Assembly: GCA_944389465.1 (NCBI GenBank)
Contig: CALXML010000004.1
Span: forward strand, 14,578 to 78,577
Length of the DNA stretch: 64,000 nt
Direction of reading: 5' to 3'
Origin: an uncultured Alphaproteobacteria bacterium
Lineage (GTDB): Bacteria > Pseudomonadota > Alphaproteobacteria > Rs-D84
Shown piece after piece: positions 1 through 64,000 of this stretch. The position numbers and the translations under genes are program-made. Below the pieces are notes generated by a model. That model was not told where the DNA came from, ran no database searches, and saw only the letters and a list, made by a program, of their open reading frames with translations. Numbering within the stretch: the stretch's first letter is position 1; each line of letters starts with the position of its first letter.

Positions 1-822
1 ACTGGGGGTGGATACCATGGCCAATATATCGCCTGTTTTAATATCCAATGCCACACCACATCCGGATTTATGCTGTAATAATGCATCATACATCGCACGT
101 TGTGCAGCATCATTAATTGTTGTACGAATATCAGCCCCAACAACAGCGGGGCGAAATTGTGATTTATCTTCGCCTGTTACACGCCCAACAGCGTTTGTAA
201 TCATAACAGTTTGGCCGGCAATTCCGGATAACTCATCATTAAATCTTTTTTCTAATCCTGTTATACCGGTGGTAAAGAAAGGTGCATTTTCAATTGGTTT
301 TGGTGGGTCACCGACATATCCAAATACCTGTGCGCCGGCCGGCCCCATTTCATATACACGTGCAAAACCACTGCGTACATGCAGACCTGCAATGTTTTTA
401 GCCTGCAGCGCGGCCAAATCAGCCCAATTAGAATTTTCACTGACCAATACAGGTTGAAATCCAGCCTGTTTTTTTATTTTTTGATATATTCTGTTTATTC
501 TTTTTTTATTCAGATTTAATTCTTTGGCGACAATATTAACAACCGCGTCAATATCATCTGTTTCTTCTGGGATAATATAAATTCTGTACGTTTTTGTATC
601 GCGTGATATTGGTGTGCCGGATGCAGACAATATTTTTCCACGTTCAGGCATATTAATTTGAACACGGAATGAATTATTTTCACTTTTACGTGTATATTCC
701 TTGTAATTAAATACCTGCATTTGCAACATACGCAAAATCAGCGCAGATGTCAGCACCGCACCCGCCGTTAAAAACAGCGCACTGCGACGGTCAAAAGTAC
801 GTGCAACTTCTTTATCTATCAT
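1..822 (-). CDS. mrdA: Penicillin-binding protein 2, 5' part (runs off the window start)
   Basis: Manual translation from ATG 822: MIDKEVARTFDRR-TM-...PERGKI...GYVG...GITGLEKRFN...TGDILAMVSTPS; follows mreC-mreD. Confidence 0.92.
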   Translation of the reverse strand, partial: MIDKEVARTFDRRSALFLTAGAVLTSALILRMLQMQVFNYKEYTRKSENNSFRVQINMPERGKILSASGTPISRDTKTYRIYIIPEETDDIDAVVNIVAKELNLNKKRINRIYQKIKKQAGFQPVLVSENSNWADLAALQAKNIAGLHVRSGFARVYEMGPAGAQVFGYVGDPPKPIENAPFFTTGITGLEKRFNDELSGIAGQTVMITNAVGRVTGEDKSQFRPAVVGADIRTTINDAAQRAMYDALLQHKSGCGVALDIKTGDILAMVSTPS

Positions 823-1270
823 CGTACACCCGTTTAATCAGTGCCGTTATTGGTATGTACAGCACACTGACCCATGCAAATAACCATATTGCGTGAATCA
901 TGTTTGTAATATTTAATTTAAATAATGCCAAAATTAAACTGCATACGCCAAAGAAAATCATAAATACATGCAATGCGTTTTTATCAACGCGTGTTAAATC
1001 AAATACAGTTTGAAAACCATTTATTGCATAGAAAATACAGTACATAGCAGTCCAATAAAACAATGTATCAAAACGATAATCAATCAAAAAACAGCATAAG
1101 ATTGCAGCAATTGGAAACCACGGCACTGGCCGCACAAAAGAACAATAAAACACAGGAATTATTGCCAATATTCCTGCTGGATTCCAAAATGCCACGGACA
1201 GACGCCACAAAACAATTACGGCAATAAAAGGAAAAGCGTCGCGTAAAAAATTTATAATTTTATTTTTCAT
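812..1270 (-). CDS. mreD: Rod shape-determining membrane protein, MreD-like
   Basis: 152-aa polytopic membrane protein between mreC and mrdA; call is mainly positional. Confidence 0.7.
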   Translation of the reverse strand: MKNKIINFLRDAFPFIAVIVLWRLSVAFWNPAGILAIIPVFYCSFVRPVPWFPIAAILCCFLIDYRFDTLFYWTAMYCIFYAINGFQTVFDLTRVDKNALHVFMIFFGVCSLILALFKLNITNMIHAIWLFAWVSVLYIPITALIKRVYDDR

Positions 1271-2094
1271 TATTTATATTCATTTTGCGGTGTGTCAAAT
1301 TGTAAAATGATAACACGTGATAAAGTACTGGGTTGCAGAACATCAACATCTGTATCATTTATCATTTCACCAACAATAATGCCGTTTGGTACAACGCCAC
1401 TGATATTACTGGTTACTAATTTCACGCCGGCTGATGGTTGAAATTCAGGGTCACTGAACAGGCCAATTGTTGGCGTATCAGAACCATTACCGCGCAAAAA
1501 ACCATATACTTCGGACCCAGCGATTCTGACCGCTATGTTTGTATTAGAATCAGTCAGTGCCCGCACGCGTGAAAAATAAGGCGCAACATCAGTTATAATA
1601 CCGGCCAATCTGCCGTCTGTGGAAACAACAACCATACCATTTGATAAACCGTGTTTTATACCCTTGTTAATTAAAAAAGTACTGTGATGAAACGCAGTAT
1701 TATCATATGTAACATCGGCAACAATTGCGCCACGTGATTGTGATTGAACAATGTCCAATTCGCGTGCCAATTTTTGATTTTCTGCAATTGCGACATCGCA
1801 TGCGTTTTTATTACGTAATGCATCATCCAATCTGACGCGTAATTCTTCGTTTTCAGTGCGTAAATTTGATAATTCCCGAACATTATCCACCGCCGCACCA
1901 ATTGCACGCACAGGCCACGTTATAACATCGCCCACCCAATTTGCCACCGGCAAAACAATATGCGCCAAACCATTCATAATTGTATAGTCCGGCTTTGCAA
2001 TCATGACATAGATGAACAATATCGGCAATACAGCCGCCGCCGCTGCGGATTTTATAATGGTGCGCAATCTGGAAGATAATTTATTCTGGTTCAT
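1270..2094 (-). CDS. mreC: Rod shape-determining protein MreC
   Basis: N-terminal TM, coiled coil (LRTENEELR), INKG..G, VTS..G..P.GI motifs. Confidence 0.92.
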   Translation of the reverse strand: MNQNKLSSRLRTIIKSAAAAAVLPILFIYVMIAKPDYTIMNGLAHIVLPVANWVGDVITWPVRAIGAAVDNVRELSNLRTENEELRVRLDDALRNKNACDVAIAENQKLARELDIVQSQSRGAIVADVTYDNTAFHHSTFLINKGIKHGLSNGMVVVSTDGRLAGIITDVAPYFSRVRALTDSNTNIAVRIAGSEVYGFLRGNGSDTPTIGLFSDPEFQPSAGVKLVTSNISGVVPNGIIVGEMINDTDVDVLQPSTLSRVIILQFDTPQNEYK

Positions 2095-2233
2095 CGGGCA
2101 TAAGTTTAAACGCTAAAAATCAGATATTCAATAAAAACTTGATTTTTCATTTAATTATGCCAAAATATAGCCCGTATTAGTAACGCCGAAATGGCAATGG
2201 CATTGCCATCAGGTGCAGAAAAAGGGGTAAAAA

Positions 2234-2437
2234 ATGCCAAAATTAAAAACCAAGTCGTACTTAAAAAAGCGCGCATCTATGACAGCGACCGGTAAAATCC
2301 GTGTTGCCAGAAATGCTCATAAAAAACTGTTGCGTCACAAATCCAAGCGTGCAAATAACGCTGGGTCTAAACCACAGTACCTGAATGATAATATGACGGG
2401 ACAGGCGAAAATCTTGGCCCCATATGGACTGAAGTAA
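2234..2437 (+). CDS. rpmI: 50S ribosomal protein L35
   Basis: MPKLKTK...KKR...TATGK; upstream of rplT. Confidence 0.95.
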   Translation: MPKLKTKSYLKKRASMTATGKIRVARNAHKKLLRHKSKRANNAGSKPQYLNDNMTGQAKILAPYGLK

Positions 2438-2453
2438 GTAAAGGGGGCAAATT

Positions 2454-2822
2454 ATGGCAAGAGTTAAACGCGGAACAACCGTAAAACAAAAACATAACAA
2501 GATTTTGGCACGTGCCAAGGGATATTTGGGTCGTCATCATTCAACATATCGTGCCGCACGTGAAAAAACAGAAAAGGCAGGACAGTACGCATATCGTGAC
2601 CGTCGCGTTAAAAAACGTGAATTTCGTGGTTTGTGGATTGTTCGTATCAATGCCGCTGTGCGTAACAATGGTATGACATACAGCCAATTTATGAATGGTC
2701 TGAAAAAGGCCGGTGTCGCACTGGACAGAAAGGTTTTGGCCGAAATGGCATATGCCGGTGACGAAAACTTTGTAAAATTGGTTGAAACAGCAAAACGATT
2801 TATCGCCGCAGACGCTAAATAA
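2454..2822 (+). CDS. rplT: 50S ribosomal protein L20
   Basis: MARVKRG...YAYRDRR.KKREFR.LWI.RINAA...LDRKVLA. Confidence 0.98.
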
Positions 2823-2854
2823 GCCTTGGCGGTGGGTATATTATTTTGTATTAT

Positions 2855-2884
2855 AAGGCCGTCGTATGACGGCTTTTTGTTTTT
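2855..2884 (+). terminator. Intrinsic terminator or attenuator hairpin between rplT and pheS
   Basis: AAGGCCGTC-GTAT-GACGGCTTT followed by T-rich tract. Confidence 0.75.
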
Positions 2885-2900
2885 AACACGGGGTAAAGTT

Positions 2901-3848
2901 ATGCAGGAACAAATTAAAAACATTAATTCATTGGAAGATTTACAATCATTGTACACGGCGACATTTGGAAAAAATGGTACAATGACGGCAAAATTAAAAA
3001 ATATGAAAAATTTGGATAATGATGCACGTATGGCATTAAATCGTGAAAATACCGAATTGCGTGAATTGTTTCGTGTGCGTCAATCTGAATTGGAAAATGC
3101 CGCATTGATGGCCGGATTAGAAAAACAGCGTTTGGATGTGTCATTGAATCCAATGCCTGAAAATCGTGGAACATTGCATCCATTAACGCACGCCTTGGCC
3201 AATGTGTCGGCTATATTGGAATCTTTTGGATATGAAATGTGGACTGGGCCAGAAATAGAAGATGATTGGCATAATTTTACCGCGTTAAATACACCCGAAT
3301 ATCACCCTGCCCGTGATATGCAGGATACGTTTTTCTTGGAAAATGGAAATGTTATGCGTACACAAACGTCCGCCATTCAAATCCGCAGTATGGAAAAAAT
3401 TGGCGCACCAATAAAAATGTTTGGTATTGGCGCAACATATCGCAAGGAAATGGATGCCACGCATTCCCCAATGTTTCATCAGATAGAGGGTCTGTACATA
3501 GATAAAAACATAACAATGTCTGATTTAATTGCTGATGTTCGTGAATTTTTAAAGCGATTCTTTGAAATGGATGATGTGCAATTACGTATTCGTCCATCTT
3601 ATTTCCCATTTACTGAACCCAGCATAGAAATAGATATGATGTGGCAGGGTAATAAATGGCTGGAAATTATGGGGGCTGGTATGGTGCATCCAAATGTGTT
3701 ACACAATTGTAATATAAATCCAGATGAATATCAGGGATTTGCCTTTGGTTTTGGTTGGGACAGATTGGCAATGTTAAAATATGGCCTGAACGATATACGT
3801 AAATTTTACGATGGCGATGTGCGCTGGCTGCAAAAAACAGGTTTTTAA
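2901..3848 (+). CDS. pheS: Phenylalanine-tRNA ligase alpha subunit
   Basis: HPARDMQDTFF, FHQIEGL, YFPFTEPS, GFAFGFG; ATG 2901 after a GGGG RBS is preferred over TTG 2826. Confidence 0.97.
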   Translation: MQEQIKNINSLEDLQSLYTATFGKNGTMTAKLKNMKNLDNDARMALNRENTELRELFRVRQSELENAALMAGLEKQRLDVSLNPMPENRGTLHPLTHALANVSAILESFGYEMWTGPEIEDDWHNFTALNTPEYHPARDMQDTFFLENGNVMRTQTSAIQIRSMEKIGAPIKMFGIGATYRKEMDATHSPMFHQIEGLYIDKNITMSDLIADVREFLKRFFEMDDVQLRIRPSYFPFTEPSIEIDMMWQGNKWLEIMGAGMVHPNVLHNCNINPDEYQGFAFGFGWDRLAMLKYGLNDIRKFYDGDVRWLQKTGF

Positions 3849-3863
3849 TTACGGGGGCGAAAA

Positions 3864-6167
3864 ATGAAATGGACATATGATTGGTTAACAGATTATTTAA
3901 AAACAGATTTATCGGCCCAACAAATTGCCGATACTTTGACACGTACCGGCCTAGAGGTAGAAGATTTATCCGCCCCAATTGCACCAATTGCGGCAAAAAT
4001 CGTTGAATGCAGACCCATGGACGGCAGTGACCATTTGCATATTTTAATGGTTGATGATGGAACTGATACATTGCGTCAGGTTGTATGTGGTGCGCCAAAT
4101 GCACGCGTGGGATTAATATCTGCATTGGCATTGCCAAATTGCGTCATAGCAGGCCATGAAATCCATGCCGGCAAACTGCGCGGTGTGATGTCAAATGGTA
4201 TGATGTGCAGCGGCCGTGAATTGGGAATAAACGATGACCACAGTGGCATTATTGAATTGCCAGCGGATACAAAAATTGGCACGCCCGTATTAAAAACAGA
4301 AACAGTGTTTGATGCTGGAATTACACCAAATCGTCCTGATTATTTGGCGGTGCGTGGAATTGCGCGTGACCTGTCTGCATGTGGTGTGGGCCAATATATT
4401 GCGCCAACAGACGACGAATTAAAACCAGTAAAATCACAACGCAATGTAAATATTAAAACAGATAAATGCCCTGTGTATCAATTCTGTGAAATACATAATA
4501 TAACGGTTGCCCCCAGTGATAATACAATAAAATCACGTCTGGCGGCGATTGGTATTAATCCAAAAAACGCGCCGGTTGATGCAACTAATTATGTTTGCTA
4601 TGACATGGGACAACCAATGCATTGCTTTGACGCAGATGAAATTCATGGCGATATCACTGTACGTATGGCAACGCCAGATGAAAAGTTTACAGACTTGTTT
4701 GGTAATGAACATACGTTATGCGAATCAGATATGGTAATTGCCGATGATATGGGCGTATTGGCATTGGCTGGTGTTATTGGTGGTGCACGTGGTATGACAA
4801 CCGATAATACAAAAAATATTATTTTGGAAAGTGCATATTTTAATCCTGTATCTGTGCGTAAAACGTCCAAACGTTTGGGAATATCAACTGATTCATCATA
4901 CAGATATGAACGTGGTATTGACCCAACAATTACGGGCATTGCATTGGCACGCGCGGCACATATTATAATGAACGCGTGTGGCGGTGAAATAATTGGTACA
5001 GGTATCGGTGGCAAAATTCCAACAGAAAATCGCCACATAGAATACAAACCAGAATTATTCGCGCGTAAAACAGGCGTTGAAATGCCAACTGACAAACAAC
5101 GTGCGATATTAAAAAATCTGGGGTTTGACGTTGTGGAAAAATCAGGTACGTGGTTAATTACGCCACGTCCGGCCCGTGTGGATATTGAATTACCTGAAAA
5201 CATAGTATCAGAATTAATCCGTATTTATGGGTATGACAATATTATAAAAAATGCTGTGCACAGGGCATCTGATTCTGCACCACATCGTGATTATTATATT
5301 GAAACGAAACGTGAATTGGCGTCACGTGGTTTGAACGAGGCTAAATCTTTCGGCTTTGGTAATTCCAAGACTGAAAATTTATTGTCAGATAAACCAATTG
5401 TAAAAATAGCCAATCCAATTGTCGCAAATATGGATACCGCGCGTAATGGTCTGTTGGGCAATATGTTGAATATTGTTGCTGAAAATGAAAAACGTGGATA
5501 TCCAGATTTGTCTTTGTTTGAATTGGGCACTGTATTTGACGGTGACGCGTCAGGTGCACAACACACACAAATTTGCATTGTGCGCACGGGTGAAAACGCG
5601 CCACGTCATTGGACACGCCGTAATCGTAAATATGATATTTATGATGTCAAGGCAGACGTAATCGCATTATTACACGGACAAAAATTCACCATATCATCTG
5701 AAAATCCGCCACGTTGGGCACATCCATTCAGATATGGCGCGGTAATGCAGGGCAAACGCAAAATTGCTGAATTTGGTGAATTACATCCATCTGTGGCACG
5801 TGCATTAAAAATCAAGACAAATGTAAATATTGCGCTTGTGGATGATGTTGAAAATCTGCCGATGGGCCATAAAGTGCATGAACCAACCCTGTCAGAATTT
5901 CAACCAATAACACGTGATTTTGCGTTTATTGTGGACGGTGATATGCCGGCCGAAAAATTAACATCTGTGGCGCGTGCGACGGATTCACGTATATCGGATG
6001 TGATTGTGTTTGACGCGTTTGATATGTCAGATGGTAAAAAATCAATTGCTTTTACAATAACAATCATTCCGACAGAAAATATGACAGATACAGAATTACA
6101 AAAATTACAATCTGCTGTCATAGACAATGTTGAACGTAAATGCAATGCACAAATTCGTGATAAATAG
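3864..6167 (+). CDS. pheT: Phenylalanine-tRNA ligase beta subunit
   Basis: VCGAPN, GMMCS..ELG, TPNRPD, RYERG, RDFAF anticodon-binding domain. Confidence 0.97.
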   Translation: MKWTYDWLTDYLKTDLSAQQIADTLTRTGLEVEDLSAPIAPIAAKIVECRPMDGSDHLHILMVDDGTDTLRQVVCGAPNARVGLISALALPNCVIAGHEIHAGKLRGVMSNGMMCSGRELGINDDHSGIIELPADTKIGTPVLKTETVFDAGITPNRPDYLAVRGIARDLSACGVGQYIAPTDDELKPVKSQRNVNIKTDKCPVYQFCEIHNITVAPSDNTIKSRLAAIGINPKNAPVDATNYVCYDMGQPMHCFDADEIHGDITVRMATPDEKFTDLFGNEHTLCESDMVIADDMGVLALAGVIGGARGMTTDNTKNIILESAYFNPVSVRKTSKRLGISTDSSYRYERGIDPTITGIALARAAHIIMNACGGEIIGTGIGGKIPTENRHIEYKPELFARKTGVEMPTDKQRAILKNLGFDVVEKSGTWLITPRPARVDIELPENIVSELIRIYGYDNIIKNAVHRASDSAPHRDYYIETKRELASRGLNEAKSFGFGNSKTENLLSDKPIVKIANPIVANMDTARNGLLGNMLNIVAENEKRGYPDLSLFELGTVFDGDASGAQHTQICIVRTGENAPRHWTRRNRKYDIYDVKADVIALLHGQKFTISSENPPRWAHPFRYGAVMQGKRKIAEFGELHPSVARALKIKTNVNIALVDDVENLPMGHKVHEPTLSEFQPITRDFAFIVDGDMPAEKLTSVARATDSRISDVIVFDAFDMSDGKKSIAFTITIIPTENMTDTELQKLQSAVIDNVERKCNAQIRDK

Positions 6168-6193
6168 TATGTACAATCCCGCGTAAATATTAT

Positions 6194-6222
6194 TTGCGCG
6201 GGATTTAAAAAATTGGTATAAT
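6194..6222 (+). promoter_or_regulatory. Sigma70-type promoter for the pilin-like gene, overlapping the pheT terminator hairpin
   Basis: TTGCGC-17 bp-TATAAT with extended TG. Confidence 0.65.
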
Positions 6223-6247
6223 TATATCCATAATAAATGCCGAAAAT

Positions 6248-6343
6248 AAACCACCGTTTCTTATGGCGGTTTTTATTTTTGTAAAAATACCAGTTTTCTG
6301 CATTTTTTTGTTCCTTTTGCTTGCCGAAATTAAACGGTGGTTT
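6248..6343. other. Putative invertible DNA segment carrying the RBS and first codons of the pilin gene, in OFF orientation
   Basis: Perfect 12-bp inverted repeats AAACCACCGTTT (6248-6259) and AAACGGTGGTTT (6332-6343); inversion restores an in-frame ATG with an AAGGA RBS. Confidence 0.75.
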
Positions 6344-6686
6344 TCAAACAATAATTTTTGCCGTGTTAATAATTGCCGTATCCACGTCTGCGAACGCAGC
6401 ACCGGTAAACAGGGGCCTGTGCGATATGATTGCAAAATTTCAGGATGTGTTCAAATTACTGCGCACATTGGCGTTTGTTGGGGCGGGCTTTATATTGGCC
6501 AAATACGGTTGGGAAGCCATATCTTCTGGAAAATTGGCTGGTTCAGACAATGTTGTTGATGGATTAAAGAAAATCGGGTTACCAATGATTATTGGATTCG
6601 CATTACTGTTTTCAATCGGAATATTATTGAATTTCTTAAGTAACGGTGAAAATTTCGGATGTGAAAATTTAACAATCGGCTGGTAA
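6321..6686 (+). CDS. TrbC/VirB2-like pilin; its true 5' end is inverted
   Basis: Signal peptide ending ANA, two hydrophobic helices with a charged loop, flanking Cys pair; the current TTG start has no RBS; virD4 is in the same window. Confidence 0.6.
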   Translation: MPKLNGGFQTIIFAVLIIAVSTSANAAPVNRGLCDMIAKFQDVFKLLRTLAFVGAGFILAKYGWEAISSGKLAGSDNVVDGLKKIGLPMIIGFALLFSIGILLNFLSNGENFGCENLTIGW

Positions 6687-6700
6687 TAACGGGGGATGAT

Positions 6701-6784
6701 ATGAAATTTGAAACAAAGAAAAAGGCAGTTTTTATTATAATGGTAATCGCCGTTTTGATATGCGGTTATATGATTGCATTATAA
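6701..6784 (+). CDS. 27-aa single-TM microprotein
   Basis: GGGGGA RBS; MKFETKKKAVFIIMVIAVLICGYMIAL*; lies before the operon terminator. Confidence 0.6.
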   Translation: MKFETKKKAVFIIMVIAVLICGYMIAL

Positions 6785-6788
6785 TTAC

Positions 6789-6816
6789 AAAAAGGCCGGC
6801 ATTTACCGGCCTTTTT
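6789..6816. terminator. Bidirectional terminator (CCGGCATTT family)
   Basis: AAAAAGGCCGGC-ATTT-ACCGGCCTTTTT between convergent genes. Confidence 0.8.
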
Positions 6817-6826
6817 AATATATTTT

Positions 6827-7489
6827 TTATATAATTTTATCCGGTGCGGTGCACCATTTTGCCACCGGACATTCTGCACATTTTGGGCGTAATGCCCGAC
6901 AAATATAACGACCATGTAAAACCATTACATGATTTACAACAGGATGATATTTTTTTGGAACAATTTTTAATAATTGTTCTTCTACCTTTTCGGGGGTATT
7001 GGCATCCGCCCCAACCCAACCATAGCGATGTGCATTGCGGAAAACATGGGTATCCACCCCAATATTTGGTGCGCCCCATAAAACATTCATAATAACATTG
7101 GCTGTTTTTTGCCCAATTCCAGATAATTTCATTAATGCATCACGATTATGATATTTTGCCGGAAATTTATAATTATCATCCGCCCCACCCGCGTCATTCA
7201 TTAATTCAGCGGCCAGTCCCATAATACTTTTAGCCTTGTTATTAAAGAAAGACAAAACACAGATGTGTTTTTTTAAACCTTCTTCGCCCAGTGCCAACAT
7301 TTTTGCAGGTGATGGCGCAATGCGAAATAATGCGGGTGTAACCTCGTTTACTTTTTTATCAGTTGCCTGTGCGGATAAAATCACTGCAACTGCGAAAGTA
7401 AATTCATTTACTGAATACAATTCCGACCGTATATTCATATTTATAACGGTCGGAACGTTTTTAAAATAAATTTCTGGTGTTAACGCCAT
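6827..7489 (-). CDS. nth: Endonuclease III
   Basis: LSAQATD, HhH LSGIGQKTANV, VDTHVFR, C-x6-C-x2-C-x5-C. Confidence 0.95.
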   Translation of the reverse strand: MALTPEIYFKNVPTVINMNIRSELYSVNEFTFAVAVILSAQATDKKVNEVTPALFRIAPSPAKMLALGEEGLKKHICVLSFFNNKAKSIMGLAAELMNDAGGADDNYKFPAKYHNRDALMKLSGIGQKTANVIMNVLWGAPNIGVDTHVFRNAHRYGWVGADANTPEKVEEQLLKIVPKKYHPVVNHVMVLHGRYICRALRPKCAECPVAKWCTAPDKII

Positions 7490-7495
7490 TTTTAT

Positions 7496-7879
7496 TTATT
7501 CAGAAAATGTAAAGTTTACTAATCTGCCCTCGCATAACTGTTGACATTCTGTGTCACAAGTTTTGCGCACTGCATCAGCAGATTCACCGGCCAATTCAAC
7601 AGTATCAACCCAAATATTTTTATGTGTGGCATCAGATGCGAAACATAAACAACGGGCAGTATATTTTTCAGACCTGTTTTGTTCGTCACGAACAACTGTG
7701 CCATTTATTTTTTCATAATTGGATGAAAAACTTTTTTCCACACCAATGCCCGCACATTGTGAAGTAATTTTTACTTTGTTGGCATCGGCATCCAATGTTC
7801 CGATATAAAAACCAGCAATAAATACTAATAATACCCCAATTACACCAAACAGCCAATGCAAAGATTTGTGTATGTGCAT
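7496..7879 (-). CDS. Membrane-anchored Cys-containing hypothetical protein
   Basis: N-terminal TM; CLC...WV...CxxxCxxxC; AAGGAG RBS. Confidence 0.75.
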   Translation of the reverse strand: MHIHKSLHWLFGVIGVLLVFIAGFYIGTLDADANKVKITSQCAGIGVEKSFSSNYEKINGTVVRDEQNRSEKYTARCLCFASDATHKNIWVDTVELAGESADAVRKTCDTECQQLCEGRLVNFTFSE

Positions 7880-7894
7880 GATTTCTTCTCCTTT

Positions 7895-10800
7895 TTATGC
7901 TTTTTCAATATTAATTGATAAATCATAACCTTCAACAGATGTATTATACACCCCATTTTCACTTTGCGACATATTTTTTATCAGTGCATCACGCATAATA
8001 CGGTCACGATGTTGTTCAATGGCGTTTGCCAGTGCAGGTTCTGCATAATACGTCATATTTATACGGTCAGAAACATCCAATCCGATTTCTTTGCGTGTAT
8101 CTTGGATAAAACGCAGGGTGTCATTTGCCAACCCTTCGGCAACCAGTTCAGAATTAATTTCTGTATCCAGCACAATAACAGCGGTATTATCAGGCAATGC
8201 AGCACCAGTTATATTATCACGCAATGTTAAACGTTTTTCAAATTCATCTGCATTTAATGTATATTCGCCAACGTATAATTTTCCATCACGAATTTCATAA
8301 TTACCCTGTTTAACAGCAGGAATAATTTCCTTTAATGCGCCACCCAAACGTGCACCAATTTTTGGTGTAATCAGATATACAAACGCATCAGCCACACTGC
8401 TAACATCATTTGTAAATTCCACAGATTTTACATTTAATTCATCACGGATAATATCTGAATATTCATTTAAATCTGCACCGGCCACAGTCAGTTTATTTAA
8501 AGGCAAACGATTACGTAATTTATATTGTTCGCGTAATTGTTTTCCAACTGATACAACCGATTGCACACGTCGCATATCAGCAACAATTTTTTTGTCATAT
8601 TGTTCAGCCGTTGGGAAAGACTGTAAATGCACACTTTCTGCACCAGTTAAATTTTTATAAATATAATCAGATATAAATGGTGCAAATGGTGCCAGCGCAC
8701 GGCATAACACGGTCAGCACTGTATACAGCGTATCAAACGCGTTTTGTTCTTCGTCCCAGAAACGCACACGTCCACGACGAATGTACCAGTTATTCAGCAC
8801 GTCCAAGAAACGAACAATTTCTTTGATTGCCACATCTGGTTTATATTCATCCAATGCGCCCCCAACAACTGAAACCAGTTCATTTAATTCCGCGATAATG
8901 TATTTATCCAATACATTTTCAGAATTTACATTTTCACGCGCAGTAATATTTCCTGCATTCGCATATAATGTAAAGAAGTGATACGCATTCCACAGTGGTG
9001 TTAATATCGTTTTTGTTGATTCAGAAAATACCTTGCCGGCCATATCAATGCCAACCGGTTCAGCCTTCAGGAAATTAGAACCCAATATAAACAGTCGCAC
9101 TGCATCCGCACCATATTTTTCAATCTGTTCAGATGGGTTAACAAAATTCCCCAGTGATTTAGACATTTTCTTTTTATTATCATCAACCACCATACCGTTA
9201 ACAGACACTGTTTTGAATGCAGGCTGGTCAAACAAAGCGGTCGCCAACACCATTAACGAATAAAACCACCCACGTGTTTGGTCTTGGCCCTCTATGATAT
9301 AATCTGCTGGGAAAGTTTCTTGGAACTTGTCAGCATTTTCAAACGGATAATGCAACGACGCAAACGGCATAGAACCGGATTCAACCCAACAGTCCAAAAC
9401 ATCTGGAATACGTGTCCAACCATCTTTGGTTAATTTATCCAATGTTGGACGATGCAGGTCATCAATCTTTTCGCCAAAGAAATCTTCTATTTCCGCAATA
9501 GAACCAAATACCTTGTATTCACCATCTTTTTCCCATATTGGCAGTGGTGTTCCCCAGAAACGATTGCGTGACACAGACCATGGGCGTGCGCCCTCTATCC
9601 ACGATAAAAATCTGTCACCAGCAGAAGTCCAATGTGTGTATTTTTTTGTGTTTTCAATTAATCGTTCACGAATCTTTGGTACATCAATATACCATGAATC
9701 AGTTGCACGATAAATTAACTTTTCTTTGCTGCGTGGCCCATATGGATAAGAATGCTTGTACTGCTCTTTCTTTACCAAATGCCCATTTTCGCGCAGATGT
9801 TGAATAATTTCAGGATTGGCTGTGAATATATTTTCACCGGCCCAATCGCGTACTTCATTGGTAAAGTTTCCATAATCATCAACATTTAAAATTACTGGGA
9901 ATTTAGCATCAATGTTTTTTGCCGCCCAAAAGTCATCTTCGCCATATGCGGGCGCAATATGCACAATACCAGTACCATCACTGTCGGAAACATAGTCTGC
10001 CGGTATAACCTGATATAACAAATCAGATTTTCCCACATAATAATCAAACAATGGTGTATAATGCAGGCCAACCAATTCAGTCCCCATAATTTCACCAATT
10101 TTTTCCGCGTTTGCAAATTGCTTTTCATACGCCCCCAGACGTGATTCAGCAATAATATAAACCGCACCATCGCTGTCACGCATACGCAGATATTTCATAT
10201 TTGGATTTACCGCCAATGCAGAATTTGCCGGCAAAGTCCACGGTGTTGTTGTCCACGCCAACACGCGGTCACCTGTTTCCAGTTCAAACCATACTGTTAT
10301 TGCATCATCAACAACATCCATATATTCAGATGATGCCTCGGAATTAGATAATACAGTGCCCAGTTTCCAGTCATATGGATTAACACGATAATCCTTGTAC
10401 AATAAACCGCGATTATATAATTCCTTGATTGCCCAAATAACAGATTCCATATAGTTTTTATCCATGGTGCGATAACCCTTGGCATCGCCACCATCAACCC
10501 AACGACCAATGCGTTCAATAAACTTCAGCCATTCATTTGAATATGTTAAAACATCCGCACGACACATATCACAAAAGGCAGCAATACCATCACTGGCAAC
10601 AATATCCTTGGCCTGTCTGTGTTGTTTTTTTTCAACAGACTGTTCGGCGGGCAATCCATGGCAATCCCACCCCAGTTCACGCACAACATGACGACCACGC
10701 ATTGTTTGATAACGACCAACCATATCCTTGACAGCAGAAACACCCAAATGCCCCCAGTGTGGCAAATTATTTGCAAACGGTGGCCCATCATAGAATGAAA

Positions 10801-10924
10801 AAGGATGCCCCAATTTGGTTTGATTTAAAGATTTATGGAACGTATCATCTTTACGCCAAAATTCCAGTATTTTATGTTCCAGTTCTGGAAAGTTAGCCTT
10901 TGTATCAGTCTTTGGATATGCCAT
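7895..10924 (-). CDS. ileS: Isoleucine-tRNA ligase, type 2
   Basis: DGPPFAN, GWDCHGLP, WTTTPWTL, SRNRFWGTP, DQTRGWFY, KMSKS; no C-terminal Zn finger. Confidence 0.97.
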   Translation of the reverse strand: MAYPKTDTKANFPELEHKILEFWRKDDTFHKSLNQTKLGHPFSFYDGPPFANNLPHWGHLGVSAVKDMVGRYQTMRGRHVVRELGWDCHGLPAEQSVEKKQHRQAKDIVASDGIAAFCDMCRADVLTYSNEWLKFIERIGRWVDGGDAKGYRTMDKNYMESVIWAIKELYNRGLLYKDYRVNPYDWKLGTVLSNSEASSEYMDVVDDAITVWFELETGDRVLAWTTTPWTLPANSALAVNPNMKYLRMRDSDGAVYIIAESRLGAYEKQFANAEKIGEIMGTELVGLHYTPLFDYYVGKSDLLYQVIPADYVSDSDGTGIVHIAPAYGEDDFWAAKNIDAKFPVILNVDDYGNFTNEVRDWAGENIFTANPEIIQHLRENGHLVKKEQYKHSYPYGPRSKEKLIYRATDSWYIDVPKIRERLIENTKKYTHWTSAGDRFLSWIEGARPWSVSRNRFWGTPLPIWEKDGEYKVFGSIAEIEDFFGEKIDDLHRPTLDKLTKDGWTRIPDVLDCWVESGSMPFASLHYPFENADKFQETFPADYIIEGQDQTRGWFYSLMVLATALFDQPAFKTVSVNGMVVDDNKKKMSKSLGNFVNPSEQIEKYGADAVRLFILGSNFLKAEPVGIDMAGKVFSESTKTILTPLWNAYHFFTLYANAGNITARENVNSENVLDKYIIAELNELVSVVGGALDEYKPDVAIKEIVRFLDVLNNWYIRRGRVRFWDEEQNAFDTLYTVLTVLCRALAPFAPFISDYIYKNLTGAESVHLQSFPTAEQYDKKIVADMRRVQSVVSVGKQLREQYKLRNRLPLNKLTVAGADLNEYSDIIRDELNVKSVEFTNDVSSVADAFVYLITPKIGARLGGALKEIIPAVKQGNYEIRDGKLYVGEYTLNADEFEKRLTLRDNITGAALPDNTAVIVLDTEINSELVAEGLANDTLRFIQDTRKEIGLDVSDRINMTYYAEPALANAIEQHRDRIMRDALIKNMSQSENGVYNTSVEGYDLSINIEKA

Positions 10925-10947
10925 GGTTAATTACTCCTTGTGCTTAT

Positions 10948-11032
10948 AAAAAACGGGCGCCTATGCGCCCCAGCCACGTGCAGAAGCGCATGTGCGGGAT
11001 TATTTTATAATAATTATTGTTGCCTTACTCAT
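10948..11032 (-). promoter_or_regulatory. ileS attenuator: leader peptide MSKATIIIIK (11032-11000), antiterminator and terminator
   Basis: Four tandem Ile codons; hairpin GGGCGC-ATAG-GCGCCC plus T6; ATGCGCTTC can pair with GGGGCGCAT. Confidence 0.85.
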
Positions 11033-11049
11033 ATACTAAAATCTTTATC

Positions 11050-11125
11050 TGGTGCCGGTTATAGGACTTGAACCTACGACCCCCTCATTACGAATGAGAT
11101 GCTCTACCAGCTGAGCTAAACCGGC
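11050..11125 (-). tRNA. tRNA-Thr(CGT)
   Basis: Cloverleaf GCCGGTT...AACCGGC-ACCA; anticodon loop TTCGTAA. Confidence 0.96.
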
Positions 11126-11154
11126 GCATGCGCATATAATAATATATGTTTATA

Positions 11155-12804
11155 TTAATTTCCACATTTAATTTTGCGCAGTACAACCATAATGCCGGCT
11201 GGTGTCATTCCAGATATACGGGATAATTCCGCGATATTTTCCGGCCGCGTGGCGGTTAATTTTTCAACCAATTCATTGGTCAGACCGGCCAAACCACGAT
11301 ATTCAAAATTGGTTGGAATTTTTAATGCGGCATCACGACGGTATGCGGCAATTTCACGTTCATTGCGCTGGATATATCCGGCATAGAATTTGTCATTTTC
11401 GCGAATTTTATCGGCGCGATACGCATATTTTTCATCCCGCGCGGCGGCATCCAACAACCCCAATGTCACCGCCATATCGCCCAGTCGTGCAATTGCATTA
11501 TCCGCACGCAACCGCAGACGATATTCCGCACGTGATGTAAACATACGATACGGCTCATCCACACCCAATGTTGTTATGTCATCAATCAACACACCAATCA
11601 TTGCGTTTGTTCTGTCCAATTGCACCGGCGGCAACCCCAGTGCATATGCGCCCGCATTTGCACCCGCAACAATGCCCTGTGCGGCGGCCTCTTCATATCC
11701 AGATGTGCCATTTATTTGTCCCGCAAAGAATAAACCTGATATGTCTTTGGATTCCAGCGTGCTGCGCAATGCGCGTGCATCAATTGCATCATATTCAATT
11801 GCATATCCATAACGTGCAATACGTGCGTTTTCCAGTGCTGGGATTGTGCGAATCCATTTATCCTGTATATCTGCGCCGAAACTGGTTGAAATACCGTTTG
11901 GGTAAATTAAGTCACTGTCCAGTCCCTCGGGTTCCAGAAAAACATGATGTGATGTATGTTCTGGAAAACGCATAACCTTGTCTTCTATGCTGGGGCAATA
12001 TCGTGGGCCTGTGCCCTGAATATCGCCATTATACATTGGGGCATTACTAATATTTTCACGAATTATATCATGTGTTTGTTGATTTGTATGCGTGATATAG
12101 CAAACAGCATCATAATTATTTGCCGGATTTGGTGCACTGAACCAATCATGTGGTGTGTCACCCCGTTGCAGTTCACATACAGAAAAATCAACAGAATCAC
12201 GATATATACGTGCGGGCGTTCCTGTTTTCAGACGCATTAATTTAAACCCAGCATTCGCCAATACGCCCGATATATTTTTATCAGCCGCCTGATATTTTCC
12301 ATCATCCATCATACGACCAGAAGGAATTTTTTCCGTACCACGTGTTACCAATCCGCGCAGGAAAGTTCCCGTCGTCAACACAATTGCACGCGCTGAATAT
12401 TTATTGTTTATAACTTTGCGTTCAATATCCAAACTGTCAACGGGTTCAAATTGCAGGGTCAAATTTTTATAATTATTCAGAATTTGTGTGATTGCATTGT
12501 GATACAGATTTCTGTCTATTTGCGCACGTAACGCTTGGGTTGCTGCGCCATGTGATGCATTCAGCGTACGAAAATGAATGCCGGCCGCATCAGCCGCACG
12601 CCCCATAACCCCGCCCAATGCATCTATTTCTGCAACCATTTGGGATTTTCCGGCCCCACCTATACTGGGGTTACAAGACATTGCACCTAAATCAGTCGCA
12701 CATTGTGTTATTAACAATGTGCGTGCACCACGTCTGGCGGCGGCGGCGGCGGCTTCGGTTCCTGCGTGTCCACCACCAATAACAATCACATCAAATTCAG
12801 TCAT
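11155..12804 (-). CDS. mnmG: tRNA uridine-5-carboxymethylaminomethyl modification enzyme (short form)
   Basis: GGGHAGTEAA, MSCNPSIGG, RLKTGTP, GPRYCPSIEDK, GQINGTSGYEEAAAQG, EPYRMFTSRAEYRL. Confidence 0.97.
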   Translation of the reverse strand: MTEFDVIVIGGGHAGTEAAAAAARRGARTLLITQCATDLGAMSCNPSIGGAGKSQMVAEIDALGGVMGRAADAAGIHFRTLNASHGAATQALRAQIDRNLYHNAITQILNNYKNLTLQFEPVDSLDIERKVINNKYSARAIVLTTGTFLRGLVTRGTEKIPSGRMMDDGKYQAADKNISGVLANAGFKLMRLKTGTPARIYRDSVDFSVCELQRGDTPHDWFSAPNPANNYDAVCYITHTNQQTHDIIRENISNAPMYNGDIQGTGPRYCPSIEDKVMRFPEHTSHHVFLEPEGLDSDLIYPNGISTSFGADIQDKWIRTIPALENARIARYGYAIEYDAIDARALRSTLESKDISGLFFAGQINGTSGYEEAAAQGIVAGANAGAYALGLPPVQLDRTNAMIGVLIDDITTLGVDEPYRMFTSRAEYRLRLRADNAIARLGDMAVTLGLLDAAARDEKYAYRADKIRENDKFYAGYIQRNEREIAAYRRDAALKIPTNFEYRGLAGLTNELVEKLTATRPENIAELSRISGMTPAGIMVVLRKIKCGN

Positions 12805-12807
12805 TGA

Positions 12808-13536
12808 TTAGAACCGTCCCATACCACCGTTTATGTGTAAAACCTGACCATTGATGTATGATGATTCATCAGATGCCAAAAATACACATGCATACGCAAT
12901 ATCATCTGGTTCGCCAAAGCGTCCCGCTGGGATTTGTGCCAAATATGATTTTTTCAAATCATCAGATAATACGTCTGTCATTGGGGTTTTAATGAACCCC
13001 GGTGCAATACAGTTTGCAGTGATACCACGTGAACCAACCTCGGCCGCGATGGATTTAGTCATTGCAATCATACCACCCTTGGACGCGGCATAGTTCGCCT
13101 GTCCTGCACCACCAATTGCACCAATAATAGATGCCATATTAATAATGCGACCACTGCGATTTTTCATCATTGGCATAATAACCGCGCGACATATTTTGAA
13201 ACAAGAACGCAGGTTAGTATTAATTACATCGTTAAATTGTTCGTCTGACATACGCATTAACAGTGTATCTTTGGTAATGCCGGCATTGTTAACAACAATG
13301 TCAATTTTGCCGGCTGTATCAATTGTGGATGCAACCAAATCAATTGCGCCACTGTCAGATGCCAAATCAATTGGAATTTTGATATATGAATTATCAAACT
13401 GTGCATCCAATTTATCCATACTGCGCCCAGTCACAACAACGGTTGCGCCGGCCTGTTTCATACGTTTTGCGATTGCGCCACCGATACCACCGGTTGCGCC
13501 AGTAATTAATGCAACTTTACCTGTTAAATCAAACAT
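12808..13536 (-). CDS. fabG: 3-oxoacyl-ACP reductase
   Basis: TGATGGIG, NNAGITKD, NYAASKGG. Confidence 0.96.
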   Translation of the reverse strand: MFDLTGKVALITGATGGIGGAIAKRMKQAGATVVVTGRSMDKLDAQFDNSYIKIPIDLASDSGAIDLVASTIDTAGKIDIVVNNAGITKDTLLMRMSDEQFNDVINTNLRSCFKICRAVIMPMMKNRSGRIINMASIIGAIGGAGQANYAASKGGMIAMTKSIAAEVGSRGITANCIAPGFIKTPMTDVLSDDLKKSYLAQIPAGRFGEPDDIAYACVFLASDESSYINGQVLHINGGMGRF

Positions 13537-13537
13537 T

Positions 13538-14413
13538 TTATATCTCCAATTTTTTTGCTGTCATTTCTGGACATATGCGTGGGGTCAGTCCGGTCAATAC
13601 TGCACCGGGGCCAACCTCTATGGTTTCTGTGATTCCCAATTCATGCATTTTCAACACGGATTCACGCCACCGCACACCATGCGTAATTTGGTATATTAAC
13701 GCTTCTTTTATTTCAGTCGGGTCGGTCATAGGCGCGGCAGTTTTATTAGAAATTAAAATTGCCCGTGGTGTTTTTATTTCTATGTTTTCCAGTGCTGCAC
13801 GCATTTCATCTGCGGCCTGTGCCTGAATGCGGCAATGTACCGGCACGGACAGTGCCAATGGCATTGCGCGTTTTGCGCCTGCCTCTTTGGCCAGTACCAT
13901 TGTTTTTTCTACTATATCGCGTGCACCAGAAATAACAACCTGACCGGGGGAATTATCGTTTGCCACATCACAGTCAGTTTTTGCACATATTTCACGCACC
14001 TGTTCAATGGTCAGCCCTAAAATTACCGCGGTTAATCCCGCACCAACCGGTACTGCGCGTTGCATTGCATCCCCACGCAGGCGTAATAATTTTGCCGTAT
14101 CGCCAACCGATAATGCGCCGGCCGCACACAATGCGGTATATTCACCCAACGAATGCCCCGCAACATATTCTGTCAGTTCTGTGCCTGATGCACGCAGCAT
14201 AGCAATTGACACAGCCATAATTGCAGGCTGAACATTTGTTGTTAACGTTAATTCATCCATTGGCCCGTTAAAGATAATATCAGACAATTTTTGATTTAAC
14301 GCATCGTCCACTTCGTCAAACACGGCACGTGCGTCTGGATTATTATCATATAATTCACGCCCCATACCGACCGATTGAGAACCCTGACCGGGGAAAACAA
14401 GTACAGATGACAT
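13538..14413 (-). CDS. fabD: Malonyl-CoA-ACP transacylase
   Basis: FPGQGSQ, GHSLGEY, NSPGQVVISG; ATG 14413 after AAGGAG. Confidence 0.96.
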   Translation of the reverse strand: MSSVLVFPGQGSQSVGMGRELYDNNPDARAVFDEVDDALNQKLSDIIFNGPMDELTLTTNVQPAIMAVSIAMLRASGTELTEYVAGHSLGEYTALCAAGALSVGDTAKLLRLRGDAMQRAVPVGAGLTAVILGLTIEQVREICAKTDCDVANDNSPGQVVISGARDIVEKTMVLAKEAGAKRAMPLALSVPVHCRIQAQAADEMRAALENIEIKTPRAILISNKTAAPMTDPTEIKEALIYQITHGVRWRESVLKMHELGITETIEVGPGAVLTGLTPRICPEMTAKKLEI

Positions 14414-14469
14414 ATACACTCCTTTTACATCGTGGTAATTATAGAATTGAAATACGTTATGCGCAAATA

Positions 14470-15042
14470 TTATCTGATGGGGATAATTTTTTGTTTTTCT
14501 GCATTATTTTTATCGCGCGTTGGGCGCATTGAAAATTCACACCCACAATAATTTTGCCGATAAAAATCAGATGCACGTCCAATTTGTTGACGTAATTCTT
14601 CATCCCATTTAATTGGAATATATTGTGCACCCAATGCATTGTTACCGGCATCGTCAACCTGTGATTGACTTTTGTGACGCGATACACCAAACACAGATGT
14701 TACCGCGTCATATCCGTGTTCTGTGGCCCACCGACGTGCATATTCAAAACGAAATTGAAAGCATATACTGCATCGTGCACCACGTTCAGGTTCATTTTCC
14801 ATTCCACGCACAGCATCCCGCCACGCGACGTGGTCATATTCACCAATGGCGTATTTAACCCCAAATTGTTCACAGTACCGTATTTGTTCGGCCAATCTTT
14901 TATCATATTCAGCGGCCGGAAAAATATTAGGGTTAAAAAACAGCACAATAAAATCATCAACGTTTGGTATTTCACCATCCGCCAATTGCTTTATCGCGCC
15001 CGCACTGCATGGCGCACAACACGACATTAACACCAGTTTCAT
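14470..15042 (-). CDS. queH: Epoxyqueuosine reductase QueH
   Basis: CCAPCS, NPNI.P..EY.KR, ERGARC..C, YRQNYCGC. Confidence 0.9.
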   Translation of the reverse strand: MKLVLMSCCAPCSAGAIKQLADGEIPNVDDFIVLFFNPNIFPAAEYDKRLAEQIRYCEQFGVKYAIGEYDHVAWRDAVRGMENEPERGARCSICFQFRFEYARRWATEHGYDAVTSVFGVSRHKSQSQVDDAGNNALGAQYIPIKWDEELRQQIGRASDFYRQNYCGCEFSMRPTRDKNNAEKQKIIPIR

Positions 15043-15049
15043 TTTTACT

Positions 15050-15307
15050 TTATCGTATGCGATTAATATTACGTAACTTTATTGCACGTAAAATAATCGT
15101 TTCAGCCTGTTCCATATTATCAGATTTAATAATAATGTTCGGTTTGTTTTGGTTTAATGTGAAATATACGTTCGGCAATCTGGCAGATATGTATTCCAGC
15201 AACTTGCATTGTTCTGCACCCTTGCATGATTTAAAAGATTTACACATATTGCAACTGAATGCGAAATTTTGTTCATTTAAATTAATATATATTTTTCTGT
15301 CAAACAT
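15050..15307 (-). CDS. Hypothetical protein with a CxxC-x5-C-x5-C cluster
   Basis: 85-aa ORF with AAGG RBS, tightly packed between metG and queH. Confidence 0.65.
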   Translation of the reverse strand: MFDRKIYINLNEQNFAFSCNMCKSFKSCKGAEQCKLLEYISARLPNVYFTLNQNKPNIIIKSDNMEQAETIILRAIKLRNINRIR

Positions 15308-15316
15308 ATTTTACCT

Positions 15317-17323
15317 TTATTTTTTATAAACACTGCCGATTGTGGCATCGTCCCCCAATTCAATCAGGTCCTCTGCATTTTCGCCAACACCTAATTCAGC
15401 GGCACTGCACATCATCCCATATGATTCAGTACCTGCAACAGTGCGTTGAACGATGGGCTTTTTAGAGCCATGTAACACGCAACCAATTGGTGCCAATACG
15501 CCAATCATACCGGCGCGTACATTCGGTGCACCACATACAATTTGTAATTCGTGATTTACCCCGTCGTCCACCGTTAAAATATGCAGATTTTCACGTGTTG
15601 GATGTTGACGTACATCAACAATCTTTGCCACGGTTGGTTGTGGTGTATCATCGGTTTTTGGTGCATATTGCGCCGTCAGTTTTGCAACAGTTTCATCATC
15701 TAGGCGTGAAAACAGATTTTCAGGCACGGTAAATTTTGCACCATCTGTGATACGTGGCGCGTATTCAGTTGGCCATGATAAATCTAAATTTGTATCAACA
15801 AATATGTCGCGCATTTTTTCGGCTGCATTTGGTATAAATGGTGCGGATACACGCGCATATAAATCAATTAATTGAAAACAGGTGTTTAATATCGCGCCTG
15901 CGGTATTCATATCACCGTTTTTTACCAATGTCCATGGTTCATGCACCGTCATATATTCATTGCCAATTGCGTACAGTGAACGTAACGCGACAATTGCAGC
16001 GCGAAATTCGCACGCATCCAACGCGGTTGTTAATTCGCGCAATTTTTCATTTATTTGTGATTCAATGTCTGCATTATGTGCACCAGCGGCCGGCACAGTA
16101 TCGCCAAAGTTTTTATTTGTTAATTTGCAAACGCGGGATACAAAATTCCCCAACATACCATTTAAATCCTTGTTCACAATATCGGCAAAACGTTCAAAAG
16201 TAAAATTCGTATCATCCGTTTCTGGGGCCGACGCCATTAATGCATAACGCCATGCATCTGCCGGCGCAACGGATACAGCGTCACTTAAAAACACCCCACG
16301 ATTTTGTGATTTAGAAAATTTGCCGCCCTCAAAGTTCAGGAAATTCATAGATTTTAACATATCCACTGTTTTCCAGCCCTCGTTCATGGCCAATTGTTGT
16401 TCAGGGAAAAATACGGCATGGAATTTAACATTATCCTTGCCCATAAATTGTGCATAATAACAATCATCATTTTTCCACCAAGACGCCCAATCATCGGTTG
16501 CGGCCTGTGAAATAGAAACATATCCCCACGGTGCGTCAAACCATACATAAAAAACTTTGTTTTCGTATCCGTCCTTGTTAACAGAAATGCCCCACGGCAA
16601 ATCACGGGTAATGGACGTATCACGCAGTTCATCATTTGCCCAACCCTGTGCAATTGCTGCGGCGGTGCGTGACCATTTTGGTGCATGTGATTTTAACCAT
16701 TCGCGCCATACGCCCTGTACACGTGATGCCAAGAAAAACAGATTTTTTGTTGGCCGCATTTCAATATTCGTACTGCCAGAAATTGTACTGCGCGGATTAA
16801 TTAGTTCAGATGCGTCATATGTTGCACTGCAATTATCACATTGGTCACCACGTGCATTGTCATATCCGCATTTTGGACATGTTCCAACCAATTGTCTGTC
16901 TGCCAGAAACATATTGTCATCAACGGAAAAAGGCTGCAGTGTTTCACGTTCTTCTATTAATCCCAAACTGTCCAAACGGTTAAACAGTTCATGTATTAAT
17001 TTTTCCTGTAATTTGGTGTGTGTGCGACCATACAGGTCAAATGATAAATTAAAATCGCGCACTGCACGCAGTTGCCGTTCATAGTATTTATTGTTGTATT
17101 CCAAAATGGGCATATTCTCTTTCATTGCACCAACAACGGCCGGTGTACCGTGTTCATCAGCCCCACAAACATATAAAACATCGCGCCCACGCGCACGACA
17201 AAAACGTGCATATACGTCAGACGGCAACCAACATCCCACCAAATGCCCCAAATGCAGTTCGCCATTTACATACGGCAATGCGGATGTAATTAAATATTTT
17301 TGTTTTTTATTGCTTGTTGTCAT
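15317..17323 (-). CDS. metG: Methionine-tRNA ligase with a C-terminal OB-fold tRNA-binding domain
   Basis: ALPYVNG.LHLGH, DEHG, CPKC...CDNC, YVWFDA, KFSKS. Confidence 0.97.
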   Translation of the reverse strand: MTTSNKKQKYLITSALPYVNGELHLGHLVGCWLPSDVYARFCRARGRDVLYVCGADEHGTPAVVGAMKENMPILEYNNKYYERQLRAVRDFNLSFDLYGRTHTKLQEKLIHELFNRLDSLGLIEERETLQPFSVDDNMFLADRQLVGTCPKCGYDNARGDQCDNCSATYDASELINPRSTISGSTNIEMRPTKNLFFLASRVQGVWREWLKSHAPKWSRTAAAIAQGWANDELRDTSITRDLPWGISVNKDGYENKVFYVWFDAPWGYVSISQAATDDWASWWKNDDCYYAQFMGKDNVKFHAVFFPEQQLAMNEGWKTVDMLKSMNFLNFEGGKFSKSQNRGVFLSDAVSVAPADAWRYALMASAPETDDTNFTFERFADIVNKDLNGMLGNFVSRVCKLTNKNFGDTVPAAGAHNADIESQINEKLRELTTALDACEFRAAIVALRSLYAIGNEYMTVHEPWTLVKNGDMNTAGAILNTCFQLIDLYARVSAPFIPNAAEKMRDIFVDTNLDLSWPTEYAPRITDGAKFTVPENLFSRLDDETVAKLTAQYAPKTDDTPQPTVAKIVDVRQHPTRENLHILTVDDGVNHELQIVCGAPNVRAGMIGVLAPIGCVLHGSKKPIVQRTVAGTESYGMMCSAAELGVGENAEDLIELGDDATIGSVYKK

Positions 17324-17340
17324 TATTTATGCCCTTTTGT

Positions 17341-17420
17341 AAAAATATATGGGTGCCCAACGGGGCACCCATGAATCCCGTCAGAATTTTTTATTAAAAT
17401 TAATTATACATTCGCATCAT
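17341..17420 (-). promoter_or_regulatory. metG attenuator: leader peptide MMRMYN (17420-17400), antiterminator and terminator
   Basis: Three Met in six codons; 10-bp hairpin ATGGGTGCCC/GGGCACCCAT plus T-rich tail; upstream GACGGG can pair with CCCGTT. Confidence 0.72.
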
Positions 17421-17461
17421 TTTTTATAACTTAATTTTTATATTATGTCTTGCGGTGGCCT

Positions 17462-17488
17462 GCCACCCGAAGCCTTGGCGAAGGGTGG
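17462..17488. repeat. REP-like palindrome CCAC-CCGAAGCCTTGGCGAAGG-GTGG
   Basis: Related copy at 46770-46798; abuts the tRNA-Val 3' end. Confidence 0.7.
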
Positions 17489-17562
17489 TGGGTGGTATTG
17501 GACTCGAACCAACGACCTTTACGATGTCAACGTAACGCTCTAACCAACTGAGCTAACCACCC
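17486..17562 (-). tRNA. tRNA-Val(GAC)
   Basis: GGGTGGT...ACCACCC-ACCA; anticodon arm TTACG-TTGACAT-CGTAA. Confidence 0.96.
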
Positions 17563-17721
17563 GAAACCGTTTCAAAATGTATGTCAGGTAAAAATATCCC
17601 TGTCATTACCCGCGTGATTATACCAAACAAAATTCAGATTGCAATATTAAATTAGTTTTGTACCGTCGTTATCCCGCGGTTCAAACAAATTGGCCAGCGT
17701 TTGCCGGCCTGTTTTGTTATT

Positions 17722-19146
17722 TTATTCTTTATCTGAATCCGATGTTTCAGACTGTTTTTTATTCGTCTGTTTGGACGACTTTTTCTTTTCCGCTTTCTCG
17801 CGTTCAGATTTCAAGAATGATTCCAACCAATGATTGTCAAAGTTCAATGTTTTTACATCACGGTTGTTTAACAATTTTTGTTGTAATGGGATGGTTGTTT
17901 TTACACCCTCTATTACAAATTCATCCAACGCACGTGATGCACGCATAATACATGCGGGTCTGGATTGTGCATGAACAATTAATTTTGCAATCATTGAATC
18001 ATATGTTGGCGGAATGGTGTATCCAGTGTAAACCGCGCTGTCCACACGTACGCCCAATCCCCCAGACGGCGCATACAGCGTAATTTTCCCCGGATTTGGA
18101 ATAAATGTTTCAGGGTCTTCTGCATTGATACGAAATTCAATTGCGTGACCGTGCGGAATAACATTGGATTGTGTATAACCCAACTTTTCACCGGCCGCAA
18201 CACGAATTTGTTCACGTACCAAATCAATTCCATAAACCATTTCAGTTACCGGATGTTCCACCTGCAGACGGGTATTCATTTCCAGAAAATAGAATTTACC
18301 GTCTTCAAACATAAATTCAAAAGTACCCGCATTTACATATCCCATTTTCTTGGCGGCGTTTTTACAAATTTCAATCATATCGTCGCGTTGTTTCTGGGTC
18401 AGTATTGCGGCGGGGCATTCCTCCATCACCTTTTGGTTTTTGCGCTGCAGTGAACAATCGCGTTCACCAAAAATCACAACATTGCCGTGTTTATCGCCCA
18501 AAACCTGAAATTCAATATGACGCGGATGCATTAACAATTTTTCCATATACAGCGTATCGTCACCAAAACCGGATTTAGCCTCGTTCTTGGTCATTTGAAA
18601 CGCTTCGGCCAATTGTTCTGCATTCATAACAGGGCGAATACCGCGTCCACCACCACCGGCGGCGGCCTTTAACATAACGGGGTATCCAATTTTTTCGGCC
18701 CACGCATATGCGTCTTCCAGTGTTTCAACCGCACCATCAGACCCCGGAACAACCGGCAGACCGCATTTAATGGCGGTTTGTTTGGCGTTAACCTTGTCCC
18801 CCATTTTTTCAATCATTGCGGCCGATGGCCCAATCCATATCAGACCGTGTTGTTCAACCTTTTGTGCAAAATCAGCACGTTCAGATAAAAATCCATATCC
18901 GGGGTGAATCGCATCAGCATTTGTTAATAACGCAGCCGTTAAAATCGCAGATTCGTTCAGATAAGAATCCTTGGACGGTCCGGGGCCAATACAGACAGAT
19001 TCGTCCGCCAACTGTACATGCATTGCGTTTTTATCAACAGTTGAATAAACCGCAACAGTACGAATACCCATATCGCGGCACGCGCGAATAATACGCAACG
19101 CAATTTCGCCACGATTTGCAATTAAAACTTTTTTTATTTGTGACAT
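17722..19146 (-). CDS. accC: Acetyl-CoA carboxylase, biotin carboxylase subunit
   Basis: IANRGEIA, HPGYGFLSE, GGGGRG, ERDCSLQR, EMNTRLQVEH. Confidence 0.97.
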   Translation of the reverse strand: MSQIKKVLIANRGEIALRIIRACRDMGIRTVAVYSTVDKNAMHVQLADESVCIGPGPSKDSYLNESAILTAALLTNADAIHPGYGFLSERADFAQKVEQHGLIWIGPSAAMIEKMGDKVNAKQTAIKCGLPVVPGSDGAVETLEDAYAWAEKIGYPVMLKAAAGGGGRGIRPVMNAEQLAEAFQMTKNEAKSGFGDDTLYMEKLLMHPRHIEFQVLGDKHGNVVIFGERDCSLQRKNQKVMEECPAAILTQKQRDDMIEICKNAAKKMGYVNAGTFEFMFEDGKFYFLEMNTRLQVEHPVTEMVYGIDLVREQIRVAAGEKLGYTQSNVIPHGHAIEFRINAEDPETFIPNPGKITLYAPSGGLGVRVDSAVYTGYTIPPTYDSMIAKLIVHAQSRPACIMRASRALDEFVIEGVKTTIPLQQKLLNNRDVKTLNFDNHWLESFLKSEREKAEKKKSSKQTNKKQSETSDSDKE

Positions 19147-19166
19147 TTTTTATATCGTTGCTTTTA

Positions 19167-19625
19167 TTATTCAATAACAATAATAGGTTGGTCAAATTCA
19201 ACGGCCTGACCGTCGGAAACCAATATTTCTTTGACCACGCCATCTTTGTCAGATTTGATTGGGTTAAATGTTTTCATTGCCTCTATTAACGCGACTGTAT
19301 CACCAGCCTTGATTTGTGCGCCAACCGATGTGAATGGTTTTGCCCCCGGTTCTGGTGCCAAATAAGCAACCCCAACCATTGGTGACTTTAATGCATATCC
19401 ACTGATTTCATTATTTTCAGATGCCGCAGGTTCACTGTTAGTATTTTTTGATTCTGCGGATACTGGGAAATTCGGCATGGCGACGGTTGCACCGCCCTGT
19501 TGTTTAGATAAATGAATATGTTTACGATATACGCCGAATAAAAACTGACGTTCCAAATCCAATTCTGTAATACCCATTTCATCCATGATTTTAGACATAG
19601 ATTCAACGGTTGCACGAAATGACAT
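19167..19625 (-). CDS. accB: Biotin carboxyl carrier protein
   Basis: SPMVG, EAMK biotinylation motif. Confidence 0.96.
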   Translation of the reverse strand: MSFRATVESMSKIMDEMGITELDLERQFLFGVYRKHIHLSKQQGGATVAMPNFPVSAESKNTNSEPAASENNEISGYALKSPMVGVAYLAPEPGAKPFTSVGAQIKAGDTVALIEAMKTFNPIKSDKDGVVKEILVSDGQAVEFDQPIIVIE

Positions 19626-19711
19626 TTTTATATCCTTTTATATTTAAACTTTTTATAAAATGTACTTAACTGTTCAATGTGCCTGAAATTTTACCATAAT
19701 CAGGCCGGATG

Positions 19712-19951
19712 TCAAGGGACGGGGTCGTAACCGAACCCACCCGCCGGTCTGCAGCGCAGAATCCTGCGTATCCCCAGCATCATTCCCCGCCACGGACCAT
19801 ATTTTTCAATTGCCTGACGTGTGTATTCACTGCACGTTGGAATAAACCGGCATGCCGCACGCCCACCGATAAAGGGGGAAATACACACCTGATACATTCG
19901 TACCATATAAATGGCACAACGTGCCAGTAAACTGTTATTTTGTTTTTGCAT
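19712..19951 (-). CDS. yidD: Membrane protein insertion efficiency factor
   Basis: YQ..ISP, CRFIPTCSEY, RILRC.P, GYDPVP. Confidence 0.95.
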   Translation of the reverse strand: MQKQNNSLLARCAIYMVRMYQVCISPFIGGRAACRFIPTCSEYTRQAIEKYGPWRGMMLGIRRILRCRPAGGFGYDPVP

Positions 19952-20279
19952 GTGTTCGCTTGATATAATTCAGTGCCTTGCGCATGGCAACGCGGCCATC
20001 TGTGCGTGACGCATCAAGTATGCCATGACGTGCGATAAAGATATAATCTAAATCATTGCACATATGTTTTTCATTAAAACGAATCCAGTCGCGCAATAAC
20101 CGTTTTGCGCGATTTCTGTCAACTGCGAATTTAAACAGGCGTTTTGTAACAATCAGACCATAACGTGCATCGCCATCAATTTTGGCCGCCCGCGCACGTA
20201 TAAAGAAGAAAGAACATCTGGCATTAATGTCATTGTCCTGTATCAAAAAATCTTGGTGCTTTTTTATAGTATTTCTCAT
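19935..20279 (-). CDS. rnpA: Ribonuclease P protein component
   Basis: RYGLIVTKR..K.AV.RNRAKR motif. Confidence 0.93.
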   Translation of the reverse strand: MRNTIKKHQDFLIQDNDINARCSFFFIRARAAKIDGDARYGLIVTKRLFKFAVDRNRAKRLLRDWIRFNEKHMCNDLDYIFIARHGILDASRTDGRVAMRKALNYIKRTHAKTK

Positions 20280-20396
20280 AATGGGTTTTATAATATCAAA
20301 ATATCAGGATAATCAAATAAAAAACATAAAATAATGTATGGCGGCTTGATTTTTTCATTATCACGATTTATAGTTCAAGAAAAATCACTACATTAG

Positions 20397-21453
<1,057 letters not shown>

Positions 21454-21455
<2 letters not shown>

Positions 21456-21480
21456 AAAAACTGGCATTTGCCAGTTTTTT
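21454..21480 (+). terminator. mreB terminator (CCGGCATTT family variant)
   Basis: AAAAAAACTGGC-ATTT-GCCAGTTTTTT. Confidence 0.8.
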
Positions 21481-21534
21481 ATTTGGGATTTTTTTTGTCT
21501 AGATTTTATTGCTTTATATTGCAATAATACTTAT

Positions 21535-21712
21535 TGCACTGGACGACTACCAATGCGGGGCGTGATAACCTCTGAAGTTGTCGGAAACGACATAAAACAT
21601 TTACTCCAACTAAGCGTTGCAGGTTGGAGGGTCGTGATATATATGAATAAACGACGCTATTACTTCAATAGTTATCAACCTCCAACCGCCATTAGTCAGG
21701 CGGCGTTTTTAT
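21535..21712 (+). ncRNA. C4/CI-antisense-like structured leader, copy 1
   Basis: Closing stem GGTTGGAGG/CCTCCAACC, two inner hairpins, bipartite complementarity to an upstream target, overlapping terminator; aligns with copy 2. Confidence 0.75.
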
Positions 21713-21744
21713 TTGCATTTTTTGCAAAAAATAGGGGAAATACT

Positions 21745-22335
21745 ATGAAGAAAAAATTATGTTTAATTAGCTTATTTTTGTGTGATGCGGCATTTGCGGT
21801 GGGGACACCTACACTCTATTACTGTAATTGTGGGCCTGGTTATGAAAGTACTAATAGCGTTTATAATCGTTTGGATGCGTGTAAAAGTTCAAGTGATACA
21901 GAATGTATAGTGTCATCTTCGTCAACTGGATTTGTGTACAGAATGTCATATCAGGAAGCAGAACCAGCCTGTGGTGTGTGTCAGTGTTATTCAACTGTAA
22001 ATGACTGGGAGTATAGCAGCTATTGTACGGTAAAAAGGACTAATATCAGAGTTTATGATAGCGGTGAGTTTTCAACAACTTGCAATTATGAATTTGAAAC
22101 AGATGTTGGGTGTGATGACGGATGTTATATGGAGTGGTATGAACCTCAGAATCTTGATATTGGGTGTACAAGCTGTCCCAGAGTTTCTGATGATTGGACA
22201 GATTGTTATGGAAGAAGCAAAATAGGAAATAAACAAGGAATAGATGGATGCTGGCTTCCTTATTGTGGTAATATGGACGATGAAACTGGTACTTGGGTTA
22301 TTACGGAAGACGAAAAATGCTTTTATCAACCGTAA
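21745..22335 (+). CDS. Secreted Cys-rich hypothetical protein (196 aa)
   Basis: AGGGGA RBS; MKKK signal peptide ending AFA; many Cys; C-terminal DETGTW...CFY. Confidence 0.85.
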   Translation: MKKKLCLISLFLCDAAFAVGTPTLYYCNCGPGYESTNSVYNRLDACKSSSDTECIVSSSSTGFVYRMSYQEAEPACGVCQCYSTVNDWEYSSYCTVKRTNIRVYDSGEFSTTCNYEFETDVGCDDGCYMEWYEPQNLDIGCTSCPRVSDDWTDCYGRSKIGNKQGIDGCWLPYCGNMDDETGTWVITEDEKCFYQP

Positions 22336-22344
22336 TAATATAAC

Positions 22345-22809
22345 TTATTGATTTCTTTTCTTTCTAAATTCGTCCAATGAAACAACGCGACCGTTGTCTG
22401 GTACTGTGTCTGGTTTTTCGTCCAATGGCAATTCCATATCATTATCCGCCGCCGGAACATTTTTTGGATGAAAAGATAACATAAAATCAACAGATGGGTC
22501 TTTAAATTCCACCAATGCTGAAAAAGGCACACGAATAAAGAACGGGCGACCATCAAAAGTTAATTGAACACCAAATTCTTTGTCCGATACGTGCAGATTA
22601 TTATAAGAATATTGTAATACAATCGTCATAATATCAGGATAACGAATGCGCAAAAAGTCAGGCAAAACAACACCAGCCGCACGTGTTTTAAATGTAATAT
22701 AAAAATGTGTACCGTCCCCCAACCCGTTAAATTGTGCGTGAATCAGTGCCTCTCTGACCACAGATTTCAGGGCATTGTCTAATAAAGTTTGATAATCTAT
22801 TTTACTCAT
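22345..22809 (-). CDS. sspB: Alphaproteobacterial ClpXP adaptor, SspB-like
   Basis: HFYITFKT..GV, YP..MTIVLQ, F.DPSV.F, VVSLDEFRKK tail. Confidence 0.88.
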   Translation of the reverse strand: MSKIDYQTLLDNALKSVVREALIHAQFNGLGDGTHFYITFKTRAAGVVLPDFLRIRYPDIMTIVLQYSYNNLHVSDKEFGVQLTFDGRPFFIRVPFSALVEFKDPSVDFMLSFHPKNVPAADNDMELPLDEKPDTVPDNGRVVSLDEFRKKRNQ

Positions 22810-23893
22810 TTTTTTGTCCTGACCACAGTATATTATTTATTTCACCATCGTTGCAAGTAACAAATACTGCATTCGGAACATCTGCAAAAACATTTGCATC
22901 CAACCCTGTTGCCCAAACCTGTGCGTCGGCCGCCCCCAAATCGGCAAATAATTTGGCGCGTGCATTTGCATCCAAATGTGCGGCCGCTTCGTCCAGTAAT
23001 ATCAGTGGGCGACGGTTTGTTTTTGTATGCATTAATTTTGCATGTGCCAAAATTAAATTTAATAATACTGTTTTTTGTTGGCCGGTGCTGGTTAATGCCG
23101 CTGGTAAATTTAACATTTTATTAAATACACCAAAATCAGATTTATGCGGACCGTCAACAATCATTTTGTCTGCAATTAATTCACGTGCACTGTGCAAATA
23201 TTCTGTATATTGACGTTCTGCTGCTGTGGCCCCTGTGCCATCAATCAGCATTTGTTCAACCATTCCCGAAACAGTTACCGCGCAATCAGATAAAAAATAG
23301 TTTAATTCGCCCGCATACATAATTCGTGCATACGCCACCGCCACCGCCAGACCAGATATTTGTGCATCCAGCGCATCCAACCAACGCGCGTCATTTCCGT
23401 TTTTCAGTGCAAATGCGCGTTCAGACATTAATTTAGACAATCTGGCCACGCGTCCCGAATGTGTGGCATCAAAACTGCCGGTTAATCTGTCAAAGAAAGC
23501 GCGCCTGTCAGATGCTGCATCAACAAATAATCTATCCTCTCGTGGGGTTAACCATATTGTGCGCAATTGCGTGGATAAATCAGCCAATGTTGCATTGTCA
23601 CCATCAATTCGCGCACGACGATTTGAATCGCCGGCTGTAAAATAAACAGATATTTCCGTATCATCATTTAACAGTGCAAACACAGAAAAACCGCCATCGC
23701 CACCGAAGCGTGCAATATCTGTCATTGGTGCGCCACGCAAACCACGGTCCCCCCCCAGCATTGATACCGCTTCCAATACGGCGGTTTTGCCCGCCCCGTT
23801 TGGGCCGGTTATTATAACATTGCGCTGGCCGTGGGTTTGAATGCGGCATAATTTATGATTGCGAAAATTAGTCAATGTTACAGAATTAATCAT
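22802..23893 (-). CDS. recF: DNA replication and repair protein RecF
   Basis: LTNFRN, GPNGAGKT, RRAFFDR, STGQQK, LLDEAAAHLD; true start MINSV at 23893. Confidence 0.93.
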   Translation of the reverse strand: MINSVTLTNFRNHKLCRIQTHGQRNVIITGPNGAGKTAVLEAVSMLGGDRGLRGAPMTDIARFGGDGGFSVFALLNDDTEISVYFTAGDSNRRARIDGDNATLADLSTQLRTIWLTPREDRLFVDAASDRRAFFDRLTGSFDATHSGRVARLSKLMSERAFALKNGNDARWLDALDAQISGLAVAVAYARIMYAGELNYFLSDCAVTVSGMVEQMLIDGTGATAAERQYTEYLHSARELIADKMIVDGPHKSDFGVFNKMLNLPAALTSTGQQKTVLLNLILAHAKLMHTKTNRRPLILLDEAAAHLDANARAKLFADLGAADAQVWATGLDANVFADVPNAVFVTCNDGEINNILWSGQKNE

Positions 23894-23966
23894 AGCCAGA
23901 TAATACACCAAAACAAAAAAAATACAAATATCAAAAAAACACCCAATAAACTTGAGTGTTTTATTT

Positions 23967-24040
23967 TGGAGGCCTGAGTCGGAATCGAACCGGCATACAA
24001 GGATTTGCAGTCCTCTGCATAACCACTCTGCCATCAGGCC
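23967..24040 (-). tRNA. tRNA-Cys(GCA)
   Basis: GGCCTGA...TCAGGCC-TCCA; anticodon loop CTGCAAA; U73 discriminator. Confidence 0.96.
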
Positions 24041-24152
24041 AATCTGAAATATGTGTAACACATACTAGGCAAAAAAAATTTGTAATTCAACTGAAAAATT
24101 GTATTATATGTATAAATATGTTTTTCAGAATTTATTAAGAGAGAGTGTTTTT

Positions 24153-25496
24153 ATGAAAAAACTGTTATTTTGTATGTTGTGCCTGATACCGGCACAACTG
24201 ATGGCGGCCACGGATGAAAATTGCCGCACCATGACAACCGTGCCGGATGGTGAATTAACCCTGCAACAGGTTATTGAATTGGGATTGTGCCGTAATCCTG
24301 AAACGGCATCTGCATATTTATCATTGGAATCAGCGCGTTTTAATAAAAATGCGGGCTATGGTCAATATTTGCCCAGTGTCAGTGTTTCTGGTTCGGCCAG
24401 TTTGCCATACAGAAACAGGGAATTTGACGATTGGTCATATGGTGCATCAATTTCTGCATCTTATTTAATATTTGATTTTGGCAAACGTTTATCTGATGTT
24501 AACAGATTAATAGATACATGGCGCGCCACGGGTTTTGATTACAGTGAATCTGTGCAAAATTATGTATATGGTATAATTGGTGCATATTATGCATTGTTAA
24601 ACGCTGATGCAGACGTATTTACCGCAAACGCCGTTATGCAGGTTTCCAAAACGGCCAAGGATACCGCCGATAAAAAATTTAATGCCGGTGCAGTGGCCAA
24701 GGCCGATGTTCTGAAGGCGGACGTTACATTGGCCAGCAGTATTTTGGATTTGGAACGTGCAAAAAACAACCGCGAAATTGCCAAGGGTACATTACTGGCC
24801 AAATTGTCTTTCCCCGCGGACCAAGATATTCAGATTGCAGATATGTCATCTGATTTTGGTTCCGAATCAGAAAACAAAAGTATTGATGAATTAATTGAAA
24901 TTGCGCGTGAACGTCGCCCTGACCTGTTGCGTGCATCTGCAAACAAGGATGCTGCATGGCACAGCAGAAACAGCGCGTTTTTATCAAATCTGCCATCTAT
25001 TTCGGCCAGTGGCAGCCTGTCTTGGAATAATGTTCCATCAGATGTATATAACGCCGGCCAAGATGAATGGAGTGGCAGTATCGGTATTCGTGCGTCTATG
25101 CCAATATTTGCGGGCTTTTCAAATATGTACAGTGTTCGTTCTGCACAGGCCAGTTATGAACGTGCCAAGGAACAGGAACGTATGACTGTTGATAACGCAA
25201 TGTTGGATGTGTTCAGTGCATATCAGAACTATAAAACTGCACAAACTGTATTAAAACAAACAGAAACGTTATTGGCATCGGCCAAGGAAACAGAAAGTGT
25301 TACCGCCGGTATGTACAAGGTTGGCAAAGCAACCATGCTGGATTGGCAACAGGCATTGGCTGATTTGGCCGATGCTCACAAACAAAATAATGCGGCTAAA
25401 TACGATTTGTTTACCAAACGTGCGGCATTGGCATTATCAATTGGCGATATAAAAGAGGGATTAATCAAGGACGAGGGAGAATCAACAAATGAATAA
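24153..25496 (+). CDS. TolC-family outer membrane protein
   Basis: Signal peptide, two OEP repeats (YLPSVS, IFDFG, PIFAG); operon with adaptor and ABC genes. Confidence 0.88.
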   Translation: MKKLLFCMLCLIPAQLMAATDENCRTMTTVPDGELTLQQVIELGLCRNPETASAYLSLESARFNKNAGYGQYLPSVSVSGSASLPYRNREFDDWSYGASISASYLIFDFGKRLSDVNRLIDTWRATGFDYSESVQNYVYGIIGAYYALLNADADVFTANAVMQVSKTAKDTADKKFNAGAVAKADVLKADVTLASSILDLERAKNNREIAKGTLLAKLSFPADQDIQIADMSSDFGSESENKSIDELIEIARERRPDLLRASANKDAAWHSRNSAFLSNLPSISASGSLSWNNVPSDVYNAGQDEWSGSIGIRASMPIFAGFSNMYSVRSAQASYERAKEQERMTVDNAMLDVFSAYQNYKTAQTVLKQTETLLASAKETESVTAGMYKVGKATMLDWQQALADLADAHKQNNAAKYDLFTKRAALALSIGDIKEGLIKDEGESTNE

Positions 25497-26670
25497 GCAA
25501 CAACAACAGCCAAAACAACATAAATTTTGGAATTGGGTGCGCCGTCGCAAATGGTGGATTATTTTGTTCATCATTGTTGCTGGTGGATTTGTGTACTTTA
25601 TGGGTGGTGATGATAATCAGGGTTCTGGTTTTGCAACTGCAACTATTTCGCGTGGCAATCTGCGTCAGGTTGTAACTGCAACCGGTGAAATTCAACCACT
25701 GAATACAATTAACGTTGGTTCACAGGTCAGTGGCACAATAGAGGCAATATACGTTGATTATAATTCCAAGGTTAAAAAGGGCGATGTTTTGCTGAAAATT
25801 GAACCGTCTGTTTTACAGGCGTCTGTTGACGAAGCGTTGGCATCATTGGTCAGTGCAGAATCACAACGTAATTATGCCAAAAGTGAATATGAACGTAACA
25901 AAACATTGTATGATGCAGGATATATTCCTTTGGCGGATTTGGAACAATCACAAACAACATATGAACAGGCCGAACAATCAGTTAATCGTATGCAATCGCA
26001 ATACGACCGCGCGGTAACAAATCTGGGGTATGCAACGATTACATCACCTGTTGATGGTACGGTTATTTCACGTCAGGTTGACGTTGGACAAACAGTTGCG
26101 GCATCATTCCAAACACCGGACTTGTTTGAAATTGCCGAAGATTTATCAAAAATGCAAATTGAAACCGCCGTGTCCGAGGCTGACATCGGTATGATTACCG
26201 AGGGTCAATCAGTCACATTTACTGTTGATGCATATCCAACACAAACATTTGAAGGCTTTGTTCGTCAGGTACGTTTATCACCAACAATTACATCAAACGT
26301 TGTTGTGTACACCGTTGTAATTGATGTTGATAACAGTGATTTACGTTTGAAACCGGGGATGACTGCTTTTGTAACTATTCTGATTTCTGAACGTAATGAT
26401 GTATGGAAAGTGCAAAATTCAGCATTAATTTTGCGTTCTTTTGACGGAATTGTTGAAAATGCTGGTGATGCAACGCCTGCCGACCATTTGGCAATCCAGC
26501 GTGTTGTTGATGGCAAACAAACAATTGTTTTAATCCCATATGAAAAGGGCTTGGTTACGGCAACTGAAACAGAAATTATTTCTGATGAAATTCAGGATGG
26601 TGACCGTGTAATCTTTGGACGATATGGTTTGGCATCGTCCGGTTCGGCGCGTATGGGGCCACCGCGTTAA
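25489..26670 (+). CDS. MacA-like periplasmic adaptor
   Basis: VGSQVSG, ITSPVDGTV, GQTVAASFQTP, LKPGMTA. Confidence 0.9.
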   Translation: MNKQQQQPKQHKFWNWVRRRKWWIILFIIVAGGFVYFMGGDDNQGSGFATATISRGNLRQVVTATGEIQPLNTINVGSQVSGTIEAIYVDYNSKVKKGDVLLKIEPSVLQASVDEALASLVSAESQRNYAKSEYERNKTLYDAGYIPLADLEQSQTTYEQAEQSVNRMQSQYDRAVTNLGYATITSPVDGTVISRQVDVGQTVAASFQTPDLFEIAEDLSKMQIETAVSEADIGMITEGQSVTFTVDAYPTQTFEGFVRQVRLSPTITSNVVVYTVVIDVDNSDLRLKPGMTAFVTILISERNDVWKVQNSALILRSFDGIVENAGDATPADHLAIQRVVDGKQTIVLIPYEKGLVTATETEIISDEIQDGDRVIFGRYGLASSGSARMGPPR

Positions 26671-26673
26671 TGT

Positions 26674-26707
26674 AAATAAACAGCCGGCATTTGCCGGCTG
26701 TTTATTT
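26674..26707 (+). terminator. Terminator (CCGGCATTT family)
   Basis: AAATAAACAGCCGGC-ATTT-GCCGGCTGTTTATTT. Confidence 0.8.
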
Positions 26708-26781
26708 TTTACTATTAAAAAATTATGAAAACTTCATCATAAATGATATAATTATCCAAAAAATATCAGAGAGAATGTTTA

Positions 26782-27525
26782 ATGAAAAAAAATCAGAAAC
26801 AAGACAATGATGTCAAAATTATTTCTATGAAAAAAATCTGTAAAAGTTTTCCACTGGAAATGGGTGGTGAACAACAGGTTTTGTTTGATATCACATTTGA
26901 CGTAAAACAGGGTGAATTTGTATCTATTATGGGCCCATCGGGCAGTGGTAAATCCACGTGTATGAATATCATTGGTGCGCTGGATACACCGACCAGTGGC
27001 ACATACGAATTATACGGTCGTGATGTCACACATTTAACGTCTGATGAATTGGCGGTGGTTCGTAACGAATATATCGGATTTGTATTTCAGCAATTTAATT
27101 TATTGGCCAAACGCAGCGTTCTGGACAATGTTATGTTGCCATTAATGTATCGTGGATTGCCCATGGATGAACGTGTGCGTCGTGCACGTGAAATGTTACA
27201 GCGCGTCGGTTTGGAAAAATTTGAAACATATTTACCAACACAACTGTCCGGTGGTATGAAACAGCGTGTTGCAATTGCGCGTGCATTGGCGGGTGACCCT
27301 AAATTAATTCTGGCGGACGAACCCACCGGTGCATTGGACAGTAAAATGGGTAATGATATTTTAACTTTTTTTAAAAAATTAAATCAGGAAATGGGCATTA
27401 CGATTGTTATGATTACCCATGAATTTGAAATCGCCCAATATTCAAACCGTTTAATTCACATATACGATGGCCGTATTACATATGACGGTCGTGTACCACG
27501 TGATGAACGCGTATTACAGAAATAA
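26782..27525 (+). CDS. MacB/LolD-type ABC ATP-binding protein
   Basis: [32 protein letters not shown]. Confidence 0.93.
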
Positions 27526-27542
27526 TAAAAACAGGTAAAAAA

Positions 27543-28760
27543 ATGACTTTTAACGATATATTAAAAGAATCTTGGTTATCCATCAGCGGAAATAAAATTC
27601 GTTCATTCTTGACCGTTTTGGGTATTGTTATTGGTGTTATGGCGGTTGTGATAATGGTTGCTGTTGGTGAAACGGTGTCCAAACAAATTAATGACCAATT
27701 TTCATCACTGGGAACAAATACAATCACAATACGTGCCGGCGCGGCGCAAAGTGCGGGTGTTCGCACCGGCAGCAGACAAACCCTGACCATGGATGATGCT
27801 GAATTTATCGGCCAATTACCCGATGTTGCGGCGTTCAGTCCGGTTCAAAATGCGTCTGCACAGGTTATTTATGGTAATCAGAACTGGGCAACATCAATGG
27901 TTGGTGCATACCCCGGATATGAACAGGTTCAAAATCTGGAAATGAAATACGGAACCTTTTTTAATCAATCAGCGGTGCGCAATGGTTCTACATATGCGGT
28001 TATTGGGCCACAAACCGCCGAAGAATTAAATATGCCTGAAAATCCAGTTGGTGAAATAATCCGTGTTCAAAATATGCCTTTTACAATTATTGGTGTGACC
28101 AAGGAACGTGGTGATTCCACCATGGGCAGTCAGGACGATATGATAATTATTCCTGTTACCACGCTGAAAAAGCGTCTGCAGGGCAGTCGTTTTCCAAATT
28201 CAGTCAGTATGGTTACACTGAAATTATACGAAGGTGCAGATAACGCATTGGTCATAGAACAAATAACCGCCCTGCTGCGTGACCGGCATGATTTGGCCGA
28301 TGACGAGGCCGATGATTTCCAAATTATGGATATGAAACAGGTTATGGAGGCCATGGACAGTGTCACCGGTTATATGACAATGCTGTTGGTTGCAATTGCG
28401 GCTGTATCATTGTTGGTGGGGTCAATTGGTATTATGAATATGATGCTGGTATCTGTTGCAGAACGTACCCGTGAAATAGGTATCCGCAAGGCCATCGGGG
28501 CACGGGAACGTCATATAATAACCCAATTCTTGGCCGAGGCTATTTTAATATCCTTTATGGGTTCTATGGCCGGATTGATATTGGGTGTGGGTCTGTCACA
28601 GGGAATTGGCCGATTCGTTATGGGATATGATGTTCCTTTCAGTGCATGGCCGGTTGTTGTGTCTGTGACGGTTGCGGTTGTGGTTGGTTTGGCATCCGGT
28701 GTAATGCCCGCAATGAAGGCTGCAAAATTAAACCCAATTGACAGTTTGCGTTATGAATAA
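27543..28760 (+). CDS. MacB/FtsX-type ABC permease
   Basis: RSFLTVLGIVIGV, GIMNMMLVSV.ERTREIGIRKAIGA, LRYE. Confidence 0.93.
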   Translation: MTFNDILKESWLSISGNKIRSFLTVLGIVIGVMAVVIMVAVGETVSKQINDQFSSLGTNTITIRAGAAQSAGVRTGSRQTLTMDDAEFIGQLPDVAAFSPVQNASAQVIYGNQNWATSMVGAYPGYEQVQNLEMKYGTFFNQSAVRNGSTYAVIGPQTAEELNMPENPVGEIIRVQNMPFTIIGVTKERGDSTMGSQDDMIIIPVTTLKKRLQGSRFPNSVSMVTLKLYEGADNALVIEQITALLRDRHDLADDEADDFQIMDMKQVMEAMDSVTGYMTMLLVAIAAVSLLVGSIGIMNMMLVSVAERTREIGIRKAIGARERHIITQFLAEAILISFMGSMAGLILGVGLSQGIGRFVMGYDVPFSAWPVVVSVTVAVVVGLASGVMPAMKAAKLNPIDSLRYE

Positions 28761-28774
28761 CTGGCATTAAATAT

Positions 28775-28803
28775 AAAAAACACCGGCATTTGCCGGTGTT
28801 TTT
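28775..28803 (+). terminator. Terminator (CCGGCATTT family)
   Basis: AAAAACACCGGC-ATTT-GCCGGTGTTTTT. Confidence 0.8.
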
Positions 28804-28927
28804 GTGTCATATATAAATTACCAATTCCGCCCCACCCCACCCCGATAATTTATATAACAATGCACAGAAATAACCATATGCACTTTTATATAATTGACAA
28901 AATAAAATTCTGTAATACACTGGCGAT

Positions 28928-29923
28928 ATGCTTACACGTATCATTATAAAATATTTTGATTTAATTGATAAAGTTCTGCCGGTTGGCGGGATAGTGCGTC
29001 GTTTTCCATATGCGATGGTATTTAAAACAACCAATTGGTGTTGGTATAAATGTGCGCACTGTTGTGAAAATGCCGGCCCAGACCAACCACACGAATACAT
29101 TCCATCTGATATAATTAAATATTATATACAACAGGGTATAAACGACCCCACCTTTTCGCAAGAGGTTGTCTTTACCGGTGGCGAAATAATGTCTGCGTAT
29201 AAATTTGGTGATGAAAATTACGTACGAAATTTGCTGGATTTTTGCGGTCAAAATAACATAGGTACAGATATTAAAACAAATGCTGGTTGGGTAAAAACGT
29301 CTTTTGCGCCACGTATATATGATGATTTGGCGGATATTATTTCAAACAATGCACCATACCAGTTTCAAATATCATTGTCTTTGGACAGGTTTCATCCAAA
29401 CAGTTTGGAAAACTGTGCACAGTTTATAAAGCAACTGTCACGACGGCCAAATATGCATACTGCGGTGCATTTATCCTCTTTTGGGGATGATGCGCATATG
29501 TATCCAGAATTATTAAAAACACTGATGCAGTTGGGCGTGCGTATTAACAGCGGGTTTGTGCAAAAAGGTAACAAAGTGACAGAGGTTGATATTGCCGGAA
29601 AACAATTGGTATTAAAACCTTCTGCTGATGCGGTATTATTCAGCAGTGGCCGCGCAAAAAATTTACCGAACGCCGCCCAGAACAGTTATCCACAATTTAA
29701 GTTTTTAACGCGTGATGCGCGTGTTTTAATGGCATTTGATTCATTTGGTCGGGTGACATTGGGGGAAAATGCGGATAAAAAAATATCTGCACAGTGGCGC
29801 GCAAGTAATGGCACGCCCCGCCCATTAAACCACATTCAATATGATTTAATAAAAAATGCACAGTGGCATGAAATACGCGCGCGCATATTTGACCATTTCA
29901 GCCCATTTGCAAAACAAAAATAA
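28928..29923 (+). CDS. Radical SAM-family protein of unknown function
   Basis: CWYKCAHC (CxxxCxxC), FTGGE, TNAGW, SLD.FH. Confidence 0.8.
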   Translation: MLTRIIIKYFDLIDKVLPVGGIVRRFPYAMVFKTTNWCWYKCAHCCENAGPDQPHEYIPSDIIKYYIQQGINDPTFSQEVVFTGGEIMSAYKFGDENYVRNLLDFCGQNNIGTDIKTNAGWVKTSFAPRIYDDLADIISNNAPYQFQISLSLDRFHPNSLENCAQFIKQLSRRPNMHTAVHLSSFGDDAHMYPELLKTLMQLGVRINSGFVQKGNKVTEVDIAGKQLVLKPSADAVLFSSGRAKNLPNAAQNSYPQFKFLTRDARVLMAFDSFGRVTLGENADKKISAQWRASNGTPRPLNHIQYDLIKNAQWHEIRARIFDHFSPFAKQK

Positions 29924-29926
29924 AAT

Positions 29927-29955
29927 AAAAAACACCGGCATTTGCCGGCGTTTTT
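29927..29955. terminator. Bidirectional terminator (CCGGCATTT family)
   Basis: AAAAACACCGGC-ATTT-GCCGGCGTTTTT between convergent genes. Confidence 0.8.
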
Positions 29956-30820
29956 ATGCTAAATTCATTCGGTGTTGCATTTCAATTAAAACAGGCACAT
30001 CAACGTTTAATGCCGCTGCGCGACGAATTAATCCATTTAATGCAAATATGCCCTCTACTGTGCCGGCGGGCGCATCCCCACGGGCAATGGCCATACCGCC
30101 CGCAAAATTACGACTGGTTGCGGATGTTGCAGACAGGAACAAATCCCCTATGCCGCATAAATCCAGAAAAGTTTGCATTTGTGCACCACATTTCAGACCG
30201 ATTTGCATAACTTCGTTCCATGCGCGGGTAAATATCAATGCGCGTTCATTTTCACCAGCCGCAGCAATGGAATTATATCCGCATATTAATGCAACAGCAT
30301 TTTTTCCAACCCCACAAATTTCCGTACCAACAACATCATTGCTGGGGTTTATGTGCAATAAATGTAACGCCGCCCTGCCCGCGTCAATTGCGCGTGCCGT
30401 GCCCGCCAGTGTTGAACCCGTTGGAATACCACGGGCAACTTCGGCTGCAAATTGTGGACCGGACAGTACGCCAAAATCGGTGACATTTGGTAACTCGTCG
30501 GCCATTATTTCTGACATAAAATTACCGGTTGTGTTTTCTGCACCCTTGGTACAAATGATAATAGGCTGGTTTTTGTATACATCCTTGGCCTTGTGCAAAG
30601 TTTCGCGAAAGAACGCCGCCGGTGTTACAATTAACCATGTTTCGCATTCCCCGATATTTGCCATATCATTGGTCAATGTAATGTTATCTGGCATTTGTAC
30701 GCCATCAAAATCCTTGTATCCACCATCATAAGACCATAAAACAACATCTGCGCCACCACGTGCGCAAATAATAGCCAGCGCAGTTCCCCACGCGCCTGCA
30801 CCAATTACACCAATTTTCAT
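29954..30820 (-). CDS. gpsA: NAD(P)H-dependent glycerol-3-phosphate dehydrogenase
   Basis: GAGAWGTALA, TKG.E, SGP.FA.E, KN..A, GIGDL, SRN. Confidence 0.93.
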   Translation of the reverse strand: MKIGVIGAGAWGTALAIICARGGADVVLWSYDGGYKDFDGVQMPDNITLTNDMANIGECETWLIVTPAAFFRETLHKAKDVYKNQPIIICTKGAENTTGNFMSEIMADELPNVTDFGVLSGPQFAAEVARGIPTGSTLAGTARAIDAGRAALHLLHINPSNDVVGTEICGVGKNAVALICGYNSIAAAGENERALIFTRAWNEVMQIGLKCGAQMQTFLDLCGIGDLFLSATSATSRNFAGGMAIARGDAPAGTVEGIFALNGLIRRAAALNVDVPVLIEMQHRMNLA

Positions 30821-32433
30821 TTTAAATCCCTTAATTTTTTACGAACCTGTGGGACGATAACCAATCCATCATCAGATAATTCAATTGCACGTGTGTACGC
30901 ATCGCGTGCCAGATTTTCGTCACCAGATGCAACATATAAATCACCCAGTTGTTCAAACAGTGATGAACATGTTGCAGAAACCTCGCCGACACGTTCCAAT
31001 ACATCCAATGCCGGTTCAATTCCTTCGCGTACAGTAATAACGCGGCCCAACGTATCCCATGCCATTATGCTGGTTGGGTCTTGCTTTACCAATGTCATTG
31101 CATAATCATATGCGTTTTCAATTTCACGCCCCTGTGCGGCCCAAATTTTGGCCTGTAAAGCCATAATTTCACCATCCAGCGGCATTATTTGTGATGCTTC
31201 GTGTAAATCGTTTTGTGCATCTTTTAAATCGTCAAACATATAATATATGTGCGCCCTGCTCTTCATAAAAAAAGCGCGCCCATATTCAGTTATGTTTTCA
31301 TCATCCAATGCCATATTTACAGTACGCAATGCTGCGCGACGGTTACCGTTTTGGACATTATATGCAATTAATTTATTTACCGCCGGCACAAACAGTGGAT
31401 TTTGTTTTACTGCCTTTTCCAGTGCCCCGATATCATTATTACTTTCTGCGATTTTCATCACTGCAAACAGATAAAAAGGACTGTCGGATGATATTTTTGA
31501 AAAATATTTTTCAAAATCGCCATGATTATTATAAAAGAATTGCCCCAGATAATAATTAATTGCATCACTGTTTTTGCCGAAATCAGGACTGCTGACCTGT
31601 GCAAAACGTAATAATAACATTGCCAAATCAGAATACATCATTATTTGTGTGTGTGATACGGTTTGCACCAAACTGAATGCCAATTCATTTTGAATGCCGG
31701 AAAACATTTCCCAATCAGGAACATCCGCATAATCCAGCATATACATTCCGCCCGCACGTGCGGTAAAATCATCGTGCAGTTTTTGTGCCGCATCATTCAG
31801 ATTATTATGTTTGTAAAAAGACATTACATACAAATAATCGCTGATATTCATAAAATCAACGCGTACCTTGGCAAAATATTCGGCGGCTTTATCAATATCA
31901 TCAGTTTCAGCATAAATTTGGCCGGTGATAAAGTTTTGCCATGCCTCGTTCGTGGGTAAATCCTTTATAAATTTAATGGCGTCTTTTTCTTTGCCAATTG
32001 CCACAGATGACCATATGCGCAACGGTGCGGCCAATGCAGATTCATCCTTTTTATGGCGTTGATACAAATCATCCCATTTGCCCTGTTGTGCCAAATAAGC
32101 ATCATAAATCAGGCGTGATGCGGTTGTTTTTTCCTCTTCCAGTACTATGACGCCATCTGGCATACGGCCACTTAAAAAATCGGCTAAAAATTTAGTTGAT
32201 TGTACAATTGAATAATCAACATCAGTTAATAAATTGGCGTATTTGGACGCACTGTCAAAATCATTAACGTAAATAGCATGTTGTGCAGCCAAAAAGTTAC
32301 CGTATTGAGTATCTGGATAAATATGTGTTTTTGACGTGTCGGCAATATGGCCGTGATACCATACAGCACCACCAATCACGGCAAGAACTGCAACCAATGC
32401 GACACCAATAAATAATGTTTGTGCTTTTTTCAT
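30817..32433 (-). CDS. Membrane-anchored TPR-repeat protein
   Basis: N-terminal TM; YG.FLAA; C-terminal TPRs (DTLG, EQLGDLY...A..AY.RA). Confidence 0.75.
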   Translation of the reverse strand: MKKAQTLFIGVALVAVLAVIGGAVWYHGHIADTSKTHIYPDTQYGNFLAAQHAIYVNDFDSASKYANLLTDVDYSIVQSTKFLADFLSGRMPDGVIVLEEEKTTASRLIYDAYLAQQGKWDDLYQRHKKDESALAAPLRIWSSVAIGKEKDAIKFIKDLPTNEAWQNFITGQIYAETDDIDKAAEYFAKVRVDFMNISDYLYVMSFYKHNNLNDAAQKLHDDFTARAGGMYMLDYADVPDWEMFSGIQNELAFSLVQTVSHTQIMMYSDLAMLLLRFAQVSSPDFGKNSDAINYYLGQFFYNNHGDFEKYFSKISSDSPFYLFAVMKIAESNNDIGALEKAVKQNPLFVPAVNKLIAYNVQNGNRRAALRTVNMALDDENITEYGRAFFMKSRAHIYYMFDDLKDAQNDLHEASQIMPLDGEIMALQAKIWAAQGREIENAYDYAMTLVKQDPTSIMAWDTLGRVITVREGIEPALDVLERVGEVSATCSSLFEQLGDLYVASGDENLARDAYTRAIELSDDGLVIVPQVRKKLRDLK

Positions 32434-32459
32434 ACCAAAAATATGCTACAATAATATTT

Positions 32460-33017
32460 ATGAATAATAAAGAGAAATTTGTCCGTTACGCACAAATGTT
32501 ACGTGATTGGTCGTCGCGTATGAATTTGGTCGCGCCCAGCACCCTGAATGATATAGAAAAACGTCATTTCGCGGACAGTGCCCAATTGGCCGATGTTTTG
32601 CCGGCAAATGCAAACGTTATTGATTTGGGCAGTGGGGCCGGATTCCCCGGTGTTGTTTTGGCAATATTGGGATGGCGTGTTACGTGTACGGAATCTATTG
32701 GCAAAAAGGTTGCATTCTTAAACGCCGTGCGTGATGAATTAAAATTGGATAATTTAACAATATATCATGGCCGGATTGAAAATTATATCGCCACCCTGCC
32801 CCACGATAACAAAACTGTATTTACCGCGCGTGCATTTGCACCACTGATAAAAATTTTAGATTACACCGCCAAAACACATTATCCACTTTATCTATTAAAA
32901 GGTCGGGAAATACCGGCTGAAATTGATGTTGCGCGTCGTAAATATAAATTTAGTTATAAATTAATTCCATCCAAAACCGGTGATGGGTATATAATTATTG
33001 TTCAAAAAGGCCGGTAA
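32460..33017 (+). CDS. rsmG: 16S rRNA m7G527 methyltransferase (GidB)
   Basis: MNLV, RHFADS, DLGSGAGFPG, TARAFA; ATG 32460. Confidence 0.95.
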   Translation: MNNKEKFVRYAQMLRDWSSRMNLVAPSTLNDIEKRHFADSAQLADVLPANANVIDLGSGAGFPGVVLAILGWRVTCTESIGKKVAFLNAVRDELKLDNLTIYHGRIENYIATLPHDNKTVFTARAFAPLIKILDYTAKTHYPLYLLKGREIPAEIDVARRKYKFSYKLIPSKTGDGYIIIVQKGR

Positions 33018-33031
33018 TTTCATATGAAATA
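33016..33031. promoter_or_regulatory. Candidate variant parS site 1
   Basis: AATTTCATATGAAATA (14-bp perfect palindrome). Confidence 0.6.
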
Positions 33032-33049
33032 ATAAATAACCATATGATA

Positions 33050-33976
33050 TTAGCGTGTTTTTACACTTGCAAATAAATATGCGTTTTTGCCGGTAATTTG
33101 TTGTATAACAGAATCTGTTGCATGCAGTAATTTTTCTTTTTGTGTTTGACTGGCATTATCCCATATGTTTACATCGCCGTTCAATGATTCAAATTGCCAC
33201 AGCGGCCCCCATAAATTAAATTCAGGATAAAAGCAAAGTGTTTGCTGTATTTTGCACATATCGTTTGTGATATACCGGTTCGGTATTGTGTGCAACATTG
33301 CTTCTTTGATTGTTGTTTTGTACAGTCCGCGATTTGTTTCAGCCAAAAATCGTTCTGTGGCGCATTGCATAATAATGTCCGCCAGTTTTGGGTTGTTGAA
33401 ATCCAGTGGCCATTTTAATTTATCACGTAATGCAATATTTGTGATTAAACGGTCCGCCTTTTTAATAAAAGGTTTACGTGTGGGAAACGCGTGCCCCGTT
33501 TGATAACGGTAATCCAGTGCCTCTATTATTTCGGCGGCGGGTGCAATAATTTCGTTTTGGCTGGCGATTCGTCCGCGGATAATGGGCGAATAATGCCAAA
33601 TGTTTTTTGTTAATATTGCTTTGCGGGCATGTTCAATCTCGTGCCGGCGTACCAGTGGTATTTGCAGATTATTTGTTTCACAGAAAGATATCGTTCGTTG
33701 GGTGGAACTGGCCGGCTTTAAATAATTGATTTTTATTATACCGTCATGTGGCATAAAAACACCGGCCGCAATAATTGTACGATTTGCCAGCATTTCATCC
33801 GTAATCAGAACTGTATCTGTTTGTGTGCGAATACTTGTATTAATATACTTTATATTTATACTGGTATTTACCGGCTTTTTCGTGTGTTTATTTCCGGTAA
33901 AATTATGTAAATATGCGCCCGTTCCAAAGCCCATAATAAACGTTGCTGTTAAAAAATAGAGTGTTTTGAAAGTCAT
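33050..33976 (-). CDS. Exported hypothetical protein with an HExxH motif
   Basis: N-terminal hydrophobic segment; RRHEIEH; start ATG 33976 preferred. Confidence 0.7.
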   Translation of the reverse strand: MTFKTLYFLTATFIMGFGTGAYLHNFTGNKHTKKPVNTSINIKYINTSIRTQTDTVLITDEMLANRTIIAAGVFMPHDGIIKINYLKPASSTQRTISFCETNNLQIPLVRRHEIEHARKAILTKNIWHYSPIIRGRIASQNEIIAPAAEIIEALDYRYQTGHAFPTRKPFIKKADRLITNIALRDKLKWPLDFNNPKLADIIMQCATERFLAETNRGLYKTTIKEAMLHTIPNRYITNDMCKIQQTLCFYPEFNLWGPLWQFESLNGDVNIWDNASQTQKEKLLHATDSVIQQITGKNAYLFASVKTR

Positions 33977-34018
33977 ACAGGTATAATAATCCAAAATATA
34001 TTTTTGTCAATCTGTTTG

Positions 34019-34034
34019 TATTTCATATGAAATA
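34019..34034. promoter_or_regulatory. Candidate variant parS site 2
   Basis: Perfect 16-bp palindrome TATTTCATATGAAATA about 120 bp upstream of parA. Confidence 0.62.
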
Positions 34035-34153
34035 ACATTTATTATATTGATAACAGTTGATTTTTTATTTTGTAAATATAATTGACTTGACCGAATCGGT
34101 GGATTTATTCTATTTATTGTAATGTTAAAGAATTAATTTAATGGACGGGATAA

Positions 34154-34927
34154 ATGGTACAAATTATTGCATTTGCAAATCAAAAGGGTGGGGTTGGTAA
34201 AACAACAACTGCCATAAATTTGGGTGCGTCGTTGGCCGCAATTAAAAAGCGCGTTTTGTTGGTTGATTTGGATTCACAGGGCAATGCCAGTACGGGGTTG
34301 GGCTTTGTGCGTGCCGCACATCCGCAAAGTGTGTACGGTGTAATTATGGGCACGGCGAATGCTGCTGATAATATTTTAACAACATCTGTGCCTGAATTGC
34401 ATTTGATGCCATCGTCAATGGCGTTGGCTGGGGCCGAAGTTGACCTGTTGGATATGGAACATCGTGAATACAGATTGCGTGATGCATTAATGCCACTGTA
34501 TGATTATTATGATTATATCTTGTTGGATTGTCCGCCGGCATTGGGATTTTTAACATTAAATGCGCTAACAACTGCAAACAATGTCATAATTCCGCTGCAG
34601 TGTGAATTTTTTGCACTGGAAGGTATCAGTCACTTAATAAATTCAATTCGTGAAATAAAGAACAAGTGGAATCCAGAACTGGAAATTTTGGGTGTTTTAT
34701 TAACAATGTATGATAAAAGATATGCATTAACCCGTGATGCAGAAAATGATGTTCGTAACACATTTGGGGATTCTGTTTTTAAAACAGTTGTGCCGCGTAA
34801 TGTTCGCGTGTCCGAAGCCCCCAGTCATGGCAAGCCTGCATTATTTTATGATTTTAATTCATCCGGCGCACAGGCATATTTGCGTGTCGCGACCGAGGTT
34901 GTTGAACGTTTAGAACAGGGGGATTAA
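34154..34927 (+). CDS. parA: Chromosome partitioning ATPase
   Basis: NQKGGVGKTTT, DLDSQGNAS, DCPP, QCEFFALEG, EAPSHG. Confidence 0.96.
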   Translation: MVQIIAFANQKGGVGKTTTAINLGASLAAIKKRVLLVDLDSQGNASTGLGFVRAAHPQSVYGVIMGTANAADNILTTSVPELHLMPSSMALAGAEVDLLDMEHREYRLRDALMPLYDYYDYILLDCPPALGFLTLNALTTANNVIIPLQCEFFALEGISHLINSIREIKNKWNPELEILGVLLTMYDKRYALTRDAENDVRNTFGDSVFKTVVPRNVRVSEAPSHGKPALFYDFNSSGAQAYLRVATEVVERLEQGD

Positions 34928-34930
34928 GAT

Positions 34931-35809
34931 ATGTCAAAATTTGGATTGGGACGTGGTTTGGCCGATTTAAAACAAGAAATGGGAAATATCCCAGATATAT
35001 CCATATTAACCGGTGCTGAACGTGTTGTTGTAAAGCAAATACCCTTGGCGCAAATTGGGGCAAATCCGGACCAGCCACGTAAAACATTTACTGAATCAGA
35101 ATTGTCTGATTTGGCGGCATCTATTAAGGAAAAGGGCGTTTTACAACCGATTTTATTACGTGCGGTCAGTGGGCGTCCATATATGTATGAAATCGTTGCG
35201 GGTGAACGTCGTTGGCGGGCCAGTAAATTGGCGGGGCTGACCGAAATTCCGGCGTTGGTAAAGCAGTTAACAAATGAAAATGCAATGGAAATTGCATTGA
35301 TTGAAAATGTACAGCGCGAAAATTTAAACCCAATAGAGGAATCAAATGCGTATAAAAATCTGATGGAAAAATGCGGTTACGAATTGTCCGATGTTTCGCG
35401 TTTAATTGGTAAATCAGAAAGTTATATCAGAAACATTATGCGTTTGGATTCTTTGCCGGCGGATGTAAAGCATATGGTGGAGCAGGGCGATATATCCGCA
35501 TCACACGCGCGCACAATTGCCGTGGCGGAAAATCCGACTGAATTGGCGCATAAAATTATTGATAATAATTTGTCTGTTGCGGAAACAGAAAAAATGGTTC
35601 GTGACACTGCACGCCGCCAAACCAGTCGCGCATACAATGCCAAAACAATAGACGCACAAACGGTGCATGACATTGAATCAAAAATATCAACAGTATTGGG
35701 CGTGAATGCCAAACTGCGTGAAAAGCGGGGCGGGGCAGGGCAAATAATTTTAAATTTTGCCACACGTATGCAATTGCATGATTTGGTTGAAAAATTAACC
35801 AGCAAATAA
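34931..35809 (+). CDS. parB: Chromosome partitioning protein ParB
   Basis: GLGRGL, QPRK, GVLQPI, AGERRWRA, ENVQRENL, HTH. Confidence 0.96.
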   Translation: MSKFGLGRGLADLKQEMGNIPDISILTGAERVVVKQIPLAQIGANPDQPRKTFTESELSDLAASIKEKGVLQPILLRAVSGRPYMYEIVAGERRWRASKLAGLTEIPALVKQLTNENAMEIALIENVQRENLNPIEESNAYKNLMEKCGYELSDVSRLIGKSESYIRNIMRLDSLPADVKHMVEQGDISASHARTIAVAENPTELAHKIIDNNLSVAETEKMVRDTARRQTSRAYNAKTIDAQTVHDIESKISTVLGVNAKLREKRGGAGQIILNFATRMQLHDLVEKLTSK

Positions 35810-35814
35810 TATAT

Positions 35815-35902
35815 AAAAATGCCGGCATTTACCGGCATTTTTATTGATACAGGAAATCGGATAAAAAATAACAAAAAAACACCGGCAATTGCCGGTGTTT
35901 TT
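35815..35902. terminator. Two terminators of the CCGGCA(T/A)TT family between parB and pal
   Basis: AAAATGCCGGCATTTACCGGCATTTT and AAAAACACCGGCAATTGCCGGTGTTTTT. Confidence 0.8.
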
Positions 35903-35921
35903 TGTATATATTTTACAACAA

Positions 35922-36338
35922 TTATTTAACTGTTGTTGTGGCGTTACGGTTATATTTCCAAACTTCTTCACCAGTACCCTTGACCAATGGGCGTTCTTTA
36001 CCGTATGAAATTGTGGAAATACGTGCGGAATCAATACCGTCGTTAACCAATACTTCCTTGGCTGCGTTTGCACGACGTGCGCCCAAAGCCAAGTTGTATT
36101 CTGTTGAACCACGTTCGTCGCAGTTACCAGCAATTTGGATTTTAACATCTTCGTGATTCTTCATATACAGTGCCTGACCCAACAGGTTGTCACGTGCATC
36201 ATCAGAAATTTCAGATGAATTAAACGCAAAGAATACGCGTTGTTCATTCAAATCAGCCGGTTCAACGATTGTAGAACCACCACAGGCGGCCAACAAACCT
36301 GCAACCCCAGCCAACATAGCAAAGTTTTTTATTTTCAT
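35922..36338 (-). CDS. pal: Peptidoglycan-associated lipoprotein (OmpA domain)
   Basis: LAAC lipobox, GNCDERGSTEYNLALG.RRA, SYGKERP. Confidence 0.92.
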   Translation of the reverse strand: MKIKNFAMLAGVAGLLAACGGSTIVEPADLNEQRVFFAFNSSEISDDARDNLLGQALYMKNHEDVKIQIAGNCDERGSTEYNLALGARRANAAKEVLVNDGIDSARISTISYGKERPLVKGTGEEVWKYNRNATTTVK

Positions 36339-36416
36339 GAAAATACTCCCTTGAGTTTCTGTTACTCGTGTTCTATTTTAGAATAAAAGGTTTGAAAAAT
36401 CAAGGGAAAAGGCTTT

Positions 36417-37214
36417 ATGAACAACTGTGATTTAAGTGATTTAGTATTATCGGGTGTGCAATGGGAAATATCAGATACACCATTGATGTTGGCGGCCGCA
36501 ACGCGCGCCGCAACCGTATCTGGGGCGGGGCAAACATCTGGGCCGCATCAAACCGCCACAACCACTGGTAATGTGGGGCGTACACAAACATCAATTGTGC
36601 CACCAATTGCGCCACAACAGGCCATTTCCATTGAAACAGTTAAATCAATGGCGGCGCGTCCTGCGAATATGTCTGCGTTGTGCAGAATGATTTCTGAATT
36701 TAATCATCCTTTGCGGGGTGGGGCAACAAATGTTGTTTTGCCGCATATTGCGCCAAACCCGAATGGTTTAGTTATTATAACAGACATCCCCAGTGGGGAT
36801 GATGATGCGTCTGGCGCAATTTTATCGGGTGCGGCGGGCGAATTATTGGATAAAATGTTGACGGCAATAGGATTGTCGCGTGAAAACGTGTCCATTGTGC
36901 CACTGGTATTTTGGCGCACCCCCGGCGGACGCACACCAACACGTGCAGAACTGGATTTGGCACATCCATTTGTGGCCAGAATATTGGAAATGTTAAATCC
37001 GCGCTTTGTTTTAACACTGGGCACATTGGCGGCGTCTGAAACAGCAAATGTTCAACTGCCACGTGCGCATGGTATGACAACGGTTTTGGAAAATGGTGTA
37101 ACAGTAATGCCAATTTATCATCCGAATTATTTGATGCTGAAACCGGCTGCCAAACGCGATGCATGGACCGCATTGCAAATATTGCAAAATTTGTTGAAAA
37201 GTGTTGACAAATAG
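36417..37214 (+). CDS. Family-4 uracil-DNA-glycosylase-like protein with degenerate motifs
   Basis: G.AG.LLDKML, R.PGGRTP, YHP.YL...K..AW. Confidence 0.8.
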   Translation: MNNCDLSDLVLSGVQWEISDTPLMLAAATRAATVSGAGQTSGPHQTATTTGNVGRTQTSIVPPIAPQQAISIETVKSMAARPANMSALCRMISEFNHPLRGGATNVVLPHIAPNPNGLVIITDIPSGDDDASGAILSGAAGELLDKMLTAIGLSRENVSIVPLVFWRTPGGRTPTRAELDLAHPFVARILEMLNPRFVLTLGTLAASETANVQLPRAHGMTTVLENGVTVMPIYHPNYLMLKPAAKRDAWTALQILQNLLKSVDK

Positions 37215-37251
37215 ATAATAATTTTACGTAAGTTATTAAAAGGAGTATACA

Positions 37252-37806
37252 ATTAAACCGCAATTTAACCGTGATAATCGTCGGGATACGGGACCGCGCA
37301 TAAACAATCGGATTTTTGCAAAATCTGTTCAGGTAATTGATGAAAACGGCCAAAATTTGGGCGTAATGCCAACATCTAATGCGTTACAGATGGCGGCGGA
37401 CGCGGGATTGGATTTGGTGGAAATCAGTTCAAATGGCACAACGCCAATTGCCAAAATAATGGATTATGGTAAATATAAATACGAACAGAAAAAACGTGCG
37501 TCCGAGGCCCGAAAAAATCAAAAAACAGTTGAAATGAAAGAGGTTTGGGTTAAACCGTTCATAGAAGAAAATGACCTGAACATCAAAATGAAGAAAGTGT
37601 TTGAATTTCTGGGCGACGGTAACAAGGTAAAGGTTGCAGTTATGACCCGTGGTTCAAAAAAAGTTCTGGCACGTGGCAAGGATGCAGTCCCAGAATTATT
37701 TGCCCGCATTATGGAAATTGTTGGCGACCGTGGGACATTGGAATCTAAATCCAAGCCAGACGAACGAACAAAATCAATAATAATTGCACCAACCCGTGCA
37801 AAATAA
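37252..37806 (+). CDS. infC: Translation initiation factor IF-3 (ATT start)
   Basis: PRINNRI, GLDLVEI, KIMDYGKYKYE; AGGAG RBS at 37241-37245 with in-frame ATT at 37252. Confidence 0.95.
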   Translation: MKPQFNRDNRRDTGPRINNRIFAKSVQVIDENGQNLGVMPTSNALQMAADAGLDLVEISSNGTTPIAKIMDYGKYKYEQKKRASEARKNQKTVEMKEVWVKPFIEENDLNIKMKKVFEFLGDGNKVKVAVMTRGSKKVLARGKDAVPELFARIMEIVGDRGTLESKSKPDERTKSIIIAPTRAK

Positions 37807-37861
37807 TAACTGGGGCGCTTGCCCCGTTTTTGTTACTGGTAATTCGTGATTTTTTTATGCA

Positions 37862-37947
37862 TGTGTCGCTCGGGTACTGCGTACCCTGTGCGTATTCTCG
37901 GTATTTGTTCAAACCGCGCTGTCGCTTGTTTTCACATACTCGGATTC
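37862..37947 (-). repeat. Structured dispersed repeat, homologous to 46621-46700
   Basis: Shared blocks GAATCCGAGTAT, CAAGCGAC(A)GCGC, GAG.ATAC. Confidence 0.7.
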
Positions 37948-38051
37948 ATTGCGAGCAAAGCGAAGCAATCCAGTTAATATAAACTTATTTGCGTCAGCAA
38001 ATACATTACTATAGATTGCCACGGTCGGGCTGCGCCCTCCCTCGCAATGAC
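37946..38051. repeat. REP/RPE-like palindromic element
   Basis: TCATTGCGAG..GAAGCAATC ... GATTGCCAC...CTCGCAATGA terminal inverted repeats. Confidence 0.8.
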
Positions 38052-38079
38052 AAGGGGGGGGGGACACAGTATGACGTGC

Positions 38080-38358
38080 TTATTCCAGTGGACAGGCGAC
38101 AGTATATTCGTATGTTCCAGATTCGTCAATATATTGGGTGTTTGCCGGTGCATACATAATGCATGAACCGGCGGGTGACGCCACCAAACAACTGTCCGCC
38201 GTACCGGTGGATGTATATCCGGTGGGACACGAACCGTCCGCAATTGTCATATATTCTTCTTCTATCGCGACATAACCCGATGGGCACGATGTGGACGGTG
38301 CGATGGCAAATGCACCAACCGGCGTAATTACCATAATTAAAACCGATATTCGTTTCAT
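38080..38358 (-). CDS. Small secreted Cys-rich protein (92 aa)
   Basis: Signal peptide ending AFA; two SCP(S/T)GY repeats; C-terminal DESGTYEY...C; G7 RBS. Confidence 0.82.
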   Translation of the reverse strand: MKRISVLIMVITPVGAFAIAPSTSCPSGYVAIEEEYMTIADGSCPTGYTSTGTADSCLVASPAGSCIMYAPANTQYIDESGTYEYTVACPLE

Positions 38359-38369
38359 ATCCCCCCCGT

Positions 38370-38789
38370 TTAGTCAGATAAATTACTAAACATTGAAGCG
38401 CGTATAGATGCTTCATCTCTCAAATTATACGCACATGTAGAAGCACAGTTTGTGGCACAGGAAGCAGCTGTGCTGTATGATCTAGAAAATACCCATTGTG
38501 AAACCGCCGGACTAATCATTCTGCACCAGCAATATTTATTGTTATCCAATGTATAAGATATTTCTACATAATAATTAGTTGTTGCACCCATTGAACCACC
38601 ATTTTGCGAGCCACAAAATGCAATCCCTTCAATAGACGTACCATCACATGTTGCAGAAAAGTCAGAATCCCGCCCAAAAAAACTAGAACACGTTGTTGAT
38701 GGTGTTAAGGCTACATATTTTGTAACCGCCGTGGCGGGTGGGATTGTGGCCGCGCAAATCAGGCCGGTGATTAATAAATATTTTTTCAT
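38370..38789 (-). CDS. Secreted Cys-rich protein (139 aa)
   Basis: GGAG RBS; MKKY signal peptide; CWC...WVF...CxxxCxxxC. Confidence 0.85.
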   Translation of the reverse strand: MKKYLLITGLICAATIPPATAVTKYVALTPSTTCSSFFGRDSDFSATCDGTSIEGIAFCGSQNGGSMGATTNYYVEISYTLDNNKYCWCRMISPAVSQWVFSRSYSTAASCATNCASTCAYNLRDEASIRASMFSNLSD

Positions 38790-38821
38790 ATTCTTATCTC
38801 CATTTTCTTTTGTTTGTGAAT

Positions 38822-38991
38822 AAAGAAAACCACCGGAATTTTCAGGTGGTTGGAGTTTAAGAACAATCACTATAATTGCGTGGTTTATTCAGTATATTCA
38901 CCACACTCCAACCATAATGGTTGGATTTGTTTTACGTCGGTGTCCGACGATAGTGAAGGGTTCTTAAGCCCAATATGGGAATACCCCATAT
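38822..38991 (-). ncRNA. C4/CI-antisense-like structured leader, copy 2
   Basis: Closing stem GGTTGGAGT/ACTCCAACC; compensatory changes relative to copy 1 in the inner stems, target boxes and terminator; TTGATT-16 bp-TATTAT promoter upstream. Confidence 0.78.
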
Positions 38992-39153
38992 CAATTTCAT
39001 AATATCACAGGTGACGGTTAAATCAACAGCAAAAGTTATCGGTCTGTGACCATACCCAGCACGAATGCCGGTAACGAGAAATCAGCAACTATTTTTGTTT
39101 GCCTTTTGTGGATTATTTTTGTATCGTTTCTGTATAATTTTGAAGGGTATATT

Positions 39154-39357
39154 ATGGACGAAAAAAAATTATCTTTTGAAGAGGCTTATAAACAACTGAC
39201 AGAACTGGTAAAAAAAATGGAATCCGGCGAATTGCCGTTGGCTGATTCTGTGGCTGCATATGAACAGGGAATTAAGTTAAAGGCATACTGTGAACAGTTA
39301 TTGAAAGAGGCCGAATTAAAAATTGAAACATTAAAAGTTACCCCGCAACAAGCATAA
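39154..39357 (+). CDS. xseB: Exodeoxyribonuclease VII small subunit
   Basis: SFEEA...L..LV..ME.G.L.L..S...YE.G..L...C...L..AE. Confidence 0.93.
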   Translation: MDEKKLSFEEAYKQLTELVKKMESGELPLADSVAAYEQGIKLKAYCEQLLKEAELKIETLKVTPQQA

Positions 39358-39367
39358 TGGATTTATC

Positions 39368-41938
39368 GTGGCTGAAAAAAGCAAATTAACCCCAGTTATG
39401 CAACAATACGTTGATATGAAGGGCGAAAACCCTGACGCATTGTTGATGTTTCGTTTGGGTGATTTTTACGAGGCTTTTTTTGAAGACGCCAAAACAATCA
39501 GTCGCACTTTGGGTTTGGTTCTGACCCAGCGTGGCACTGATGGCGACGGCGAAAATATTCCAATGTGCGGGATTCCGTGGCATGCGGCGGATAATTATTT
39601 TGGTCGTTTGGTGCGCGCGGGTTTTCGTGTTGCATTGGTGGAACAAATGGAAACGCCTGCACAGGCCAAGGCCCGCGGGCACAAGTTCATAGACCGAAAA
39701 ATCATTCGTGTTTTAACCCCCGGAACATTAACAGATGAAAATTTATTAACGCCAAAAAATTCTAATTTTTTAATTGCTGTTATTTTAACGGATGACAAGC
39801 AATTTGAAATTGCGGGTTGTGATATTTCCACCGGTGAATTTTTTGTTGGGCGCACGGCTGATATATTGGATGATTTGGTACGCATCAATCCGGCCGAGGT
39901 TATTTATCCAGAACCCTTGGCTGAAAATGAAACAATTATGCATCTGCGCGATGTGTTCAAAACAACGCCGGTGTATGAAAAATTGTATCATCGTGCGGAT
40001 ATTGATAAAATAGTGGGCAGTGTTTTTGGCGGTGCTGTTGCCACCGGTGATAATATTGCCATAACGTATGACAGTGCAATTAAGTTATTGGCCGGATATT
40101 TATTTAATACCCAGCGTGGCGCGTCAATAACATTCCGCGCGCCTTATTTATATAAGTCTGGGCGTCAGTTATTGATTGATTCCGCCACATGGAAAAGTTT
40201 GGAAATAGATGCGCCAATGAATGACGGCGGCCTGTGTTTGGTTGATGTGCTGGATAATACTAAAACAGCGGCGGGCGCACGTAAATTACGTTCTTATTTG
40301 CGCACATTATCGGCGGACGTAAATGAAATACATCGCCGGCAATCGCACATTGGGCATATGGTTTTGAACAGGGATGTCGCGGGCGCGGTTGAAAATATGT
40401 TATCGTCTGTGCCTGATGTTGGGCGCAGTTTATCACGTCTGTTGTCTGGCCGTGGTACACCACGTGATATGCGCCACGTAACAGATTTTATGATTGAATT
40501 GCCAAATGCAAAAATGTTGGGCGCACGTCTGGATGATGAAATGGCCGCGCGTTTTGCGAACATAAATACGCATGATGAATTGGCATTAAAATTAAATTCG
40601 GCATTAAATGATGAATTGCCAACTTTTTTCCGTGATGGCAATGTTGTACGCGCCGGTTTTGATGCATCGTTGGATAATATGCGTGGTTTGGCACACGGGG
40701 CCAAGGAAACAATTGCCAGTATGCAATCTGAATATGCCGCGTCCACCGGCATACATAACCTGAAAATAAAATATAATAATATTTTGGGCTATTTCATAGA
40801 AGTTCCATCCGCACGCGCAGATGTTTTAATGCAACCGGAATCGGGCTTTATACATCGTCAAACAATGTCCGGTAATATGCGTTTTACAACCGCGCGGTTA
40901 ATAGATTTGGATAATGATGTGCGGTCGGCCGCTGAAAAATCTGCCGCCATAGAGGCTGAAATAATATCCAACCTGATTGATGAAATTCGCATCGCGTCCG
41001 ATGATTTATTGGCCACGGCGGATTTGCTGGCGGATTTAGACACTTGGTATTCTTTGGCCGTTGTGGCGGATAAATATTCATGGGTGCGGCCTGAAATTAC
41101 CGATGATGTTGCGTTTGATGTTGTTGGTGGCCGACATCCGGTGATTGATTTCGTACTGCGTCGCACGGGTGACAATTTTGTTAAAAATGATTGTAATTTA
41201 AACGTTAAATCGGTTGCATTATTAACAGGCCCAAATATGGCTGGTAAGTCAACATATTTGCGTCAAAATGCATTATTGGTTGTGTTGGCGCATCTGGGGT
41301 CGTTTGTGCCGGCAGTGCGTGCAACAATTGGCATTTGTGACCAGTTGTTCAGTCGCGTTGGTGCATCTGATAACTTGGCGGCGGGCCAGTCAACCTTTAT
41401 GGTGGAAATGAGTGAAACCGCCAATATCTTGCGCCGTGCGACAAAGCAATCTTTTATAATTTTTGATGAAATAGGTCGCGGCACATCAACATATGATGGT
41501 ATGGCCATTGCGCAGGCTGTTTTGGAATACGTTGACGAACTGCGTGCACGAACTTTATTTGCCACGCATTATCATGAATTAACCGCACTGGTTGGTGATG
41601 ACGCGGGACAGTTGCAAAATGTGTCCTGTTTGACCATTGATGTGCGCGAACATAATAACGAAATAATATTTATGCATAAAATAATTTCAGGTGTTGCAAA
41701 TCGTTCATATGGGATTCAGGTTGCAAAAATGGCGGGTATGCCGGCATCTGTTGTTGCCCGTGCACAACAGGTTCTGGATGGACTGGAATCACACAATCAC
41801 ACACTGTGTGACACCGGTAACGATGCCCAAACATCAATTGCGCAACAGAATGCACCCGAACGAAAAACATCGGATAAGTCGCAGCCCCGTGTTGCAGAAC
41901 CACAAAAACACAGTGTTCAATTGAACCTGTTTGGATAA
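39368..41938 (+). CDS. mutS: DNA mismatch repair protein MutS
   Basis: TPVMQQY, GDFYE, TGPNMAGKSTYLRQ, STFMVEM, DEIGRGTST, FATHY. Confidence 0.97.
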   Translation: MAEKSKLTPVMQQYVDMKGENPDALLMFRLGDFYEAFFEDAKTISRTLGLVLTQRGTDGDGENIPMCGIPWHAADNYFGRLVRAGFRVALVEQMETPAQAKARGHKFIDRKIIRVLTPGTLTDENLLTPKNSNFLIAVILTDDKQFEIAGCDISTGEFFVGRTADILDDLVRINPAEVIYPEPLAENETIMHLRDVFKTTPVYEKLYHRADIDKIVGSVFGGAVATGDNIAITYDSAIKLLAGYLFNTQRGASITFRAPYLYKSGRQLLIDSATWKSLEIDAPMNDGGLCLVDVLDNTKTAAGARKLRSYLRTLSADVNEIHRRQSHIGHMVLNRDVAGAVENMLSSVPDVGRSLSRLLSGRGTPRDMRHVTDFMIELPNAKMLGARLDDEMAARFANINTHDELALKLNSALNDELPTFFRDGNVVRAGFDASLDNMRGLAHGAKETIASMQSEYAASTGIHNLKIKYNNILGYFIEVPSARADVLMQPESGFIHRQTMSGNMRFTTARLIDLDNDVRSAAEKSAAIEAEIISNLIDEIRIASDDLLATADLLADLDTWYSLAVVADKYSWVRPEITDDVAFDVVGGRHPVIDFVLRRTGDNFVKNDCNLNVKSVALLTGPNMAGKSTYLRQNALLVVLAHLGSFVPAVRATIGICDQLFSRVGASDNLAAGQSTFMVEMSETANILRRATKQSFIIFDEIGRGTSTYDGMAIAQAVLEYVDELRARTLFATHYHELTALVGDDAGQLQNVSCLTIDVREHNNEIIFMHKIISGVANRSYGIQVAKMAGMPASVVARAQQVLDGLESHNHTLCDTGNDAQTSIAQQNAPERKTSDKSQPRVAEPQKHSVQLNLFG

Positions 41939-41949
41939 AAGGAAAAAGT

Positions 41950-42432
41950 ATGTATGTTCGCCCGTTAATAGTATTCAAAACCCCATTTTATCAGCCAGCC
42001 TACAGCGAGTTCAGAAATCCGTCAGAATTGCAGAAATTTTTGGCGGGTTTTGACTTTATGCGTCCGCATACATGTTCACGCCTGCAAACTGGGTTGCCAG
42101 AATTTCAATTGGGGACTAAATTGGAATTTACATTGGACGGGTATTTTTGCGAATCAAACATACAGTGGGGACCACGTTTTATAGTTGGGCGTTCGGTACG
42201 TACAGATGGCCATCGCATAATCGCAGAAATCCCAATGGATGTTGCGGATACGGATGGCAAAATGGTAAGACGCGAATATAAAACAGTTCAATTACACCGC
42301 GGTATGGCAGACGCCATAATAAATTTGCAAAATATGCAACAACTGTGGCCACGCACAGAAGAAAGCCGTTCGGAATTTGTAAAGTTTTTAACATATCTGA
42401 ATCGTCAAAAATATCAAATAAAGCGCAGATAA
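41950..42432 (+). CDS. Hypothetical protein
   Basis: 160-aa ORF with AAGGA RBS, tightly packed between mutS and truB. Confidence 0.7.
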   Translation: MYVRPLIVFKTPFYQPAYSEFRNPSELQKFLAGFDFMRPHTCSRLQTGLPEFQLGTKLEFTLDGYFCESNIQWGPRFIVGRSVRTDGHRIIAEIPMDVADTDGKMVRREYKTVQLHRGMADAIINLQNMQQLWPRTEESRSEFVKFLTYLNRQKYQIKRR

Positions 42433-42433
42433 A

Positions 42434-43306
42434 ATGGATTCTGGTTGGATAATTTTGGACAAGCCGTCTGGTATGTTTTCGCGTCGCGCCGCTGGTATTG
42501 TTGCGCGGATGTTTGGGGCACGTACATTTGGTCATATCGGCACGTTGGATGAAATGGCATCTGGGGTATTGCCAATTGCGCTGGGGGCGGCAACAAAAAT
42601 GATTCCATTTGTGGAAATGGCGCGCCCATCTGTTAAAGAATATGAATTTTCATGCGTTTTTGGTTATGAAACAGATACGCTGGATGCATTGGGACATGAA
42701 ATTGCGCGAACAGATATAATCCCGTCACAATCCGCGGTTGAACGGGCCGTGTCACAGTCAATTGGTGATATTGAACAAATTCCACCAATATACAGTGCGG
42801 TGCATATTAATGGTCGGCGTGCATATGATGTGGCGCGTCGGGGTGGGGCAGTTGATTTACCGCCACACCATGTGCATATTGATTCATTAAATTTATTGAA
42901 CATAAATGGCGCGGTGTGGACATTTCGCACACGTTGTTCCCGTGGGACATATGTGCGTGCAATTGCACGTGATATTGCCAAAATTTGTGGCACATTGGCC
43001 ACTGTTACAATGATTCGCCGTACGGAAAGCATTGGTTTCAGTGTAAAAAATGCAGTACAACTTGATTTTTTGGAAAATCTGTTTAATAATGGTGGGGATT
43101 TCAGACAATATCTGAAACCAATTGATTTCGGACTGGGGGACATTCCGGTTTGGAATCTGGATGATAAATCGGCCGTGTTATATAAGAATGGCGGATTTAT
43201 TGAAACGGGTGACGCGGATGGTCTGCGCCGTGTGTACAGTGGTTCTGAATTTATCGGAATCGGAATGGTTGCGGATGGCGTGTTGCGCCCAAAACGAACA
43301 ATTTAA
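42434..43306 (+). CDS. truB: tRNA pseudouridine(55) synthase
   Basis: LDKPSG, GHIGTLD..ASGVL, PPIYSA, CSRGTYVR. Confidence 0.95.
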   Translation: MDSGWIILDKPSGMFSRRAAGIVARMFGARTFGHIGTLDEMASGVLPIALGAATKMIPFVEMARPSVKEYEFSCVFGYETDTLDALGHEIARTDIIPSQSAVERAVSQSIGDIEQIPPIYSAVHINGRRAYDVARRGGAVDLPPHHVHIDSLNLLNINGAVWTFRTRCSRGTYVRAIARDIAKICGTLATVTMIRRTESIGFSVKNAVQLDFLENLFNNGGDFRQYLKPIDFGLGDIPVWNLDDKSAVLYKNGGFIETGDADGLRRVYSGSEFIGIGMVADGVLRPKRTI

Positions 43307-43324
43307 CGATAAAGGAAAACGATA

Positions 43325-43597
43325 ATGTCCATTACAAAAGAAAAGAAAAGCGAATTGATTCAGGCGTACAAAACAACTGACAAGGATAACGGTGGTTCTG
43401 CTGCGTCACAGGTTGCTGTTTTAACAGAACGCATTCGCAATTTGACGGAACATATGAAAAACAATCACAAAGACCAACATTCAAAACGTGGTTTGTTGTT
43501 GATGGTAAACCGTCGTAAAAAATTATTGGCATACATTAAAAAACGTAATGTATCCGAATACGAAGAACTGATTAAGAAATTGGGTCTGCGTAAATAA
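43325..43597 (+). CDS. rpsO: 30S ribosomal protein S15
   Basis: [26 protein letters not shown]. Confidence 0.97.
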
Positions 43598-43781
43598 TTA
43601 ACGGGGCATTGCCCCGTTTTTGCTGCAAAAAATGTATAACGAAAAAGTTTGCATATGGGCAAATATCTTTTATAATCACATAATGCGAAGGATAAATTAT
43701 TCATTCTTGCATTTTATTTGGAATGCAAAAACGAATGATTTTTCTTCGCAATAAAAAAGCAGTAAATATGGAGAAAAAAAT

Positions 43782-45950
43782 ATGTTATTTGGTTTATTTA
43801 ACAAAGATGAAAAAAAACATTTAAATAATCCGGTTGTGGTTGAAATACCGTACGGTGATGAAACATTGCGTCTGGAAACGGGCCGTATGGCAAAGCAGGC
43901 CAATGGTTCTGTTTTGGCAACAATGGGTGGCACAATGGTTTTGGCAACGGTTTGTGCAGAAAAGACCGCAGTAGAAGGTCAGGATTTTTTTCCTTTGACG
44001 GTTGATTATCAGGAAAAGTTTGCATCTGCTGGTCGTATCCCCGGTTCACGCGACAGACGCGAGGGCAAGGCCTCTACCAGTGAAACATTGATTGCGCGTT
44101 TGATTGACCGCCCAATTCGTCCGTTGTTTCCTGAAACCTTTAAGAACAAGGTTCAAATAGTGGCACAGGTTTTTTCTTATGATAAAAAGAATCAACCTGA
44201 TATTTTGGCAATGATTGCATCATCTGCGGCGTTGGCATTATCTGGTGTTCCGTTTGCTGGCCCAATTGGTGCGGCGCGTGTTGGCTATGCAGATGGTAAA
44301 TATGTTTTAAATCCATCCAAAAAATTCACAGAAGATTCAGAAATGGATTTGGTTGTTGCCGCGACCAAGGATGGCGTGTTAATGGTTGAATCCGAAATCG
44401 GCGAATTGGACGAAGAAACAGTTTTGGGCGCGGTTAAATTTGGCTTTGATGCTCAGCAAACTGTTATTAACGCAATTAATGAATTGGCGGACGCAGCGGG
44501 CAAAGAACGTTGGGCCGTACCTGAAAAATCCGCTGAATACATCGCAATGGAACAAGATTTTGAATCTTTTGCTGGTGATATTGAATCCGCATTACAGATT
44601 AAGGAAAAGTTGGTTCGTTTGGACACTTTGGCACAAATTCATACTGCGGCCAAGGCACGTATTGCGGAATTATTTCCTGAAACAGAAACGGCCACATCAA
44701 CATTGGAATCATGGGCCGACGAAATCGTTGAAAATATTACTGCACGTATTATGCGTGGCAATATTTTGGCGGGTCATCCACGTATTGACGGGCGTGATAA
44801 TAAAACAGTTCGTCCAATTGAAATTGAATTGGGCGTATTACCACGTGCACACGGTTCTGCATTATTCACCCGCGGTGAAACACAGGCTTTGGTTTCATTA
44901 ACATTGGGTGGTGGCAAGGATGCATTACCAATTGAAAGTCTGGACGGGGCCGAAGAACGCGATTTCATATTAAACTATAACTTCCCCGGATATTCTGTTG
45001 GCGAATGCAAGGGATTAAAATCCCCCGGTCGTCGTGAAATAGGTCACGGTAATTTGGCATGGCGTGCATTGCACCCGATGATGCCATCGCGCAGCGAATT
45101 TGACTATGTCGTGCGTGTTGTGTCTGACATTTTGGAATCAAATGGTTCGTCATCCATGGCAACAACATGCGGCGCGACATTGGCAATGATGGATGGCGGT
45201 GTGCCATTAAAGCGTCCTGTGGCCGGTATCGCAATGGGATTGATTAAAGAGGGTGATGATTACGCCATTTTAACCGACATTTTGGGTGACGAAGACCACT
45301 TGGGCGATATGGATTTCAAGGTTACTGGTACATCACAGGGTATTACCGCCCTGCAGATGGATATTAAAATTACATCCATAACCTTTGAAATTATGAAACA
45401 CGCATTGGAACAGGCGCGCGATGGCCGTATGCACATTTTGGGCAAGATTGAGAAAGCGATTAAAGCCCCACGTGCACAGGTATCTGAATACGCACCACAA
45501 ATGTACACAATGAAAATCAATCCGGACAAGGTTCGTGATGTCATTGGCAAGGGCGGTGTTGTTATTCAGGCCCTGACACGCGACACAAATACCACCATTG
45601 ATTTAGAAGATGACGGCACAGTAAAAATTATGGCCACGTCCAAGGAAGATGCTGATGCAGCAATCGCGCGGATAAAGGACATTGTTGCCGAACCAGAAGT
45701 TGGTGAAATATATGCTGGTGTCGTATCAGGTGTCAAAGATTTTGGCTTGTTTGTCAAGATATTGAACGGTTTTGAATCCATGGTTCATATATCTGAAATT
45801 ACTGGCGAACGCATTGCTAAAATAGAAGATGCCGGATATAAAGAGGGCGATAAAGTATTTGTACGATTCTTGGGCGCGGACAAGCGTGGAAAAACACGTA
45901 TGTCCATGGTTGGAATTGACCAAAAATCGGGCAAAGAAATAAAAAAATAA
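43782..45950 (+). CDS. pnp: Polyribonucleotide nucleotidyltransferase
   Basis: FFPLTVDY, RLIDRPIRP, RREIGHG, ESNGSSSMA, GDMDFKV, KH and S1 domains. Confidence 0.98.
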   Translation: MLFGLFNKDEKKHLNNPVVVEIPYGDETLRLETGRMAKQANGSVLATMGGTMVLATVCAEKTAVEGQDFFPLTVDYQEKFASAGRIPGSRDRREGKASTSETLIARLIDRPIRPLFPETFKNKVQIVAQVFSYDKKNQPDILAMIASSAALALSGVPFAGPIGAARVGYADGKYVLNPSKKFTEDSEMDLVVAATKDGVLMVESEIGELDEETVLGAVKFGFDAQQTVINAINELADAAGKERWAVPEKSAEYIAMEQDFESFAGDIESALQIKEKLVRLDTLAQIHTAAKARIAELFPETETATSTLESWADEIVENITARIMRGNILAGHPRIDGRDNKTVRPIEIELGVLPRAHGSALFTRGETQALVSLTLGGGKDALPIESLDGAEERDFILNYNFPGYSVGECKGLKSPGRREIGHGNLAWRALHPMMPSRSEFDYVVRVVSDILESNGSSSMATTCGATLAMMDGGVPLKRPVAGIAMGLIKEGDDYAILTDILGDEDHLGDMDFKVTGTSQGITALQMDIKITSITFEIMKHALEQARDGRMHILGKIEKAIKAPRAQVSEYAPQMYTMKINPDKVRDVIGKGGVVIQALTRDTNTTIDLEDDGTVKIMATSKEDADAAIARIKDIVAEPEVGEIYAGVVSGVKDFGLFVKILNGFESMVHISEITGERIAKIEDAGYKEGDKVFVRFLGADKRGKTRMSMVGIDQKSGKEIKK

Positions 45951-45994
45951 AGTAAACAAATAAATGCGCCCGATGGGCGCATTTATAAACGCAA

Positions 45995-46309
45995 ATGGGG
46001 AAAGAAGAAATGGATATGGAAACTTTATTGGCACAGGCCAATGCATTACAGGAAAAAGTTAATAATGCCCAAAATCAACTGGCCAGTATGCATGTCAAGG
46101 GAATTGCCGACGGCGGTGCGGTAATAATTGATATGACTGGTAAATATGATTTGGCAAATTTGACAATTCGTGATGATGTAATGTCGCGTGGTGCGGCGGC
46201 TGTGGCAGAATTGGTAAGTGCCGCATATAATGATGCAAAACAAAAGGCAGATGAATTAATTGACCGTGTAATGGGCGCGGCCACGGCCGGTGTTCCATTG
46301 CCGGAATAG
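45995..46309 (+). CDS. YbaB/EbfC nucleoid-associated protein (start may be 46010 or 46016)
   Basis: AQ..L....V.G..DGG.V.I.M.G ... L..AAYNDA pattern. Confidence 0.85.
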   Translation: MGKEEMDMETLLAQANALQEKVNNAQNQLASMHVKGIADGGAVIIDMTGKYDLANLTIRDDVMSRGAAAVAELVSAAYNDAKQKADELIDRVMGAATAGVPLPE

Positions 46310-46369
46310 GGTACAGAATAAAAAACTGGACAAGTGGGAAAAAATGGTTTATTATACTGCCACTGTTTC

Positions 46370-46446
46370 GGATGTTTAGCTCAGTTGATTAGAGCATCTC
46401 GTTTACACCGAGAGGGTCGGGGGTTTGAGTCCCTCAACATCCACCA
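46370..46446 (+). tRNA. tRNA-Val(TAC)
   Basis: GGATGTT...AACATCC-ACCA; anticodon arm TCTCG-TTTACAC-CGAGA. Confidence 0.95.
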
Positions 46447-46731
46447 CAAAACATAATCGCCCAATGGGCGATTTTATTTTGTGCATGGGGATGTGGGACG
46501 AAAACCCCCGCGGGGTGTTTGACAATGAGTCAGCGAGCATTTTAATAAAATGCGAGTGCAGTACGCATCAGCGTACGTGAACGAATGCCCCGCAGCCGGC
46601 GATATTAACGCCGTGCGAGGGAATCCGAGTATATAAGGTCAAGCGACGCGCAGACCGAATAACTATTGAGGATACCCGCAGCCGGCGGTATTAACGCCGT
46701 GCGAGGGAATCCCTCAACATCCACCACAAAA
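46430..46731. mobile_element. Non-coding element of about 280 bp flanked by a duplicated tRNA-Val 3' end
   Basis: TCCCTCAACATCCACCACAAAA at 46430-46451 and 46710-46731; internal 38-bp direct repeats. Confidence 0.6.
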
Positions 46732-46769
46732 TTTCGTTAACGAACGCAGTGAGTTTAAGAAATTTTAGT

Positions 46770-46807
46770 GCCACACGAAGCCTTGCGCGAAGTGTGGCTT
46801 TTTTTTT
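46770..46807. repeat. REP-like palindrome or terminator
   Basis: GCCACAC-GAAGCCTTGCGCGAA-GTGTGGC plus T-run; related to 17462-17488. Confidence 0.7.
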
Positions 46808-46869
46808 ACCACCCAACGGCAAAGATTTTCACACGCCCCCGCGGGGTGTGGTTTTTTATTTCATATTCC

Positions 46870-46898
46870 TTGCCTTATTTTTATTTATTGTTTATGAT
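46870..46898 (+). promoter_or_regulatory. Sigma70 promoter of leader copy 3 and the glycosyltransferase
   Basis: TTGCCT-17 bp-TATGAT. Confidence 0.7.
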
Positions 46899-46904
46899 TG
46901 GTTT

Positions 46905-47118
46905 GAATCCACAGGGATGTGGCTTCGGGTCTTTCAAAACCCATAACACGCGGTGCGATATGCATCGTAATCCATATAAGCAGATGATGCATTTTGCATC
47001 GTATGCCCGACGTCAGGTGTCGGGTGTCTGATGTTATACAACAGGTTTTACCAAAAGCATCGGGGTCATCGTGTTATGATTTTGAAAACGCCCGACCGCC
47101 ATTTACTGTGGCGGTTTA
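46905..47118 (+). ncRNA. C4/CI-antisense-like structured leader, copy 3 (divergent sequence, same architecture)
   Basis: Closing stem GTCGGGTGT/ACGCCCGAC, two inner hairpins, TTTCAAAA+CATAACACG target, overlapping terminator. Confidence 0.7.
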
Positions 47119-47142
47119 ATCATTTCTTATGGGGCGTTTTAT

Positions 47143-48051
47143 ATGAAAATTTCTGTTATTATACCGGCGTATAACTGTGCGCAGTATATTCGCCAAGCGT
47201 TGGATTGTGTGCGGTTGCAAACTTTCCCCGCACGGGATATAGAGGTTATTGTATATCTGGATGGTTGTACGGACGCAACCGCCGACGAAGTCGCAATATA
47301 TGCTGAACAATATCCAAAATTTAATCTGCGGACGATTCGCGCAGAAACAAATCAGGGATTGTCTGTGGGGCGTAATACTGCGGTTGCAGCGGCGCGTGGT
47401 GAATATATACACTTTATGGATGCAGACGATATAATAAACACTGATTTTTACCAATGTTTGTATGACGCGGCAACGCGCACGGAATCTGATGTTGCGGTGG
47501 CGGGATTTATTCATGAACGCTGGACCGGCGATGGCATTGTATTTGACCGTGAAACAGTACTGTCATTGCCACAGGATAAAATAGACGCAACGGGCGTTGA
47601 TATGCATGGTTATTGTTGGCGGTATTTAATTCGGCGTGAATTTTGGAATTATAATCATTTTGCATTCCCAACCGATATGAAATATTGCGAAGATTTATTA
47701 ATAATGACCAAAATGATTTATTATGCAAATCGTATTGTATTGGTGCCAAATGCGATATACACATATAAACGTCGGCCAAATTCAATGCTGACCACACGTT
47801 CCACGCGTGGATTACAGTCGCATTTTTACCATCGTGCCAGATTGGATACGTATATCTTTATGTCCACACTGGAATTGCGTATGACGTGTAAAAAATACAG
47901 GGTGTGGTATTACAGACTGTTTGGTTGTTTGCCGTTGCTGACACTGCGGTATACAACGGACAATCACAATGTATGGTTATATTTGTTTGGTTTTATTCCG
48001 ATTATACGGGTACGTAAAAAAATCAAAGCCCAACGTCCACCATTGAAATAA
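47143..48051 (+). CDS. Family 2 glycosyltransferase
   Basis: ISVIIPAYN, DGCTD, NQGLS..RN, F.DADD, CED. Confidence 0.92.
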   Translation: MKISVIIPAYNCAQYIRQALDCVRLQTFPARDIEVIVYLDGCTDATADEVAIYAEQYPKFNLRTIRAETNQGLSVGRNTAVAAARGEYIHFMDADDIINTDFYQCLYDAATRTESDVAVAGFIHERWTGDGIVFDRETVLSLPQDKIDATGVDMHGYCWRYLIRREFWNYNHFAFPTDMKYCEDLLIMTKMIYYANRIVLVPNAIYTYKRRPNSMLTTRSTRGLQSHFYHRARLDTYIFMSTLELRMTCKKYRVWYYRLFGCLPLLTLRYTTDNHNVWLYLFGFIPIIRVRKKIKAQRPPLK

Positions 48052-48073
48052 AAAACGCGCATAATGCGCGTTT

Positions 48074-49192
48074 TTATTGTTCTGATTTATGCTTTAATCG
48101 CAATTGGCCACATGCACTGCCGATATCATTGCCACGTTCACGGCGTATGCGTGTATGTATACCATTTTTAATCAGTATATCTTGGAATCTGTGAACGGCG
48201 TTGCCCGATGGCGACACAAAATCACGTTCGTCAACCGCGTTCCATGGAATTAAATTCACCATACAGTTTTTACCCCGCAATAATTCAGATAATTTTTCAG
48301 CATATTCAGGCGTACAGTTTAATAATTCCACATTGCCGTTTTCACCGCGCACCGCCAACAATATGTATTCTATCATTAATTGACGATTATGCAGCGCGGA
48401 AAATTCAAATGCTGCGTCCAGCACATCTTTTATTTTATATTTGTTGTTTATAGGCATAATTTTGCTGCGTAATTCATCGGTTGGCGCGTGCAACGATATT
48501 GCCAGATTGATTGGCCGTCCCCATGCGGTTAATTCCCGTATCCCAGAAACAATTCCGCATGTGGATACTGTAATTTTACGCCATCCAATTCCCATATCTG
48601 AATTTGCGCGTTCAATAAATCCAATAACATTTTGTGTATTTTGTAATGGTTCGCCCGTACCCATAACAACAATATGGGATACGTCACCATTGTTTGCATC
48701 ACCGTTTGGGCGAATTGGCCGGTCTGAAAATCTGTCATTACGCAATTCCCATTGCGCAACCAGTATTTGTGAAAATATTTCATTTACGGTTAAATTGCGT
48801 TTTAATCCCAACAAAGTACTGGCACAGAATTTGCAACCCATGGCACATCCAGCCTGTGAACTGACGCAAACACTGTTACCATAACTGGTACGCATTAAAA
48901 CGCATTCTATTTGTTCACAATCCCCCAGTTCCAATAAAAATTTAGTTGTTTGCCCATCAGATGATTCCAGTTTTTTTACCACACGCACAGGCAAAGTTTG
49001 CGCATTTGCATCCAATTCACGACGCAACGCGTCCGGTAAATTTTTCATAGATGCAAAATCAGGCGCACCACGATTCAGCCAATCACGAATTTGCGTTGCA
49101 CGAAATTTAGGCTGGCCCAGTTTAGTTATAAATTCGGTCAATTCAGCATCTGTAAAATTAAACAATACCGGTTTCATATTTTTATAATTCAT
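48074..49192 (-). CDS. rlmN: 23S rRNA/tRNA m2A methyltransferase (start 49192 or 49177)
   Basis: CVSSQAGCAMGCKFC, MGTGEP, ISLHA, ACGQL. Confidence 0.95.
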   Translation of the reverse strand: MNYKNMKPVLFNFTDAELTEFITKLGQPKFRATQIRDWLNRGAPDFASMKNLPDALRRELDANAQTLPVRVVKKLESSDGQTTKFLLELGDCEQIECVLMRTSYGNSVCVSSQAGCAMGCKFCASTLLGLKRNLTVNEIFSQILVAQWELRNDRFSDRPIRPNGDANNGDVSHIVVMGTGEPLQNTQNVIGFIERANSDMGIGWRKITVSTCGIVSGIRELTAWGRPINLAISLHAPTDELRSKIMPINNKYKIKDVLDAAFEFSALHNRQLMIEYILLAVRGENGNVELLNCTPEYAEKLSELLRGKNCMVNLIPWNAVDERDFVSPSGNAVHRFQDILIKNGIHTRIRRERGNDIGSACGQLRLKHKSEQ

Positions 49193-50003
49193 ATCTGTCG
49201 TCATTAATAACAACCACCGCCTTGCGACGCAGTTGTTTTAATTGTTGGTCTGCAATGAACATAGATTGTTTAAACAACGCATTTTGTTCAATAACATCGT
49301 CCAGTTTACCGTACTCTTCTGTTTTTTTAGTATCGCATACCAATAATACACTGCGGTCAACCACTGGCGACCATGTCAGTTTTGGTAAATTTACAACACG
49401 GTTGCGAATATCTGTTGCCAATTCATATTGTACGGCGGTAAATTTTTGTGGTGCCCCACCCAAATCACGTGCCATTTGCATTGCGTCGTCACAACTGGTG
49501 GGCTTGGTCAATTTTGCCGCCACATCGGCCGGAATATCCACCAATCTGATAATGGTCATTTCAATTGGCAAACCCTGTGCACGTGCAATTTCATCTTTTT
49601 CATTTGCAATATCAGCGTCCGTTACATCAACTGTCGGCAGTATTGTTCGTGCAACAATAATTTGCCATGCAATTTCTGCACGCATGGCAGTGCGCGCCAT
49701 TTCACGTTCAGTTGCAGACAAATCACCCAAATTCATTTTTTTCAATTCGGCATCAACCGTTTCATCATCCGGATTGACGCCAAAATTTTGTGCATAAGCC
49801 AATTTTACACTGTCATCAATAATGTTTTGCAATGCAACGCGTCTGTTATCGGTTGATGTTTGTCCCTGTTTGTTCATCAGTGTTACACGTGCCGTTACAT
49901 CAGCATCCGTAACAGGTGTTCCATTAACAGTTGCCACAACAGACGCCGCAATTGCAGGTGCACTTAATATACATGACAAAATTACCGCAAATAATTTTTT
50001 CAT
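49182..50003 (-). CDS. SurA-like periplasmic chaperone
   Basis: Signal peptide, VATVNG.PVT..DV, L..LR.KA.V tail; follows lptD. Confidence 0.75.
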   Translation of the reverse strand: MKKLFAVILSCILSAPAIAASVVATVNGTPVTDADVTARVTLMNKQGQTSTDNRRVALQNIIDDSVKLAYAQNFGVNPDDETVDAELKKMNLGDLSATEREMARTAMRAEIAWQIIVARTILPTVDVTDADIANEKDEIARAQGLPIEMTIIRLVDIPADVAAKLTKPTSCDDAMQMARDLGGAPQKFTAVQYELATDIRNRVVNLPKLTWSPVVDRSVLLVCDTKKTEEYGKLDDVIEQNALFKQSMFIADQQLKQLRRKAVVVINDDRYEL

Positions 50004-50029
50004 ATAAATCCCCTCTTTCCTGTTATAAA

Positions 50030-52051
50030 TCAGTATCGTTGGCCATTAATACTCATCCCAAATTTAAATTGAAATGATGTTGTCCCGACATAGTCATTTT
50101 TAATCGCATTATCACGATGGTATTCCAATGATAAATAATAGCACGGATGGGTATAGAATACCCCCCCAGAATGACGTTGGAATCTGTTGTCCGTGACATT
50201 GTATACTGCATTAAAGCGCACTGACCACCGGTTAGTCAATTGGACACCAATCCCCGCCATAAATTCGTTTATACTGTCCTGTTCCGCATTATTCGCATAT
50301 GTATCAATAAATTTACGTGACCAAATATGTCCAACTTTTAAGAAATTTTCAGAAGTTCCAATAATGGCAGATGTTTCCATATGTTGCAGTGCCATATCTG
50401 CTTGGTCCAGTCTGAATCTGGTTGTAAAATCCAACCATTCCGCATTGTCATATTCAAGGCGTCCCACGTAATCGGATGCGCCATTATGAAATCCAGTGTT
50501 TGTATCTGTTTGAAAACGGGCTGTGAAATCATAAGTTTGACCGACAAAAACCTCAAACGTTTGGCCGGCCTGATTAAATGCAGAATAACTGACACCATAA
50601 TCAGCATATGTGCCATTTTCCCATAAATCAAAACCAGAAAACCGGTTGTCAGAAAACAGTGTTGTATCAGATAAAAATGCACCCGCAGAATCATTGTTTA
50701 TTGCAAATTGACTTTCGTCTGTTTCGCGCATAACAGTTAATCGTGCGCGTGGTTCAATAACCTGTATCCATTCGCTGGTGGTGCGGAATAAAGGCAATCC
50801 CCATTCAACATATCCACTGGGTAAAAATCTGTCCTTCAGGCCTGAAAAACTGGCCATGTCCACCAAATCCGTGTCGTTAAAATTGTACACATCGTAACGT
50901 GCAGATATACTGGCCGTTATTCTGTTGCCACCCCATAACGTCCACGGTGAAATGACGCGAACATCACCGATTAAACGTTGGGAAGATGTGCCATCCCCAG
51001 AAATTCCCAATACGTCCGCATCCAATGTAAAATAAGTTTCCTTAAATACAGGCTTGGTCTGATATGTTGCACGTATGTTTGGCAAAATATTGCCCGACGG
51101 TGTGGCATAATAACGGTTTCCACTTCTTAATTCTTGGAATATATGTGCATCGGCAACAACATAACCACTTTGCCCAAACAGTTCAATTGACGCGCCGGAA
51201 TCCAAGTAAGGCTGGTCATCATAAAATCCATATTTTTGCAGGAATGTTTTATCAGATGCGCGTTCCAAAAATACTGTTGCACGTGCATATTCACCCAACC
51301 CGATAACGTCATTATTGGATATGTACCATCTGTCTTCGCCCATACGATTATGGGTATATGCGCCATACGTGCGATATTGTGAATGGTCCAGATTTAACCG
51401 ATGTTCCAATTGGAACAAAGGATTTTCTTTTGTTAAAATAGATGTAGTAAACGTTAAATCGTGTGTGTCTGAAAAATTCACATACAAAGGTATGTTTATT
51501 TGCGTTCCCATATTGTTGGTGGAACCAAAATCAGGCATTAAAAAACCTGTTTTATATTTTACAGACGGGTCAGGCATTTCAAAGAAAGGCAACCAAAACA
51601 CCGGTATATCATATGTACGCAGCACTGGACTGAAAAAACGCAACATATGCGATTCCATATCGTGTACAATTCTGCGTGTGGAAATTCGCCATGCGTCCCC
51701 ATATGCATCACAATCATCGCATGCGGTAAAAGAGGCGTTATATGCGATGGTTTCGTCACCCTGATGAACAATGTTATCCGATTCAATGTAAACGTGGTCA
51801 CCCAACCATAATTTTATATCATTACCGGCCATATTTTTGCCGTTGTTTGACAGGTAAGAATCAGTCAGGGTCATGCGCTGGCCGGTTTGATTAACGATTT
51901 CAGTGTCCCCAGACGTTTTAATTGTTTCTGATTTTACATCGTATTCAATTTTATCAGCCGTAATAGTTTTTGGGGTTTCAACGTCAACAGATGCCGCATT
52001 GACAATTGCAGGATACAGGCAGAATATAAAAGATAAATAATATTTTCTCAT
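50030..52051 (-). CDS. lptD: LPS-assembly protein LptD
   Basis: SFTAC, PVFWLP, TGFLMP, LFSDNRFSGFD, HPC; beta-barrel character. Confidence 0.9.
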   Translation of the reverse strand: MRKYYLSFIFCLYPAIVNAASVDVETPKTITADKIEYDVKSETIKTSGDTEIVNQTGQRMTLTDSYLSNNGKNMAGNDIKLWLGDHVYIESDNIVHQGDETIAYNASFTACDDCDAYGDAWRISTRRIVHDMESHMLRFFSPVLRTYDIPVFWLPFFEMPDPSVKYKTGFLMPDFGSTNNMGTQINIPLYVNFSDTHDLTFTTSILTKENPLFQLEHRLNLDHSQYRTYGAYTHNRMGEDRWYISNNDVIGLGEYARATVFLERASDKTFLQKYGFYDDQPYLDSGASIELFGQSGYVVADAHIFQELRSGNRYYATPSGNILPNIRATYQTKPVFKETYFTLDADVLGISGDGTSSQRLIGDVRVISPWTLWGGNRITASISARYDVYNFNDTDLVDMASFSGLKDRFLPSGYVEWGLPLFRTTSEWIQVIEPRARLTVMRETDESQFAINNDSAGAFLSDTTLFSDNRFSGFDLWENGTYADYGVSYSAFNQAGQTFEVFVGQTYDFTARFQTDTNTGFHNGASDYVGRLEYDNAEWLDFTTRFRLDQADMALQHMETSAIIGTSENFLKVGHIWSRKFIDTYANNAEQDSINEFMAGIGVQLTNRWSVRFNAVYNVTDNRFQRHSGGVFYTHPCYYLSLEYHRDNAIKNDYVGTTSFQFKFGMSINGQRY

Positions 52052-53106
52052 TTTTTTAACAACGCATATAATATTCCGCCCAACACCAGTAAAATAGCAA
52101 ACGCCAACAGTAAAAATTCTGTTACACTGCCAATCATATTAGATGCTGACATATACAACGACATCACCACGGCCATTGCAGCCACGGCAACTGCGGGCGC
52201 AAAACTGGCGCGTCTGCGCAATAGTGATGAACGCAGCAAGATGGTTGCACATAACGCCGCCAATATCAAATTCATAATCGGGCCAAAGAAACGACTGCTT
52301 AATTCCGCCAAAACCATTTGATGTTGTTTTTCATTTGGCGAATCCAATACAGATTTTACCAACATTGATGTTGGAATACGACGAACACGGAAAGAATTTT
52401 CGCCATCTTTATCGGCAACATTTAAATCCATGTCAAAACTGTCAAAAGTACCGGTTGTTAATGTGTCGCCATTTGCCTGTAATGAACCATTTGTCATAAC
52501 AATGGACAGCCCACGTGGCGTTGATACCAGTTTGCCTTTTTCAGCAAAAATGGTAACCGGTGCATCCCCATCACGCATATCGGATAACATAACCTGACTT
52601 AAATCGTGGCCAGAAACCTTGTCCACGTATACGACCAAACCGTCTGTTATCTGTGTAAATGCAGATTCCTGTAATTTCATATGTGCCAAACCATAGCGCA
52701 AATTCCATTGTGTGGAATAAAATAACGCCTGTGATTGCGGTACAACCCATACGTTTAATATAAAATGTAATACCGTCAGAATTAACGCCAAAACCAATGC
52801 CGGTCGTGCCAATTGCTTTGGCGACAAACCAGACGCCGCCATAACAGTAATTTCATTATCTGAAATCAGTTTGTTGTAAACAAATATTATGGCAATAAAA
52901 GTAACAAACGGGATAATAATAGAAACAATAAATGGCACCATTAATAATGTTAAACCCAAAAAACTGGTTAATTCCACGCCATAATTTAACAAAAACTTCA
53001 TCATGGACATAATTTGCAACATCCATGCCAGTCCGGTCAGCACCAGCAACAGCATTATAAAAATCGCGACCAGTTGACGCGTGAAGTATCTGTTCAGTAT
53101 TTTCAT
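52048..53106 (-). CDS. LptF/LptG-family permease
   Basis: ILNRY..RQL, NE...M.ASGLSP..L..P; multiple TMs. Confidence 0.88.
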   Translation of the reverse strand: MKILNRYFTRQLVAIFIMLLLVLTGLAWMLQIMSMMKFLLNYGVELTSFLGLTLLMVPFIVSIIIPFVTFIAIIFVYNKLISDNEITVMAASGLSPKQLARPALVLALILTVLHFILNVWVVPQSQALFYSTQWNLRYGLAHMKLQESAFTQITDGLVVYVDKVSGHDLSQVMLSDMRDGDAPVTIFAEKGKLVSTPRGLSIVMTNGSLQANGDTLTTGTFDSFDMDLNVADKDGENSFRVRRIPTSMLVKSVLDSPNEKQHQMVLAELSSRFFGPIMNLILAALCATILLRSSLLRRRASFAPAVAVAAMAVVMSLYMSASNMIGSVTEFLLLAFAILLVLGGILYALLKK

Positions 53107-53250
53107 ATTTATTCAGTATAAAGCCCAAAAGCCATACCGTCAAATTATATTTGCATATATTCTTGGGTTATCAATATATTGAAATATTCAGAATTTACTT
53201 GCATTTATGCGATTCGGATAAAATAATAAGAATGTTCTTAAAAGTTTTTT

Positions 53251-53280
53251 TAAGGGCGGGGTTGAAAGACCCCGCCCTTA
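53251..53280 (+). promoter_or_regulatory. GC-rich GAAA-tetraloop leader hairpin upstream of nusA
   Basis: TAAGGGCGGGGTT-GAAA-GACCCCGCCCTTA. Confidence 0.7.
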
Positions 53281-53326
53281 TGAATAAAAATAGACACAAA
53301 AACACAAATTGAAGGAGAAAAAACAA

Positions 53327-54865
53327 ATGTCTTTTGTTTCTATGCCCCGTCAAGATTTGCTGTTGGCCATTGATTCTTTGGCCCAAGAAAAGCAAATAGA
53401 CCGTGAAATAGTTATTGATTCATTAGAGGCCGCCATCGCAAAAATCGCAAAACATAAATATGGCGAAGAATTTAATATCACGGCTGAAATAGACAGAAAA
53501 AACGGTGCAATACATGTAAAACGTTTGTTTGAAGTTATTGAATCCCCTGAATCACGGGGCGATGAATACGATGCAAATACAATGTTAACTGTATCACAGG
53601 CTAAAAAATACGCCAAAAACCCACAGGTTGGTGACATTGTGGAAGATTCTTTGCCTGAACCAGAATTTGGCCGTATGGCATTTCAGACGGCACGTCAAAT
53701 TATGACTGCCCGTGTTCGTGATGCTGAAAAGGGCCGTCAATACGAAGAGTTCAAGGATAACATCGGTGATATTGTCAGTGGTATTGTAAAACGTATTGAA
53801 TTTGGCAATGTATTTGTTGATATAAATGGCAAAGCCGAAGGATATATCAAGGGCACAGAATTAATCCCCGGTGAACGTTTGGCGGTTGGCGACCGTGTGC
53901 GTGCATTAATTATGGATGTTGCGCGTTCAAATACTGGGCCACAAATATTTTTAACCCGTACACATCCTATGTTTATGGAAAAATTATTTGTACAGGAAGT
54001 TCCAGAAATATACGAAGGCATCATTAAAATCAAGTCTGTTGCCCGTGCCCCCGGCAGTCACGCAAAAATTGCCGTTGAAACCCAAGACCCATCAATTGAT
54101 GCCGTTGGTATGACCGTTGGTATCAAGGGAACACGTATTCAACCGGTTATTAATGAATGCCATGGTGAAAAGATTGACGTTATTTTGTATTCTGATGACC
54201 CAGCGGTGTTTATTGTTAATGCAATGCAGCCGGCCAAAGTTGCAAAAATCATTGTTGACGAAGACACACGCAGTGCGGCCGTTGTTGTAAACGAAGACCA
54301 ACAGTCATTGGCAATTGGCCGTCGTGGTCAAAACGTCCGTTTGGCATCCCAGTTAACAGGCTGGAACATTGATGTTATGAATGAACAAACCGAACAAGAA
54401 CGTCGTGCCAAGGAAGTAAAAGAAAAAACAGAATTGTTTATGTCTGCATTGGACGTTGATGAAATGTTGGCACACCTGTTGGTTACAGAAGGTTTCCGTT
54501 CCATAGAAGAAATTGCATTCGTTGACATCAGTGAACTAGAGGGCATTGATGGCTTTAACGCAGAATTGGCAACAGAATTGCAAAATCGTGCAAAGTCATA
54601 TTTGCAAAAGCAAGAAGAACAATACAAGGACGACGGTCATAAATTGGGTATGACTGATGATTTGTTGAACTTTGATTTCATTAAACGTCCAATTATTATG
54701 CAGTTGGGTAATGCGGGGATAAAATCTTTGTCTGATTTGGCGGATTTATCAACCGATGAATTAATTGAAATCTTGGGCGAAGATACCATGAGTCCGCGCT
54801 TGGCCGGTCGTGTAATTATGAAGGCACGTGAAATGGTCTATGGCATTACACAGGGTGAAGAATAA
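53327..54865 (+). CDS. nusA: Transcription termination factor NusA
   Basis: FGR...QTARQ, S1, KH (G.KGTR, SLAIGRRGQNVRLAS), acidic C-terminal repeats; ATG 53327 after AAGGAG. Confidence 0.97.
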   Translation: MSFVSMPRQDLLLAIDSLAQEKQIDREIVIDSLEAAIAKIAKHKYGEEFNITAEIDRKNGAIHVKRLFEVIESPESRGDEYDANTMLTVSQAKKYAKNPQVGDIVEDSLPEPEFGRMAFQTARQIMTARVRDAEKGRQYEEFKDNIGDIVSGIVKRIEFGNVFVDINGKAEGYIKGTELIPGERLAVGDRVRALIMDVARSNTGPQIFLTRTHPMFMEKLFVQEVPEIYEGIIKIKSVARAPGSHAKIAVETQDPSIDAVGMTVGIKGTRIQPVINECHGEKIDVILYSDDPAVFIVNAMQPAKVAKIIVDEDTRSAAVVVNEDQQSLAIGRRGQNVRLASQLTGWNIDVMNEQTEQERRAKEVKEKTELFMSALDVDEMLAHLLVTEGFRSIEEIAFVDISELEGIDGFNAELATELQNRAKSYLQKQEEQYKDDGHKLGMTDDLLNFDFIKRPIIMQLGNAGIKSLSDLADLSTDELIEILGEDTMSPRLAGRVIMKAREMVYGITQGEE

Positions 54866-54882
54866 TAAACGGAGTATTATTT

Positions 54883-57306
54883 ATGGCGACATTAACACTT
54901 GGAAAATCTGTAACTATTGACGCGGTTCAAAGTAAAAAGGGCGATGCGGTGTTTGTTGAACGCCGCCGCCGTGTTGTTGCCCCCGGCAGCAAAGAATTAC
55001 GCGAAGAACCGTCCCAGCCTGCCACGTCACACAATGCGGCTGATGATAAATTGCGCGCTGTATTAGAGGCCGCCCGTGCCCGCGAAGAGGAACGTAAAAA
55101 ACGTGCCGCCGCCGAGGCCGCCCAACGTGCCGCGCGCGAGGCTGAAATAGCCCGTGAAACACGTGAATACGAACAGGTCAAAGAACAATTGGCTGCGCGT
55201 GAAAATGTCGCCACAGACACGCCAGATACGCCAGTTGAAAAACCAAGCGTGAATGCCGCCCAATCTGTGCAATCTGGCCAGCCCAGAAAACAATTTAATC
55301 ATGCGCAATCACAATCGCGTTCTAAATCAGCCCACGATGACGAAGATGCTGATATGGGACGTCAATCTAAATTTGGTAATCCCAAGAAAGATTTTAAAAA
55401 GACAGGAAAAATTTCCTTGCACGATATTGTGATTGGTGGTGATGATGACGATGATGAAATTGCGTTACGTGGCGCAAACCGTCGCCGGTCCGAAGCGTCA
55501 TTAAAACGTTTCCGTGAAAAGGCGCGTGCTGTATTTTCTGCCCCGCAAAAGGTGGAACATGTCGTCACATTGGGCGATACAATCACGGTCAAAGATTTGG
55601 CCGCCGCCATGGCAGAAAAAGTTGGCAACGTTATCAAAAAATTAATGGAAATGGGAATGATGGTTTCCCAGAATCAGTCTATTGATGCAGATACTGCTGA
55701 ATTGATTGCATCAGAATTTGGGGCCAAGGTAAAGCGTGTTGAATTAAAACCATATGCAGACCAATTGGAACGCGAACCAAATCCAGAAAATATGCAACCA
55801 CGTCCACCTGTTGTGACTGTTGTGGGACACGTTGACCATGGAAAAACATCATTGTTGGACGCATTTCGTCATGCAAATGTTGCTGCACGCGAAGCGGGCG
55901 GTATTACGCAACATATTTCTGCGTACGAAGTAAAAACAAAATCCGGTTCAATGATAACATTTTTGGACACCCCCGGTCACGAAACCTTTACAGCAATGCG
56001 TGCACGTGGTGCGCAAATTGCTGATATTGTTGTGTTGGTTGTGGCGGCAAACGATTCCATAATGCCCCAAACCATAGAGGCCATAAACCATATTCGTGCC
56101 GCCAAAGTTCCATTTATCGTTGCAATTAATAAAATTGATTTGCCAGATGCCGACCCAACACGCGTAAAAACAGACCTGTTACAGCAAGAGGTCCAAGTAG
56201 AAGATATGGGCGGCGATATTCAATGTGTGGAAATTTCCGCGACAAAACATATTGGTCTGGAAAAATTGGAAGAGGCCATCTTGTTACAGGCTGAAATAAT
56301 GGATTTGCGTGCCGACTTTGATATGCCCGCTGTTGCATATGTGGTAGAGGCGAAGATGGAACGTGGCCTTGGGGCGACGGCGACCATTTTAATGCGTCAG
56401 GGTACGTTAAAGATAGGCGATGTATTCGTTGTTGGTGAAACATATGGACGTGTACGCGGATTGATTAATTCCGCCGGCGAACGTGTAAAATCTGTCAAGG
56501 CCGGTCAACCTGTTGTTGTGCTGGGATTAAACAGTGTCCCCAGTGCCGGTGACGAATTGCACGTTATGGAAACCGAGGCTCAAACCCGTGAAGTTGCCGC
56601 ATACCGCGCACAACAGGCACGTGACAGGGCAAATGCTGTTAAACGCACATCTTTACAGGAATTATTCGCCAAGCGCGATGAAAATAAAAAATTGGTGTTA
56701 CCGATTGTTCTGCGTGCTGACGTTCAGGGCAGTGTAGAGGCCATCACCGATATGTTAAAAGATATTCAAACGGACAAGGCTTCTGTTGAAATTCTGTCAT
56801 CTGGTGTTGGACAAATTACCGAAGGTGACATTCGTTTGGCATCTGCATCGGGTGCGGTTGTGATTGCGTTTAATGTTCGTGCGGATGCAGCGGTGCGTGA
56901 TATGGCGCGTAACAATGGTGTGGACATTCGTTATCACAGTGTTGTTTATCGTATAACGGATGAAATCAAAGAAATTTTGGCCGGAAAATTGGCCCCAGAA
57001 CGCAGGGAAAACTTTATCGGATATGCCGATGTGATTGCATTGTTCACCGTTGGCAAGGGCGTCCGCGTTGCTGGTTGTCGTATCAGCGAAGGTGTCATAA
57101 AGAAAGATGCCTTTGTTCGCCTGTTGCGTAACAATGTTGTTATATACGACGGCAAAATTGGCGAATTACGCCGTGAAAAGAACGAAGTGCGCGAAGTTTC
57201 CGGTGCGGGCGTTGAATTTGGTATGTCTTTTGATAAATATAATGATTTAAAAGAGGGCGACCGTGTTGAATGTTACGAGATAGAAGAGGTTCGCGCAAAA
57301 TTATAA
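54883..57306 (+). CDS. infB: Translation initiation factor IF-2
   Basis: GHVDHGKTSLLD, GGITQHI, DTPGH, NKID, DVQGS. Confidence 0.98.
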   Translation: MATLTLGKSVTIDAVQSKKGDAVFVERRRRVVAPGSKELREEPSQPATSHNAADDKLRAVLEAARAREEERKKRAAAEAAQRAAREAEIARETREYEQVKEQLAARENVATDTPDTPVEKPSVNAAQSVQSGQPRKQFNHAQSQSRSKSAHDDEDADMGRQSKFGNPKKDFKKTGKISLHDIVIGGDDDDDEIALRGANRRRSEASLKRFREKARAVFSAPQKVEHVVTLGDTITVKDLAAAMAEKVGNVIKKLMEMGMMVSQNQSIDADTAELIASEFGAKVKRVELKPYADQLEREPNPENMQPRPPVVTVVGHVDHGKTSLLDAFRHANVAAREAGGITQHISAYEVKTKSGSMITFLDTPGHETFTAMRARGAQIADIVVLVVAANDSIMPQTIEAINHIRAAKVPFIVAINKIDLPDADPTRVKTDLLQQEVQVEDMGGDIQCVEISATKHIGLEKLEEAILLQAEIMDLRADFDMPAVAYVVEAKMERGLGATATILMRQGTLKIGDVFVVGETYGRVRGLINSAGERVKSVKAGQPVVVLGLNSVPSAGDELHVMETEAQTREVAAYRAQQARDRANAVKRTSLQELFAKRDENKKLVLPIVLRADVQGSVEAITDMLKDIQTDKASVEILSSGVGQITEGDIRLASASGAVVIAFNVRADAAVRDMARNNGVDIRYHSVVYRITDEIKEILAGKLAPERRENFIGYADVIALFTVGKGVRVAGCRISEGVIKKDAFVRLLRNNVVIYDGKIGELRREKNEVREVSGAGVEFGMSFDKYNDLKEGDRVECYEIEEVRAKL

Positions 57307-57358
57307 TCTTAATCAGTATGGTTATATAAAAACACCGCCCGTTTGGACGGTGTTGTTT

Positions 57359-64000: not shown

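Follow-up and report, generated by a model that had tools for sequence, protein, structure and literature searches.

The proposed switch locus

The DNA analysed here, below called the window, is a stretch of 64,000 nucleotides from an uncultured alphaproteobacterium. Near its left end lies a two-gene unit which is preceded by a small segment between inverted repeats. The features of the locus are listed by position and strand.

6194–6234, plus strand: promoter-like region outside the switch, with TTGCGC-N17-TGgTATAAT at 6194–6222 and, as alternative, TTAAAA-18-CATAAT at 6205–6234 (from the sequence and a scan; putative function)
6238–6250, plus strand: outer, promoter-side 13-nt arm, TGCCGAAAATAAA
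6248–6259, plus strand: left inverted repeat, AAACCACCGTTT, which holds the 6-nt asymmetric core CCACCG (6251–6256)
6253–6280, plus strand: terminator-like hairpin and T-run, found only in the present (OFF) orientation; stem 6253–6270, tail TTTTATTTTT
6250–6303, minus strand: leader of an ATG and 17 codons, MQKTGIFTKIKTAIRNGG, resembling a signal-peptide n-region and pointing away from the gene body
6312–6316, minus strand: Shine–Dalgarno sequence AAGGA, spaced 8 nt from the leader ATG that follows it
6322–6334, plus strand: inner 13-nt arm, TGCCGAAATTAAA, 12 of 13 positions matching the consensus; holds the TTG at 6321–6323
6332–6343, plus strand: right inverted repeat, AAACGGTGGTTT, with the core CGGTGG (6335–6340), its centre 84 bp from that of the left core
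6336–6686, plus strand: body of the gene, itself lacking a good start, GGFQTIIFAVLIIAVSTSANA followed by AP, VirB2/TrbC-like small membrane protein of 116 codons plus stop
6701–6784, plus strand: gene of a conserved 27-aa membrane peptide with its own Shine–Dalgarno sequence, co-oriented and directly behind the pilin-like gene
6789–6816, plus strand: strong terminator-like hairpin closing the two-gene unit

According to the repeat listing the two 12-nt inverted repeats are 100% complementary and 72 nt apart. The flanking arm in addition forms a direct repeat of 14 nt, with TGCCGAAAATAAAC at 6238–6251 and TGCCGAAATTAAAC at 6322–6335 agreeing in 13 of 14 positions. The backwards leader is obtained by translating the minus strand from 6303 to 6250, and the hairpin strand 6253–6280 is the reverse complement of its last codons. 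Codons 17 and 18 of the leader (GG) fall within the core, and the Shine–Dalgarno sequence, the ATG and the first 16 codons are contained in the 78-bp segment between the cores. In the present orientation gene callers use the TTG at 6321–6323 in the inner arm as start.

The promoter candidate TTGCGC-N17-TATAAT has a TG before the -10 hexamer. It is absent from the promoter scan listing because its first hexamer matches at only three of six positions; the scan listed TTAAAA-18-CATAAT instead. At the same place the syntenic ortholog in the related species G017 has TTGATA..TGGCATAAT. The small peptide gene is conserved, with 27 aa in G017 and 29 aa in G019, and is probably under the same switch as the pilin-like gene. 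An Rfam search of 6100–6900 gave no match near the gathering score.

By itself, the 12-bp inverted repeat is at chance level. The window holds two loci with a perfect 12-bp inverted repeat and a spacer of 20–120 nt, against a mean of 1.34 pairs in Markov-1 resamples. The significance of the switch comes from the exact in-frame fusion, from the 17 copies in the genome and from the occurrence of both orientations in nature.

Both orientations of the segment

When 6260–6331 are inverted in silico, a 132-aa open reading frame arises which starts at 6288. The earlier note had predicted this fusion from the letters of the window, and the product is identical over its full length to a database protein (P0072), which was called on a 4785-nt contig of an independent public Logan assembly. 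The present OFF form corresponds to protein P0068. Contigs with the OFF-specific form are far more frequent for this locus (29 versus one with the ON form). Since the 12-bp repeat is shorter than a 31-mer, assembly of the flipped path should need real junction reads.

A flipped segment is also found in relatives. In G017 the ortholog is syntenic (pheT-switch-pilin-nth) and the segment is in ON orientation, in the order pheT, terminator, promoter, arm/core/arm, Shine–Dalgarno sequence, ATG MQKSGIFGKIKTAITNGG, body and nth; there the inverted repeat is perfect over 22 bp and its copies are 77 nt apart. In a further related species one mature body occurs in three forms, namely as an OFF call beginning MPKKNGG (P0008), as an ON form (P0010) and as an ON form with another leader (P0011). 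The bodies of P0008 and P0010 are identical in all 116 residues and P0011 differs at a single residue. Thus, the two orientations with otherwise identical flanks are seen in P0068 and P0072, in the window and the G017 ortholog, and in P0008 and P0010. The unit that flips consists, as proposed before, of the Shine–Dalgarno sequence, the start codon and the N-terminal leader, and the promoter stays outside. The further proposal that the present orientation sets a terminator hairpin behind the promoter also stands, as the tool scan and the fold prediction agree (-13.3 kcal/mol in the OFF state; the longest T-run in the flipped state is 3).

The organism was found in 20 sequencing runs of eight studies, which are available as Logan contigs. 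Four runs from four studies, one of them possibly the source of the genome, were examined. In all four the locus is spanned by a long contig with the segment in OFF orientation, which is therefore the majority form, and neither a flipped contig nor a strand-changing joint was present at the locus, contigs being unable to reveal minority forms. Short pieces of high depth at 6269–6314 were rejected as evidence for the locus, since they are other copies of the cassette. A scan of metagenome contigs with P0072 retrieved only one locus, from another species and in the OFF state, and a protein search with residues 1–40 of P0072 gave no candidate for ON-state proteins.

One could argue that the present orientation is simply a working gene which starts at TTG 6321 (or at an ATG in the arm in relatives), that the hairpin is an attenuator or a 5′-UTR element and that the backwards leader is meaningless. 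Beside the prevalence of the OFF form in the four runs, this is favored by the N-terminus MPKLNGGFQTIIFAVLIIAVSTSANA, which is an acceptable signal peptide, and by the many database entries that begin MP[KN]xNGG. Yet the TTG has no Shine–Dalgarno sequence before it, and a terminator-like hairpin stands between promoter and gene. Furthermore, ON-state proteins with the leader do occur in assemblies: the homologs P0010, P0011, P0027 and P0072 all begin at the leader ATG. Two observations at the other copies of the cassette (see below) also speak against a gene working as it stands. Thirteen cassettes have a conserved leader peptide although its codons vary, PILIGG for example being written as ATT CTT ATC or as ATA TTA ATC, and at some loci the arm offers no start codon at all, as on contig C7 where the body is preceded by TCG. 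In our view this explanation has hardly any standing. Very probably, 6251–6340 of the window constitute a miniature invertible DNA switch, that is, an inverton.

The switch also affects annotation. Database gene calls for this gene come in at least nine lengths, from 72 to 132 aa, which vary with orientation and choice of start, and genes in the OFF state appear truncated or start-less.

The gene product

The gene product, of which the mature form would have 95 aa, was taken for a VirB2-like pilin in the earlier note. This assignment is weak. The Pfam profile TrbC (PF04956) scores 17.3 bits, below the gathering cut-off of 27.9, and matches at E ≤ 0.1 in 9 of 23 family members, with 3.7e-5 as the best value. 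Comparison of the family profile with PDB sequences revealed nothing relevant, and tblastn of a paralog against plasmids gave no match. Neighbours in the atlas include TrbC, T4SS_pilin and CagC clusters at 0.87–0.90, which are leads only. The genome does carry type IV secretion genes: virB3 (33.3 bits, cut-off 23.9) and virB4 (46.1 bits, cut-off 21) are situated about 15 kb upstream of the locus on its contig. No virB2 is located beside them.

A family of cassettes

The switch had been described as a single locus, but it is one of 17 in the genome and belongs to a genus-wide family. The genome of 954 kb has 17 full-length cassettes on eight contigs (nhmmer, E ≤ 2e-10), and all of them are OFF. 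The host genus is probably Ca. Enterousia. All 17 cassettes share the same layout with a segment of 77–79 nt between the cores. The core centres are 84 bp apart in 14 cassettes and 83–85 bp in the other three, and in 16 of 17 the outer arm matches at 12–13 of 13 positions at the promoter side. Folding predictions give the same picture for all 17. The OFF strand yields a hairpin with a U-run behind it, at energies between -7.3 and -17.3 kcal/mol when the first 62 nt are folded; the ON strand yields an arm stem–loop that lacks a U-run.

Nine of the 17 bodies have no start; they can be read through in the leader's frame for 116–340 codons, and a hydrophobic signal-peptide core follows immediately behind the junction. 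At seven of the approximately 17 loci a start belongs to the gene itself, and there the cassette would act as an invertible terminator only. The regulated genes are mostly those of cysteine-rich secreted proteins, together with the VirB2-like gene described here. Another locus, G000 C1:32997–33130, looks promoter-type. When the leader pattern was searched with three mismatches, false positives appeared, namely a conserved 'MRKSGIFCCVAY...' stretch without Shine–Dalgarno sequence and plain CCCAGAAATCTGGG hairpins; these were rejected.

In other species the repeats are longer (19–22 bp). We surveyed 66 cassette loci from other genomes of the genus, which had been chosen by best pattern match and blind to their state, and found 8 ON loci in six genomes, 56 OFF and two unclear loci; this is a rule-based tally, curated by hand. 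The hydropathy rule used to call the state is noisy because the arm encodes LFSAF, and 24 of 79 calls were curated by hand. ON and OFF paralogs occur in one genome (L121 and L116), and in the single-contig genome G158 two of nine cassettes are ON. For the second locus of this species, on C7, no ON form was present among seven distinct sequences on 18 contigs.

The two sites of a cassette are not always equal. At four of 17 loci the cores differ in their first two bases; the central AC is kept. The arms at the locus in the window are unequal as well: a flip would leave two good arms at the promoter-side site and two poor ones (5 and 7 of 13 matches) at the body-side site. Because of this asymmetry, an easy reversal at this locus is not obvious. 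In G017 and G135 there is a third arm on the body side.

Could the inversions be real but rare and unprogrammed? Template-switch or homologous events at short repeats might have been fixed in lineages, which would amount to a slow polymorphism. The uniform OFF state of the 17 loci fits such an explanation, as do the chance-level repeat and the absence of within-sample mixture from the contigs, in which a minority form would not be revealed. However, 17 copies have kept the 13-nt arms, the 6-nt core and the 84-bp phasing, which suggests that selection maintains a site for protein binding. Identical bodies differ only by orientation (P0068/P0072 and P0008/P0010), ON loci are scattered over six genomes and over paralogs inside one genome, and dedicated invertase-family genes are present. 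We therefore regard an unprogrammed origin as very improbable.

Candidate recombinases

A switch of this type would be flipped by a site-specific recombinase acting in trans. This had been anticipated, and indeed no recombinase is encoded in the window. In the whole genome Pfam matches to PF00589 and PF00239 are located on contigs C1, C9, C6 and C3, not on the contig of the window (C4). Candidates in the genome are two serine "master invertases" of the Mpi family, XerC-like and XerD-like proteins and a phage-type integrase. With the model NF009949 (cut-off 272) the Mpi-family protein on C3 (L038) scores 305.7 bits and the one on C6 (L037) 256.2 bits. All 11 cassette-rich genomes have an Mpi-family copy of at least 300 bits, compared with 49 of 121 genomes overall above the cut-off. 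Leader-like matches in Mpi-less genomes number five in four genomes, and none is a cassette. The Mpi-family invertases of the host are 63–70% identical to those of Bacteroidales.

It is about an even chance that an Mpi-family serine invertase is the flipping enzyme. The other obvious choice, which leaves the switch itself untouched, would be the XerC/XerD-like tyrosine recombinases or the phage-type integrase. An arrangement of 13-bp arm, 6-bp spacer and 13-bp arm is the classical design of tyrosine-recombinase sites, and the site found here likewise has two 13-bp arms, inverted to each other, on either side of an asymmetric 6-bp spacer. In this genome the XerC-like gene ends directly upstream of the switch at C9:35540, and on C1 the promoter-type switch has the XerD-like gene at a distance of 1.5 kb. 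Surface-gene inversions of mycoplasmas are reported to be driven by a Xer-like enzyme (PMC2268961). Against tyrosine recombinases, the adjacency of XerC and switch is not conserved, as none of five XerC orthologs in other cassette-rich genomes has a cassette within 1.5 kb. Genomic vicinity favors neither enzyme: in five other genomes 0 of 8 Mpi-family genes and 0 of 5 XerC genes adjoin a cassette. The cores with unequal first two bases at 4 of 17 loci should be better tolerated with the 2-bp overlap of serine enzymes than with a 6-bp tyrosine overlap. To our knowledge, a loop of 84 bp is very short for known invertases, a point against the switch reading as a whole. The Mpi family is described as acting on many dispersed sites (PMC4747536), which again speaks against the tyrosine recombinases. 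Taken together we consider a tyrosine recombinase rather unlikely, and an enzyme outside both groups still less probable.

Proposed mechanism

We suggest that the switch operates in the following way. Two recombination sites in inverted orientation, their centres 84 bp or eight helical turns apart, would each consist of a 6-bp asymmetric core (CCACCG or CGGTGG) beside a 13-bp arm (TGCCGAAnnnAAA). The segment between them would be used on both strands, with the Shine–Dalgarno sequence, ATG and leader codons on one strand and the hairpin and U-run on the other. In the OFF state transcripts from the fixed upstream promoter would meet the hairpin, which presumably terminates transcription. The gene body, coding for the VirB2-like protein and followed by the 27-aa peptide gene, has in this state neither a Shine–Dalgarno sequence nor an ATG. 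In the ON state the two arms could form a 5′ stem–loop without U-run, the Shine–Dalgarno sequence would be exposed and the leader fused in frame to the body; the product would be a preprotein of 132 aa whose signal peptide is normal. Some expression may leak through in the OFF state, since an in-frame start codon is available in the inner arm, TTG here and ATG in many relatives (MPKLNGG..., also a plausible signal peptide). Flipping is presumably reversible and frequent, and the same cassette would control about 17 genes in the genome.

We lean somewhat towards a wider reading, in which portable 78-bp two-faced start cassettes, flipped in trans by Mpi-family invertases, serve a whole genus of reduced-genome gut Alphaproteobacteria. 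The sites would be phased at exactly eight turns and the cassette would stand before approximately 17–23 genes for surface or secreted proteins per genome of about 1 Mb, roughly 2% of the genes. Cassettes appear to be exchangeable between loci because the same body occurs with different leaders, some may have degenerated into pure invertible terminators, and the Mpi-family invertases look as if acquired horizontally from Bacteroidales.

If this holds true, the switch is among the smallest natural invertons and represents a class in which a single inversion affects both transcription and translation initiation; every cell would thereby obtain a combinatorial surface coat. Less than 100 bp would suffice for an inversion switch in which one strand holds the translation start and its complement a terminator, and one such module could be copied before many genes. 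The host lineage is described as uncultured, with a genome below 1 Mb and without TCA cycle and respiration (PMC12306168). About 17 switches on surface proteins and on a pilin-like protein of the type IV secretion kind would suggest that host immunity, phages or partner cells exert strong pressure. Such cassettes would escape screens that ask for long repeats or for promoters within the segment. For synthetic recombinase switches the 84-bp phasing could further offer a compact natural model.

Comparison with known systems

The closest parallels to the mode of control are found in the cwpV switch of Clostridioides difficile, which is flipped by RecV. As described in PMC2784873, the promoter lies outside the segment, the OFF orientation builds an intrinsic terminator in the leader transcript, as predicted here, and the recombinase gene lies at another place. 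About 5% of the cells, thus a minority, are ON (PMC2784873), and judged by contigs ON is rare here too. In that account, however, the cwpV segment comprises no part of an open reading frame (PMC2784873), whereas the 78 bp here hold the Shine–Dalgarno sequence, the ATG and 18 leader codons, and 17 such segments exist per genome.

The segments controlled by Mpi in Bacteroides fragilis are about 170–230 bp long. A single serine master invertase acts there in trans on many dispersed short regions for surface molecules in a gut organism (PMC4747536). The likeness to this regulon consists in an Mpi-family gene above the NCBIfam cut-off and in 17 dispersed cassettes with common arm and core. In contrast, the Mpi segments are described as carrying promoters (PMC4747536), whereas here the segment carries a translation start and a terminator and the promoter-like sequence lies outside. 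Unlike B. fragilis, the host is an alphaproteobacterium with less than 1 Mb of DNA, and Mpi is only a candidate enzyme here.

The vpma/Xer1, vsp and vsa/HvsR systems of Mycoplasma share with our case the family of surface proteins, the reduced genome and site-specific inversion near the 5′ ends (PMC2268961). In these systems a single promoter is moved among clustered genes, one gene is ON at a time and the tyrosine recombinase is adjacent (PMC2268961). Here, in contrast, each gene has its own promoter and a private cassette at a dispersed locus, and each could switch independently.

Finally, in the 'partial intergenic' or gene-altering invertons one repeat is intergenic and one is inside a coding sequence, as is the case here; as presented in the two reports, however, these classes are mainly long shufflon-type exchanges of homologous gene parts (PMC10028968, PMC9881135). 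One of the screens is described as accepting only repeats of 22 bp or more that were linked to pairs of coding sequences on opposite strands (PMC9881135), and for this reason it would miss a design of 12-bp repeats around 78 bp. Similar cases might nevertheless be contained in the supplementary tables of these inverton screens. The inverton as a type is known; a segment that carries a translation start and, on the opposite strand, a terminator is a new variant of it.

The switch in the window

The switch in the window is real, it was read correctly from the sequence in the earlier note, and it is the tip of a genus-wide system. An invertible segment carries a Shine-Dalgarno sequence (SD), a start codon and the first codons of a gene. 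In the OFF state this leader lies backwards; in the ON state it is fused to the gene body. The features are as follows.

6248-6259: left inverted repeat AAACCACCGTTT, perfect, 12 bp (repeat search)
6332-6343: right inverted repeat AAACGGTGGTTT, perfect, 12 bp (repeat search)
6303->6250, minus strand: leader MQKTGIFTKIKTAIRNGG (translation of the segment)
6701-6784: gene of a 27-aa membrane peptide, MKFETKKKAVFIIMVIAVLICGYMIAL, with its own SD, directly behind the pilin-like gene

The two 12-bp inverted repeats are separated by 72 nt, and a 14-nt direct repeat, the arm, abuts the left side of both copies (6238-6251 and 6322-6335, 13/14 identical). AAGGA stands 8 nt ahead of the minus-strand leader start. 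Past the switch the plus-strand reading frame (6321-6686, 121 aa) has as its listed start a TTG without any SD. An independent terminator scan finds, in the present orientation, a terminator-like hairpin at 6253-6270 with the tail TTTTATTTTT. Scripted inversion of 6260-6331 gives a 132-aa reading frame from 6288. The layout claimed in the earlier note, that is, repeats, backwards leader, AAGGA, flipped 132-aa frame and hairpin, is thus present as described. The 12-bp repeat alone is not significant, with 2 such loci in the window versus a mean of 1.34 pairs in Markov resamples, and the case for the switch therefore rests on other evidence. The window's only other short-range inverted repeat of 12 bp or longer, a perfect 17-bp one at 62832-62915 (AGAGAACAGATAACAGA, 50 nt, the complement, then a T-run), may represent a long terminator hairpin or some other element.

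Both orientations of the gene and its orthologs

The 90% protein cluster of the window gene contains the present TTG form, P0068 (121 aa, MPKLNGG...), identical and on 29 contigs. It also contains P0072 (132 aa), from a single Logan assembly contig of 4785 nt, which matches the in-silico flipped frame residue for residue; the fusion predicted from the sequence alone therefore exists. Start-site variants of 72-107 aa in the same cluster show the trouble of gene callers with a start-less OFF gene. A related species has one mature body in three forms, P0008 (OFF call), P0010 (ON) and P0011 (ON). The bodies of P0010 and P0008 match at 116/116 positions, and P0011 has another leader than P0010 and one substitution in the body.

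The ortholog in genome G017 (73% protein identity) lies between pheT and the convergent nth, the same place as the window gene, downstream of a terminator and a TTGATA...TGGCATAAT promoter. Here the segment is forwards, thus ON: arm-core-arm (TGCCGAATCTAAACCACCGTTTAGATTCGGTA), SD and ATG MQKSGIFGKIKTAITNGG are fused to the body, and the segment is flanked by perfect inverted repeats of 22 bp with 77 nt between them. Another ortholog beside pheT, on a metagenome contig, is OFF.

One gene body with different leader cassettes across assemblies was seen for P0010 versus P0011 and for P0096 versus contig C7 of the source genome. Since one mature body occurs with different leaders, the sequences suggest that cassettes not only flip but may also be exchanged between loci. 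In some strains (P0002, P0007, P0009, P0022, P0029, P0096) the frame from an outer-arm ATG continues without a stop across the backwards cassette and on into the gene, and as a result 'proteins' of 145-271 aa with a spurious N-terminus are annotated. This frame is closed in the window (stop 6282-6284) and at C7. For this second locus of the source species only OFF forms occur among the protein-database sequences.

The window organism is present in 20 sequencing runs, available as assembled contigs, four of which were compared at the locus. Their contigs contain no strand-changing joint there and bridge the locus in the OFF orientation. We infer switching within one population, and likewise its rate and reversibility. 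The arm asymmetry at the window locus raises a real question as to an easy return from ON to OFF.

Seventeen cassettes in the source genome

Arm and 12-mer repeat across the source genome. With an nhmmer cassette model we found 17 full-length cassettes on 8 contigs and weaker remnants. One order of elements is common to all 17: a promoter is followed by the outer arm, a core, the hairpin with its T-run, the ATG and then the SD (both backwards), the inner arm, the second core and the gene. The core-to-core segment measures 77-79 nt in all of them, and the core centres are 84 bp apart in 14 (83-85 in the remaining three); 84 bp is eight helix turns. In 16/17 loci the outer arm agrees with TGCCGAAAATAAA at 12-13 of 13 positions; for the inner arm the agreement is 9-12 of 13. 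The two other half-sites, at the leader end and in the gene body, match the arm near chance. In 13 cassettes one core is the exact reverse complement of the other; in four the first two bases differ. At least three core classes occur with similar arms, CCACCG, CGTCCG and GGGACG/GGGACA (C9:9086 and C8:48197 of the source genome; loci L053 and L072 elsewhere), and these could match different recombinase paralogs. RNA folding predicts the same structures throughout: in OFF a hairpin with a U-run behind it, and in ON an arm stem-loop, with the U-run absent and the SD free. None of the 17 cassettes is ON.

Distribution over the genus

If as many as 3 mismatches are allowed, the leader pattern occurs in 70/121 genus genomes versus 4 reversed-control hits, false positives included. 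With up to 2 mismatches it occurs in 36/151 genus genomes, in 1/20 genomes of other genera of the family and in 1/29 of other families of the order (control 0). From other genomes we took 66 cassette loci, picked for their match to the pattern, whatever their state. A tally by rule over these and the source genome (n = 79) gave 55 OFF, 8 ON, 5 'both' and 11 unclear; the rule was misled by the hydrophobic arm-encoded LFSAF, and the 24 non-OFF cases were curated by eye. The curated states of the 66 loci are 56 OFF, 8 ON and 2 unclear (L096, L108). The ON loci (L003, L053, L072, L092, L110, L121, L235, L238) come from six genomes; L121 and L116 are an ON/OFF paralog pair in one genome, and in the single-contig genome G158 two of nine cassettes are ON. 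The share of ON cassettes in consensus assemblies, about one in eight, is as expected of a gene family whose members are mostly silent and switch independently, and 0/17 in the source genome is compatible with this rate. The repeats of other species are longer, 19-22 bp, with a spacing of only 49-57 bp.

Many cassette hits lie about 100-300 bases from contig ends (e.g. G115:C56:19, G123:C3:49, G126:C8:49, G042:C34:105, G132:C5:101). Short-read assembly seems to break at the repeated or invertible cassettes, and the cassette counts are therefore lower bounds. A 'MRKSGIFCCVAYVESESGVLPLNYAP' stretch, a leader-start lookalike without SD or arms (L040, L045-L047, L054, L058, L069, L255, L257), is conserved in many genomes, often near contig ends; ARAGORN found no tRNA in L040.

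Genes behind the switches

The bodies at nine loci are start-less: in the leader's reading frame they stay open for 116-340 codons, and they begin with a hydrophobic signal-peptide core. Seven further cassettes stand before genes equipped with an SD-ATG and a signal peptide of their own (C3:24654-24770, C14:7977-8091, C9:9086-9193, C9:15937-16057, C1:118534, C8:16334 and C8:24649 of the source genome), and C9:19972 is an odd locus outside both classes. The cassettes before own-start genes look as if they had arisen from the start cassette and now served purely as invertible terminators. In two of them the leader ATG is gone and a second hairpin (CCCAGATTTCTGGG) has appeared; with the ATG lost and a start in the gene, these two can act solely as invertible terminators.

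Cysteine-rich secreted proteins that share a C-terminal motif and belong to no Pfam family make up most of the bodies. The switched gene at C9:34530-35549 (L033) has CarboxypepD_reg-like domains (PF13715, E = 6e-26), which are typical of Bacteroidota outer-membrane proteins. At C1:32997-33130 (L029/L034) cassette-type arms and cores surround a promoter-like sequence, TTGACA...CAAAAT, pointing away from its gene (292 aa, no known family). The locus is OFF and, judged by its sequence, looks like a classical promoter inverton on the same sites.

The window gene is the sole pilin-like member among the switched genes. It had been called a VirB2-like pilin, and TrbC/VirB2 is indeed the only recurrent Pfam family, but the score stays below threshold (17.3 versus 27.9 bits). 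The family matches 9/23 relatives at E<=0.1, and several T4SS-pilin-type clusters are among the atlas neighbours with lead-level scores. The genes virB3-virB4 lie about 15 kb upstream, virB2 not beside them. 'VirB2-like' is thus a reasonable working label for a putative, below-threshold member. A second, unswitched paralog (L002) in the source genome is common to 23/24 sampled genus genomes. The membrane-peptide gene is absent behind this paralog, but conserved counterparts occur in G017 (27 aa) and G019 (29 aa).

Which recombinase?

As the earlier note stated, the window encodes no recombinase. All five of the source genome lie elsewhere: a XerD-like and a XerC-like protein, a phage-type integrase and two serine recombinases of the Mpi 'master DNA invertase' family (305.7 and 256.2 bits, cut-off 272). 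Mpi-family genes are present in 92/121 genus genomes, above the cut-off in 49, and each of the 11 cassette-rich genomes carries one that scores at least 300 bits. As the genomes are kin and hence dependent, this co-occurrence is supportive only. Four genomes without Mpi have leader-like hits, but these proved not to be cassettes. A tyrosine (Xer-like) recombinase could flip the cassettes instead: their sites have the 13-6-13 layout typical of tyrosine recombinases, and xerC ends right at one switch in the source genome. In other genomes, however, xerC was beside the cassette in none of five cases; Mpi-family genes were beside cassettes in none of eight. The Mpi family is our favoured, albeit unproven, candidate for the flipping enzyme. 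In the comparison with its relatives (L127-L206), the Mpi-family invertase is 81-89% identical to copies of related gut Alphaproteobacteria MAGs. The nearest kin outside the lineage are from Bacteroidales, Treponema, Lachnospiraceae and other gut bacteria, and their 63-70% identity suggests that the enzyme may have been acquired by horizontal spread among gut bacteria.

Comparison with known systems

No publication was found linking Rs-D84 with an invertase, and the available texts on Enterousia make no mention of DNA inversion. We found no description of an inverted start codon, Shine-Dalgarno sequence and terminator in the literature searched; other journals or screen supplements may have one. 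Genome-wide screens define 'partial intergenic' invertons, described in the available texts chiefly as long shufflons, and one screen demanded repeats of at least 22 bp (PMC10028968, PMC9881135). In the Mycoplasma vpma/vsa systems, as the available text has it, one promoter is moved among clustered genes (PMC2268961).

Among described systems, judged by the available parts of these sources, the Mpi regulon of B. fragilis (PMC4747536) comes closest in organisation and the cwpV switch of C. difficile (PMC2784873) in mechanism. The latter has its promoter outside the segment, a terminator in the OFF state, a recombinase acting in trans and a minority of ON cells. The outside promoter and the OFF terminator, here predicted, are common to both systems. 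The cwpV segment, however, is a single 195-bp locus with no part of the reading frame inside, whereas here the leader codons lie inside the segment and there are 17 copies. The mechanism is an inverton of known type, and the start-plus-terminator design is a new variant of it.

Follow-up and report, generated by a model that had tools for sequence, protein, structure and literature searches.

C4-Like RNAs and Transcription Attenuators

In the phages P4 and N15, the immunity RNA (CI and CA, respectively) resides in the leader of the operon that it controls, with a complementary target located upstream, and affects transcription termination. P4 CI is reported to act as a repressor, with termination proceeding via an upstream and a downstream target. 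In the annotated record of phage P1, the boxes a1 and b1 follow a promoter, and a 66-nt spacer separates them from the 77-nt c4 RNA; to our knowledge, these a1/b1 boxes have long been unexplained. C4-like RNAs are also encoded by bacterial chromosomes. In Acinetobacter baumannii, Group 1 comprises 21 chromosomal C4-like sRNAs which are processed from longer transcripts at GGW, and the same text identifies the GGU of the P1 closing stem as an RNase P site (PMC5320573). A 'c4-a1b1' motif is listed by Weinberg et al. 2010 (PMC2864571), and sRNA-Xcc1 of Xanthomonas campestris is presented as a free 88-nt sRNA with unknown target (PMC2996969).

In this study, we will focus on a 64,000-nt stretch, hereafter the window, to which all coordinates refer, of the 953,858-bp (~954-kb) genome of a Candidatus Enterousia bacterium (Alphaproteobacteria, order Rs-D84). 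A sequence-only reading had described three leaders in this window as resembling phage immunity RNAs, each with its own pairing code.

Three Coded Leaders in the Window

According to that reading, the three leaders share one order of elements, and in each of them the last hairpin loop and the adjoining junction are complementary to the leader's own upstream two-part box. Sequence and folds bear out both statements for all three copies, and the complementary words that it quoted are present. The common layout consists of a 5' hairpin, a G box, the address boxes a1/b1, an anti-stem box X, a C4-like core, a terminator, a ribosome-binding site (RBS), and the gene; the core, 68–77 nt long, has three stems and presents b' in the loop of a hairpin and a' at the 3' junction. 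The fold z-scores of copies 1, 2, and 3 are −3.7, −7.5, and −6.0, and the energy of their target/effector duplexes was reached by 3, 0, and 0 of 2000 mononucleotide shuffles of the target, respectively.

Unit 1 (type 1; 21528..21720, + strand) matches the family model R1 with 147.8 bits. Its fold shows a 5' hairpin (21536..21556), a helix for which 7/7 pairs are changed on both sides in the family alignment. The address (21557..21578), made up of GGGG (21557–21560), a1 (21563–21569), and b1 (21573–21578), pairs in the minimum free energy (MFE) fold with b' (21662–21667, in the P3 loop), a' (21671–21677), and the start of the 3' closing strand, through helices that covary in the family. Box X (21604..21610) pairs with the 5' closing-stem strand in the fold, and the core (21622..21687) combines a closing stem (21622–21630 with 21679–21687) with the hairpins P2 and P3. 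An intrinsic terminator (21686..21710; stem 21686–21703 followed by a T-run) is called here, alone of the three window copies, by the terminator scan, and the two C with which it begins also form the end of the closing stem. No promoter-like site was found on the + strand for this copy in the consensus scan. The gene after unit 1 (21745..22335, +) codes for a 196-aa Cys-rich protein with a signal-like N-terminus, without Pfam family or Atlas match.

Unit 2 (type 1; 38813..38999, − strand; R1 match of 170.6 bits) is preceded by a promoter-like site in the consensus scan (39026–38999). In the fold, its address (38950..38971) carries GGG at 38971–38969, a1 at 38967–38960, and b1 at 38956–38950, followed by box X (38919..38925). 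The C4-like core (38848..38913) is closed by 38913–38905 paired with 38856–38848, and harbours b' at 38873–38867 and a' at 38864–38857 (−). The terminator stem-loop and T-run (38822..38849, stem-loop 38849–38830) are seen in the fold and were not called by the consensus scan. Downstream (38370..38789, −) lies the gene of a 139-aa secreted protein from a large 'MKKHLLIAGL...SNLSD' paralog family, likewise without Pfam family or Atlas match.

Unit 3 (type 2; 46905..47125, + strand), delineated by sequence and fold, also has a promoter-like site just upstream in the consensus scan (46870–46898). Its address in the fold (46927..46950) comprises GGG (46927–46929), a1 (46932–46939), and b1 (46942–46950), and its box X (47005..47011) forms a stable hairpin of ~10 bp with the 5' closing strand. 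The core (47019..47104; closing stem 47019–47026 with 47089–47096, b' at 47070–47078, and a' at 47080–47087, +) aligns with positions 1–87 of the sRNA-Xcc1 model RF02221, with 37.6 bits and an E-value of 3.2e-5, short of the gathering score of 53. A terminator-like stem-loop (47096..47125) folds, with a poor T-run, and was not called as a terminator by the consensus scan. The following gene (47143..48051, +) codes for a family-2 glycosyltransferase (Pfam Glycos_transf_2, E 1.3e-28). Across four orthologous loci, the code of unit 3 is conserved, with a compensatory b1/b' double change in one of them.

As had been anticipated, no phage gene is found nearby: among 25 flanking ORFs, none has a phage family in Pfam, all being either housekeeping genes or without Pfam assignment, and no transposase genes are present in the vicinity. 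The window encodes the RNase P protein (RnpA); a search of the assembly for RNase P RNA gave nothing, even at E ≤ 10. No sequencing run registered as RNA contains this stretch.

A Family of 45 Units with Self-Specific Codes

The family extends well beyond the three copies to which it had been limited. The genome was scanned with a model, and codes and downstream genes were catalogued, as the sequence-only reading had proposed. Model R1 gave 34 matches of 75–174 bits in the whole genome, the units of type 1. The 11 units of type 2, which bring the total to 45, consist of eight RF02221 matches, copy 3 of the window, and two units reached via weak R1 matches; judged by eye, 10 of these 11 carry a matching code. 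Each of the 34 type-1 units is followed, at a distance of 0–36 nt, by a start codon of the same orientation, one of the downstream ORFs, of just 41 aa, being doubtful. The predicted association with Cys-rich secreted proteins and a family-2 glycosyltransferase was borne out, but it does not describe the whole family, since small XRE-type regulator genes lie downstream of 9/34 type-1 units.

Units were matched in 137 of the 151 genomes of the order Rs-D84. In a class-wide draw, 13/151 genomes match, that is 11/149 once the window's genome and one congener are set aside, and the same parts are also present in the two outside-genus genomes that were inspected among these 11. Tandem arrays of three to five complete units with no ORF between them occur in relatives, each unit having a promoter-like site and a terminator, which indicates that the unit can stand as an RNA gene and not only as a leader. 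Within such arrays, the a and b half-codes have been recombined.

The codes differ from unit to unit and are self-specific, as initially suggested. In this genome, a unit's own effector ranks first for its target in 32/33 units, with mean duplex energies of −14.8 kcal/mol for cognate vs −4.3 kcal/mol for non-cognate pairs. In a second genome, the cognate effector is top-ranked in 36 of 46 units, and five of the 46 are without a matching code. An exact search for a second two-part target site found none beyond the unit's own upstream one in 30/32 units. Between the closest paralogs (11 pairs of units), identity amounts to 39% in the b columns vs 68% in loops and spacers; this fast divergence, together with the recombined half-codes, fits selection on recognition.

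Comparison with Known RNAs

The proposed kinship with C4 stands with regard to the three-stem fold and to the promoter–a1–b1–core layout, but does not extend to the Rfam C4 model. As in P1/P7 C4, a promoter precedes a1 (7 nt), a short gap, b1 (8 nt), a spacer of ~66–80 nt, and a three-stem RNA of ~70–77 nt that carries b' in one of its hairpin loops and a' at the 3' junction; GGU opens the closing stem of type-1 units, as in P1 C4. The search with the C4 model RF01695 (gathering score 45 bits), which had been put forward as a check, returned no match in the genome at E ≤ 10 and none in three permissive scans, whereas phage P1, used as positive control, scores 68.8 bits. In contrast with P1 C4, which controls icd/ant, the units would control host genes; they lack a downstream a2/b2 at the RBS, their own upstream site being the only one in 30/32 of them, and, judged by the 25 flanking ORFs, they stand outside any phage or prophage immunity context. 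They occur in 45 copies with differing codes. They further possess a terminator overlapping the closing stem, an anti-stem box, and a G box, absent in the P1 comparison, and owing to these three features the MFE structure of unit leaders is the closed form described below, unlike the P1 leader, which keeps its C4 fold in folding.

With regard to type 2, RF02221 gives eight matches in the genome (21–49.6 bits), the best of which, at 49.6 bits, falls below the gathering score of 53. Seven type-2 cores (copy 3 and six more) span 87/87 model positions and share with sRNA-Xcc1 the three stems and an AUACAA loop. Type 1 has no RF02221 match in permissive scans. Unlike the units, sRNA-Xcc1 comes with no mention of a cis address or an attenuator in the available part of its description (PMC2996969). 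The family resembles A. baumannii Group 1 in being a large chromosomal set of RNAs within a single genome, with a varying recognition loop; however, the accessible text on Group 1 mentions neither an upstream address complementary to the RNA itself, nor an overlap with a terminator, nor a location in a leader (PMC5320573), and Group 1 RNAs match the Rfam C4 motif, which the units do not. A known riboswitch had been considered as a competing identity, and the riboswitch and leader models of Rfam yield no credible match; no copy reaches any Rfam threshold.

P4 CI is reported to repress through two targets, whereas the units have the upstream target only and the models point to antitermination. 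The units are also akin to classical attenuators in their three-way exclusive pairing, which ends in an intrinsic terminator and in which all three strands covary. The proposed input differs, being an RNA with a matching two-part code that would originate from the leader itself, instead of a ribosome, a tRNA, a protein, or a metabolite.

Two Mutually Exclusive Folds

Two mutually exclusive folds of the leaders are backed by covariation. In the closed fold, the address pairs in cis with b'/a' and the G box with the first bases of the 3' closing strand, while X is paired with the 5' closing strand, leaving the terminator free to form. The open fold corresponds to the C4-like fold, the closing stem of which holds two bases needed by the terminator. 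Covariation in a larger alignment, on which the sequence-only reading had staked its case, is present for both folds. In the alignment of 45 units, which was fitted to the closed fold and consists of paralogs that are not independent, 97.2% of the cells are paired in the closed fold, with 32/43 pairs changed on both sides, and 96.8% in the open fold, with 21/29 pairs changed on both sides. None of 500 shuffles scored as high as the closed fold.

The pairing of X with X' covaries (columns 145:163, AU/UA 33/12; 146:162, AU/GC 29/12), as does the closing stem (163:235, UA/AU 33/7), so that box X and both strands of the closing stem are linked in a three-way covariation. The core stems P1, P2, and P3 covary as well, and the P2 loop shows almost no sequence variation. 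The G-U pair of the G box is preserved in 44/45 units, which argues for pairing in RNA and not in DNA. The terminator helix (helix 8 of the family) is 98.7% paired, and columns 239 and 240 have two alternative sets of partners, 160 and 159 in the closing stem and 263 and 262 in the terminator. This is the arrangement of an attenuator, in which alternative helices exclude each other and one of them is an intrinsic terminator immediately preceding the gene. When isolated cores were folded, the closing stem formed in 45/45 MFE structures, and all three stems in 33/45.

A Candidate Self-Activated Attenuator

Folding with ViennaRNA predicts the closed form, devoid of closing stem, for the full leader of 44/45 units, with the terminator formed in 43/45. 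For transcripts cut before the 3' arm of the terminator, 41/45 are closed when the address is free, and the closing stem is predicted in 41/45 when it is blocked. Among type-2 units, 8/8 cut transcripts are closed with a free address and 5/8 flip upon blocking, copy 3 of the window and two other units showing no flip in the models. When the terminator is part of the folded sequence, just 9/45 units flip at equilibrium upon blocking of the address, which implies that the mechanism needs a kinetic window. Further, only two bases are common to the closing stem and the terminator, so that both might form in part.

We propose, with a probability of about one half, that the units are address-specific transcription attenuators switched on by their own RNA, where we infer the sign of the control, the action in trans, and the processing. 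Each would be a self-contained riboregulatory unit, from its own sigma-70-type promoter to the RBS and gene. By default, the nascent leader would close on itself and transcription would stop. Earlier transcripts of the unit, perhaps after being cut by RNase P, would supply a free C4-like RNA that bears the unit's code and occupies a1/b1, whereupon the nascent leader would open, allowing read-through and expression of the gene. Each surface-protein or XRE-regulator gene would then be governed by a self-specific positive loop that acts as a threshold or bistable switch.

Several other readings have to be weighed against this one. The sequence-only reading had favoured repression by premature termination, which the models reverse. 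In such a negative self-control, of the P4 CI or P1 C4 kind, the processed RNA would act on a1/b1 to cause premature termination, giving brief expression followed by shut-off. The closest characterised relatives do repress, the P1 record giving 'repression of icd ant translation' for the C4 targets, and the unit combines a target upstream of the RNA with a terminator behind it. However, in the models, the terminator is free in the cis-paired, not in the occupied, state, address blocking favours the terminator-competing closing stem (41/45 for type 1, 5/8 for type 2), and an exact search found neither a downstream a2/b2 nor a seqC-like second target; we consider this sign of control quite unlikely. 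A purely cis-acting attenuator appears unlikely too. The a/b helices would then serve as a clamp, the trigger being another factor, for instance a protein on the conserved P2 loop, the temperature, the rate of transcription, or a ligand, and the codes would differ merely to stop 45 similar leaders from mis-pairing in one cell. The core shares the fold of known trans-acting RNAs, the b columns outpace the loops in close paralogs, half-codes are recombined in arrays, and credible matches to riboswitch or leader models are lacking in Rfam, all of which speak against it. On the other hand, unconstrained folds are cis-closed in 44/45 units and 8/8 of type 2, the P2 loop hardly varies, and the exact two-part search found no target besides the unit's own in 30/32 units.

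The units might also be stand-alone sRNA genes, in which a1/b1 would be a masking 'pro-sequence' removed on maturation, the downstream gene being expressed via leak-through and the mature RNA acting on other targets, for instance imperfectly matching sites, RNA from an invading phage or plasmid, or a partner cell's RNA. We give little credence to this scenario, since all 34 type-1 units lie 0–36 nt before a co-directional start codon (one ORF being doubtful), no other target was found for 30/32 units in the exact two-part search, and boxes X and G, which would have no role there, nevertheless covary. It would account for the relatives' tandem arrays of three to five units without ORF between them, and has a parallel in the 21 chromosomal C4-like sRNAs of A. 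baumannii, processed from longer transcripts (PMC5320573). Finally, high copy number and strongly conserved blocks are what a repeated DNA element would show, such as a miniature mobile element or a recombination site whose inverted repeats merely resemble RNA structure. This reading is hardly credible in view of the G-U pairs kept at the G box (44/45), where DNA would mismatch, the fixed orientation to the downstream gene, the compensatory change across ~100 nt, and the absence of transposase or phage genes nearby.

Implications for the Biology of the Lineage

The self-activated attenuator, if correct, would offer a ready function for the a1/b1 boxes of phage P1. We know of no earlier case of a cell using phage-type antisense RNA as a general gene-by-gene control, and searches revealed no precedent either; it would be the first such case known, with ~1 in 20 genes of a ~900-gene genome having a private RNA code. 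Since Rfam, at its curated thresholds, does not cover the family, the annotation of these common gut bacteria now misses it. The family represents a natural library of mutually orthogonal RNA–RNA recognition pairs, which comprises hundreds of codes in the order as a whole and is of direct use in the design of synthetic riboregulators. The lineage is regarded as living in obligate partnership with other cells, and units working as proposed would open for it a route to surface variation. More tentatively, and with considerable doubt on our part, dozens of orthogonal address-coded switches may provide each surface-protein or XRE-regulator gene with a self-sustaining ON/OFF memory, that is, an RNA-based phase variation without DNA change, in which new addresses may arise by recombination of half-codes, of the kind observed in the tandem arrays. 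The bearer of these switches would be an uncultured gut symbiont with a reduced genome.

A widespread family of leader RNAs

The three leaders that the sequence-only reading described as a phage-immunity-like (C4/CI) family are present in the window at 21528..21720 (+), 38813..38999 (-) and 46905..47125 (+), and the complementary words quoted for them are found in the sequence. Compared with shuffled sequences, their folding gives z-scores of -3.7, -7.5 and -6.0 (copies 1 to 3, respectively), and the MFE fold of all three pairs an upstream two-part box with a later loop-plus-junction. Complementarity of each copy to its own target, with a different code per copy, is confirmed, the energy of the box–loop/junction duplex being reached by 3, 0 and 0 of 2000 mononucleotide shuffles of the box.

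Simple searches revealed many relatives of these leaders in the window's genome. MAFFT misplaced copy 3 when only the window copies were aligned, and genome-wide copies were used instead: 22 of them were aligned (A2) and served to build a covariance model, R1, which includes the long-range structure. R1 matches the genome (953,858 bp) 34 times at 75–174 bits, with the next best match at 36 bits; these units, among them window copies 1 and 2, are termed type 1. Copy 3 represents a second type (type 2). Its core spans all 87 positions of the Rfam sRNA-Xcc1 model (RF02221) at 37.6 bits, below the cut-off of 53, and this model gave eight further matches in the genome, all of them under the cut-off and with a top score of 49.6 bits. 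Two additional type-2 units were found through weak R1 matches. By eye, a matching upstream box is present in 10 of the 11 type-2 units, and the 3' half is missing in one. The genome scan thereby extends the family, initially described as three copies, to 45 units in 954 kb (34 of type 1 and 11 of type 2). The type-2 unit at 150082-150171 (-) of contig C1 in the window's genome (G000) is probably a decayed copy, with the address and the 5' part of the core retained and the 3' closing strand missing.

With regard to other genomes, R1 matches 24 out of 24 genomes of the genus (window's genome excluded) and 37 out of 41 in a draw of relatives containing the window's genome. Within the order, 137 of 151 genomes have matches at E <= 1e-5; at most 17 candidates per genome were scored there, and the copy numbers are lower bounds. 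A class-wide draw yielded 13 matched genomes out of 151, or 11 out of 149 without the window's genome and one congener, and the two of these 11 outside-genus genomes that were inspected display the same unit parts. A second genome, G013 (5 contigs), harbours 46 units. The RNA family to which the leaders belong is real, widespread and without annotation, and represents a variant of the C4/sRNA-Xcc1 kind.

Anatomy and the two folds

A unit starts with a promoter-like site, called by consensus scan for copies 2 and 3, but not on the + strand for copy 1. According to the alignments, a 5' hairpin, a GGG(G) box and a1 (7–8 nt) follow and, after a short C-rich gap, b1 (6–10 nt), which together with a1 forms the address. 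Next come, often, one or more spacer hairpins, and then the anti-stem box X and the C4-like core, composed of the closing stem P1, hairpin P2 with its near-invariant loop, hairpin P3 with b' in the loop, and a' in the 3' junction. The effector consists of b' and a', which match the address. The unit finishes with a GC stem-loop and a T-run, the first two C of the stem-loop being the last two bases of P1, followed by a ribosome-binding site and a start codon located 0–36 nt past the unit. The consensus scan did not call a terminator for copy 2 or copy 3. At loci L004, L014, L016 and L017, among others, inspection by eye indicates that the terminator T-run can pair with an A-run before the ribosome-binding site, giving a small AU hairpin common to that gene subfamily.

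In the closed fold, the beginning of the 3' P1 strand is bound by the G box and the 5' P1 strand by X, the address is paired with the effector (a1:a' and b1:b'), and the terminator remains free; the open fold consists of P1, P2 and P3. Pairs were counted in a model-made alignment (A3) of 45 units, 34 from the window's genome and 11 from other genomes. In this alignment of paralogs of common ancestry, fitted to the closed fold, standard pairs occupy 97.2% of the cells of the closed fold, with two-sided changes at 32 of 43 pairs, and 96.8% of those of the open fold, with such changes at 21 of 29 pairs. The closed-fold score was reached by none of 500 shuffles. Covariation in a larger alignment, on which the sequence-only reading had staked its claim, is present for both folds, and X varies in concert with both P1 strands (columns 145:163 and 163:235). 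Furthermore, 44 of the 45 units retain a G-U pair within the G box, which points to RNA rather than DNA. The structure is well supported.

Private codes

When the units of the window's genome were compared as duplexes, leaving out one unit without a box, the own effector was the best partner in 32 out of 33 cases. Targets were also searched on both strands of the whole genome as an exact a (7 nt), a gap of 1–9 and then b, after dropping two units without an exact b. For 30 of the 32 units, this search returned nothing beyond their own site and, trivially, the complement of their own effector; the exceptions are one unit with one extra match, and another, with a 5-nt b, that has six. A looser search allowing one mismatch per half gave noise and was abandoned for exact matching. 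Since the exact search hits only the own site in these 30 units, there is no downstream second target of the a2/b2 kind known from phage P1.

The a code is common to paralog groups; the b codes are all different. Among the 11 closest unit pairs (mean backbone identity of 93%), loops and spacers share 68% identity and b columns 39%, a value near the 35% between distant pairs. The code of unit 3 is kept at four orthologous loci in other genomes, and one orthologous locus exhibits a compensatory change in b1 and b'. In G013, the cognate effector ranks first in 36 of 46 units; the code is absent in five weak matches, and one code is common to two adjacent units. Relatives also possess tandem arrays (L133, at G113:C2:66400-69400 in the genome G113, L134, L135, L186 and L201), in which 3–7 complete units are arranged with a spacing of about 240 nt and the a and b half-codes reappear in varying combinations. 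Arrays of three to five units stand head to tail, with a promoter-like site for each unit and without an intervening ORF. In one array of five units, read by eye, three different a codes and as many b codes are combined in five ways, each unit still matches itself, and an XRE-type gene lies at the array end. Code specificity is well supported. Of note, the type-1 unit L124 (G000:C12:10357-10532), which precedes a Cys-rich secreted protein gene, has no recognisable a1/b1 and adopts the open fold by default; it could represent a naturally 'unlocked' unit.

Relation to known RNAs

The annotation of the phage P1 record comprises a promoter, a1, b1, a 66-nt spacer, the 77-nt c4 RNA, a2 and b2, then icd, and up to the RNA its layout is that of the present units. 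However, the MFE structure of the phage P1 leader retains the C4 fold, whereas that of these leaders is the closed form, and the Rfam C4 model, proposed in the sequence-only reading as a check, scores phage P1 at 68.8 bits but has zero matches in the window's genome. A known riboswitch or leader was considered as a better-fitting alternative, and was dropped since no such Rfam model matched. At gathering thresholds, Rfam detected four tRNAs only in the window (11053-11125, 17489-17562, 23970-24040 (-) and 46370-46443 (+)), the last of which precedes unit 3 by about 460 nt, and permissive scans of the three leaders returned a single credible match, sRNA-Xcc1 on copy 3.

In the excerpted text of Weinberg et al. 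2010 (PMC2864571), 'c4 antisense RNA' and 'c4-a1b1' are given for Proteobacteria and phages. The portion of PMC5320573 considered here describes 21 chromosomal C4-like sRNAs in A. baumannii, which are processed; unlike in the present family, a cis address/terminator logic is absent from that description. As for sRNA-Xcc1, it appears in the excerpt of PMC2996969 as an 88-nt sRNA of unknown function. No account of these leaders was found in the literature on C4 antisense RNA/c4-a1b1, sRNA-Xcc1 and Enterousia/Rs-D84; the supplement of Weinberg et al. 2010, outside that search, may bear on novelty.

Downstream genes and host

Among the genes located after the 34 type-1 units, 15 code for members of a paralogous group of secreted proteins about 140 aa long, nine for small XRE/Cro-type helix-turn-helix proteins, six for Cys-rich proteins of about 190–230 aa, and four for others, including one doubtful 41-aa ORF. 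Pfam analysis of 32 downstream proteins assigned nine to helix-turn-helix families, two to glycosyltransferase family 2 and one, weakly, to Ephrin_rec_like, and gave no family for 20. The ~140-aa secreted proteins (at least 15 paralogs, e.g., L004:314-727 and window 38370-38789 (-)) have in common a C-terminal 'SNLSD' and the conserved motifs Cys-Trp-Cys and 'SPAVS.WV', and have no Pfam family and no ESM Atlas match. Most of the Cys-rich secreted proteins of 190–230 aa (e.g., L117, L118, L121, L124 and window 21745-22335) end in a common Gly/Thr/Tyr-rich motif with 'CYY'; the Ephrin_rec_like match of one of them is weak (E 0.0047). ESM Atlas provided no usable match for either secreted protein after window units 1 and 2. 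Two units of the window's genome, G000:C3:58680-58869 (-) and 58965-59134 (+), are divergently oriented and separated by about 95 bp; they drive a secreted-protein gene in one direction and an XRE gene in the opposite one. The remark that no phage gene lies nearby holds: all 25 flanking window ORFs tested are housekeeping (including MutS, PNPase, ParAB, RecF and RnpA) or without assignment, and phage families are absent among them.

The assembly (953,858 bp, 22 contigs), in which the window occupies C4:14578-78577, is rated 99% complete, and its PNPase shares 89–94% protein identity with genes of Candidatus Enterousia and uncultured Alphaproteobacteria. Enterousia (GTDB order Rs-D84) comprises, in the excerpted text of PMC12306168, uncultured gut bacteria that probably depend on a partner and have genomes below about 1 Mb. 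No sequencing run recorded as RNA contains the stretch. Metagenome contigs from four runs, probably of DNA, cover window 21000-40999 evenly and at a low level, and are uninformative as to RNA ends or levels. In the segment 37675-38341, the summed depth is 4–10 times that of the adjacent bins, and joints and loose ends are numerous; this segment may be repeated or common to other organisms in those samples.

A model of the proposed switch

The switch logic derives from ViennaRNA folding models. With the address free, complete type-1 leaders are predicted to be closed without P1 in 44 of 45 cases, and the terminator forms in 43 of 45; with the address blocked, P1 appears at equilibrium in only 9 of 45. 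Since so few complete leaders flip, the model rests on shorter 'decision window' transcripts. Type-1 transcripts ending before the 3' arm of the terminator are closed in 41 of 45 when the address is free, and form P1 in 41 of 45 when it is blocked, with a median advantage of 3.7 kcal/mol. At the same end point, type-2 transcripts are closed in 8 of 8 and form P1 in 5 of 8, respectively; in window copy 3, an overly strong X hairpin prevents the flip.

Because two bases at the foot of the terminator stem are taken up by P1, the most straightforward interpretation is that the closed form terminates and an occupied address allows read-through. By default, the leader would close on itself and transcription would end, while occupation of the address by a free RNA of the same code would favour the open fold and read-through. 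The unit's own core being the only RNA with a matching code, this would amount to a self-specific positive loop. We give the direction of this modelled switch about even odds.

A free core RNA, its action in trans and its cutting by RNase P are proposed parts of the loop. The gene for the RNase P protein RnpA is located at window 19935-20279 (-) (Pfam E 2.5e-18); the bacterial class-A model, with E values up to 10 allowed, found no RNase P RNA in the assembly (99% complete), and this RNA may be unassembled or very divergent. No Hfq domain was detected in the window's genome at E <= 0.001, and Hfq may not be needed if these RNAs act by pairing. The family, built into gene leaders and expanded to dozens of private codes, is best read as one of self-addressed attenuators.

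Follow-up and report, generated by a model that had tools for sequence, protein, structure and literature searches.

Candidate parS sites of relaxed sequence beside a remodelled ParB in a lineage of small-genome Alphaproteobacteria

Introduction

ParB and parS are the textbook example of a protein-DNA pair that is almost invariant across bacteria. What, then, is to be made of a locus at which parA and parB stand intact, palindromes that resemble parS lie just upstream, and yet both the palindromes and the DNA-contacting residues of ParB depart from the canonical pattern? The question is posed by a window of 64,000 nucleotides (the whole stretch of DNA analysed here) from an uncultured alphaproteobacterium, the host of which appears to be a small-genome gut organism of the 'Candidatus Enterousia' or Rs-D84 kind. 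An earlier note on this window had proposed that site and protein co-evolved to a new specificity, with one re-coded palindrome read by a glutamate in place of an arginine. We find that the parS-derived, conserved palindromes and the altered helix-turn-helix of a whole lineage lend this proposal partial support, whereas the single new word and its Glu reader are not supported.

The consensus sites against which such a claim has to be judged are TGTTTCAC-GTGAAACA for parS and TATTTCCC-GGGAAATA for NBS, the site of Noc, as given in the methods of the main specificity study (PMC7383237, cited here and below for the parts of it that bear on these residues) and as the earlier note had quoted them. 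The crystal structure in that study shows R173 making a hydrogen bond with guanine 1 (position 2 in the 16-mer), in keeping with the note's premise that an arginine reads the outer G. The same sections of this 2020 work describe R173 and G201 as absolutely conserved in extant ParB orthologues, list Q162 among the parS contacts, and report that R173Q lacks function when no permissive lysine accompanies it and that Ser is tolerated at residue 201.

Two parS-like palindromes upstream of parA

On the plus strand of the window, rsmG (gidB), encoding a 16S rRNA methyltransferase (32460..33017; Pfam GidB 1.5e-36), is followed by parA (34154..34927), which encodes a Walker-type partition ATPase of 257 aa (Pfam AAA_31 1.7e-62, CbiA 6.9e-29), and directly thereafter by parB (34931..35809, 292 aa). 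The rsmG reading frame is listed from 32415; we placed its start at the ATG at 32460 because the longer form overlaps a divergent gene ending at 32433. Two terminator-like stem-loops (35813..35903, no strand), common to parB and a convergent OmpA-family gene, lie 3' of parB, and the Rfam matches in that stretch are all sub-threshold.

The perfectly palindromic 16-mer TATTTCATATGAAATA, hereafter site B, was located exactly where it had been reported, at 34019-34034, 135 bp upstream of the parA ATG (34154), and so was its one-mismatch copy AATTTCATATGAAATA, site A, at 33016-33031; neither has a strand. Site A differs from site B at position 1 and overlaps the rsmG stop codon (TAA, 33015-33017), the last two bases of which are its own first two. 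All remaining matches to TATTTCATATGAAATA in the window carry 3 mismatches, giving 6 matches at up to 3 mismatches against 1.66 expected, a number reached in 1 of 100 shuffles. Exact copies of the 12-bp core TTTCATATGAAA number two in the window, and with up to 1 mismatch there are 4 against 0.96 expected, again reached in 1 of 100 shuffles.

The canonical 16-bp parS, TGTTNCACGTGAAACA, has no match in the window at 2 or fewer mismatches, as the earlier note had stated; at 3 mismatches there are 7, against 3.81 expected. Sites A and B depart from it at positions 2, 8, 9 and 15, so that 12 of the 16 bases are those of consensus parS and the four differences are all symmetric transitions. One further parS-like palindrome, TGTTCCAATTGGAACA at 51402-51417 inside lptD, is probably a coding coincidence: it encodes part of the conserved PLFQ(L/I)EH stretch of lptD and is non-palindromic in L046, the sole relative covering the position (1 of 1). 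As to other marks of an origin-proximal region, the window holds 34 DnaA-box matches against 26.4 expected, with no cluster, its GC-skew sign tracks gene strand, and no dnaA gene lies within the 64 kb.

Conservation and variation of the sites across the lineage

We compared the window with the loci of 80 'Candidatus Enterousia'-like relatives, 1,597,474 bp in all, which cover 64 kb of the source genome and about 20 kb of each relative. Informative genomes number 79, the window included, the other two of the 81 being contigs ending 27-33 bp short of parA. The strict core was matched 153 times in this sample, 151 of them within the rsmG-parA spacer, and every informative genome (79/79) has at least one site next to parA. 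Two sites with the core TTTCAYRTGAAA are present in 72 of the 79 and one site in the other 7, among which 4 hold a copy with 1-2 mismatches at the second position. A site A homologue with this core was found in 73 of the 79 informative genomes and a site B homologue in 78, the latter 100-147 bp upstream of parA (205 bp in L029). Across 78 aligned spacers the core forms a footprint, unchanged while the remaining columns have mostly diverged; the invariance of its ten arm bases is partly imposed by the search pattern, and the 4 degenerate copies emerged on looking for them.

The lineage consensus, W-R-TTTCA-Y-R-TGAAA-Y-W, is less a new word than a family of words. Counted as half-sites, position 2/15 is A in 242, G in 59 and T in 1 (A 80%, G 20%), and once the half-site that the stop codon constrains is set aside the counts become A 174, G 54 and T 1 (n=229); at the neighbouring position 1, T and A are mixed, and position 7 is A in all 151 sites. 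The centre is TA in 66 sites, TG in 41, CA in 35 and CG in 9, that is, a pyrimidine-purine step in 151 of 151, and a free-centre search of the spacer found no other kind of centre. On a 74-taxon ParB tree, positions 2, 8, 9 and 15 changed 11-16 times each, almost only by transitions. With A, G and four centres interchanging this often, the earlier note's reading of the site as re-coded to one new word does not hold. Position 2 of site A, bound by the stop codon, changed only 4 times; 68-70 of 73 genomes retain the G-T flank before this site, so that its positions 1-2 are AA, AG or GA (from the stops TAA, TAG and TGA). We saw no coupling between G2 and C8 that would set apart a canonical-like subset of half-sites, C8 accompanying 14 of the 59 G2 and 80 of the 242 A2 half-sites. 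The G/C share at the variable site positions is 20-31%, in a spacer of 25% GC.

A perfect canonical parS is absent from the 1.597 Mb. The sites of L011 and L028 come within one mismatch of it at the normal position, and another one-mismatch match lies at L050:324. A one-mismatch match at L035:1529 and its two-mismatch twin at L035:998 fall inside a 458-aa minus-strand ORF and probably represent a repeated coding motif of a putative two-domain GTPase, not parS.

Altered DNA-contact residues of ParB

By domain content the window protein is a ParB, with Pfam ParB_N at 4.2e-34 (116.9 bits, cut-off 26.3), HTH_ParB at 8e-27 (93.8 bits, cut-off 22.6) and TIGR00180 at 180.1 bits (cut-off 58.45); ParB_C, the C-terminal dimerisation domain, scores 19.4 bits, below its cut-off of 23.8. 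The motifs FGLGRGL, GERRWRA and ENVQRENL are present, and the N-terminal ParB CTPase domain is defined by a GERRxRA box and an LG(R/K)GL ParA-binding motif in the section of PMC12704722 that treats it.

The best solved relative, Caulobacter ParB 6T1F (E 4.7e-54), aligns without gaps, pairing GKSESYIRNIMRL...ISASHAR of the window with GKSRSHVANTMRL...LTAGHAR. By our count the 6T1F chain index equals the paper numbering minus 10, which reproduces R173/T179/A184/G201. From this alignment follow R173 to E163 (codon 35417-35419), T179 to I169, A184 to S174 and G201 to S191 (35501..35503), in agreement with the earlier note on residues 173 and 201; the recognition helix itself, G160-L172, is encoded at 35408..35446. 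Three further changes, which the earlier note does not mention, are A177 to R167 (35429-35431, in the same helix), Q162 to L152 (35384..35386) and R227 to A217 (35579..35581), the last found in an unbiased column scan and affecting a residue 98% conserved in the outgroup. All these codons are on the plus strand. The contact residues G170, K171, S172, N178 and R204 are retained.

These replacements extend well beyond the window. All 81 lineage ParBs lack R173 and carry Arg or Lys at 177, whereas R173 is present in 141 and R/K177 in 0 of 144 outgroup representatives; among database homologues, 120 of 120 combine E/D173 with R/K177, as do relatives down to 52% identity. Residue 162 is L in 60, M in 12 and I in 2 of the 74 aligned lineage proteins, against Q in 122 and H in 16 of the 144 outgroup proteins, and residue 201 is S in all 74, against G in 136 and S in 6 of 144. 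Altogether, 11 positions conserved in the outgroup are replaced in the lineage, 7 of them in the DNA-binding domain. The altered helix-turn-helix is fixed in the lineage.

Residue 173 itself is anything but fixed, being E in 60, A in 9, D in 7 and V in 2 proteins, and Q, S or P in the others, with 13 changes on the tree, so that the gain of R/K177 is the more constant change. The share of G at position 2 is 20% with E173, 19% with A173 and 21% with D173. With seven different residues at 173, unlinked to the base, Glu173 is rejected as the reader of A that the earlier note had taken it to be.

Relaxed recognition or a switch of specificity

We consider it probable, at roughly 70%, that the palindromes are the chromosomal parS and that the lineage ParB has been remodelled together with a site relaxed under AT drift, rather than switched to a word read by Glu. 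The proposed pairing of this ParB with these sites rests on their adjacency, the likeness of the sites to parS and the co-occurrence of both in one lineage; because all 81 genomes share both traits, the association counts as one evolutionary event and not as repeated covariation.

The strongest rival is a true switch, in which ParB positively favours A2 and a TA centre and has ceased to recognise canonical parS, making the pair orthogonal in the manner of Noc and NBS. Such a switch would explain why most half-sites (242 of 302) have A at position 2 and more sites have a TA centre than any other (66 of 151), why the G reader R173 is missing from 81 of 81 ParBs and why a perfect canonical site was met nowhere in the sample, and it has a precedent in Noc, which loses R173 and has A at the same base (PMC7383237, in the same sections). 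The four K177 genomes are, moreover, G-richer at position 2 (12 G, 4 A) than the R177 genomes (43 G, 216 A), which could mean that residue 177 tunes base preference, as a switch would have it; with only about two origins of K177 on the tree, this carries little weight. We nevertheless judge a switch unlikely: G persists in 20% of half-sites, CG or half-CG centres make up 56% of sites, site states flip 11-16 times on the tree, with frequencies that agree with a spacer of 25% GC, residue 173 varies widely and shows no link to the base, and L011 and L028 keep a nearly canonical site in its normal place. Relaxed read-out with AT drift fits better than a clean switch because of the variability at 173, the repeated flips and the GC-like frequencies.

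Other explanations of the palindromes

A different role for the sites would be that of operators, through which ParB or another regulator acts only on the promoter of parAB and on the intervening gene, which is divergent, with no part in segregation. The spacer does contain candidate promoters. A promoter-like block, CTTGACC ... TATTTA (34086..34116, plus strand), which may drive parA, is conserved across 78 spacers, overlaps the consensus-scan hit TTGACT-18-TATTCT (34082-34111) between site B and parA, and has its -35-like part about 55 bp downstream of site B; the strong promoter-like TTGACA-16-TATTAT (33983..34010, minus strand; 11/12 matches, a consensus match only) faces the intervening gene and abuts site B. 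Chromosomal ParB also affects transcription near parS, according to the relevant part of a review (PMC7022226). We regard the operator reading as improbable, however, since site B overlaps neither promoter hexamer, in the 30 genomes whose sites are about 1 kb apart site A lies at the rsmG end, a long way from promoters, the sequence is plainly parS-derived and stands beside an intact parAB, and centromere function and regulation can coexist.

An origin of the two copies by target-site duplication, which the earlier note had named as a possible refutation, deserves next to no credence, and the same goes for terminal repeats of an inserted gene. In the window the copies do flank a 0.9-kb gene without a known family (33053..33976, minus strand), whose 308-aa product has a hydrophobic N-terminus and an HExEH motif and has no match in Pfam, NCBIfam or PDB sequences; a minus-strand homologue with 29-52% identity occupies the spacer in all 29 other genomes with about 1 kb spacing, and HExEH is found in 27 of the 30 proteins. 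But 40 of the 72 two-site genomes lack the gene and keep both copies, 59-213 bp apart; in L021 and L029 a distance of 3.1 kb separates the sites, and in L021 it contains three ORFs, whose lengths and strands are those of gpsA, TPR and rsmG of the window; and nearly all genomes have site A bound to the stop codon of rsmG. Equally to be set aside are fortuitous AT-rich palindromes and RNA hairpins (an rsmG terminator, for instance), for although perfect 16-bp palindromes of any sequence are generally common in the window (7 against 0.92 expected from shuffles), these two hold fixed positions conserved in 79 of 79 informative genomes, fold weakly (-2.0 to -3.3 kcal/mol) and no better than shuffles (z-scores 0.32 to -0.75), and have no Rfam match at either site.

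Proposed mechanism and its implications

If the palindromes are indeed chromosomal parS of relaxed sequence, bound by a remodelled ParB, then the loading of ParB dimers would follow the family pattern of nucleation at the sites, CTP binding, clamp closure and sliding onto adjacent DNA, and ParA would segregate the loaded ParB-DNA complex. The predicted target of the lineage ParB is WRTTTCAYRTGAAAYW, in which the ten inner arm bases would be strictly held, positions 2 and 15 read only as purine and pyrimidine, and the centre accepted as any pyrimidine-purine step. With the guanine-reading R173 lost, position 173 would be free to evolve, and the new Arg or Lys at 177, one turn further on in the recognition helix, may supply the DNA affinity lost with it, possibly as a permissive substitution at a position distinct from K179/K184 of Noc, or by contacting purine N7; a hydrophobic residue for Q162, Ser for G201 and Ala for R227 would complete the remodelled surface. 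AT-biased mutation would then make A and TA the commonest states, of which TATTTCATATGAAATA in the window is one realisation, and a genome below 1 Mb, presumably needing less site information, would permit the relaxation.

A bolder extension, which we hold only tentatively, is that the charge shift from 173 to 177 represents a second natural escape from canonical parS recognition, distinct from the Noc route. A ParB that reads 'purine' rather than 'G' and binds canonical parS poorly would thereby form a naturally orthogonal pair, which a genome below 1 Mb could afford because it demands little site information.

The main specificity study, in the portion at issue, presumes R173 and G201 to be invariant in ParB (PMC7383237). 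Here a whole lineage breaks this rule with an intact parAB operon and conserved sites, offering a natural experiment on the change of an essential recognition code, and residue 177 is a candidate compensating position outside the four-residue mutational scan. In the literature searched we found no earlier report of this variant core or of a ParB of such specificity, and the part of the literature naming Enterousia that was available yielded nothing on parS. The lineage could add a ParB/site pair to multi-colour DNA-labelling tools that use orthogonal ParB systems, and scans with the canonical parS consensus will return 'no parS' for genomes of this kind.

Comparison with known systems

The locus shares with the canonical ParABS systems of Caulobacter (6T1F) and B. 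subtilis (Spo0J) the gene order rsmG-parA-parB, the LGRGL and GERRxRA motifs and HTH_ParB domain of the protein, and a 16-bp palindrome with 12 of 16 bases as in TGTTTCACGTGAAACA. It differs in that the lineage ParB lacks R173, G201 and Q162 and gains R/K177, that position 2 has A in place of G and the CG centre is widened to any Y-R step, and that only two sites are seen near the lineage parAB. Small departures from the consensus are known within ordinary ParABS, among them the parS variants of S. pneumoniae (AGTTTCACGTGAAACT) and M. smegmatis (GTTTCACGTGAAAC) and half-parS binding in P. aeruginosa (PMC7022226, in the passages on these species). Those variants, however, retain G2 and the CG centre, whereas the lineage alters exactly these, together with the residue that reads the G. 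The Bsr systems of multi-replicon Burkholderiales, for which we draw on part of PMC5450999, likewise use related 16-bp centromeres, each distinguished by its own ParB. They are parallel systems serving several replicons in one cell, in contrast to what would here be a single drifted chromosomal system; we saw no sign of a second partition system within the 64 kb.

The closest parallel is Noc and NBS of the Firmicutes. Noc is a ParB paralogue that likewise lacks R173, its loss of this arginine is offset by a new positive charge (PMC7383237, in the part on Noc), and NBS has A at the same position as the lineage sites and an outer TATTTC...GAAATA identical to that of site B. The inner bases set the two apart, NBS (TATTTCCCGGGAAATA) having C at position 7 where the lineage has A, and a centre of CCCGGG where the window has CATATG. 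So do the proteins: the window ParB scores 209.2 bits on TIGR04285 against a cut-off of 315, and the lineage protein is itself the partner of ParA in an alphaproteobacterium rather than a duplicate. Where Noc has Q173/K179/K184/R201, the window ParB has E/I/S/S, and its new charge stands at 177 rather than at 179 or 184.

Two palindromes between rsmG and parA

The palindrome pair described in the earlier note lies where it was placed: site B, TATTTCATATGAAATA, at 34019-34034, with the parA start 135 bp downstream, and site A, AATTTCATATGAAATA, at 33016-33031, overlapping the rsmG stop codon. Along the window, rsmG (Pfam GidB, 1.5e-36) is followed by an ORF of no known family on the minus strand, then by parA and parB. 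All remaining window matches to the 16-mer carry three mismatches, and the 12-bp core, TTTCATATGAAA, is present in exactly two copies; with up to one mismatch allowed, the window holds 4 core matches against 0.96 expected, a count reached in 1 of 100 shuffles. Canonical parS, TGTTNCACGTGAAACA, which was said to be missing, indeed has no match with two or fewer mismatches in the 64-kb window, and its 7 matches at three mismatches (3.81 expected) are at chance level. The consensus sites quoted in that note agree with the methods text of PMC7383237.

The window contains 7 perfect 16-bp palindromes, where mononucleotide shuffles predict 0.92 and gave no more than 4. Two of them are TGAAAAATATTTTTCA at 31498 and TATTTTCATGAAAATA at 36330, the latter lying across the start of the OmpA-family gene. 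The perfect palindrome TGTTCCAATTGGAACA at 51402-51417, inside lptD, has canonical-type parS arms and an AT centre; it was considered as an extra site and rejected, the homologous codons not being palindromic in L046, the one relative whose locus extends that far, and is probably a coding coincidence.

The genes gidA, gidB, parA and parB usually form one block. Here mnmG (gidA; 11155-12804, minus strand) lies ~20 kb from rsmG (32460-33017, plus strand) and on the opposite strand, and the block is therefore split; mreB (20406-21455) and mreC (1270-2094) are likewise apart. A TraG/VirD4-like type IV secretion coupling protein (62903-63967, minus strand; Pfam T4SS-DNA_transf, 7.3e-38) runs off the window end, suggesting that this very small genome may carry a conjugative or secretion element. 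No Pfam match was obtained for ORFs in 38080-38870 (minus strand), 41950-42429, 58763-59356, 61785-62816 and 21295-22332, and no NCBIfam match for those in 38370-38870 and the last four intervals; 38080-38870 encodes, side by side, two small proteins that are rich in Cys and hydrophobic at the N-terminus.

Conservation of the sites among relatives

A single scan of species-representative genomes yielded 93 relatives; the best 80 (ParB 65-86% identical) were kept, each parAB locus together with flanks of at most 10 kb per side. They are uncultured Alphaproteobacteria or 'Candidatus Enterousia', with a few under other names that we read as mislabelled bins; according to PMC12306168, Enterousia belongs to the order Rs-D84 and its genomes are mostly <1 Mb. 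In the 1,597,474 bp of the 80 loci plus the window, the pattern TTTCAYRTGAAA has 153 matches, 151 of them within the rsmG-parA spacer. Two sites are present in 72 genomes and one in 7, four of which hold at the second position a copy with 1-2 core mismatches; the 2 site-less genomes are contigs ending 27-33 bp short of parA. Across the relatives site B is 100-147 bp upstream of parA, except in the locus L029 (205 bp). Site A overlaps the rsmG stop codon, and its GT flank is retained in 68-70 of 73 cases, so that its positions 1-2 read AA, AG or GA (stops TAA, TAG and TGA). In an alignment of 78 spacers the core forms an invariant island, followed downstream by a conserved promoter-like block, CTTGAC...TTaTA.

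The sites might have been a by-product of the insertion of the gene between them (33053-33976, minus strand), but this is ruled out by its distribution. In 40 genomes the two sites are 59-213 bp apart; in 30 others the distance is 976-1085 bp, and in 2 it is about 3.1 kb (L021, 5982-9110, and L029, 5881-9028). All 29 other ~1-kb spacers (those of L005, L008 and L003, for example) contain a homologue of the window ORF, likewise on the minus strand, and the ParB tree requires 14 or more changes in the presence of this gene, 4 of them forced by well-supported branches. The far site of L021 is on the other side of three ORFs that match the window's gpsA, TPR gene and rsmG in length and strand, and from these lengths we read them as those genes; the ORF taken for rsmG continues through site B, with its stop at the end of the site.

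The intervening gene evolves fast, its homologues having 29-52% identity to the window ORF where ParB retains 65-86%. Its product combines a hydrophobic N-terminus with an invariant R-HExEH-ARK block and an invariant N-E ~26 residues beyond, a pattern reminiscent of zinc metallopeptidases, although Pfam, NCBIfam and PDB all gave no match. A near-consensus promoter-like TTGACA-16-TATTAT at 33983-34010 (minus strand) abuts site B and ends ~7 bp before the gene's ATG at 33976; given this short gap the mRNA is perhaps leaderless, and its start might fall within the zone where ParB would load.

A probably rebuilt reading surface in ParB

The helix-turn-helix of the 292-residue window ParB aligns without gaps to that of Caulobacter ParB 6T1F (E 4.7e-54), the published residue numbering being, by our count, the printed 6T1F chain index +10. 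The window protein has GKSESYIRNIMRL...ISASHAR and the Caulobacter protein GKSRSHVANTMRL...LTAGHAR, which bears out the substitutions of R173, T179, A184 and G201 by E, I, S and S noted earlier and adds A177 to R, Q162 to L and R227 to A. The system is still ParABS. The protein scores above the cut-off of TIGR00180, the ParB family model (180 bits, cut-off 58), but below that of the Noc model (209 versus 315), and it retains the LGRGL, GERRWRA and ENVQRENL motifs.

The altered helix is a property of the lineage. GKS[E/D]SYI[R/K]N is found in 120/120 best database homologues (78-100% identity), and 74 aligned ParBs of the clade, that is, the 80 relatives and the window, have L60/M12/I2 at position 162, E53/A9/D7/V2/Q/S/P at 173, R70/K4 at 177 and S74 at 201, while retaining G170 (S in 7), K171, S172, N178 and R204; the 7 ParBs missed by the first pattern also have E173 with R or K at 177. 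A library clustered at 50% identity supplied an outgroup of 144 other ParB representatives: 141 have R173, 122 have Q162 (another 16 have H there) and 136 have G201. R/K177 is absent from all of them, and A98, T27 and S16 occur at that position instead. Bit scores fall from 296 for the last clade member to 221 for the first outgroup protein. Deeper relatives, down to 52% identity, retain a non-Arg residue at 173 together with R/K177 and have S, T, A or G at 201; R173 combined with R/K177 was seen in neither the clade, the outgroup nor these relatives. An unbiased scan singled out 11 of 292 positions that are at least 75% conserved in the outgroup and at most 10% kept in the clade, 7 of them in the DNA-binding domain (161, 162, 173, 183, 201, 206 and 227). 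The site and protein traits are common to all 81 genomes, so that their association counts as one evolutionary event.

Among individual proteins, the ParBs of L030 and L039 carry, besides R177, a Lys at 179 (IRNKMRL), one of Noc's permissive lysine positions; the unrelated representative P0255 also has E at 173 but S177 and G201; and P0123, 52% identical, combines I173, K177 and G201 but is without H202.

Probable relaxed specificity of the pair

These palindromes, summarised by the pattern WRTTTCAYRTGAAAYW, are the lineage's putative parS, alongside a ParB with a rebuilt reading surface. Over 302 half-sites, position 2 is A in 242, G in 59 and T in 1, and position 8 is T in 208 and C in 94; the centres of the 151 sites are TA (66), TG (41), CA (35) and CG (9), and a free-centre search of the spacer found none other than Y-R. 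Without the 73 half-sites bound by the stop codon, position 2 is still A 174, G 54 and T 1; the restriction to purines is genuine, since T and A mix freely at the neighbouring position 1. A quick maximum-likelihood tree was built from 74 ParBs; on it positions 2, 8, 9 and 15 change 11-16 times each, stop-bound position 2 of site A 4 times, and the arm positions never, although this last result is partly built into the search pattern. The spacer around the sites has 25% GC, and G or C makes up 20-31% at the relaxed positions. G2 and C8 are not coupled (C8 occurs in 24% of half-sites with G2 and in 33% of those with A2). We estimate that chance would produce the pattern, given R at 2 and Y at 15, ~0.15 times per 0.9-Mb genome of like composition, and it would still mark a unique locus.

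Glu173 is unlikely to be a new reader of the base. On the same tree residue 173 changes 13 times, a rate comparable with those of the tolerant positions 179 (15) and 184 (25), and G stands at position 2 in 20% of cases with E173, 19% with A173 and 21% with D173; residue 173 thus drifts with no relation to the base. Residue 177 changes twice and 201 never, and the constant novelty is Arg/Lys at 177, one turn away on the same helix face (i+4). The G-specific contact seems to have been lost. The earlier proposal of a co-evolved pair holds in its outline, and the new specificity that it posits is better described as a relaxed one.

A switch instead of a relaxation is nevertheless conceivable: where ParB has K177, position 2 is G in 12 cases and A in 4 over four genomes, a hint of tuning by residue 177, but K177 has only about two origins on the tree, so that the count has little weight. 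Loci of the K177 type are L005, L011, L022, L027 and L028 (sites at ~8970-9110), which tend to G at position 2 (four of them counted). In L011 and L028 the site is TGTTTCATGTGAAACA, a single base off canonical parS, and their site-B copies are the only 2 exact matches to TGTTNCANNTGNAACA in the 80 loci.

Under relaxation, we posit that R/K177 would restore affinity, by analogy with K179/K184 in Noc, or contact the purine N7, leaving positions 2 and 8 to float within transitions; AT-biased mutation could then make A and T the majority states, and the window's perfect TATTTCATATGAAATA would be one outcome of that drift.

Comparison with known ParB-parS systems

No published report of this pair was found in the literature searched, which covered the variant core, variant parS, parS in reduced or endosymbiont genomes, and ParB specificity or co-evolution; matches to 12-mers resembled, by titles and abstracts, primers or unrelated sequences. 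Table 1 of the review PMC7022226 lists TGTTNCACGTGAAACA-type sites for model species. In PMC7383237, parS is contacted by Q162, G170, K171, S172, R173, N178, G201 and R204, with R173 hydrogen-bonded to guanine 1 (position 2 of the 16-mer); R173Q lacking a permissive Lys at 179 or 184 bound 0 of 16 test sites, and a deep mutational scan found Ser tolerated at 201 and R173 invariable in parS-specific variants. The pair described here is a natural exception to ParB residues stated as invariant.
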